In this document: positions 1 through 32,582 of the stretch, piece by piece
Layout of the letters: each line of letters begins with the position of its first letter
Position numbering within the stretch: position 1 is the first letter of the stretch
Source: Eubacteriales bacterium
Lineage (GTDB): Bacteria > Bacillota > Clostridia > Oscillospirales > CAG-272
Assembly (NCBI GenBank): GCA_045122995.1
Contig: JBGVIG010000448.1
Location: forward strand, 1 to 32,582
Length of the DNA stretch: 32,582 bases
Reading direction: 5' to 3'
Made by a program: the position numbers and the translations under genes
The notes under the pieces: model-generated
Told to the model about the DNA's origin: nothing
The model's input: only the letters and a program-made list of their open reading frames with translations
The model's database searches: none

Positions 1-78
1 GAAATGGCTTGCGCTGTTCACGGCACAGACGCTGACGAACTCGTAAAGAAGCTCAATGAGCATTTTGCAAACAAATAA
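1..78 (+). CDS. 3' end of an unidentified CDS (…EMACAVHGTDADELVKKLNEHFANK*)
   Basis: Frame 1 is open from the window edge to TAA at 76-78. Too short to assign a family. Confidence 0.45.
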   Translation, partial: EMACAVHGTDADELVKKLNEHFANK

Positions 79-89
79 GAACCTCGTCT

Positions 90-115
90 GTCCCTTTGCC
101 CCAAAGCAAAGGGAC
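90..115 (+). terminator. 10-bp stem-loop after the partial CDS (possible terminator, weak T-tract)
   Basis: GTCCCTTTGC (90-99) pairs with GCAAAGGGAC (106-115), loop CCCAAA. No clean U-tract follows. Confidence 0.3.
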
Positions 116-171
116 AATCTGTATACAGCAAATAAAAATTCAACATTAGATCATTATAAGGAGGTACGCTT

Positions 172-861
172 ATGAAGCGAAAACTTGATGACCGTCTGCT
201 TGCGGTCGCGGGCTGTGTCAGCGAAGGTGCTTATCTTGCCGATATCGGCACAGACCACGCATATCTGCCCATCTATCTTATGGAAGAAGGAAAAATCATA
301 GGCGCTGTTGCTTCCGATATTCATAAAGGTCCCTTGGAACGCGCCGACATCAACATACGCGAAGCTTCTCTTTCAAACAAGATCGCAACAAAGCTCACAG
401 ACGGGCTTCGCGGCATTGAAGATTATCCCGTCACGGACGTTGCCATCGCCGGCATGGGCGGCATGATGATCGCAGGGATCCTCGAAGCGGCACCGTTTGT
501 AAAAGAACGCGGCACAAAGCTCATTCTTCAGCCGATGCAGCACATTCCCGAATTGCGTGAATATCTCGCAAAAAACGGCTATTCCGTGACAAAAGAAACC
601 GGTGCGATCGCTGACGGCAAGATCTATCAGATCATCTGTGTCGTCTACACCGGGAAAACAGAAACCTACACAGAAACCGAGCTTCTCCTCGGTAAATATA
701 ACATCACGCACAAAGCAGAAAACGCAGACTTTTTCCGCGCGCTCTGCAATCGCCATCTCGATATGCTGGCAGATAAGATCCGCGGCATGGAAAAAGGCGG
801 CTGTGACGCATCACACGAGAAGGCCCTTTGGGACGCGATCAAAAAGGAAAGTGAGTTTTAA
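172..861 (+). CDS. trmK: tRNA (adenine22-N1)-methyltransferase TrmK
   Basis: 229-aa ORF with RBS AAGGAGG 7 nt upstream. The N-terminal LADIGTDHAYLPIYL and AIAGMGG motifs are typical of the TrmK/YqfN (DUF633) family. A Nif3-family gene follows, as in Bacillus yqfN-yqfO. Confidence 0.85.
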   Translation: MKRKLDDRLLAVAGCVSEGAYLADIGTDHAYLPIYLMEEGKIIGAVASDIHKGPLERADINIREASLSNKIATKLTDGLRGIEDYPVTDVAIAGMGGMMIAGILEAAPFVKERGTKLILQPMQHIPELREYLAKNGYSVTKETGAIADGKIYQIICVVYTGKTETYTETELLLGKYNITHKAENADFFRALCNRHLDMLADKIRGMEKGGCDASHEKALWDAIKKESEF

Positions 862-929
862 CCCACTTTCTTCTTTATCAAAATTTCAGAAAAAAGAAAA
901 TCCAATTTTATAAAAAAGGAGGTTCCCTC

Positions 930-1694
930 ATGGCAACCGTTATCGAAATCTACGAAACACTCGACGAACTTCTTCCCCGTTCGCTCTCTCTTTCTTGGGA
1001 TAACGACGGACTGATGGTTTGTCCCGATCCTGATCAGGAAGTTGGCACCATTCTTTTCGCACTCGACATCACCGATTCCGTTGTGGAATATGCAAAAGAG
1101 ATCGGCGCAGAGCTCATCATTTCTCATCACCCCCTCATTTTTTACGGCATCAAGCACATGGACGGCAAGGACGCAACCTCCCGCAAAGTGATTGAGCTCA
1201 TCAAAAACGGCATTGCCGCAATGAGCTTCCACACGCGTCTTGATGCGGCAGAAGGCGGCATCAACGATCAGCTCGCTGAAATTTTTGAGCTTTCCGACGT
1301 GGAAGCCTTTGGCGTAGAAGGTGATACCACCGCAAGAGTCGGCAATCTTCCCGAAGAGCTTTCTTTTGAAGATTTTTGTGAGCTCGTCAAAGAGCTTCTC
1401 GATGCTCCTGTCATCACAGCGGCAAAAGCTTCTGACACCGTGTCCCGTCTGGCACTTCTCGGCGGCGGCGGCAAAGATTATATCTACGCAGCAAAAGAAA
1501 CAGGCGCTGATGCTTATCTCACGGGCGAGGCGAGCTACAACGCGATCCTCGACGGTGGCGAAAACGGCATTTCCGTCATCGCCGCAGGTCACTACCATAC
1601 AGAGTGGTGCTTCCGCGAATACTTCAAAAAAGTCCTTGGCGATGAATTTGAATACGTGGATTTCCCGCTCGGATATGAACTTTATCACGCCTAA
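930..1694 (+). CDS. Nif3-family dinuclear metal-centre protein (YqfO/YbgI-like)
   Basis: 254-aa ORF with RBS AAGGAGG. SHHPLIF and GHYHTE motifs and its position after trmK fit the Nif3 family. Confidence 0.85.
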   Translation: MATVIEIYETLDELLPRSLSLSWDNDGLMVCPDPDQEVGTILFALDITDSVVEYAKEIGAELIISHHPLIFYGIKHMDGKDATSRKVIELIKNGIAAMSFHTRLDAAEGGINDQLAEIFELSDVEAFGVEGDTTARVGNLPEELSFEDFCELVKELLDAPVITAAKASDTVSRLALLGGGGKDYIYAAKETGADAYLTGEASYNAILDGGENGISVIAAGHYHTEWCFREYFKKVLGDEFEYVDFPLGYELYHA

Positions 1695-1718
1695 AACAAA
1701 CTTCTCACCGTATTATTC

Positions 1719-1747
1719 TTGACAAAATCTGCACTTTGGTGCATAAT
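1719..1747 (+). promoter_or_regulatory. sigma-A type promoter for the Cys-rich ORF
   Basis: TTGACA (1719-1724), 17-nt spacer, CATAAT (1742-1747). Confidence 0.55.
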
Positions 1748-1791
1748 TATTATGTAGAAGTACGGATTTCATAAACAAAGGAATGTTTCCC

Positions 1792-2454
1792 ATGATTTTA
1801 CAACCTAAAGATACAACGCTCGCTTACCGTTGCCCTGAATGCGGCAGCACTGTTTTCAGTGTGGTCGGCGCGCTTGCCCTCTCGGGCGATATTATCAAAC
1901 TCAAATGCAGCTGCGGCGGCTCGGAGCTGATCCTTGAAAACATCGAGGACGACAAGATCCGTCTCACCGTTCCTTGCGTGTTCTGCCCCACTCCCCATCG
2001 CTATGTCGTTTCCCGTAAAGTCCTCACAGGACGTGAGCTTTTCACATTCCCTTGTGCATACTCGGGTGTCGATATTCTTTTCGTTGGCTCCAAGGGTTCC
2101 GTCATGAAAGCGGTCGAGATCTCCGATAAAGAAATCGCAGAGCTGATCGACGAAACTGAGCTTTCGGGCGTAAGAAATGCCAACGAAGGCGATAATCTTT
2201 ACGGCGACGAGCATATCCGCGACATGATCCTTTTCGTGCTGGGTGATCTTGCCGAAGAAAAAGCGATTTATTGCGATTGTGAAGACGGCGGCGATTTTCT
2301 CGTGGAGCAAACACGCGATAGCGTCGTGATCTCCTGCAAAACATGCGGCTGCAAAAAAGAATTTTCCTGTGCCGGCACCAGCATTGAAGCGCAAGCGCTT
2401 TTTGATGCCGCAAAGCTTTATCTCAGAAAACCGTCAGACGAAACGTCTGATTAA
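1792..2454 (+). CDS. Hypothetical Cys-rich protein (several CxxC/CxC zinc-ribbon-like motifs)
   Basis: The ORF opens at 1783, but AAAGGA lies 9 nt before the ATG at 1792. Motifs present: CPECG, CSCGG, CVFCP, CDC, CKTCGC. No family recognised. Confidence 0.7.
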   Translation: MILQPKDTTLAYRCPECGSTVFSVVGALALSGDIIKLKCSCGGSELILENIEDDKIRLTVPCVFCPTPHRYVVSRKVLTGRELFTFPCAYSGVDILFVGSKGSVMKAVEISDKEIAELIDETELSGVRNANEGDNLYGDEHIRDMILFVLGDLAEEKAIYCDCEDGGDFLVEQTRDSVVISCKTCGCKKEFSCAGTSIEAQALFDAAKLYLRKPSDETSD

Positions 2455-2495
2455 AAAAGAAAATTAAAAATAATTTATTTTGGAGGATATTACCA

Positions 2496-3518
2496 ATGAG
2501 CAAAATTGTATGTTTTGGCGAACTGATGCTCCGACTCAATCCTGCAGGTTATTTGCGCTTTGAGCAGGCAAACCATTTTGAAGCAAGCTTCGGCGGCGGC
2601 GAAGCAAACGTAGCCGTTTCCCTTGCACACTTCGGTATGGACGCTGCATTCGTTTCCAAATTCCCCAAGCACTCCATCGGTGACATGGCGATCCGTTCTC
2701 TCCGTGTAGAAGACGTTAAAACCGATAAGATCGTTCGCGGCGGCGAAAGAATGGGTATCTACTATCTCGAAAAAGGCGCTTCTCAGCGTCCTTCCAAGGT
2801 TATTTATGACCGCGCATATTCTTCCATCGCTATGGCAGAACGTGCTGACTTCGATTGGAACTCCATTCTCGACGGTGCTGAATGGTTCCACTTCACAGGT
2901 ATCACTCCCGCGCTCAGCGATGCTGTTGCTGAAATCACTCTCGATGCGCTCAAAGTCTGCAAAGAAAAAGGCATCAAAGTAAGCTGCGACCTCAACTTCC
3001 GCAAGAAACTCTGGTCCAGCGAAAAAGCAGGCAAAGTAATGGGTGAGCTTTGCAAATACGTTGACGTTTGCATCGCAAACGAAGAAGATGCTGAAAAAGT
3101 ATTCGGCATTAAACCCGACCACAACGACGTTGAAGGCGGAAAACTCAACCGCGAAGGCTACATCGACGTAGCAAAGAAACTTTCCGAACGCTTCGGCTTC
3201 GAAAAGGTTGCGATCACACTTCGTGAAAGCATCTCTGCAAATGACAATAACTGGGCAGCAATGCTCTATGCTGACGGCGAAGCATACTTCTCCAAGAAAT
3301 ATGCTGTTCACATCGTTGACCGTGTAGGCGGCGGTGACTCTTTCGGCGCAGGTCTTATCTACGGTCTTATGAACGGTTATGACAGCCAGAAGACCATCGA
3401 ATTTGCTGTTGCAGCTTCCTGTCTCAAGCACTCCATCGAAACCGACTTCAACTACGTTTCCGTAGACGAAGTTTCCACTCTCATGAAGGGTGACGGTTCC
3501 GGCCGTGTTCAGAGATAA
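2496..3518 (+). CDS. kdgK: 2-dehydro-3-deoxygluconokinase (PfkB family)
   Basis: 340 aa with RBS GGAGG. Strong resemblance to Thermotoga/Clostridia KdgK: FGELMLRLNP, GGGEANVAVSLA, GIYYLEKGASQRPSKVIYDR, SCDLNFRKKLW, and a GGGDSF anion hole. Confidence 0.85.
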   Translation: MSKIVCFGELMLRLNPAGYLRFEQANHFEASFGGGEANVAVSLAHFGMDAAFVSKFPKHSIGDMAIRSLRVEDVKTDKIVRGGERMGIYYLEKGASQRPSKVIYDRAYSSIAMAERADFDWNSILDGAEWFHFTGITPALSDAVAEITLDALKVCKEKGIKVSCDLNFRKKLWSSEKAGKVMGELCKYVDVCIANEEDAEKVFGIKPDHNDVEGGKLNREGYIDVAKKLSERFGFEKVAITLRESISANDNNWAAMLYADGEAYFSKKYAVHIVDRVGGGDSFGAGLIYGLMNGYDSQKTIEFAVAASCLKHSIETDFNYVSVDEVSTLMKGDGSGRVQR

Positions 3519-3535
3519 TCATCTGACCAAATGAC

Positions 3536-3569
3536 AAAAACCACGGGAATATCCCGTGGTTTTCTTTTT
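3536..3569 (+). terminator. Rho-independent terminator of kdgK
   Basis: CCACGGGA (3541-3548) pairs with TCCCGTGG (3552-3559). It is preceded by an A-run and followed by TTTTCTTTTT. Confidence 0.8.
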
Positions 3570-3670
3570 GTGACTCCGCCCCAAATCTCGCAAAAGGGAC
3601 AAGTCACTTTTGAATCCCCCCCAAGACAGAACCGAATAGCTGTAATCCAAAAAACAAATAATCATATCCT

Positions 3671-3764
3671 TCCCTTTCATTGGGATCCCCAAGGGATAAG
3701 TCCCTTGGGCAGGTGCAGGGCAGAGCCTTGCAAAAACAAAAAGAGCGGAAAACCGCTCTTTTCT
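3671..3764 (+). repeat. GC-hairpin intergenic repeat, copy A, fused to the ktrA bidirectional terminator
   Basis: CATTGGGATCCCC, then hairpin CCCAAGGGA-TAAG-TCCCTTGGG (3688-3709), hairpin GCAGGG-CAGAG-CCTTGC (3715-3731), A-tract, and terminator AGAGCGG-AAAA-CCGCTCT (3742-3759). Homologous copies occur at 10925-10994, 11104-11170, 18560-18660 and 28565-28665. Confidence 0.8.
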
Positions 3765-4493
3765 TTATTTTTCTTTTTTCTTTGCTTTTTGAGCAGCACG
3801 CTCCGCGGCTTCCTGTTCTTCCCGAAGCTCTGCTTTTTCCTTTTCGTAAGTATTGGTAATATGAAAAACATCTTCCGCTTTACCGAGAATAAAAATGTGA
3901 TCGCCATTTCCAAAACGATAATCCGCACCGGGAAGAGGACGCATCTCGCCACCAGTTTTGACGGAGATAATGTTGACACGATAGTTATTACGAATATTCA
4001 GTTCCGAGATCGTTTTTCCCTCCCATGCCATCAGCGCAGGAACCTCATAAATAGAATACTCTTTCGTTAGCTCAATATAGTCAAACACGTTGTTTGCATT
4101 ATAACGAATCGCCAAATTTTCCGCCATTTCTTTTTCGGGATAAATGACCTCGTCTGCGCCGATCTTCAACAAAAGATTCGCTTGAATATCACGTTTTGCT
4201 TTTGCCACGACGTATTTTGCATTCAATTCCTTAAGCAGCGCCGTAATAACAAGCGAAGATTGAAAATCCGCACCGATACAAACAAAACAAATGTCAAAAT
4301 GATGCACACCAAGTGAACGCAAGACACTTTCATTGGTGCAATCTGCAATCTGTGAATCTGTAAATGACATCGAATAGCGTTCAATGATGCTGACATCTTT
4401 ATCAACGATCATAACGTCGTTGCCCAAATCAAGCATCTTTTTTGCAAGATGTCTGCCAAATCTTCCAAGACCGATTACAAGTATGGATTTCAT
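3765..4493 (-). CDS. ktrA: K+ uptake system NAD-binding subunit (KtrA/TrkA, RCK domains)
   Basis: 242 aa. N-terminal Rossmann motif VIGLGRFGRHLAKKM followed by a TrkA-C region. It lies immediately downstream of the TrkH/KtrB gene. It carries an extra ~30-aa E/K/A-rich C-terminal tail. Confidence 0.85.
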   Translation of the reverse strand: MKSILVIGLGRFGRHLAKKMLDLGNDVMIVDKDVSIIERYSMSFTDSQIADCTNESVLRSLGVHHFDICFVCIGADFQSSLVITALLKELNAKYVVAKAKRDIQANLLLKIGADEVIYPEKEMAENLAIRYNANNVFDYIELTKEYSIYEVPALMAWEGKTISELNIRNNYRVNIISVKTGGEMRPLPGADYRFGNGDHIFILGKAEDVFHITNTYEKEKAELREEQEAAERAAQKAKKKEK

Positions 4494-4531
4494 ATCTATA
4501 TACCCTCTTTAAATATCTCTTTCTCAAAAAA

Positions 4532-5917
4532 TTAACCGACAAGAACCTTTTCTCTGGGGCGCCTGATATCAGGTACGACGCTTTCTGTAGAAAATGCAAG
4601 CGCAAACGTCAATCCTCCAACACGACCCACAAACATTAGAAGCATTAAAATAACGCGGGAAAAACCCGACAACGAAGGCGTAAGTCCCATGGTGATACCA
4701 ACCGTGCCGATCGCAGAGCTGACTTCAAAAAGAACGTACTCCAGATCCACAGGTTCCACCGCTACGATCACTGTCGACACAACGATCGTAAGGAGCATAT
4801 AGATACCCGTAATCGCCGCCGCTTGCTTAACCGTTTCATCGTCAATGCGCTTTTTGAAGATCTCGATGCCTTCTCGATTGCGAATACTTGCCGCAACATT
4901 GAGCATAACGATCAAGATCGTAGTGGTTTTCATACCGCCCGCCGTGGAACCGGGGCTGCCGCCGATCAGCATTAAAATCACGGAAAGCATACTGCCACCA
5001 TCGGAAAGCGCCGCTTGGTCAACGGTATTGAACCCTGCCGTGCGCGTCGTCACCGATTGAAAAAACGATGCCAAAATCTGTTCACCGAGCGAAAAATCCT
5101 TCATGGAATCATTTCTTTCCAAAATGAAAAAACCAAGTGCGCCGGCAAGGATCAAAAATACTGTCATCACCAAAACGATCTTTGTGTGCAAAGTATATTT
5201 TTTGAAGCGAAGCTTGCATTTTAAGATATCTGACCAGACAAAAAAACCGACGCCGCCAATCACGATAAGCATCATGATCACAATCTGCACCATGGGATCG
5301 TCACGGAAAGTTGTCAAAGAGGAATACTGACCATATTTCCCCATAAGGTCAAAGCCTGCATTACAAAAAGCGGAAACGGAATGAAAGACCGCATTATAAA
5401 GACCTTCCCAAAAACCCATGCGTGGAATAAAACGAACGGCAAGAAAAATAGCGCCTGCCCCCTCAAAAATGGCCGTGCCGAGCAGGATCTTTTGAATCAA
5501 AGACATAACGCCATCGAGCTGATAGTTCCCCGAAGACTGCATCAGAAGCTTTCTTTGGTGGAGCGTGATGCGACGATGCGTGACAATGGCGAAAAGTGTC
5601 ATAATGATCATAAAGCCCAGACCGCCGATCTGAATCAAAAGGAGAATGATAAATTGCCCGAATAGACTCCAGTGCGTATAAGTATCCACCACAACAAGAC
5701 CCGTAATACAAGTTGCACTCGTCGCCGTAAAAAGTGCATCAAAAGGGTGTGTCCATTCCCGTGTCACAGAAGAAATCGGCAAGCACAAAATAAGTGCACC
5801 CACAATAATCACGCCGAGAAAACTCAGCACGATAAGCTGTGTATAGCCCAGTTTTCGTTTCTTTATCTTCAAGACCTTTCCCCCCCATACGACCGTTCGA
5901 TTTGCATTTTTTGCCAT
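4532..5917 (-). CDS. ktrB: K+ transporter membrane subunit (TrkH/KtrB family)
   Basis: 461-aa polytopic membrane protein with repeated pore-loop motifs (TAGFN, GGSPGSTAGG) typical of TrkH/KtrB. The start is uncertain: ATG at 5917 or an internal TTG about 15 codons in. Confidence 0.85.
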   Translation of the reverse strand: MAKNANRTVVWGGKVLKIKKRKLGYTQLIVLSFLGVIIVGALILCLPISSVTREWTHPFDALFTATSATCITGLVVVDTYTHWSLFGQFIILLLIQIGGLGFMIIMTLFAIVTHRRITLHQRKLLMQSSGNYQLDGVMSLIQKILLGTAIFEGAGAIFLAVRFIPRMGFWEGLYNAVFHSVSAFCNAGFDLMGKYGQYSSLTTFRDDPMVQIVIMMLIVIGGVGFFVWSDILKCKLRFKKYTLHTKIVLVMTVFLILAGALGFFILERNDSMKDFSLGEQILASFFQSVTTRTAGFNTVDQAALSDGGSMLSVILMLIGGSPGSTAGGMKTTTILIVMLNVAASIRNREGIEIFKKRIDDETVKQAAAITGIYMLLTIVVSTVIVAVEPVDLEYVLFEVSSAIGTVGITMGLTPSLSGFSRVILMLLMFVGRVGGLTFALAFSTESVVPDIRRPREKVLVG

Positions 5918-5925
5918 TCTCCTTT

Positions 5926-5954
5926 ATTATATCACCAATACGCCCACTTGTCAA
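5926..5954 (-). promoter_or_regulatory. sigma-A promoter for ktrBA
   Basis: On the minus strand: TTGACA (5954-5949), 17 nt, TATAAT (5931-5926). The -10 ends only 8 nt before the ATG at 5917. Confidence 0.55.
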
Positions 5955-5965
5955 GGAGTGGAAGA

Positions 5966-5994
5966 TTGACAACCACCCTTGATTCGGGTATAAT
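5966..5994 (+). promoter_or_regulatory. sigma-A promoter for the small Cys-protein gene
   Basis: TTGACA (5966-5971), 17 nt, TATAAT (5989-5994). It sits back-to-back with the ktrB promoter. Confidence 0.55.
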
Positions 5995-6039
5995 AATAAA
6001 CAAGATTCCGCGAGGATTTTTCAAAAAGGAGATATCTTG

Positions 6040-6237
6040 ATGAACAAGACTGCTAAAAAAAGAGTTTCCAACTGTGAAACGTGTATGTATTACGATTACG
6101 ACGTAGATTACGATGCCTATATCTGCACGGCAAACCTCGACGAAGACGACCTGGAGCGCTTTGTGAAAGGTGCGAACAGCTATTGTCCCTACTATCGCTT
6201 CTACGATGAATACAAGAGCGTGCAGAAGCAGAATTGA
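6040..6237 (+). CDS. Small (65 aa) acidic, Cys/Tyr-rich hypothetical protein
   Basis: RBS AAAGGAG lies 8 nt before the ATG at 6040 (the ORF track starts at TTG 6037). Contains CxxC and a later CPYY motif. No family name assigned with certainty. Confidence 0.6.
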   Translation: MNKTAKKRVSNCETCMYYDYDVDYDAYICTANLDEDDLERFVKGANSYCPYYRFYDEYKSVQKQN

Positions 6238-6248
6238 TCGACAGCGCC

Positions 6249-6277
6249 TTGACAAACAGAGGATTTTGTGATATACT
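6249..6277 (+). promoter_or_regulatory. Near-consensus extended -10 promoter
   Basis: TTGACA (6249-6254), 17 nt, TGA-TATACT (-10 at 6272-6277). Confidence 0.65.
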
Positions 6278-6313
6278 GTATTATAGATTTTGTTAAAGGA
6301 AGGTGAACTTGAA

Positions 6314-6379
6314 ATGGACGACAGTGGCGATAGTACAGATAATACTTGCTTTTGTCTTGCATTTCATTTGATTTCATAA
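6314..6379 (+). CDS. Candidate 21-aa sORF/leader peptide MDDSGDSTDNTCFCLAFHLIS
   Basis: RBS AAAGGAAGGTG about 8 nt upstream. It sits between the strong promoter (6249-6277) and the strong terminator (6387-6435). Coding status is unproven. Confidence 0.35.
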   Translation: MDDSGDSTDNTCFCLAFHLIS

Positions 6380-6386
6380 AACATTT

Positions 6387-6435
6387 CGACCGTAAGTCTA
6401 TGGTTTTTCCATAGGCTCGGTCGTTTTTTCGTTTT
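6387..6435 (+). terminator. Rho-independent terminator/attenuator upstream of the CNNM gene
   Basis: Long hairpin: CGACCG (6387-6392) pairs with CGGTCG (6418-6423), with an inner stem AGTCTATGG/CCATAGGCT. TTTTTTCGTTTTT follows. Confidence 0.75.
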
Positions 6436-6488
6436 TATATAAAAATCAAATGAACAAAACATTATTTTAAGAAAGAAAGGTTATTATC

Positions 6489-7790
6489 ATGTTTGGTGCA
6501 ATTCTTTTGCAAGTTATTCTCATTTTCTTAAACGCGATCTTCGCAAGTGCGGAAATCGCTGTCATCTCCACAAACGAAGCAAAACTCGAAAAGCTTTCCG
6601 AGGAAGGAAACAAAAAAGCACGCACTCTCCTCAAATTAAAAGGAAACTCTTCGAAATTTCTCTCCACCATTCAGGTTGCCATCACCCTTGCAGGTTTTCT
6701 CGGCAGTGCGTATGCCGCAGATAACTTTGCCACCCCTCTTGTGGGACTTCTCCTTGCGCTTGGCGTAAAACTCCCCGTGGAAGCGCTCACCTCCATTTGC
6801 GTATTTGCCATTACGCTCATTCTCTCGTATTTCAGCATCGTTTTCGGTGAACTTGTTCCCAAAAAGATCGCCATGAAGCATTCCGAAAAAATGGCTCTGA
6901 TGCTTGCAGGACTTTTGCTTTTTGTTTCCCGTGCATTCGCTCCCTTTGTCTGGATCCTCACCAAGTCTACGAACGCCACGCTTCGTCTTTTCCGCATCAA
7001 CCCTGATGACGAGGAAGAAGAAGTAACCGAAGAAGATATTCGTATGATGCTCGATTCCGGCAGTGAACAAGGCACCATTGACAGCATGGAAAATGAAATG
7101 ATCAAAAACATTTTTGAATTTGACGATATTTCTGTCGGTGAAGCTTGCACACACCGCCGTGATGTGCTGTTTCTTCATAAAGAAGACGGTATCGAAGAAT
7201 GGAAAAAAGCGATCAGTGAAACTCGTCACAAATATTATCCCATTTGCGATGAAAATGCAGACAACATCATCGCCGTCCTGGACGCAGGAAAATTCTTCCG
7301 TGAATCATTTGCTAACGCAGAATGTGCCATCTGCGAAGCTTCTGACAAGCCCTATTTCGTCCCTGAAGCAATGAAAGCTGACGTGCTTTTCAGCAATATG
7401 AAAAAAACACGCAATCACTTTGCCGTTGTTATCGACGAATACGGCGGTACCAGCGGTGTCATCACCATGCATGACTTATTGGAGCTTCTCGTAGGCGACA
7501 TCAGCGCCAAAGATGATACCGTAAGCATCACAGAAATCGAAAAGCTCAATGACACACAGTATCGTGTCGCAGGAACTGCCTCTCTTGACGCCGTTTGCGA
7601 TAAGCTGGGCATTCACATCGAATCCGAAGACGTCGACACTTTCGGCGGTTACGTCATCTCTCTTCTCGGCTTCATTCCTGAGGACGGAACCACACACGAG
7701 CTGGAAACCGAGGAGCTTCACATTCAAGTGGAACCCGTGGACGATCACCGTGTTGTATTCACAAAAGTCACGATTAAGGAAAAAGAGTAA
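6489..7790 (+). CDS. CNNM/CorC/TlyC-family transporter (DUF21 + CBS pair + CorC_HlyC)
   Basis: 433 aa. The N-terminal DUF21 signature LNAIFASAEIAVIS is followed by a central CBS region and a C-terminal transporter-associated domain. Confidence 0.85.
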   Translation: MFGAILLQVILIFLNAIFASAEIAVISTNEAKLEKLSEEGNKKARTLLKLKGNSSKFLSTIQVAITLAGFLGSAYAADNFATPLVGLLLALGVKLPVEALTSICVFAITLILSYFSIVFGELVPKKIAMKHSEKMALMLAGLLLFVSRAFAPFVWILTKSTNATLRLFRINPDDEEEEVTEEDIRMMLDSGSEQGTIDSMENEMIKNIFEFDDISVGEACTHRRDVLFLHKEDGIEEWKKAISETRHKYYPICDENADNIIAVLDAGKFFRESFANAECAICEASDKPYFVPEAMKADVLFSNMKKTRNHFAVVIDEYGGTSGVITMHDLLELLVGDISAKDDTVSITEIEKLNDTQYRVAGTASLDAVCDKLGIHIESEDVDTFGGYVISLLGFIPEDGTTHELETEELHIQVEPVDDHRVVFTKVTIKEKE

Positions 7791-7806
7791 TTTCTAACGA
7801 TACATA

Positions 7807-7845
7807 ACAAAAAACGCAGGCAATGCCTGCGTTTTTCTTTTTTTA
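7807..7845. terminator. Bidirectional terminator shared by the CNNM gene (+) and the ABC/FtsX gene (-)
   Basis: A-run, then CGCAGGC (7815-7821), AAT, GCCTGCG (7825-7831), then a T-run. Confidence 0.8.
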
Positions 7846-10818
7846 ATCTGTTCTGAGTGCCACAACGGGATCTTTCTTCGCTGCCATGCGGGAAGGAACA
7901 AGACCTGCGATGAGCGTCAATATGATGCTGAGTGCCACAAGGATCACAGCACCGCCAACGGGAAGGATCGCATTGAGGATACCAATGCCCGTAACTGCGT
8001 GCAAGATCGGGTTCGCGATCAAAATCAGCAGCAAGGTAATGCCAATACCAAGCGCGCCTGAAATAAAGCCGACGATCGCGGTTTCCGCATTGAATACACG
8101 GGAAACGTCCTTCTTCGAAGCACCAATCGCACGAAGGATACCGATCTCTTTCGTTCTTTCCAAAACGGAGATATAGGTGATGATACCGATCATGATCGAC
8201 GACACCACGAGAGATACGCCGACAAAGGCGATCAACACGTAAGAGATCGCGTTGATGACTGTAGTAATCGAACTCATAAGGATCTTCACGTAGTCCGTGT
8301 AAGAGATCTTGTCGGTTTCGTCCACGCCATCGTTGTAAGCGGTGATCAAAGCCGCGATCTCGTCTTTATCTTCAAAGCTTTCCGCATAAATGTTGATAGC
8401 GGAAGGAGATTCCGCATCTACATAACCAAGAAGCTTCAGATTCTTTTCATAAGTGGAATCCGAAACAGTTTTCGGCATATAGGTTTCATGAAGCACAGCA
8501 AGCTCTGCTTCGGTGTAAACCACAAGAGAAGCATCAAACGCCATGGCAAGTTGGTCTGCCGTCATCGCACCGAGCGCTGTCTGCACCTCAAGTGCATAAT
8601 TTGCCACGATCTGCTGTTTTGCCGCATTCGCCACCGCACCAAAAAGCTCTTCATCGCTCATGCCTGCGATATAGCCCTTGATCTGTGTCGTGTCGGTAAT
8701 GCCCATTTCTGCGGCATACATCTGAATGACCATTTCCTCAAGCGCTTCTCTGGTGTACTGCGCAACGTACTGCTGCGCTGCCTTTTCCAACTCATCTTCG
8801 GGCATGACAGAGCTGATCTCTGTATAGATCGCTGCCTTTTCCGCGGTGGTGAGTCTTGAAAAATAGGAAAGAATTTCTTCCGCTTTCTCAGCGTCCGTCA
8901 ATTCTTCCTCGTTTTCACTCTTGAATTTAAGTCCTGAGAGAATATCCATCGTGGGATTTTCCATCTGCTCTTTCACGATCGCGCTCTGTGCCGCATGTTC
9001 GATGGCGTATTCTGTGAGCGCGGAAGTATAGCCGATGGAGCCCGTCATCATGGAAGCAACAGCGTCCTTATCGGGACGGATAATACCCGAAACCGTCAGC
9101 TCCAAGCCTTTTTCAGAATCGTAAAGGAATTTCATGCCAGCATCTGTCGCGGAAAGATTGGTGTAGGTGCCGTCAGCATTTTTCTGATAGAGATCGGAAG
9201 CTAGGAAAAGCTTGAAGGTCATATCACAAATTTCTTCATAAGACCAGCTTTCCGTTTTTCCTTCTTCGGTTTTGCCTTCCATGGATTCTTTCATAGAGGT
9301 CTGCATTTCTTCCGTAGTCTTCAAACCAAGAACGTAAAGCGCCACATCGGAAAGCTCATTATTTTCATCGACAACAAGTACGATCTCATTATATTTTTCC
9401 GGCATATGACCGTAAAGTACGTCATATTGATCCGCAAAAAGATCACTCACAAGCGCACCATCTTCTCCGGGAAGCATTTCTTCCCAAATGTCATATGCGG
9501 CAAAGCTGCTTGCGTTTGCTTCCATCATCTGAGCGGAAGATGCCGCGTCGCCGCCCGCCATCAGCTCCTGCATCAGCGCCGTCAAGTCGCTTTTTACGAT
9601 ATCGCCGTTTTTATCTTGAGTATAAAGATGAAAATCCATATCGTAAGTATAGCGGATCGCGCTGACGAATTCATCAAATTCGGGCGTATTTTCCAAATAT
9701 TTTTTGAAAGCGGTAAGATTATTTTTCTGCACCGTGGTGTTGGAAAGGGAGCTCATCAGCTCATACATGATACGATTCGCATAGACCGCGTCAAGCTCAT
9801 GCTTTTGCTCGGTGGCAGAGGTGTTCGCGCTCATCATCGTGGTGATCAGTCCTGACATATCCACCGTTTCCGCTTGAAGCATGATGGGATAACTGGATAG
9901 CGTATCTTCCTGCACACGGTTGATATACGCGGTAACACCATTGGAGATGGAAAGGATCAGCGCAATACCGATAATACCGATCGAACCCGCAAAGCTTGTC
10001 AAAAATGTTCTGCCCTTTTTGGTGCGCAGATTGTTCAGTGAAAGCGCAAGTGCCGTGCCAAAGGACATCGTGCGGTTTTTAAGGCGTTTTTCTTTCTTTT
10101 TCTTGAGAGATTCTGTTTTCGGTTCTTCCTCTTTAGGTGCAACATAAGGATCTGTGTCACCGATGATCTTACCGTCCAGAATACGAATGATACGGGTAGA
10201 ATATTTCTCCGCAAGCTCAGGGTTATGAGTAACCATGATGACAAGGCGATCTTTCGCGACCTCCTTGAGCATTTCCATGATCTGTACGCTGGTTTCCGAG
10301 TCAAGCGCACCGGTCGGTTCATCGGCAAGCAAGATTTCAGGATTGTTGACAAGCGCACGCGCAATGGCAACCCTCTGCATCTGACCGCCCGACATCTGAT
10401 TCGGACGTTTATAGATTTCGCTTGCAAGTCCCACCTTTTCCAAAGCATCTTTGGCGCGGCGGCGACGTTCTGCCTTTGAAATACCGGAGATCGTCAGCGC
10501 CAGCTCCACATTGGCAAGAACACTCTGGTGAGGAATGAGATTATAGCTTTGAAAAACAAAGCCAATGGAATGATTTCTGTATGCGTCCCAATCTGAATCA
10601 CGGAAATCTTTTGTGGATTTTCCGCTGATAACAAGATCGCCGCTGGTATATTGGTCAAGACCACCGATGATATTGAGGAGCGTTGTCTTACCGCAACCGG
10701 AAGGTCCAAGAATGGAAACAAATTCACTTTTGCGAAACTCCACCGAAAGTCCGCGAAGTGCTGCCACCTTGTTATCGCCTGCGGCATATTCTTTATGAAT
10801 ATCTTTTAATACAAGCAT
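7843..10818 (-). CDS. Fused ABC ATPase / FtsX-type permease (MacB-like) with a very large extracytoplasmic domain
   Basis: N-terminal Walker A GPSGCGKTT, signature LSGGQ-like SGGQMQRVAIARAL, and Walker B LLADEP. One TM follows near aa ~280, then ~560 aa of soluble sequence, then the FtsX 3-TM module with ERTKEIGILRAIGA. The ATG at 10818 has an AAAGGGA RBS; the ORF opens at 10839. Confidence 0.85.
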   Translation of the reverse strand: MLVLKDIHKEYAAGDNKVAALRGLSVEFRKSEFVSILGPSGCGKTTLLNIIGGLDQYTSGDLVISGKSTKDFRDSDWDAYRNHSIGFVFQSYNLIPHQSVLANVELALTISGISKAERRRRAKDALEKVGLASEIYKRPNQMSGGQMQRVAIARALVNNPEILLADEPTGALDSETSVQIMEMLKEVAKDRLVIMVTHNPELAEKYSTRIIRILDGKIIGDTDPYVAPKEEEPKTESLKKKKEKRLKNRTMSFGTALALSLNNLRTKKGRTFLTSFAGSIGIIGIALILSISNGVTAYINRVQEDTLSSYPIMLQAETVDMSGLITTMMSANTSATEQKHELDAVYANRIMYELMSSLSNTTVQKNNLTAFKKYLENTPEFDEFVSAIRYTYDMDFHLYTQDKNGDIVKSDLTALMQELMAGGDAASSAQMMEANASSFAAYDIWEEMLPGEDGALVSDLFADQYDVLYGHMPEKYNEIVLVVDENNELSDVALYVLGLKTTEEMQTSMKESMEGKTEEGKTESWSYEEICDMTFKLFLASDLYQKNADGTYTNLSATDAGMKFLYDSEKGLELTVSGIIRPDKDAVASMMTGSIGYTSALTEYAIEHAAQSAIVKEQMENPTMDILSGLKFKSENEEELTDAEKAEEILSYFSRLTTAEKAAIYTEISSVMPEDELEKAAQQYVAQYTREALEEMVIQMYAAEMGITDTTQIKGYIAGMSDEELFGAVANAAKQQIVANYALEVQTALGAMTADQLAMAFDASLVVYTEAELAVLHETYMPKTVSDSTYEKNLKLLGYVDAESPSAINIYAESFEDKDEIAALITAYNDGVDETDKISYTDYVKILMSSITTVINAISYVLIAFVGVSLVVSSIMIGIITYISVLERTKEIGILRAIGASKKDVSRVFNAETAIVGFISGALGIGITLLLILIANPILHAVTGIGILNAILPVGGAVILVALSIILTLIAGLVPSRMAAKKDPVVALRTD

Positions 10819-10924
10819 GGGGATCCCTTTCTTTCTCATACTATCTTTTTAATAATATAGTATTATACACCCCATTTATGAATAGCGTATGAACATATGG
10901 TGATAATTATAAATATTTTCCTCA

Positions 10925-10994
10925 CAGCGCTCTGCTTTTTGCAGGGTTCTACCCTGCACCCGCATAAGGGGTATTACCCCTTATGAATCCCAAT
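10925..10994 (-). repeat. GC-hairpin intergenic repeat, copy B1 (minus orientation)
   Basis: The minus strand reads ATTGGGATTCATAAGGGGTAATACCCCTTATGCGGGTGCAGGGTAGAACCCTGC. Hairpins lie at 10963-10985 and 10941-10957. Confidence 0.75.
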
Positions 10995-11103
10995 ATCTTC
11001 TGCCCCACAATAGGTTCCAAGGGGACCTTGGTACAAACATATCTATGTCCTTTTTCCAATTTGGATATATTTTTCGATAAGTGCGTGACACGCTTCGCGT
11101 GTG

Positions 11104-11170
11104 GACCACCTTGGCAGAGCGCGAGGCAGCGCCTCGCAAGAAAAAAAGGTGCGAAAACGCACCTTTTTCT
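11104..11170 (+). repeat. GC-hairpin repeat, truncated copy B2, fused to the ftsH bidirectional terminator
   Basis: CCTTGGCAGAGC, then GCGAGGC-AGC-GCCTCGC (11121-11137), A-tract, then GGTGCG-AAAA-CGCACC (11148-11163) and a T-run. Nearly identical to 18598-18660. Confidence 0.75.
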
Positions 11171-11171
11171 T

Positions 11172-13238
11172 TTATTTTTTAGGGGGGAAGAAATGATCGT
11201 CGTAGCCGTAGCCTTGCTTTTCGCCTTCAGCTTTGGATTTTGCTTCCGCTTCGCGGCGGCGTGCTTCTTCTTCGTCACGCTTGCGTGCTTCTGCTTCTGC
11301 GGCTTCACGAAGTTTATTTTCTTCTGCGGAACGGCGGCGTTTTTCCTCACCGATGGCAACGATGTCTTCAAGAGTTGCCTCGTCGTTTTCCATCGCAGCC
11401 TTAAACTGCTCATCGTCCATAATTTCGTTTTCCACAAGGAAATCTGCAAGGAAATCGAGCTTCGCTCTCTTTTCCATGAGAATTTCTTTTGCTTTTGCAT
11501 AAGCTTCATCAATGATGATCTTCACTTCTTCATCAATGAGAGAAGCCGTCTGTTCGGAATATACCTTGGAAGCATTGAAATCTCTGCCAAGGAATACTTC
11601 ACCCTCACCATGCTCACTACCGAGGTGGATCGTACCCACACGATCGCTCATACCAAGCTCGGTGACCATGCGGCGTGCGATCGAGGTCGCGCGCTGAATA
11701 TCATTGGAAGCACCGCCGGAAACATCGCCATAGATGATCTCTTCTGCAGCTCTACCGCCGAGGAGCATCGCGATATTTTCCTTCAGCTCATTTTTGTAAA
11801 CGCTGTATTTATCTTCCACGGGGGGATTAAGCGTATAACCAAGCGCTCTGCCGCTGGGGATCACGGAGATCTGACGAACAGGATCCTGTGTGGGCAAGCA
11901 ATATGCGAGGATCGCATGACCTGCTTCGTGATATGCGGTCTTGCGCTTTTCTTCGGGTTTGATCTTGTGATTGCGCTTCTGTGTGCCGACAGTGATCTTA
12001 ATGAGAGATTCTTCAATGTCGATCATACCGATAAGTGCTTTATTCTTTCTTGCTGCAAGAAGTGCCGCTTCGTTGAGAAGGTTCGCAAGATCTGCGCCGG
12101 TGAAACCAACGGTCGTCTGTGCGATCTTCTTAAGATCCACTTCTTTTTCAAAGGGTTTCCCTTTTGCGTGAACGTGAAGAATATCTTCTCTACCCTTGAT
12201 ATCGGGATAACCAACCGTGATCTGTCTGTCAAAACGTCCGGGACGGAGAAGCGCGGGGTCAAGGATATCGGGGCGGTTGGTCGCCGCGATGACGATAACG
12301 CCGTCATGGCCGCCAAAGCCGTCCATCTCTACGAGAAGCTGGTTGAGCGTCTGCTCACGTTCATCGTGGCCGCCGCCAAGACCTGTGCCGCGGCGTCTGC
12401 CCACAGCGTCGATTTCGTCGATAAAGATGATGCTTGCAGGTGCTTTTTTTGCGGTTTCAAAAAGGTCACGCACACGGGAAGCACCGACACCGACGTACAT
12501 TTCCACGAAGTCGGAACCCGAGATCGAGAAGAAAGGAACGTCAGCTTCTCCTGCCGTTGCTTTGGCAAGGAGTGTTTTACCCGTTCCGGGAGGGCCTACG
12601 AGAAGCACGCCCCGCGGAATTTTTGCGCCAAGACGCTGGAATTTCGCAGGATCACGCAAGTATTCCACGACCTCACGAAGCTCTTCTTTTTCCTCGTCTG
12701 CACCGGCAACGTCTGTAAAGAACACACGTGTCTTATCTTTTTGCGGTGTTTTCACACGCGCTTTGCTGAAAGCATTCATTTTGCGTTCGCCGTCAGAGAA
12801 TTTATTCGCCATATAGAACCAAGCGAAAATACCGATGGCAAGCATGATGAGATAAGGAAGGAAGCTGAGGATCCACGGTGTTTCCTTGGGTGCTTCCATA
12901 TCGCAGTTTTCAATGATGAGTGTGCGCTCGCTTTCAGGGAGCGCAAGCTGTGCATCGATATATTCATCTACGTCTGCTTTGAACAAGTATACGTCGCGCA
13001 ATTTTTTGCTGTATTCTTTTTGTCTGCCGTTTTCGTCAAGTTCCGTTGTCTTAAACGTCAAAATATTGTCGGCGCCGATCTGATATTCGGTCACCATATT
13101 GTCACGGAACATTTCAACCACTTCGCCGTATGTCGGTTGACCAAGCGCCGATGCGCCGCCAAGCAGTGTAAAGCAAACAAGCATAAAGCCTGCCAGCAAT
13201 GCGACATAGAGAAGTATCGTCTTTTTATTGCCTTTCAT
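11172..13238 (-). CDS. ftsH: ATP-dependent zinc metalloprotease FtsH
   Basis: AAA+ Walker [12 protein letters not shown] region, zinc motif HEAGH, and N-terminal TM segments. The ATG at 13238 lies 10 nt after GGAGGA; the ORF track opens at TTG 13256. Long E/A/R/K-rich C-terminal tail. Confidence 0.95.
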
Positions 13239-13284
13239 GTCTGAAAAATCCTCCAAAGGGGTGTTTTATTGGATATATGCTATT

Positions 13285-13293
13285 ATTATAGCA
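13285..13293 (-). promoter_or_regulatory. Extended -10 element upstream of ftsH
   Basis: The minus strand reads TGCTATAAT. The -35 is poor. Confidence 0.35.
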
Positions 13294-13361
13294 GATTTTT
13301 GCGCCGGAGTGTTGAAAAAATGTAAACATTCTGAAATATTTTAACACTTTCGGCGAATTTT

Positions 13362-16187
13362 TTATGCCTTATCTTCCAAAAGCGGGCGCAGATATCTTCC
13401 AGTATAGGAATTTTCGTTCTTTGCCACTTCTTCGGGCGTGCCTGCCGCCACGACCGTACCGCCGCCGTCACCGCCCTCGGGGCCGAGGTCGATGATATGA
13501 TCGGCAGTTTTGATCACATCAAGATTATGCTCGATGACAAGCACCGTATTCCCATTTTCGCAAAGACGGTTCAAAACGACGAGAAGTTTTGCCACGTCGT
13601 CCGTGTGAAGACCCGTGGTGGGTTCGTCAAGGATATAGATCGTTTTGCCTGTGCCGCGTCTGGAAAGCTCTGTTGCCAGCTTCACGCGTTGTGCTTCACC
13701 GCCCGAAAGCGTGGTGGATGATTGACCGATCTTGATGTAGCCAAGTCCCACGTCGTAAAGTGTTTGCAGTTTTCTTTGCAGCTTCGGCATATTTTCAAAG
13801 AAGTGCAGACCTTCTTCCACCGTCATATCCAGCACGTCAAAGATGTTCTTTCCTTTATATTTCACGTCGAGCGTATCTTGATTGTAACGCTTTCCGTGGC
13901 AGGTATCACAAGTGACGTAAACGTCGGGAAGAAAATGCATTTCGATGCAGCGAACACCATCACCCTCACACATCTCACATCTGCCTCCCTTGATGTTAAA
14001 GGAAAAACGCCCTGCCGTGTAGCCTCTCGCTTTCGCATCAGGCGTCATCGCAAAAAGCTCGCGGATATCTGTGAAAAGTCCTGTATACGTTGCAGGATTG
14101 GAGCGAGGTGTGCGTCCGATGGGGCTTTGGTCGATGGAAACCACTTTATCCAGATGCTCCAGACCTTCGATACGGTCAAATTTACCGGGATAAGTGGAAG
14201 CGCGGTTCAGTTTTCGCGCAAGCTCACGCAAAAGCACCGCATTGATCAGTGAGGATTTGCCCGAGCCGGAAACGCCCGTCACACAGACGAATTTTCCAAG
14301 CGGGATCTCCACGTTGATGTTTTTGAGGTTATTTTCTGCCGCACCGTAAATGGTGAGGAAATTGCCATTCCCTTCTCTGCGCTTTTCGGGAACGGAGATC
14401 TTCTTTCTGCCCGAAAGATATGCACCCGTGAGCGAATGCTCATTTTGCATGATCTCTTCCGGTGTGCCGACCGCCACGACTTCACCGCCGTGAACACCAG
14501 CGCCGGGGCCGATATCCACGATATAATCCGAGCTCATCATGGTTTCTTCGTCATGCTCCACAACGATCACGGTGTTACCCGTATCGCGCAGACGCTTGAG
14601 CGTATCAACGAGCTTCGTGTTGTCACGTTGGTGCAAACCGATGCTCGGTTCGTCAAGGATATACATCACACCAACGAGCGAAGAGCCGATCTGTGTAGCA
14701 AGGCGGATTCTTTGCGCTTCGCCGCCCGAAAGGGTACCCGATTTGCGCCAGAGCGTGAGGTATTCAAGACCGACGCTCTTGAGAAAACCGAGGCGTGCGC
14801 GGATCTCTTTGAGAATCTCTTTGGCGATCTGCCGTTCGGTGTTGTCAAGCTTCAGATTTTCAAAGAAACTCAAAGCGTTTGTCACGTTCAGCGAGCAAAG
14901 CTCATAAATATTGAGTCCACCCACCGTGACGGAAAGCACTTCGGGAGAAAGACGCTTGCCACCGCAGGCAGGACAAGGCGTGAAATCCATAAATTCATTA
15001 TAATATTCCCCGCCCGACTGGTTCATACGCGTTTCGATGATATTAAGAATACCGTCCCATTTGGAAAAGGTTTCTCTGCCTACGCCGCCAAAATAGCGAA
15101 CAACCTGATAACGCTTGACACCCGTACCGCGGAGCAATGCCGCGAGCGCTTCTTCGGAAAATTCTTCAATCGGCGTATCCAGCGTAAAGCCATATTCTTT
15201 GCCGACCGCTTCAATGAGCGGTCCGTTCCACGATTCTTCTTCCATCGTTTTGAAACCATTCACGGCGATCGCACCGCCGCGCAAGGAAAGCGAACGGTCA
15301 GGGATCACCTTTCGTTCGGAAACGACCTGCATTTCTCCCATACCCGCACACTTTTCACAAGCACCAAAGGGGCTGTTAAAGGAGAACATTCGGGGTGAAA
15401 GCTCGGTCATATGGATACCATGCTCTTCACAAGCATAGTTTTGGGAGAAACGGATCTCCTCTCCGTTTTCCATGAGATAGACTGCCACAAGTCCGCCGCC
15501 GAGTGAAAGCGCTGTTTCCAGCGAATCGGACAGACGTCTGCGCAGATCTTCTTTCATGATCAAACGGTCAACCACGATATCAATATCATGTTTTTTATTT
15601 TTATCAAGGCTCGGCACCTCGTCCAGTGTATATAAGATGCCGTCCACGCGTACACGGGCATAACCTTGCTTTCTTGCGTCTTCAAAGACCTTTTCATGCA
15701 TACCCTTTTTACCGCGCGCGGCAGGAACCATGATCATAAATTTTGTGCCGACAGGAAGAGCCATGATCTTTTCGATGATGGTATCCGTGGACATTTTACG
15801 GATCTCCTTACCGCAAACGGGACAATGCGGAATACCGATGCGCGCATAAAGCAGACGCAAATAGTCATAGATCTCCGTCACCGTACCGACGGTAGAACGG
15901 GGGTTTTTCGACGTTGTTTTCTGGTCGATGGAAATGGCGGGGGAAAGACCGTCGATAAAATCGAGGTCAGGCTTATCCATCTGTCCAAGGAACTGACGTG
16001 CGTAAGAGGAAAGCGATTCCACAAAGCGACGATGTCCTTCTGCATAGAGTGTGTCAAATGCCAACGAAGATTTACCAGAACCCGAAAGCCCCGTGAAGAT
16101 CACAAGTTTATCACGCGGGATCGTGAGATCTATATTTTTCAGATTGTGTACTCTCGCACCTTGAATGCGAATGTGTTTGGCTGACAT
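13362..16187 (-). CDS. uvrA: Excinuclease ABC subunit A
   Basis: 941 aa. N-terminal [12 protein letters not shown] and [14 protein letters not shown], two ABC modules, and zinc-finger cysteines. Confidence 0.97.
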
Positions 16188-16259
16188 AATTTTGCCTTTC
16201 TATATCATTTTCGGTATGTTGTTTTCGCAGAAATCCATGCTGCTTGACAAAACTGATCC

Positions 16260-18218
16260 TTATTTTTTCATTTTTGCGATTTCGTCACGCAGGTAAGCGG
16301 CGCGTTCGAAATCGAGCTGTTTTGCCGCTTCTTTCATTTCGGCAGTCATCTTTGCGATGATCTTTTCTTTTTCGGCGGCAGTCAATTTCTTTGTTTGTTT
16401 CTTATTTTTTGCGGATTCATCACGCGATGTGATCTCGATCACGGCGCGGACCTCTTTTTTGATCGTCTTTGGCACGATGCCGTTCTTTTCGTTGTATGCC
16501 GCTTGGATCGCACGGCGGCGTTCCGTTTCCTTGATCGCGCGGGACATGGAGCCTGTCACGCTGTCTGCATACATGATAACCGTACCGTCTGCATTTCTGG
16601 CGGCACGTCCGATAGTCTGAATGAGCGAGGTTTCCGAGCGAAGAAAACCTTCCTTATCCGCATCAAGGATCGCAACGAGCGAAACCTCCGGGATATCCAG
16701 GCCTTCACGAAGCAGGTTAATGCCCACCAGAACGTCAAAAACACCAAGTCTGAGATCGCGAATCAGCTCTTGACGCTCCATGGTTTCCACATTGTGGTGG
16801 ATATAACGCACCTTGATGAGATTCATCTCCAGATATTCGCAGATATCCTCTGCCATTTTTTTCGTCAGCGTGGTCACGAGTACGCGTTCACCACGATCAG
16901 CTCTCTGACGGATCTCACCCATCAGATCGTCGATCTGTCCCTCCACAGGGCGGATCTCCACGCGAGGATCCATAAGACCGGTCGGTCGAATGATCTGCTC
17001 TACCACTTGTGTTGCGCGTTCCTTTTCATAATCGCCGGGTGTCGCACTGACATAGATCGTTTGATTGAGTTTGCTTTCAAATTCGGGGAAAAAGAGCGGT
17101 CTGTTGTCATATGCCGACGGCAGACGGAAACCATAATCCACCAAATTTTTCTTTCTGGCAAAGTCACCGCCGCTCATACCGCGCACCTGCGGAAGCGTTA
17201 CATGGGATTCGTCCACAAAAAGCAGAAAATCCTTAGGGAAATAATCCAGAAGCGTATACGGTGTAGAACCCGGTTCTCTGCCCGAAAGCACACGGGAATA
17301 GTTTTCCACGCCCGAACAAAAGCCGACTTCGCGAAGCATTTCCATATCGTATTTCGTTCTCTGCTCAATGCGCTGTGCTTCGAGAAGCTGATTATTTGAC
17401 TTGAAATAATCTACACGGTCAAGCAGTTCTGCTTCGATCTCACGGATAGCCGCCTCTCTTTTTTCGTCAGAAGTGGCATAATGCGATGCGGGATAGATCG
17501 CGGCATAGCTCATTACGCCCAGCACCTCACCTGTTGTGGTGTTGATCTCACAAAGGCGGTCGATCTCATCACCGAAAAATTCCACACGGATCGCAGTTTT
17601 TCCCGATGCCGGCATAATATCCATAATATCGCCGCGGATACGGAATTTATCACGTTCAAGAGAGATATCATTTCTGTTATATTGAATGGCAATGAGCCTT
17701 CTTGCCAGCTCATCTATGCTGATCTCCATGCCGGGTCGAAGTGCCAGCACAAGCTCCTGGTATTCCAAAGGGTCACCAAGAGAATAGATGCACGAAACGC
17801 TGGCAACGATGATGACGTCCCTTCTTTCAAAAAGTGCCGAGGTAGCACTATGTCTAAGGCGGTCGATCTCGTCATTAACGGCAGAATCCTTTTCAATATA
17901 AAGATCTCTGCCCGGAATATACGCTTCGGGCTGATAATAATCGTAATAAGAAACAAAATATTCTACGGCATTTTCAGGAAAGAACTCACGAAATTCGGAG
18001 CAAAGCTGTGCCGCAAGTGTTTTGTTATGTGCCAAAACAAGCGTGGGACGGTTACAATTTGCGATAATGTTCGCCATGGTAAACGTTTTACCCGAGCCCG
18101 TTACACCGACAAGCGCCTGCGCGCGGTCACCGCGAAGCACGCCGTCTGTCAGCGCTTTGATCGCTTCCGGCTGGTCACCTGTGGGTTTATATTCAGAAAC
18201 CAACTTAAATTTCTCCAT
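16260..18218 (-). CDS. uvrB: Excinuclease ABC subunit B
   Basis: [17 protein letters not shown], helicase motif I GVTGSGKT, and a C-terminal UVR domain. The ATG at 18218 lies 6 nt after GGAGG; the ORF opens at 18233. Confidence 0.97.
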
Positions 18219-18261
18219 AACCGTCCTCCTCATTTTTATTATTTTGCACCATATTCATTTT

Positions 18262-18290
18262 ATTTTATCACACTATTTTTTTTATTTCAA
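18262..18290 (-). promoter_or_regulatory. sigma-A promoter for uvrBA
   Basis: On the minus strand: TTGAAA (18290-18285), 17 nt, TGA-TAAAAT (-10 at 18267-18262). Confidence 0.5.
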
Positions 18291-18297
18291 CAGTTTT

Positions 18298-18508
18298 CCC
18301 GCTTTTTCTTTGCGAAAAGAAAAAGCTTGGCAAAAAGAAACGATTCGTGCTCTCTCGATCTTTCAGAACAAGTCCCAAGACTCCGTTCTTCTCATAAAAA
18401 ATCAACAATAGCACCGCGCGCTCCTTTACGAAAAGAAAAAGCTTGGCAAAAAGAAACCTCCACCTTTTCTTTACGAAAAGAAAAGCGTAAAACCAAAAGA
18501 AACGATTC
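18298..18508 (+). repeat. Purine-rich direct repeats and polypyrimidine/polypurine hairpins (family 2)
   Basis: An exact 29-mer, CGAAAAGAAAAAGCTTGGCAAAAAGAAAC, occurs at 18313-18341 and 18429-18457, with a degenerate third copy at 18474-18503. Hairpins: GCTTTTTCTTT-GCGA-AAAGAAAAAGC (18301-18326) and CTTTTCTTT-ACGA-AAAGAAAAG (18464-18485). Confidence 0.8.
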
Positions 18509-18559
18509 AGGGTGCCACAGAATCTATTTTCTGCGTTTTTTATTTTTATGCTCGAATAT

Positions 18560-18660
18560 TTCCCCCTCTATCCATTGGGATCCCCCAGAGATAAGTCCCT
18601 TGGGCGGAGCGCGAGGCGGCGCCTCGCAAACAAAAAAAGCACCCGAAGGTGCTTTTTTCT
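18560..18660 (+). repeat. GC-hairpin intergenic repeat, copy C, fused to the GH95 bidirectional terminator
   Basis: CATTGGGATCCCCCAGAGATAAGTCCCTTGGGC, then GCGAGGC-GGC-GCCTCGC (18611-18627), A-tract, GCACC-CGAA-GGTGC (18639-18652), and a T-run. Confidence 0.8.
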
Positions 18661-20987
18661 TAAATTGTGATCGTGATCGCCTCGCCCTTTGCCATATCAA
18701 GCTCCACTTCATCGGGAGAAATCACGGAAAAACGGCACGCAATGTTTTTGCTTGCGATATCCGCCATGCGAACACGACATTTGCCACCCGTGCGCGCAAG
18801 GATACGGATCTCCGTCGGCTTTTTGTCTGCAAAGTCACAACCGCACACGAAGCCGCCTCTTGCCACAAGCCCATCGAAAGAGCCGTCTGCCCACACGTCA
18901 GGAAGTGCCGGCAAAAAGTCGAGAAAGCCTGCTTGGCTCTGGAGAAGCATTTCAGAGATGCCTGCCGTCGCACCGAAGTTGCCATCGATCTGGAACGGCG
19001 GGTGTGTATCCCAGAGGTTCGGAAGCGTGTTATTTTTGAGCATGGAATAATAGAGGTCATATGCGCGATTGCCGATGCCCGTTCTTGCCCATGCACAAAG
19101 GCGATGTGCCGCCGCCCAGCCCGTAGATTGATCCGAACGCTTGGTGAGCGAAATCTTTGCCCCCTCTAGCCATTCGGGGGTGTTTTTATTGATGATCGTC
19201 GCAGGATAAAGTCCCACAAGATGCGAAATATGGCGATGTTCATATTCACCGATATCGCCGTAATGCTCTTCCTCGCGGAATTCCTTTACTTGTCCGTCAA
19301 GACCGATCTGCACGGGATCCAGAAGAGGAAGCTGCCCACGGATCAGCGTGAGAAGCTCGTCATCTTCCTCACCAAGGATCTCTGCCGCTTCCAACACGCG
19401 TTTATGGTTTTCATAGATCATCTGCTGGTCAAATGCACAGCCAACGGTCTGATAATAAGAGCCGTCCGGATTTTGCTGCTCTGGAGAAGCAGAATCGCGT
19501 GCAAGAAGCTTGCCGTCCACTTCAATGAGCGTTTTGGAAAGGAAACGGGACATTTCCTTGAGGAAGGGATAACCTACCTCACGCAGATATTCCTTATCCC
19601 CCGTAAAGGTATAATAATCCCAGAAAAGAAGCGAAGTAAAGGGACCTGTGCCGGGACCGGAATGTCCGCCGGGGGCAGGCGAAGAAACATGGTAAAGAAA
19701 GCCCGCCGTACCGATCGTCCAGCCGTTTTCTCCGTCAGCTCCGGCTTTTTCGGGGTGTTGCTTGCGGATATAGAAATCCGCATGGTGATGCGCAGAAGGC
19801 ATATAGGCTTTTGCATAATCAATATAAGGAATAAAACATTCCGCAAGGTTCGCAATGCCCGAATGCCAATAGTTCATCTGCACGTTGATATTGTGGTGAT
19901 AATCCGCACCCCAAGGAGAGCTGCCATGGCAAACCCATGTGCCTTGCAGATTCGCAGGATAACCACCCGGACGCGAGGACGCGATGAGCAGGTATCTGCC
20001 GTATTGATAATACAGCGTTTCAAGATAAGCACTTCTGCCCCCATTTTTATAAACGGAAAGAAGCTCGTTTGTGGGAATCAAAAGATCCTTTTCATCAAAT
20101 CCGATGAAAAGCTTCACACGGTCATAAAGCGCCTGATAATCCTCGACGTGTGCTTTACGAAGCGCATCATAACTCTTGGCACAAGCTTTATCCAAACGCT
20201 TACAAAGTGCCGCATGAGGATCGGCATAAGGCGCAAGCTTTTTCTTCGGATCAGTTTCCGAAAAAACGCGAGCTTCCATTTTATAATTCGTGCCAAAGGT
20301 GAAAAGCAACACCGCTTCGTTTGCGTTTTCCACGGTGATGCCGTCATCGGCATAAGAAACCGTGCCTCCTTCGGTCTGCACCTTTGCTTGACCTTCATAA
20401 ATGATACTATAATAATTGGAAAGACCTCGCATGATCAGGCGATCTTTTTCCGCATAGATTTCCCCAACTCTGCCGCAACCGTCCCCCTCCTCAATGCAGT
20501 AATCCTTGAGATACGGAATATGGAAACGACAGCGGAAAGAAAGCTTTCCTTTTTCACTTGCGGTAAGCTTCAAAGCCATCACGCGATCGGGATAGCTGAC
20601 AAAACATTCTCTTTCATAGCGTACACCGTCCACGGTATAAGCAACGTGCGCGGTCGCGTCGTCAAGCACAAGGTCACGGATATAGTCTTCATATTCATGA
20701 TGATCGGTATCAAGATAGATATCCCCAAACGTTTGCGTGCCACCATTCCCCAGCCGCCAAGGGTGTCCCCAAAGACCGGGGTTCGCAAGACTGTTTTCCG
20801 TAATGTTAATGCGTTCTGTCACCACTCTGCCGAAAACAGAAGCGCCAAAATAGGAATTTCCAAGGGGCAATGACCATTTTTCCCAACCTGCCATCATAGG
20901 ATCGTCACGATGGCGTCGGTCGCTATCAACGATATCCGGTGCGGGAATCGTATACCAAAGCTTCATGGGGCATTGTTGTTTTTTCAT
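18660..20987 (-). CDS. Glycoside hydrolase family 95 (alpha-L-fucosidase-type)
   Basis: Motifs KLWYTIPAP…W…SLPLGN, SYPDRVMALKL, YQYGRYLLIASSRPG..PANLQGTW and NINVQMNYW match GH95 hallmarks. The ATG at 20987 has an AAGGTG RBS; the ORF opens at GTG 20996. Confidence 0.88.
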   Translation of the reverse strand: MKKQQCPMKLWYTIPAPDIVDSDRRHRDDPMMAGWEKWSLPLGNSYFGASVFGRVVTERINITENSLANPGLWGHPWRLGNGGTQTFGDIYLDTDHHEYEDYIRDLVLDDATAHVAYTVDGVRYERECFVSYPDRVMALKLTASEKGKLSFRCRFHIPYLKDYCIEEGDGCGRVGEIYAEKDRLIMRGLSNYYSIIYEGQAKVQTEGGTVSYADDGITVENANEAVLLFTFGTNYKMEARVFSETDPKKKLAPYADPHAALCKRLDKACAKSYDALRKAHVEDYQALYDRVKLFIGFDEKDLLIPTNELLSVYKNGGRSAYLETLYYQYGRYLLIASSRPGGYPANLQGTWVCHGSSPWGADYHHNINVQMNYWHSGIANLAECFIPYIDYAKAYMPSAHHHADFYIRKQHPEKAGADGENGWTIGTAGFLYHVSSPAPGGHSGPGTGPFTSLLFWDYYTFTGDKEYLREVGYPFLKEMSRFLSKTLIEVDGKLLARDSASPEQQNPDGSYYQTVGCAFDQQMIYENHKRVLEAAEILGEEDDELLTLIRGQLPLLDPVQIGLDGQVKEFREEEHYGDIGEYEHRHISHLVGLYPATIINKNTPEWLEGAKISLTKRSDQSTGWAAAHRLCAWARTGIGNRAYDLYYSMLKNNTLPNLWDTHPPFQIDGNFGATAGISEMLLQSQAGFLDFLPALPDVWADGSFDGLVARGGFVCGCDFADKKPTEIRILARTGGKCRVRMADIASKNIACRFSVISPDEVELDMAKGEAITITI

Positions 20988-21037
20988 ACTGTTCACCTTT
21001 TTCTAAAAAATGCATCTGCAAACACTTGTCCTTGATC

Positions 21038-22150
21038 TTAAGGATTGAACGTCTTGCGGAAGCGTTCGCAATAATACTGAATATTTTCCCATTTCGCGCC
21101 GAGAGGGATTCGGTGATCGGGACATGGGATATAGCCGCCAAGCTCCACAAGCGGACGCAGGCGTTCGATCTCTTTGTCAATTGCCGCATAATCTGCCGCG
21201 AAAACGTTTTTATTCATACCGCCGACACCGCGCACCTCTTTGCCAAAGCGCGCACGCCACGGCGCGATGCTCGCCTGCCATGTGCCAACTTCCATGGGAA
21301 ACATGGTATTCACACCATTTTTGATCCATGTCGGCATCAGATGATCAATAAGACCATCGCAATCAAGTGAAACAATATCACAGCCATAAGTTTTCAAAAG
21401 ATCGGTGATGCGCTTATAATGCGGACCAACCAGCTCATCAAAAACAGAAGGCGTGACAAGAGGTCCATTTTTATAGCAGATATCCTCCCAGAAATGTGCC
21501 ACATCGGGGCGAAGTCCGCGCTCCAACGCAATTTTCACGTTTTGATACTGCACCTCAGCCACGGTATCCACGATCTCTTTGTAAAGCTCCTCATCATCTG
21601 CATAAAGATAAGAAAGCTCTTCCACACCAAGCATATCGCGGATAATGCCCATCAGACTTCCTGCTTCAAACTGCACAGGGCGATGCGTGATGGTGTCCTG
21701 CTTTGCGATCAAATCGTCAAGCAAATCAAAGCTCTGGCGCAGTTCGGTGGGCTGCAGACGGAATTTATAATCCTTTTCCCAAGATTCCCTTCCCGAAAAG
21801 CTCGTCCCTACGGTTTCGGGAATAGAAACAGTGCCGTCACGCTCGATCTCAATCAATCCCGAAGAATTGCGCACCTTTCTTCTGCCGTCAGGATAGACCG
21901 CCAAAACCTCTCTTTTGAAAGCAGGGCGGAGTGATCGCGCACACCGATAAAGGCTGATCCACTCAAAATCAAACCCAAGCTTCTTTTCCAGCTCTGCTTG
22001 CACGTTGGCATAACAGGAAAGAGCCGATTCAATTCGCCCTTCCGATTTCCACTGCATCAGCAGTTCGTCCCAAAAGCCGAAGTGAACGACAGGAAAATAA
22101 TCATAAGTCTTATAATGCAAGATCGCCATGGTGTTTTCCCTGATATTCAT
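21038..22150 (-). CDS. Uroporphyrinogen decarboxylase (URO-D)-family protein of unknown role
   Basis: 370 aa with RBS GGAGG. Its overall pattern and the C-terminal GGYIPCPDHRIP… resemble the URO-D/MtaA-like proteins common in gut Clostridia carbohydrate loci. Confidence 0.65.
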   Translation of the reverse strand: MNIRENTMAILHYKTYDYFPVVHFGFWDELLMQWKSEGRIESALSCYANVQAELEKKLGFDFEWISLYRCARSLRPAFKREVLAVYPDGRRKVRNSSGLIEIERDGTVSIPETVGTSFSGRESWEKDYKFRLQPTELRQSFDLLDDLIAKQDTITHRPVQFEAGSLMGIIRDMLGVEELSYLYADDEELYKEIVDTVAEVQYQNVKIALERGLRPDVAHFWEDICYKNGPLVTPSVFDELVGPHYKRITDLLKTYGCDIVSLDCDGLIDHLMPTWIKNGVNTMFPMEVGTWQASIAPWRARFGKEVRGVGGMNKNVFAADYAAIDKEIERLRPLVELGGYIPCPDHRIPLGAKWENIQYYCERFRKTFNP

Positions 22151-22171
22151 AAAAACCTCCGATGTGGAATT

Positions 22172-23764
22172 TTAATATTCGATCGCCAAAAAGAGTTTTT
22201 CGCCTTTTTTGCGCAGAAGCACCGTCAAGATCACCGCAAGCAACAGTGCCACGGCACAAACGATAAAGCCGAATACAACAAGAGAAATACTCATCGTGTA
22301 AGCCACGATAGAAAGGATCAGCGGAATCATCGCAAAAAACATACCGCCAAAAAGTGTCACGGTCACAGGAATGCTGTTTTTTGCCACTGCCATTTCGGTC
22401 TGCCAATCAAATTTATATTTTTTCAGATTGACAAAAAGTCCGACAATACCCGTATTATACGAATACAAAAGCGGCACAAGCACCGTCAAAATCGTTTGCA
22501 TGAGAGAAAAATCAAGCACGATGCTCGTGATCAGCGAACAAAGGAAAAGAACCGGGAAACAAACGACAATATGCAAAAGAAGCTTTGCTTCCAAAATCGT
22601 ATTGGCAGAAACGGGCAAGCTTTTAAGAAGGGGAAATGCCTTTCCTTCCAGCGAGATCGCAGTGTTCGTCAGGCAGCTCATCGCAGCACCCATCGCAAAC
22701 AAGTACGGCAGCATCGTCATCAGGATATCCATGCCGCCTTCTTCCCCACCAAACTGCAAAGGAAACATAATCGCAAAGATCACTGCCATGAGAAGTCCCG
22801 CGCCTTGGTTAACAAGAAGCCCCGGCGAGGAGATGATGCGTCTTGCGTCCTTTTTCAGAAGTGCAAGCTTCACACCGGAAGCGGCTTTTTTCAGCTTGTA
22901 CGCCACACGATAGGAGCGAGGCGCAAAAAATTCATGGAATTTGGCATAGCATTTACCAAAAACGAGCGAAACGACGGCAAATGCCAACAGCGAGATGCCC
23001 ACAAAAAGCAATGCGGAGCTGATGCTGCCAAGCACACCCTCCGAGAAGAGCTTCACCGGCGGATATATTTGTTCCATGCGCGCCGCAGCGCCTTGCAAAG
23101 CTTCCATCATCTGCGCGGGATCTTCCGTGGCGTTGGTGGAAAGTGTCATGGAGCCAAGCATCACGCCAACGAAAAAGAGAACATAGAAGATCGAACCGAC
23201 AAGCTTCGCACGGCGGAAACGCGATGCGATAAGGCTTACTACCGCGGAAATCATTGCCGCCACCAGAATGGGGATCAGCGGCACGAAAAAGCTCATAATA
23301 AGAAATGAAACGAGAAAATAAAGATCAAAACCGCCAAACACCGTATAGCAAACGGCACAAGGCAAAAGAAAGGCCATCGTACTGATCAGATCCAGCACAT
23401 AAAGTGTCATCAGTTTTGCCGCGACGATCGTTTCGCCCTTGATCGGCAAAGAAAAGAGCATATCATGATCCTTCGGCAAAAAGATGAGCGCTTTCGTATA
23501 GGTAACAGATTGAAAAAGCGTGAGGAGCGAAGATGCTGTGACCACAAGTGTGGGAAGTATATACAGCGCATCAAATACCACAAGCGAGCCTGCGATCATA
23601 AATTCATAAATGCCGAAAAGCACCGCGAGGAAAAGCCACAGCACGATCTGCCCTGCGGCAGAGGCGTTCTTTTTCCGCTTACTGAGAGAACGGCTGCCAA
23701 GCACGAACGCAGAGCCGAGCTGAACACGGAAAACGGTCCAAAAGTTATTTTTCACCCTCGTCAC
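22172..23764 (-). CDS. Putative ABC exporter permease (~12 TM)
   Basis: 530-aa polytopic protein. It overlaps the 3' end of the upstream ABC ATPase gene by 20 nt. GTG start; the exact start is uncertain. Confidence 0.75.
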   Translation of the reverse strand: MTRVKNNFWTVFRVQLGSAFVLGSRSLSKRKKNASAAGQIVLWLFLAVLFGIYEFMIAGSLVVFDALYILPTLVVTASSLLTLFQSVTYTKALIFLPKDHDMLFSLPIKGETIVAAKLMTLYVLDLISTMAFLLPCAVCYTVFGGFDLYFLVSFLIMSFFVPLIPILVAAMISAVVSLIASRFRRAKLVGSIFYVLFFVGVMLGSMTLSTNATEDPAQMMEALQGAAARMEQIYPPVKLFSEGVLGSISSALLFVGISLLAFAVVSLVFGKCYAKFHEFFAPRSYRVAYKLKKAASGVKLALLKKDARRIISSPGLLVNQGAGLLMAVIFAIMFPLQFGGEEGGMDILMTMLPYLFAMGAAMSCLTNTAISLEGKAFPLLKSLPVSANTILEAKLLLHIVVCFPVLFLCSLITSIVLDFSLMQTILTVLVPLLYSYNTGIVGLFVNLKKYKFDWQTEMAVAKNSIPVTVTLFGGMFFAMIPLILSIVAYTMSISLVVFGFIVCAVALLLAVILTVLLRKKGEKLFLAIEY

Positions 23765-24479
23765 CGCCCTTCACATCAGCGAGCTCGAGGAATACTTCTT
23801 CCAGACTGCCATCACCGACGATATCTTCCGTGTCGCCCGAAACAACAAGCTTACCGGCTTTGATGATGGCGATCTTATTGCAAAGTTTTTGCGCGACCTC
23901 CAACACGTGTGTGGAGAAAAAGATCGCGGAACCATTTTCACAAAGCTCACGGAAAACCTCTTTCAAAAGATGCGCCGCTTTCGGATCAAGCCCCACAAAA
24001 GGTTCGTCCAAAATGAGAAGCTTCGGCGAATGAATGAGTGCCGAAATAATGGCAAGTTTTTGCTTCATGCCGTGAGAATACGAGGAGATCGGCGCGCCAA
24101 GATCGCCGGAAAGCTCAAACATCGCGGCATATTTTTCGATCTTCTTGCTTCTTTCGTCCGCAGGAACACCGAAAATATCACCGATAAAATTCAAATAAGC
24201 GATACCGCTCATAAATTCATAAAGATCAGGATTATCCGGGATATATGCCGTGATTTTTTTCGCGGCAAGAGGATCTGCTTTGACAGAAACACCGCCAATG
24301 AGGATATCACCCTCTGTGAAATCAAGGATACCGCAAGCGGCACGGAGCGACGTGGTCTTGCCTGCGCCGTTGTGACCGATAAAGCCGTAAATATCCCCTG
24401 CCTCGACCTTGATGCAAAGGTTATCTACCGCGCGTTTACCACCCTTATATGTTTTAGAAAAATTACGAAATTCCAGCAT
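23745..24479 (-). CDS. ABC transporter ATP-binding protein
   Basis: Walker A GHNGAGKTT, signature YSHGMKQK, Walker B LILDEP. The ATG at 24479 lies 9 nt after AAGGA; the ORF opens at 24497. Confidence 0.9.
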   Translation of the reverse strand: MLEFRNFSKTYKGGKRAVDNLCIKVEAGDIYGFIGHNGAGKTTSLRAACGILDFTEGDILIGGVSVKADPLAAKKITAYIPDNPDLYEFMSGIAYLNFIGDIFGVPADERSKKIEKYAAMFELSGDLGAPISSYSHGMKQKLAIISALIHSPKLLILDEPFVGLDPKAAHLLKEVFRELCENGSAIFFSTHVLEVAQKLCNKIAIIKAGKLVVSGDTEDIVGDGSLEEVFLELADVKGGDEGEK

Positions 24480-24526
24480 ACGATTCATTCCTTTCAAAAG
24501 GGAAAGCCCTTTAACATAGTAATCAA

Positions 24527-24555
24527 ATTATAGCATGAATGGGATAAAATGTAAA
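24527..24555 (-). promoter_or_regulatory. Promoter for the ABC exporter genes
   Basis: On the minus strand: TTTACA (24555-24550), 17 nt, TGC-TATAAT (-10 at 24532-24527). Confidence 0.55.
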
Positions 24556-24568
24556 GATATTTCCTCCT

Positions 24569-24994
24569 TTATTCTTCCCCACGCTGTTCGTTTTTTTGCA
24601 GTGCGCTGTTGATGTCCCTGATGGATTTTTGATAGATTTTATCCTGAATATAACAAACGAGTACAAAGATTGCGGCGCCAACGATGAACGCGATCCCGTC
24701 TGACAGCAAATAATATTTCCATGAACGCGAAAAACCGTAGAAAATGCGAAAAAGTGACCAGCAAAACAAAACGCTGATGACATAAACGATCGCGCGGCGA
24801 ACCCAAAGATTTCGTGAAAAGATCTTGAATTCAAAAACAAAAAATGCAAAGGTATCCGCAAGCGCAGCACCACCGATCGTGATCTGCGCCATACGGATCG
24901 TAAAGGTATTTGGAAAAAGAAATCCAAACACAAACACCAAAATCGCCGTATAGGCAAGTGTTCTCCATAAATTCTCAAAATATCGTTTTCTCAT
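24569..24994 (-). CDS. Small 4-TM membrane protein (DUF3021-like), partner of the LytTR protein
   Basis: 141 aa with four hydrophobic segments. The ATG at 24994 lies 3 nt after the LytTR stop, with a GGGGGTG RBS; an alternative GTG at 25000 overlaps the stop as GTGTGA. Confidence 0.7.
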   Translation of the reverse strand: MRKRYFENLWRTLAYTAILVFVFGFLFPNTFTIRMAQITIGGAALADTFAFFVFEFKIFSRNLWVRRAIVYVISVLFCWSLFRIFYGFSRSWKYYLLSDGIAFIVGAAIFVLVCYIQDKIYQKSIRDINSALQKNEQRGEE

Positions 24995-24996
24995 AT

Positions 24997-25434
24997 TCAC
25001 ACCCCCAATTTTTTCTTGATCTCGGAAACGTACTGTCTGGAAACGATCAGTTTTTCTCCGTTTAACATCGTAGCAACAAGACGGCTGTTTTCCATCGGCT
25101 TGATGCTCCGCATCTTTTTGAGATTGGCAATCATCGTTTTGGAAATGCGCGCAAACACCGTATTCGCAAGACTTTCTTCAATTTTATAAAGTCTTGCCGC
25201 ACTTTCATAAACTTCCCTTTCCGTATAGAAAAATATCTTTCCGTCCACCGTTTCAAAATAATAAATATCCCGCATCGGTACGAAAAACGTTTCTCCCTCG
25301 CGCCGTCCTGCAAACGTATGGTCAGCAAGGCTGATGTGCGAAATGATCTCAGCAAGCTCCGCTGTCATCTCGCGGCAAAGAACGGTGATCTCCGTTTCCG
25401 CGATCCGCTTGTCTTCTTTGATCGTAATCTTCAT
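24997..25434 (-). CDS. Stand-alone LytTR-family DNA-binding protein (no receiver domain)
   Basis: 145 aa starting at the ATG at 25434 (RBS AGAGGTG). Pattern typical of the LytTR domain: …I.YFE…K…..T…Y……L..LE..L….F.R.S.S.I.N…I. Confidence 0.8.
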   Translation of the reverse strand: MKITIKEDKRIAETEITVLCREMTAELAEIISHISLADHTFAGRREGETFFVPMRDIYYFETVDGKIFFYTEREVYESAARLYKIEESLANTVFARISKTMIANLKKMRSIKPMENSRLVATMLNGEKLIVSRQYVSEIKKKLGV

Positions 25435-25467
25435 ATTGCACCTCTTTTCAGCTCTTTTTCTGTGTTT

Positions 25468-25496
25468 AGGATAGCATTTTTCATACCACTTGTCAA
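25468..25496 (-). promoter_or_regulatory. Promoter for the LytTR operon
   Basis: On the minus strand: TTGACA (25496-25491), 17 nt, TGC-TATCCT (-10 at 25473-25468). Confidence 0.45.
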
Positions 25497-25546
25497 CGCA
25501 AGGCAAAGCGTCCTGCGTTTTTGATGCCGTGAGATACAAATGCGTC

Positions 25547-25575
25547 TTGACTTTGCCTTTACTTTATATTATAAT
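25547..25575 (+). promoter_or_regulatory. Promoter for the glucokinase gene
   Basis: TTGACT (25547-25552), 17 nt, TATAAT (25570-25575). Confidence 0.55.
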
Positions 25576-25684
25576 GAAAATGGACGAATATCGTCCGTCG
25601 GCAAAATCTTGTACTTATAATTATATGTAAATAAAACCGAAAAATCGGCTTGCGTTTTTCAAAAAACGCGGAAAGGAACTACTT

Positions 25685-26659
25685 ATGAAATTCATCATCG
25701 GCGTGGATCTCGGCGGTACAAACATCGCCATCGGCATTTTGGACGAAAACTTCAATATTATCAAAAAAGGCTCCGTTCCCACTTTGGCACAGAGAGGCCC
25801 TGAACCTATCGTTCATGACATGGCGGAACTTTCCAAAAAACTCATTGCGGAATGCGGTCTTGTTATGGAAGATCTTCTCGGCGCAGGTATCGCTTGTCCC
25901 GGCACTGTAAACCCCGATACCGGTATTGTTGAATATGCAAACAATATTAAATTTGATAACTTCCCGCTCGTGGAACTCTATTCCAAAGAAATGAATATCG
26001 CACCCGAAATGGTGAAGATCGGTAACGACGCAAACCTTGCGGCGCTCGGCGAAGCTGTTGCCGGTGCAGCAAAGGGCGCAAAATCTTCCGTTATGATCAC
26101 CCTCGGCACAGGCGTTGGCGGCGGCGTTATCCTCAACGGCACCGTTCTTACCGGTTGTGCATACGGCGGTGCGGAACTTGGCCACATGGTTATTGAAAAA
26201 GACGGCAGACCTTGCTCCTGCGGTAGAAACGGTTGTCTTGAAGCATACTGCGCAGCAACTGCGCTTGTAAAACTCACCAAAGAAAAATTCGCCGAATGCC
26301 CTGATTCGCTCATGGTGGAAATGTGCGAAGGCGATATCAACCGCGTTGGCGGCAAAACTGCTTTCGCTGCGATGAAAAAAGGCGACAAAGCAGGTGCTGA
26401 AGTTGTTGACACTTTCATTTCTTACCTTGCAATCGGTGTTGCAAACCTCATCAATATCTTCCAGCCCGAAGTATTCACCATCGGCGGCGGTGTTTCCGGT
26501 GAAGGCGACAACCTCATCATTCCGCTCAAGGAAAAGGTTTGCAAAGAAGTATATTCCAAAGATAACACCCTCAAGACTGACCTCCGCGTTGCAACACTCG
26601 GCAACGATGCAGGTATCATCGGTGCAGGTGCATTTGCACTCAACAGCAAGATTATTTAA
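25685..26659 (+). CDS. glcK: ROK-family glucokinase
   Basis: N-terminal GVDLGGTNIAIG, ROK signature, and zinc motif CSCGRNGCLEAYC. Confidence 0.85.
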   Translation: MKFIIGVDLGGTNIAIGILDENFNIIKKGSVPTLAQRGPEPIVHDMAELSKKLIAECGLVMEDLLGAGIACPGTVNPDTGIVEYANNIKFDNFPLVELYSKEMNIAPEMVKIGNDANLAALGEAVAGAAKGAKSSVMITLGTGVGGGVILNGTVLTGCAYGGAELGHMVIEKDGRPCSCGRNGCLEAYCAATALVKLTKEKFAECPDSLMVEMCEGDINRVGGKTAFAAMKKGDKAGAEVVDTFISYLAIGVANLINIFQPEVFTIGGGVSGEGDNLIIPLKEKVCKEVYSKDNTLKTDLRVATLGNDAGIIGAGAFALNSKII

Positions 26660-26866
26660 TTTTTCTGTTTTTTATAAAAAATAGTGTCCTTTTCTCTTTT
26701 TGAAAGAGAAAAGAACGAAAAGAGAAGCAAAAAACGTATCGACGTTTTATCTCTCTTTCGTACTACTGAAAGTGGCTCGATCGCCTGCAAGAGATGGCTC
26801 GCGCGAACAAGATTCGCGCGCCCTCCTCACTGGCGGTTCCGGGACGCCCCTCTTGTCTACGGCGGT

Positions 26867-27026
26867 TCGGGAACTGTACTATCAAATTTTAGCAAAACAT
26901 ATAGTGAAGAACTCCACGAACGGTTTCTTTTGCCGAGCTTCTTTTATCGGGAACTACACTATTAAATTTTAGCAAAACATACAGCGAAGAACTCCACGAG
27001 CGGTTTCTTTTGCCAATCTTTTCTTT
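26867..27026 (+). repeat. 80-bp tandem duplication
   Basis: Unit TCGGGAACT..ACTAT.AAATTTTAGCAAAACATA.AG.GAAGAACTCCACGA.CGGTTTCTTTTGCC starts at 26867 and again at 26947. I count about 6 mismatches over the first ~68 nt. Confidence 0.85.
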
Positions 27027-27085
27027 TCCCAAAGAAAAGCGGGAGTTCTTTTGCAAAGCTTTTCTTTTTCCAAAGAAAAGCGGAA
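27001..27085 (+). repeat. Family-2 modules (reverse-complement relatives of 18298-18346) with two Y/R hairpins
   Basis: CGGTTTCTTTTGCCAATCTTTTCTTTTCCCAAAGAAAAGCGGG (27001-27043) and GTTCTTTTGCAAAGCTTTTCTTTTTCCAAAGAAAAGCGGA (27045-27084). Hairpins at 27018-27039 and 27058-27081. Confidence 0.75.
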
Positions 27086-27095
27086 AGGAGAAAGA

Positions 27096-27968
27096 ATGGT
27101 CCGCACAAAGAAAACATGGCGCATCGGCGGCGCGGCGATTTTTGCCACAGGTATTACGCTCGCATCGCGTTTTGACCTTGCCATTTCGTCAGCACTTTCC
27201 GGACTGACGACAGATGGCGGCACCTTTAAGCTCTCCGTTCCGAAATTTGCTTCTCTTTTGGAGATCATCGGTGAATGGGCGCCGTCTATGCTCGCCGCCA
27301 CATCGTTGCTCATCGTTTCCCATCATCATGGAAATTCGGAAAAAGCACATGCAAAAGCGATGAAACGCGCTTCTGTGATCCCCGCGGCAGGACTCGTTGC
27401 TTATGCTTCGGCAAAAACTGCACAATATCTGAAGCTTCCCCTGAATAAGATCGGCGGCGTGATGCTCGCGGCACTTTCTTTTGTGATCGCGGCACTTATG
27501 TATCTCGCCGTGGGAAAGATTCCGCAAAAAGCAAGAGAACGCCTGCATTTTCCTGCGGCATATACGCTTGCCGCCTCCATCGGTGTGCTTTCCTCCGTAT
27601 CTGCCATTAAGAGCATTTGGGGACGCCCAAGACTACGTGAGCTTGTCGACCGTGGCTCCCTTGAGGATTTCACCCCGTGGTATATCCCGAAATTTTTCTC
27701 GGGTTCGTATTCTTTCCCGTCGGGACATACGGCGCACGCTACTCTCGTCATGATGCTCACCACATGGCTTTACGGCGTCGGTGAAAAATTCCGCGGCGCG
27801 GTTTCCGTTTTGTGTTATGGATTTATCGTTCTGATGGCGTTTTCCCGTCTTGCCGCAGGTGCGCATTATCTTTCTGACGTGCTTTTCGGCTTCATGATCG
27901 CCATTTCCATCGTAGAGGTGGCAAAAGCCAAGCTTGACAAGCGTTTACGCGAGTCCAAAATAACGTAA
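27096..27968 (+). CDS. PAP2-family membrane phosphatase
   Basis: PAP2 motifs PSGHTAHA and SRLAAGAHYLSD, with several TM segments. The ATG at 27096 lies after GGAAAGGAG; the ORF opens at 27051 inside the repeat region. Confidence 0.85.
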   Translation: MVRTKKTWRIGGAAIFATGITLASRFDLAISSALSGLTTDGGTFKLSVPKFASLLEIIGEWAPSMLAATSLLIVSHHHGNSEKAHAKAMKRASVIPAAGLVAYASAKTAQYLKLPLNKIGGVMLAALSFVIAALMYLAVGKIPQKARERLHFPAAYTLAASIGVLSSVSAIKSIWGRPRLRELVDRGSLEDFTPWYIPKFFSGSYSFPSGHTAHATLVMMLTTWLYGVGEKFRGAVSVLCYGFIVLMAFSRLAAGAHYLSDVLFGFMIAISIVEVAKAKLDKRLRESKIT

Positions 27969-28511
27969 AATACCATTATAAATGCCCTCAGCGATGAGAT
28001 TCGGATTTTCAGCCATCAGCCTTGCATCGGAAGGATTGGTGATGAATCCGATTTCAAGAAGCGTTGCGGGCATTTGTGTTTTTCGCAGAACGTAAAGCGT
28101 AGGACGCGCAAAAACACCACGGTTCTGAAGCCCCGTGGCTTCGGAAAGTCCGACCAGAATATTTTCCGCAAAAGCTTCCGCAGGCGAATCCAGCCGAAAA
28201 ACGAAAGCTTCGCTCCCCGAGGCACTCGTGATATCCGAAGCATTGGCGTGCAGACTGATGAAATAATCCGCGCCCCATTCGTTTGCGGTGTTCACACGCG
28301 CGGCAAGACTTTCCGCTGTGCTCGTGCCGAGAATCTCCGTTGGTGAATTTCTTGAGGTACGCGCATCAAAATTCGGATTGGCGTCCAGCCTTGCCTCCAG
28401 CGCTTTTCCGATGGTATACATGAGATCCTGCTCGCGATAACCATTCCCCTCCGCACCTGCATTGGGGTTCATCGGGTTGTGTCCTTGGTCGATAAAAATT
28501 TTAATTGCCAT
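27945..28511 (-). CDS. N-acetylmuramoyl-L-alanine amidase (Amidase_3 domain only)
   Basis: 188 aa with RBS GGAGG. IFIDQGHN…G…E, YFISLHANA and LLEIGFITN motifs. Confidence 0.85.
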   Translation of the reverse strand: MAIKIFIDQGHNPMNPNAGAEGNGYREQDLMYTIGKALEARLDANPNFDARTSRNSPTEILGTSTAESLAARVNTANEWGADYFISLHANASDITSASGSEAFVFRLDSPAEAFAENILVGLSEATGLQNRGVFARPTLYVLRKTQMPATLLEIGFITNPSDARLMAENPNLIAEGIYNGILRYFGLA

Positions 28512-28564
28512 AAAATATCCTCCGTATCAGAATAAAGGTCTGTTTTATTCTATGTACGAAGGAT

Positions 28565-28665
28565 TTTTTTGTGCGGACGTCGAGGCTCTGCCCTGCCCCC
28601 TGCAAGGGCGCCGCCCTTGACTCACCCAAGGGGCTCCCCCCTTGGGGATCCCGATGGAGAGAAGG
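28565..28665 (-). repeat. GC-hairpin intergenic repeat, copy E (minus orientation, composite)
   Basis: The minus strand reads CATCGGGATCCCCAAGGGGGGAGCCCCTTGGGTGAGTCAAGGGCGGCGCCCTTGCAGGGGGCAGGGCAGAGCCTCG. Hairpins at 28625-28646 and 28602-28618. Confidence 0.8.
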
Positions 28666-28671
28666 CGGAGA

Positions 28672-28701
28672 TTGACAGATAATATAATAATATGATAAAA
28701 T
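28672..28701 (+). promoter_or_regulatory. Promoter for the 420-aa membrane protein gene
   Basis: TTGACA (28672-28677), 17-18 nt, TGATAAAAT-type extended -10. Confidence 0.45.
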
Positions 28702-28732
28702 ATTATTATATCGTGCAAAAAGGAGGGATTTC

Positions 28733-29995
28733 ATGAAAGAAAAGCTTCGAAAATACGGTGAGCCGTTTCATTTTTATATTCTTAGACTATTACGAACGGC
28801 AATATTCTATGCCGCCTATGTCATTTGTGTCATTCTCGGCACAGCGAATATCCCGTTCGGCGATCCCGAAGATTTCCGTTATGACCCTTTGACACACCAT
28901 TTGATGGGCTCCTCGGTCATTTTAATCGCATTTTTGCTCCTTACTTGGATTTTCACCTATTATGACACCACCGCACGAAAGCGCTTTATGAAAGCGCCGC
29001 CGGAACAAAAGCACTATTTTTCCGAATGGTTCGGCGTACTGCGCTCCTATGAATTTTGGTGCGACGCGGCAGGGCTCATTCTGCTGCCTCTTTTTTTGAA
29101 TCGTAACATCTTTCGTCATGCGCTGTGGCTTTTCGTAAGACGCGACGATCTTGGCACATGGGAAGCATATATTGGTTGCCTTTCGACCGTATTCCCTTGT
29201 CTGCTTTTGGCAAATAGCCTCATTCGCACTCGCGTTCGAAGCTATTTTCGAGTGATGCGCGCGAAAAAAGCAGCTGTCCTGCGCTTTGCATGGTTGAAAA
29301 TTGCGTTTTTCACCACACTCATGATCCTTTTTTATTTATATCCAAACGCCAGCGGCATCACGATCCTCATCATTCCGATCACGTTGATAGCAGTCCTCAC
29401 GGTTCTTGTGTACTGCTTCATGCTTGCGTGGAACTGTGTCCGCGCTGTTTTCGAAAGATTCTTCTTTTTGCACCGCCTACAAAGCATTTGTCGAAAAAAT
29501 GGATATGCTCTTACAAAATGCCATCGTCCTTTGCTTTCCGTCTTTTATCAAAAAGAGCGTCTTGCCAACTTCACTGTCGAAATCAACGGCAAACGATATG
29601 CCTGCAAGCTTCTTTCCAATCTTTTTCGCCGTACACAGATGATATTTCTCGACGAAACGCTCGGTTATTTTCATGCAGGGCAATATTTCCGAACACGCGC
29701 TTTCCGTATTGATCAGTCCGTTTCCAGTTTTCATGGATTCATGAAATTGAAATTCTATCATGATTTCGATGCGGGAGAGGACGAAAGGATACTCATCGTT
29801 TCGCCAAAGCCGCTATTCATCGCCGCCGCTACCTATGAAGTTGCTTATCAAACGAAAACAACAACACATCTGCGAGAAATCTCACACAACCGTGTGCTGG
29901 ATAATGCAGACATCGTCCACGGTGCCACGCTTTTCGATAACCACGCTTTCTTAAATGCGCTTTCCCGAGGAATGATGACATCAAGACACCACTAA
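28733..29995 (+). CDS. Hypothetical membrane protein (N-terminal polytopic region plus ~170-aa C-terminal soluble domain)
   Basis: 420-aa ORF with RBS AAGGAGGG. At least 5 hydrophobic segments within aa ~20-235. No family recognised. Confidence 0.75.
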   Translation: MKEKLRKYGEPFHFYILRLLRTAIFYAAYVICVILGTANIPFGDPEDFRYDPLTHHLMGSSVILIAFLLLTWIFTYYDTTARKRFMKAPPEQKHYFSEWFGVLRSYEFWCDAAGLILLPLFLNRNIFRHALWLFVRRDDLGTWEAYIGCLSTVFPCLLLANSLIRTRVRSYFRVMRAKKAAVLRFAWLKIAFFTTLMILFYLYPNASGITILIIPITLIAVLTVLVYCFMLAWNCVRAVFERFFFLHRLQSICRKNGYALTKCHRPLLSVFYQKERLANFTVEINGKRYACKLLSNLFRRTQMIFLDETLGYFHAGQYFRTRAFRIDQSVSSFHGFMKLKFYHDFDAGEDERILIVSPKPLFIAAATYEVAYQTKTTTHLREISHNRVLDNADIVHGATLFDNHAFLNALSRGMMTSRHH

Positions 29996-30126
29996 AAACA
30001 AACATGACCGCTATAAAAAGAATAATACAAAACCGCCAAAATGCCAAGAAATTCCACGAAATGGCGCATCTGACAGCAATTTTTGAAAAAATCTTTAAAA
30101 TAATCGTGCGAAAAACAAAATCCCCC

Positions 30127-30155
30127 TTGACAAATGCGCGATTTTATGGGATAAT
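30127..30155 (+). promoter_or_regulatory. Promoter for rpmH-rnpA
   Basis: TTGACA (30127-30132), 17 nt, TGG-GATAAT (-10 at 30150-30155). Confidence 0.6.
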
Positions 30156-30221
30156 GTACGGTGTAAATGTAGCAATAGGCGCAGATTAAATGTTCTGCGG
30201 TTTGCAAGGAGGTGTAAAAGA

Positions 30222-30353
30222 ATGCTTACTTACCAGCCTAAAAAACGTCAGAGACAAAAAGAGCATGGTTTCAGAAAGAGAATGAGCACTGCAAACGGTC
30301 GCAAAGTTTTGAAGAGAAGACGCGCTAAATGCAGAGCAAGACTTTCTTATTAA
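30222..30353 (+). CDS. rpmH: 50S ribosomal protein L34
   Basis: Not in the ORF track because it is under 60 aa. RBS AAGGAGG. Translation: [43 protein letters not shown]. Confidence 0.95.
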
Positions 30354-30370
30354 GAATCATCGGATAAACA

Positions 30371-30405
30371 AAGCCTGTGTCCTTATCATAGGCTTTTCCT
30401 TTTGT
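30371..30405 (+). terminator. Partial terminator/attenuator between rpmH and rnpA
   Basis: AAGCCTGTG (30371-30379) pairs with CATAGGCTT (30387-30395). TTTCCTTTTGTT follows. Confidence 0.45.
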
Positions 30406-30445
30406 TCGAGCTTTTTTATCTGAAAAACAAAATGGGGGAATCTGT

Positions 30446-30883
30446 GTGAAAAACATAGCAATTTCCGAAAACCACCTTTATAAAAAGGTGTATGCAAAAG
30501 GTGCCAAAGCCGTTTGCAAGCATATCGTGGTATATGTTTTGACCGATTACCACGCTTCCCGACTTCAAAGGGAAAACCCGCTGAAAAAGAGGATAAACCG
30601 CGTCGGACTCACGGTTTCAACAAGACTCGGAAAAGCGGTCGTGCGCTCCCGCGTGAGAAGAATTCTCCGCGCTGCGTACAGAAAACTGGAAACAGAACGC
30701 AACATTAAAAAGGGCAAGCTCATCGTCATCGCTGCAAGAGATGCCGCTGTGGACGCGAAAAGCACTGATATTTTTGCAGATCTCGTCTGGGCAGCGAAAA
30801 AGCTCTCGCTTTTTGCCGATGAAAATGAAAAACCCGCCGAAAATCGAAAACTCGCTGACGGGGCGGCAAAGCGGAGTGAATAA
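30446..30883 (+). CDS. rnpA: Ribonuclease P protein component
   Basis: GTG start after GGGGGAA. Contains the RNR-type motif LGKAVVRSRVRRILRAAYR. Sits directly after rpmH. Confidence 0.9.
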   Translation: MKNIAISENHLYKKVYAKGAKAVCKHIVVYVLTDYHASRLQRENPLKKRINRVGLTVSTRLGKAVVRSRVRRILRAAYRKLETERNIKKGKLIVIAARDAAVDAKSTDIFADLVWAAKKLSLFADENEKPAENRKLADGAAKRSE

Positions 30884-30889
30884 ACCAAG

Positions 30890-31141
30890 ATGAAATATAT
30901 CGGAATCTTTTTCGTAACACTTTATCAGAAGTTTATCTCCCCGCTCAAGCCGCCCTGCTGTCGCTTTCGCCCCACCTGTTCCCAGTATGCGATCGAATCC
31001 TTTCGTGAATGGGGCTTCATCGCAGGCTTTGCCCTCACCGTTTGGCGCATTTTGCGCTGCAACCCTTTTTCCAAAGGAGGGGACGATCCTGTACCCAAAA
31101 GAAAACGGAAAGGCAAAAACGAATCCTCCAATGAAAATTAG
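30890..31141 (+). CDS. yidD: Membrane protein insertion efficiency factor YidD
   Basis: LYQKFISPLKPPCCRFRPTCSQYAIE is the YidD signature. Confidence 0.92.
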   Translation: MKYIGIFFVTLYQKFISPLKPPCCRFRPTCSQYAIESFREWGFIAGFALTVWRILRCNPFSKGGDDPVPKRKRKGKNESSNEN

Positions 31142-31154
31142 GGAGTAAACAATA

Positions 31155-32270
31155 ATGCAAGTAATCAACAAATTTTTCGGAAGCATTCTTGCCGCTTTCG
31201 ACTCGTTTACGGGCCACTATTTGCTGGCAATCTTTATTTTTGCTTTGCTTATCAAGCTCATCTTGCTTCCCTTCGGTATCAAACAGCAGAAAAATTCCGT
31301 AAAGCAGGCAAAAGTTCGCCCTCGTGAGATGGCGATCCGCAGCAAATACAAGGGCAGAACCGACCAGCCCACCCAACAGAAAATGCAGAGTGAAGTCATG
31401 GAGCTCTACCAGAAGGAAGGCTACAATCCCGCTAGTGGTTGCTTACCGATGCTCATTCAGCTTCCCATCATCATCATTCTTTATAACGTCATCATTTCTC
31501 CCTTGAAGTATATCTGCGGCTATACCACAGAAATGATCAACGGCATTGCAAATTACCTTGCAAACACCGTCGGTATCACCGGCATCACCATCAAAGAAGG
31601 CGCATTCACAGGCCGTGACATCGACCTTATCCGCTATATCCCCGAGAATATCGAGGGCATCAATGCGCATCTCGCAAGCCTTGGCGACGAAATCGGACAG
31701 ATCGTTGCGGAAGAACTTCCGAACTTCTCCCTTTTCGGTGACGCTACCGCTCTTGCGCAGACACCTTCCTGGACCTCTTGGCTCCTTCTCGTGCCGCTTC
31801 TCAACTTCGGCTTCACGCTCCTTTCCCAGTTCATCACTCGCAAGCTCACGTTCCAGCCTATGCAGGATCAGCAGGCAGGCGGCATGAACATGAAAGTCAT
31901 GAATATCATGATGGCAGGTATGACAGCGTTCATCGCATTTGGTGTTCCTGCCGCTATCGGTATCTACTGGCTCTTCAACAGCATGCTCGGCGTACTCCAG
32001 CAATTCATTCTCGCAAAAACGATTCCGCTTCCCAAATTCACAGAAGAAGATTTCAAAGCTGCAGAACGTGAATACGCAGGCAAATCCGTCAGCAAAAAAG
32101 CCACCAATGAAAAGATCAAAGCCGCACTCGCACGCCCCATGGACGATGATGAATATGCGGATCTCGGTGAATACACTTCCGTTTACGACGAGGTTTCCGA
32201 ACCCATCGCAGAAAAACCTACGGGGGACTCCGTCGTAGAAAAAGCTCCCTTGAAAAAGAAGAAAAAATAA
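31155..32270 (+). CDS. yidC: Membrane insertase YidC/Oxa1 family (SpoIIIJ-like)
   Basis: Contains the conserved YidC motif GCLPMLIQLPI. It also has five TM segments, a Lys-rich C-terminal tail, and sits in rnpA-yidD-yidC-jag synteny. Confidence 0.92.
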   Translation: MQVINKFFGSILAAFDSFTGHYLLAIFIFALLIKLILLPFGIKQQKNSVKQAKVRPREMAIRSKYKGRTDQPTQQKMQSEVMELYQKEGYNPASGCLPMLIQLPIIIILYNVIISPLKYICGYTTEMINGIANYLANTVGITGITIKEGAFTGRDIDLIRYIPENIEGINAHLASLGDEIGQIVAEELPNFSLFGDATALAQTPSWTSWLLLVPLLNFGFTLLSQFITRKLTFQPMQDQQAGGMNMKVMNIMMAGMTAFIAFGVPAAIGIYWLFNSMLGVLQQFILAKTIPLPKFTEEDFKAAEREYAGKSVSKKATNEKIKAALARPMDDDEYADLGEYTSVYDEVSEPIAEKPTGDSVVEKAPLKKKKK

Positions 32271-32290
32271 GCATTGAGGTAAGACAAACC

Positions 32291-32582
32291 ATGAAAAAAG
32301 AACTCATCGTAACCGCGAAGACTACCGAAGACGCAACCCGCGAAGGCGCTTTGCAGCTCGGCGTTTCCGCAGAAGATGTGACCGTCGAAGTGCTCGAAGA
32401 AGCAAAGAAAGGCTTTCTCGGCCTCGGCGCTACGCCCGCAAAAGTAAAAGTAACTTATATTTTGAAACCTCTCGAAGCCGCAAAGAACTTCATCGAAACA
32501 CTCATGAAGGACCTCGGCATCACGGGTGAAATCCAGATCCATGACGATGGCGACGGCGAAAGCCTCATCACCATCACAGGTG
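32291..32582 (+). CDS. jag: Jag/KhpB RNA-binding protein, 5' part (truncated by the window end)
   Basis: RBS GAGGT. Jag_N pattern MKKELIVTAKTTEDATREGALQLGVSAEDVTVEVLEEAKKGFLGLG. Open to position 32582. Confidence 0.85.
   Translation, partial: MKKELIVTAKTTEDATREGALQLGVSAEDVTVEVLEEAKKGFLGLGATPAKVKVTYILKPLEAAKNFIETLMKDLGITGEIQIHDDGDGESLITITG

What the first reader, a model, noticed from the sequence alone, without database searches (positions are those of the whole stretch)
3671..28665. Dispersed modular GC-hairpin repeat family: five copies in 32 kb with covarying stems
The same element recurs in five intergenic sites:
- A, 3678-3731 (+): CATTGGGATCCCCAAGGGATAAGTCCCTTGGGCAGGTGCAGGGCAGAGCCTTGC
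- C, 18573-18627 (+): CATTGGGATCCCCCAGAGATAAGTCCCTTGGGCGGAGCGCGAGGCGGCGCCTCGC
- E, 28656-28581 (-): CATCGGGATCCCCAAGGGGGGAGCCCCTTGGGTGAGTCAAGGGCGGCGCCCTTGCAGGGGGCAGGGCAGAGCCTCG
- B1, 10994-10941 (-): ATTGGGATTCATAAGGGGTAATACCCCTTATGCGGGTGCAGGGTAGAACCCTGC
- B2, 11109-11137 (+), truncated: CCTTGGCAGAGCGCGAGGCAGCGCCTCGC

The architecture is a pyrimidine-rich lead-in, CAT(T/C)GGGAT, then a 9-bp hairpin 1. One or both of two alternative GC hairpins follow: type I GCAGGG-N5-CC(C/T)TGC and type II GCGAGGC-NGC-GCCTCGC.

The stems differ between copies by paired changes that preserve complementarity:
- Hairpin 1 is CCCAAGGGA/TCCCTTGGG in A, CATAAGGGG/CCCCTTATG in B1, and CCCAAGGGG/CCCCTTGGG in E.
- Type II is GCGAGGC/GCCTCGC in C and B2 but CAAGGGC/GCCCTTG in E. 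That is four covarying pairs, with the GGC loop kept.

This pattern suggests selection on structure (RNA or cruciform/ssDNA) rather than simple decay. I recognise no ORF, RBS or named RNA family that explains it. It resembles REP/BIME-type or small structured-RNA families, but no such family is known to me for this sequence.
Basis: seen in the sequence. Interest (0 to 1): 0.72.

Follow-up and report, generated by a model that had tools for sequence, protein, structure and literature searches.

The report
New REPIN-like hairpin repeat family
The five repeats are real (there is also a sixth) and belong to a widespread, undescribed family of small two-hairpin DNA elements, often paired back to back, that behave like the mobile "REP/REPIN" repeats of proteobacteria but carry a different sequence tag and occur in gut Clostridia and unrelated bacteria.

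Summary
The sequences are at the stated coordinates. A covariance model built only from unrelated metagenome copies finds four window copies at 51-63 bits and a sixth, decayed copy at 3618-3565 (-).

Each module is about 60 nt. It has a single-stranded tag (C)ATYGGGAT(T/C)C, a 9-bp hairpin (HP1, AAGGG/CCCTT core) and a G-rich linker. One to three GC hairpins with a triloop follow (HP2).

At least 84 distinct copies occur in metagenome contigs of 38-67% GC. All nine unconstrained stem pairs covary (99.8% paired). G.T outnumbers A.C 34:3, so one strand is the functional one.

Copies often form head-to-head inverted doublets of 125-200 nt. A2/A and B1/B2 in the window are such doublets. One 172-nt doublet is 87% identical between unrelated flanks.

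Close relatives lack the element at orthologous sites or carry it elsewhere. Window copies range from intact to decayed or truncated. No Rfam family matches, and no flanking gene is shared.

Best reading: a new REPIN/BIME-like non-autonomous mobile element. It lacks the GTAG/CGTC tag of REPs, and a cognate transposase could not be sought here.

The parts
3676..3734 (+). Copy A, intact. Tag CATTGGGATC 3678-3687, HP1 3688-3709 (9 bp, loop TAAG), linker 3710-3713, HP2 3714-3732 (8 bp with one G.T, loop AGA).
   Evidence: R1 scores 62.9 bits, E = 1.1e-16. The ssDNA fold is as predicted, z = -4.3. Sequence.
3565..3618 (-). Copy A2, new and degenerate. It is the head-to-head partner of A and abuts the pfkB terminator.
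   Evidence: R1 scores 32.5 bits, E = 5.5e-8, with mispairs in both stems. Its fold is no better than shuffles.
3619..3675 (.). 57-nt spacer between the facing tags of A2 and A. Together they make a 170-nt doublet, 3565-3734.
   Evidence: Coordinates. The same head-to-head layout, with 8-60 nt spacers, is seen in L002, L007, L039, L044, L056, L058, L059, L023, L028 and L066.
10938..10997 (-). Copy B1, intact. It has the CATAAGGGG/CCCCTTATG variant of HP1 and an HP2 with loop AGA.
   Evidence: R1 scores 53.9 bits, E = 4.3e-14. The ssDNA fold has z = -6.1.
11109..11137 (+). Copy B2, truncated. Only the 3' arm of HP1 (CCTTGG), the linker and HP2 GCGAGGC-AGC-GCCTCGC remain. It lies head-to-head with B1, with a spacer of about 110 nt.
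   Evidence: About 75% identity with C over 64 nt (family D2). R1 gives only 10.7 bits.
18571..18630 (+). Copy C, a singlet. HP1 has decayed, with two mispairs. HP2 is intact.
   Evidence: R1 scores 51.2 bits, E = 2.5e-13, with mispairs marked. The orthologue in L001 has a perfect HP1.
28600..28658 (-). Copy E, a singlet. It has the tag, HP1 CCCAAGGGG/CCCCTTGGG and a first HP2, CAAGGGC-GGC-GCCCTTG.
   Evidence: R1 scores 57.0 bits, E = 5.5e-15. Sequence.
28580..28599 (-). Second, decayed HP2 module of copy E (GCAGGGCAGAGCCTCGA; compare the HP2 of A).
   Evidence: Pattern hit with 2 mismatches. Iterated HP2 modules also occur in L076, L015 and L027.
3537..3563 (+). Context, not part of the element: the intrinsic terminator of pfkB, directly abutted by the HP2 end of A2.
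3738..3763 (.). Context: the bidirectional terminator of trkA, about 6 nt from the HP2 of A. It belongs to the host gene, because it is conserved in L076 without a full element.
11143..11168 (.). Context: the bidirectional terminator of ftsH, 5 nt from the HP2 of B2.
18632..18658 (.). Context: the bidirectional terminator of the GH95 gene, 4 nt from the HP2 of C.
   Evidence: read from the sequence. The same terminator is present in L001.

Best explanation
The repeats are copies of a REPIN/BIME-like, non-autonomous mobile DNA element.

**Anatomy**
- The basic module is about 60 nt.
- It starts with a conserved, unpaired 5' tag, (C)ATYGGGAT(T/C)C.
- HP1 follows: 9 bp around an AAGGG/CCCTT core, with a 4-5 nt loop.
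- A G-rich linker follows.
- One to three GC-rich hairpins (HP2) follow, each with a 3-nt loop.
- Two modules placed head-to-head (tags inside, HP2 outside), sometimes around a perfect central palindrome, make a 125-200 nt doublet. The doublet appears to be the unit that moves.

**Proposed mechanism (inferred by analogy with IS200/IS605 and REPIN-RAYT systems)**
1. When the DNA is single-stranded, one specific strand folds into these hairpins.
2. A structure- and tag-specific enzyme encoded elsewhere in the genome recognises the tag plus the hairpins. It is most likely an HUH/Y1-type transposase.
3. The enzyme excises and reinserts the element in extragenic DNA, very often right beside intrinsic terminators.
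4. Only copies that keep the fold can be mobilised, so stems covary across the family. Individual inserted copies then decay.

**Shown here:** the family, its fold, the strand asymmetry, the doublet unit, differing occupancy of sites between close relatives, and the mix of intact and decayed copies.

**Inferred:** ssDNA as the active form, the nature of the enzyme, and active transposition.
For: 1. **Real, large family.** The metagenome pattern scan gave 67 loci. R1 then found 156 hits in 454 kb, of which about 84-89 are distinct full copies.
2. **Structure under selection.** 99.8% of cells are paired. All 9 pairs left free by the search pattern have double changes. 0 of 500 shuffles reach the observed value, and slid controls fall to 26-60% paired. 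HP2 was not part of the search pattern.
3. **One functional strand.** G.T 34 against A.C 3 in stems.
4. **REPIN/BIME organisation.**
   - Head-to-head doublets occur in at least 12 loci and twice in the window. Alternating arrays (<- -> <-) occur in L023 and L028.
   - The 172-nt doublet of L002 is 86.6% identical to that of L007, with unrelated flanks.
   - The central palindromes of these two differ, yet each stays perfectly self-complementary.
5. **Mobility-like distribution.**
   - There is no copy in 76.5 kb from relatives with 96% identical UvrB and 91-92% identical FtsH. That stretch includes the ftsH 3' flank.
   - The sister MAG shares site C but not site A.
   - L076 (TrkA 89% identical) has copies at other sites.
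6. **Decay.** A and B1 fold well (z = -4.3 and -6.1). A2, C and B2 are degenerate or truncated.
7. **No gene association.** The flanks share no gene family. Both orientations relative to neighbouring genes occur. This argues against a gene-specific cis-regulatory RNA.
8. **Not in Rfam 15**.
Against: - No transposase has been linked to the element.
  - E. coli RayT finds no relative among 4,382 ORFs of the window and all loci. This is a weak test: a single query, and such a gene would be present once per genome.
  - The rest of this genome is not available.
- The GTAG/CGTC tag that marks REPs is absent in 82 of 84 copies (PMC3733652).
- REP sequences are usually lineage-specific. Here the tag and the HP1 core are conserved from Clostridia to a contig whose chorismate synthase is closest to Margulisbacteria and Omnitrophota.
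- No empty/filled pair with clean boundaries was obtained, and no target-site duplication is visible.
- G.T tolerance and a position next to terminators fit an RNA role equally well.
Confidence: 0.55

Rival explanations
1. It is a structured RNA element. One version is a cis-acting 3'-end module beside terminators, giving mRNA stabilisation, termination or insulation against convergent transcription. The other is a small RNA that ends at the adjacent bidirectional terminator. In either case it would have multiplied by duplication.
For: - Both stems covary strongly.
- G.U-type wobbles are tolerated on one strand only, 34 against 3.
- Many copies lie within 50 nt of a gene's 3' end or directly next to an intrinsic terminator.
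- In L005, L012, L021, L047 and L051 the module sits between a stop codon and the terminator on the sense strand.
- There is weak resemblance to the Clostridiales-2 sRNA motif.
Against: - Beside terminators the module occurs in both sense and antisense orientation.
- In the window the terminator-adjacent copies are all antisense to the terminated gene, and no convincing promoter precedes them.
- No gene family is associated.
- Copies are absent from orthologous sites in close relatives.
- Copies decay without compensation (C against L001).
- Inverted doublets move as a unit between unrelated contexts.
Confidence: 0.2
2. It is a host-exploited DNA or structural motif. Examples would be a binding site for a nucleoid protein, gyrase or another conserved protein, as proposed for E. 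coli BIMEs, or a cruciform-forming insulator. It would be kept by selection for that role and spread by recombination.
For: - The tag and HP1 core are conserved across very different genomes.
- Copies are extragenic and lie at the ends of transcription units.
- Arrays alternate in orientation, as in BIMEs.
Against: - Copy number per genome varies greatly: 6 copies in 32.6 kb here. By the strict search pattern alone, three contigs of 0.70-1.23 Mb gave one hit each and one of 0.64 Mb gave two.
- Occupancy is not conserved between close relatives.
- Many copies are decayed.
- Strand asymmetry is not expected for a site read as duplex DNA.
Confidence: 0.12
3. It is a conventional MITE. The doublet would be the terminal inverted repeats of a deleted DDE-type insertion sequence, mobilised in trans by its transposase.
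For: - It is a doublet of 125-200 nt with inverted arms.
- It is a discrete unit found in unrelated flanks.
Against: - The outermost parts (HP2) are the least conserved in sequence, and the inner tag is the most conserved. This is the reverse of transposase-bound TIR tips.
- Each arm is itself two hairpins with covarying stems.
- No target-site duplication is visible.
- No transposase gene carrying these ends occurs in about 560 kb of loci.
- Singlets and direct tandem copies are common.
Confidence: 0.08
4. It is a chance resemblance, or the remnants of one decayed coding gene.
For: None beyond the short length of each copy.
Against: - 0 pattern hits in shuffles against 4 observed.
- CM E-values of 1e-13 to 1e-16 from a model trained on unrelated sequences.
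- Copies are extragenic, on both strands, with no shared ORF.
Confidence: 0.01

Closest known systems
REP / REPIN elements mobilised by RAYT (Y1 HUH) transposases (Pseudomonas, E. coli; PMC3116915, PMC3337134)
   Same: - Short extragenic palindromic modules with a conserved unpaired 5' tag followed by a hairpin.
- Predominantly inverted doublets separated by a spacer, and able to form a long hairpin.
- Compensatory changes in the stems.
- Singlets that look like decayed remnants.
- Copy number that differs sharply between close relatives.
   Different: - The tag is ATYGGGAT(T/C)C, not GTAG or CGTC.
- Each module has two different hairpins, and the second is iterated 1-3 times.
- The hosts include Clostridia and at least one non-Bacillota lineage.
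- The same tag and HP1 core are conserved across these hosts, whereas REPs are usually lineage-specific.
- No RAYT has been linked.
BIMEs (bacterial interspersed mosaic elements) of Enterobacteria
   Same: - A mosaic of palindromic units in alternating orientation with short linkers.
- Located after genes and between convergent genes.
- Modular make-up.
   Different: - The sequences are unrelated.
- The BIME motifs (Y/Z REPs and the L, S, l, r linkers) are not present.
- No binding of IHF, gyrase or Pol I has been shown here.
Ends of IS200/IS605-family elements and their non-autonomous derivatives (PATEs)
   Same: - Sub-terminal hairpins are recognised as ssDNA on one strand.
- A conserved short sequence lies 5' of the hairpin.
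- No terminal inverted-repeat tips or target duplications are needed.
   Different: - No tnpA or tnpB gene lies next to any copy.
- The left-end and right-end hairpins of those IS resemble each other, whereas HP1 and HP2 do not.
- Cleavage sites are unknown.
Rfam RF02937 Clostridiales-2 RNA
   Same: The consensus begins AU..GGG..U followed by an 8-bp GGGG/CCCC hairpin. It is the only Rfam family that repeatedly hits the element (L019, L040, L066).
   Different: - Scores are 16-19 bits against a gathering score of 58.6.
- The 3' half of that motif (AGGAGGGUGCUCAG...) is absent.
- The window copies give no hit.

Membership tests
REP/REPIN (RAYT-associated) | Short, repeated, extragenic imperfect palindromes | tested here: met
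   Six extragenic copies in 32.6 kb. About 84 distinct copies in the loci. Stems 99.8% paired.
REP/REPIN (RAYT-associated) | Inverted doublets with a spacer, able to form one long hairpin, acting as the replicative unit | tested here: met
   Head-to-head doublets in at least 12 loci and twice in the window. A 172-nt doublet is 86.6% identical in unrelated flanks.
REP/REPIN (RAYT-associated) | GTAG (or CGTC) tetranucleotide tag at one end (PMC3733652) | tested here: not met
   Absent from the 5' region of 82 of 84 copies and the 3' region of 79 of 84. The conserved tag is ATYGGGAT(T/C)C.
REP/REPIN (RAYT-associated) | A cognate RAYT (Y1 transposase) gene in the same genome, typically flanked by the repeats | not testable with these tools
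   Only this 32.6-kb contig of the MAG is available. phmmer with E. coli RayT against 4,382 ORFs of the window and all loci found nothing. That is not informative for a single-copy gene.
REP/REPIN (RAYT-associated) | Evidence of excision or transposition (empty against filled sites) | tested here: inconclusive
   Orthologous flanks in relatives lack the element. However, the flanks are rearranged, so exact boundaries could not be read.
BIME | Arrays of palindromic units in alternating orientation | tested here: met
   L023 1382-1629 and L028 1879-2123 run <- -> <-.
DDE-type MITE | Conserved terminal inverted-repeat tips and target-site duplication | tested here: not met
   The outer ends (HP2) vary in sequence. 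No direct repeat flanks 13 doublets.
Rfam Clostridiales-2 (RF02937) | Score at or above the gathering threshold of 58.6 bits | tested here: not met
   16.1-19.2 bits on three loci. No hit in the window at gathering score or among the E <= 10 matches in 3500-3800.
Any Rfam 15 family | Match at the gathering score | tested here: not met
   0 matches in the window and 0 in 144.5 kb of 20 loci.
Intrinsic terminator | GC hairpin directly followed by a U/T tract | tested here: not met
   HP1 and HP2 are not followed by T runs. Separate host terminators lie 4-6 nt away. The trkA terminator is conserved in L076 without a full element.

The most novel reading that the evidence does not exclude
The tag-plus-two-hairpin module is conserved from gut Clostridia to a Margulisbacteria/Omnitrophota-like lineage. 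It would be the recognition element of a so far unrecognised trans-acting system: either a mobilising enzyme unrelated to RAYTs, or a conserved RNA/ssDNA-binding host factor acting at the ends of transcription units. That would make it a new class of prokaryotic structured repeat, not merely another REP family.
Probability: 0.2. Interest if true: 0.8.

Novelty: new variant of a known kind. Interest (0 to 1): 0.55.

Why it matters
REP/REPIN systems are the best-studied persistent intragenomic replicators of bacteria. They are described mainly in Proteobacteria and a few other phyla, and are defined by GTAG/CGTC tags and RAYT transposases.

This family has the same population-level behaviour: doublets, covarying stems, decay of singlets, and lineage-specific expansion. 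It differs in its tag, in having two hairpins with an iterated second one, and in its hosts, which include uncultured gut Clostridia and at least one distant lineage. Three consequences follow.
- It would extend this kind of element to major gut anaerobes.
- It gives a covariance model for masking or annotating a recurrent cause of MAG fragmentation. This is only a hint: two sister contigs end soon after trkA, but no copy was found at those ends.
- It points to a mobilising enzyme, or a binding factor, still to be identified.

The copies also sit 4-6 nt from terminators of trkA, ftsH and a fucosidase-family (GH95) gene, and one more abuts the pfkB terminator, so they may affect 3'-end formation of these mRNAs.

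Tried and rejected
- **Rfam 15.** Gathering thresholds on the window and on 20 loci gave nothing. E-value mode gave only sub-threshold noise plus Clostridiales-2 at 16-19 bits.
- **tRNA/tmRNA scan.** None found.
- **Genome-contig scan with a strict pattern.** One hit only, the orthologue of site C in a sister MAG. The family is therefore rare among GTDB representatives at that stringency.
- **Viral contigs (pattern) and plasmids (blastn, 60-nt consensus).** No hit. There is no sign of phage or plasmid carriage.
- **Shared neighbouring protein.** All-against-all clustering of 2,113 flanking ORFs grouped only orthologous loci. ORFs lying between nearby copies are ordinary genes, by their sequences, which were not searched against Pfam.
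- **RayT homologue in the loci.** None found.
- **Small-peptide reading of the ATG in the reverse-complement tag.** The downstream ORFs are short and not conserved (read).
- **sRNA with its own promoter.** No convincing -35/-10 lies upstream of A or C.
- **Terminator as part of the element (family D2).** Rejected, because the trkA terminator is conserved in L076 without a full element.
- **G-quadruplex, or an alternative pairing of the linker.** The linker resembles the 5' arm of HP2 only weakly: 3.65 identities of 6 against 3.38 +/- 0.07 on permutation. Left open.
- **Gene-orientation statistics.** The greedy ORF calls are noisy in GC-rich loci and showed no clear bias.
- **Exact-protein look-ups of window genes.** The contig is not in the position index.
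- **Full-text searches.** A search for the motif strings found only primers, and a search on REPs in Clostridia and gut families found nothing relevant.

Full report
**1. Observation**

- A degenerate pattern for the tag plus hairpin 1 hits the window four times. It hits none of 100 dinucleotide shuffles.
- The window is an ordinary chromosomal stretch of a Clostridia MAG.
  - Pfam finds pfkB, trkA/trkH, CNNM, an ABC-FtsX fusion, ftsH, uvrA, uvrB and GH95.
  - The best-named relatives are an 'uncultured Lachnospiraceae' MAG and 'Ruminococcus sp.' proteins.
  - The window appears to be a complete 32,582-bp contig.
- It contains no tRNA and no Rfam family at gathering score.

**2. The family is much larger than the window**

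One scan of species-representative genomes with a strict pattern found a single hit. It is the orthologue of copy C in a sister MAG whose UvrB is 98% identical.

One scan of metagenome contigs used ATYGGGATYCNNAAGGGNNNNNNCCCTTNNG and returned 67 loci.
- Their GC content runs from 38% to 67%.
- In nearly all of them the unconstrained positions of hairpin 1 are complementary.
- In 42 of the 61 distinct copies of at least 60 nt, a second GC-rich hairpin of at least 6 bp with a 3- or 5-nt loop follows at a fixed distance, although the pattern asked for nothing there.

The consensus module has four parts:
1. an unpaired tag, (C)ATYGGGAT(T/C)C;
2. HP1, 9 bp around AAGGG/CCCTT, with a loop of 4-5 nt;
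3. a G-rich linker;
4. HP2, a 6-12 bp stem that usually ends in GGC, then a loop, then GCC.

The module can be iterated: two in copy E, L015 and L027, and three in L076.

**3. Structure and strand**

On 30 metagenome copies 99.8% of cells are paired.
- All nine pairs that the search pattern left free show changes on both sides.
- No shuffle out of 500 reaches the observed values.
- Sliding the partners drops pairing to 26-60%.

A covariance model (R1) was built from these 30 copies only. It recovers A, E, B1 and C in the window at 51-63 bits. It also reveals a sixth, degenerate copy, A2, at 3618-3565 on the minus strand (32.5 bits, E = 5.5e-8). B2 is a truncated copy that can be recognised only through its similarity to C.

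In 454 kb of loci R1 finds 156 hits, of which 84-89 are distinct full copies. Some carry compensated changes even in the AAGGG core.

In the stems G.T occurs 34 times and A.C 3 times.

**4. Organisation**

Copies very often stand head-to-head, with tags facing and HP2 outside, separated by 8-60 nt.
- In L002, L007, L044, L056 and L059 the spacer is a perfect 18-26 bp palindrome, so the whole 160-175 nt can fold into one long hairpin.
- L023 and L028 hold arrays of alternating orientation.
- The 172-nt doublet of L002 is 86.6% identical to that of L007 although their flanks are unrelated. Similar matches link L013, L044, L045, L056 and L059. The doublet is therefore a discrete, transferable unit.
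- In the window, A2/A is a 170-nt doublet that exactly fills the gap between the terminators of the convergent pfkB and trkA genes.
- B1/B2 is a 200-nt doublet, with one half truncated, between the ftsH terminator and the ABC-FtsX start.
- C and E are singlets.

**5. Distribution among close relatives**

| Relative | Similarity to the window | Finding |
|---|---|---|
| L069-L071 | UvrB 96% (L069), FtsH 91-92% | No copy; the stretch includes the ftsH 3' flank |
| L072-L073 | FtsH 83% | No copy (76.5 kb in all for L069-L073, filters off) |
| Sister MAG (L001, L075) | UvrB 98%, TrkA 92% | Shares site C; has no element after trkA |
| L076 | TrkA 89% | Keeps the trkA terminator, followed only by an HP2-like hairpin; carries full copies at two other sites |

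- The terminators therefore belong to the host genes, not to the element.
- At site C the sister genome has a perfect HP1, while the window copy has two uncompensated mispairs.
- Folded as ssDNA, A and B1 are far more stable than shuffles (z = -4.3 and -6.1). E is intermediate. A2, C and B2 are not distinguishable from shuffles.

This mix of intact, decayed and truncated copies, at sites that differ between close relatives, is what a mobile family leaves behind.

**6. What it is not**
- No Rfam family matches. The only one that repeatedly touches the element is Clostridiales-2, at 16-19 bits against a threshold of 58.6, and only in its first hairpin.
- The flanks share no gene family, and the ORFs between nearby copies are ordinary genes.
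- No copy was found in viral contigs or plasmids.
- Beside terminators the module occurs in sense orientation (L015, L026, L055, L068) and in antisense orientation (A, A2, B2, C, L001, L058). It also lies upstream of genes (B1, E).
- No convincing promoter precedes A or C. This argues against a gene-specific cis-regulator or a classical sRNA gene, although an RNA-level effect on 3' ends is not excluded.
- The outer ends are the least conserved part and no target duplication is seen. This argues against a DDE-type MITE.

**7. Comparison with the known**

The behaviour is that of REP/REPIN/BIME elements, as described in PMC3116915 (read):
- extragenic palindromes with an unpaired 5' tag;
- inverted doublets as the replicative unit;
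- compensatory changes in the hairpin;
- singlets as decayed remnants.

Membership cannot be claimed.
- The GTAG/CGTC tag that marks REPs (PMC3733652) is absent in 82 of 84 copies.
- A RAYT gene could not be sought in the genome. A single-sequence search of the held loci found none.

The family is also unusual in three ways:
- its two-hairpin, iterated architecture;
- its presence in Clostridia;
- the conservation of the tag and HP1 core in at least one very different host. The chorismate synthase of contig L023 is closest to Margulisbacteria and Omnitrophota proteins, at 63-68% identity. This is an inference from best hits, not a classification.

**8. Verdict**

The most likely explanation (about 0.55) is a new REPIN-like, non-autonomous mobile element. 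It would be recognised as folded single-stranded DNA by an unidentified trans-acting enzyme. Its hairpins may have side effects on neighbouring 3' ends.

The main rival is a structured RNA module (about 0.2). A host structural DNA motif (about 0.12) and a conventional MITE (about 0.08) are less likely.

It is a new variant of a known kind, of moderate interest. The decisive steps are a genome-wide census with R1 and a search for a co-occurring Y1 or other transposase.

Noticed in passing
window 18303-18341, 18419-18457, 18464-18501 (+); 27005-27042, 27046-27083 (inverse orientation); compare 26690-26712: A second, unrelated repeat family: an AT-rich hairpin, CTTTTCTTT-NNN-AAAGAAAAG, followed by GC(TTG)GCAAAAAGAAAC.
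- Three copies lie upstream of uvrB, against one in sister locus L001.
- Two tandem copies lie directly before the RBS of the gene that starts at 27097.
- Similar sequences lie next to the GC-hairpin element in loci L008, L010, L032, L036 and L052, and in L076.
   Followed up: partly
window 26867-26946 and 26947-27026: A tandem duplication of an 80-nt unit (86% identity) lies in the upstream region of the gene at 27097. It ends in the AT-rich hairpin repeats (family D5).
   Followed up: no
window 7843-11172, against L069 12067-15191, L071, L072, L075 and L076: The ABC-FtsX gene has opposite orientations relative to ftsH and trkH in different close relatives.
- It is convergent with ftsH in L069-L071.
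- It is co-directional with ftsH in the window and in L072.
- Relative to trkH it is inverted between L075 and L076.
- The B1/B2 inverted doublet sits at one junction of this rearrangement.
   Followed up: partly
L075 6729-6893; L076 10729-11034: The contigs of two related MAGs end 164 and 305 nt after trkA. This is the place where the window carries the A2/A doublet, which suggests that repeats break assemblies here. No copy of the element was found at either contig end.
   Followed up: no
window 3739-3762, 11143-11168, 18632-18658: The three bidirectional terminators next to A, B2 and C share one architecture: an A run, a 5-6 bp GC stem, a tetraloop and a T run. They lie at nearly the same distance (4-6 nt) from HP2 (family D2). 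In relatives the ftsH terminator has a quite different sequence.
   Followed up: partly
L045 2754-2874 and 4602-4721; L056 3395-3545 and 8356-8474: Another repeat of about 118 nt, 84-93% identical, is shared between two GC-rich contigs that also carry the doublets.
   Followed up: no
L023 and L028, flanks of the doublets (for example L028 around 1850 and 2040): The palindromic motif CCCTCCCCTTTAGGGGAGGG recurs directly outside the hairpin doublets in these two freshwater contigs. This may be a nested repeat or a preferred target.
   Followed up: no
L003, L014, L030, L038, L041, L054, and L053 and L035: In GC-rich contigs from one set of samples the tag-plus-HP1 module is embedded in a longer unit of about 130 nt. 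That unit is bounded by GAGACCGCTGCGCA...TGC(A/G)CAG(C/T)GGTCTC inverted repeats. HP2 is replaced by GGCCGCCGGAGGC.... This is a composite or chimeric subfamily.
   Followed up: no
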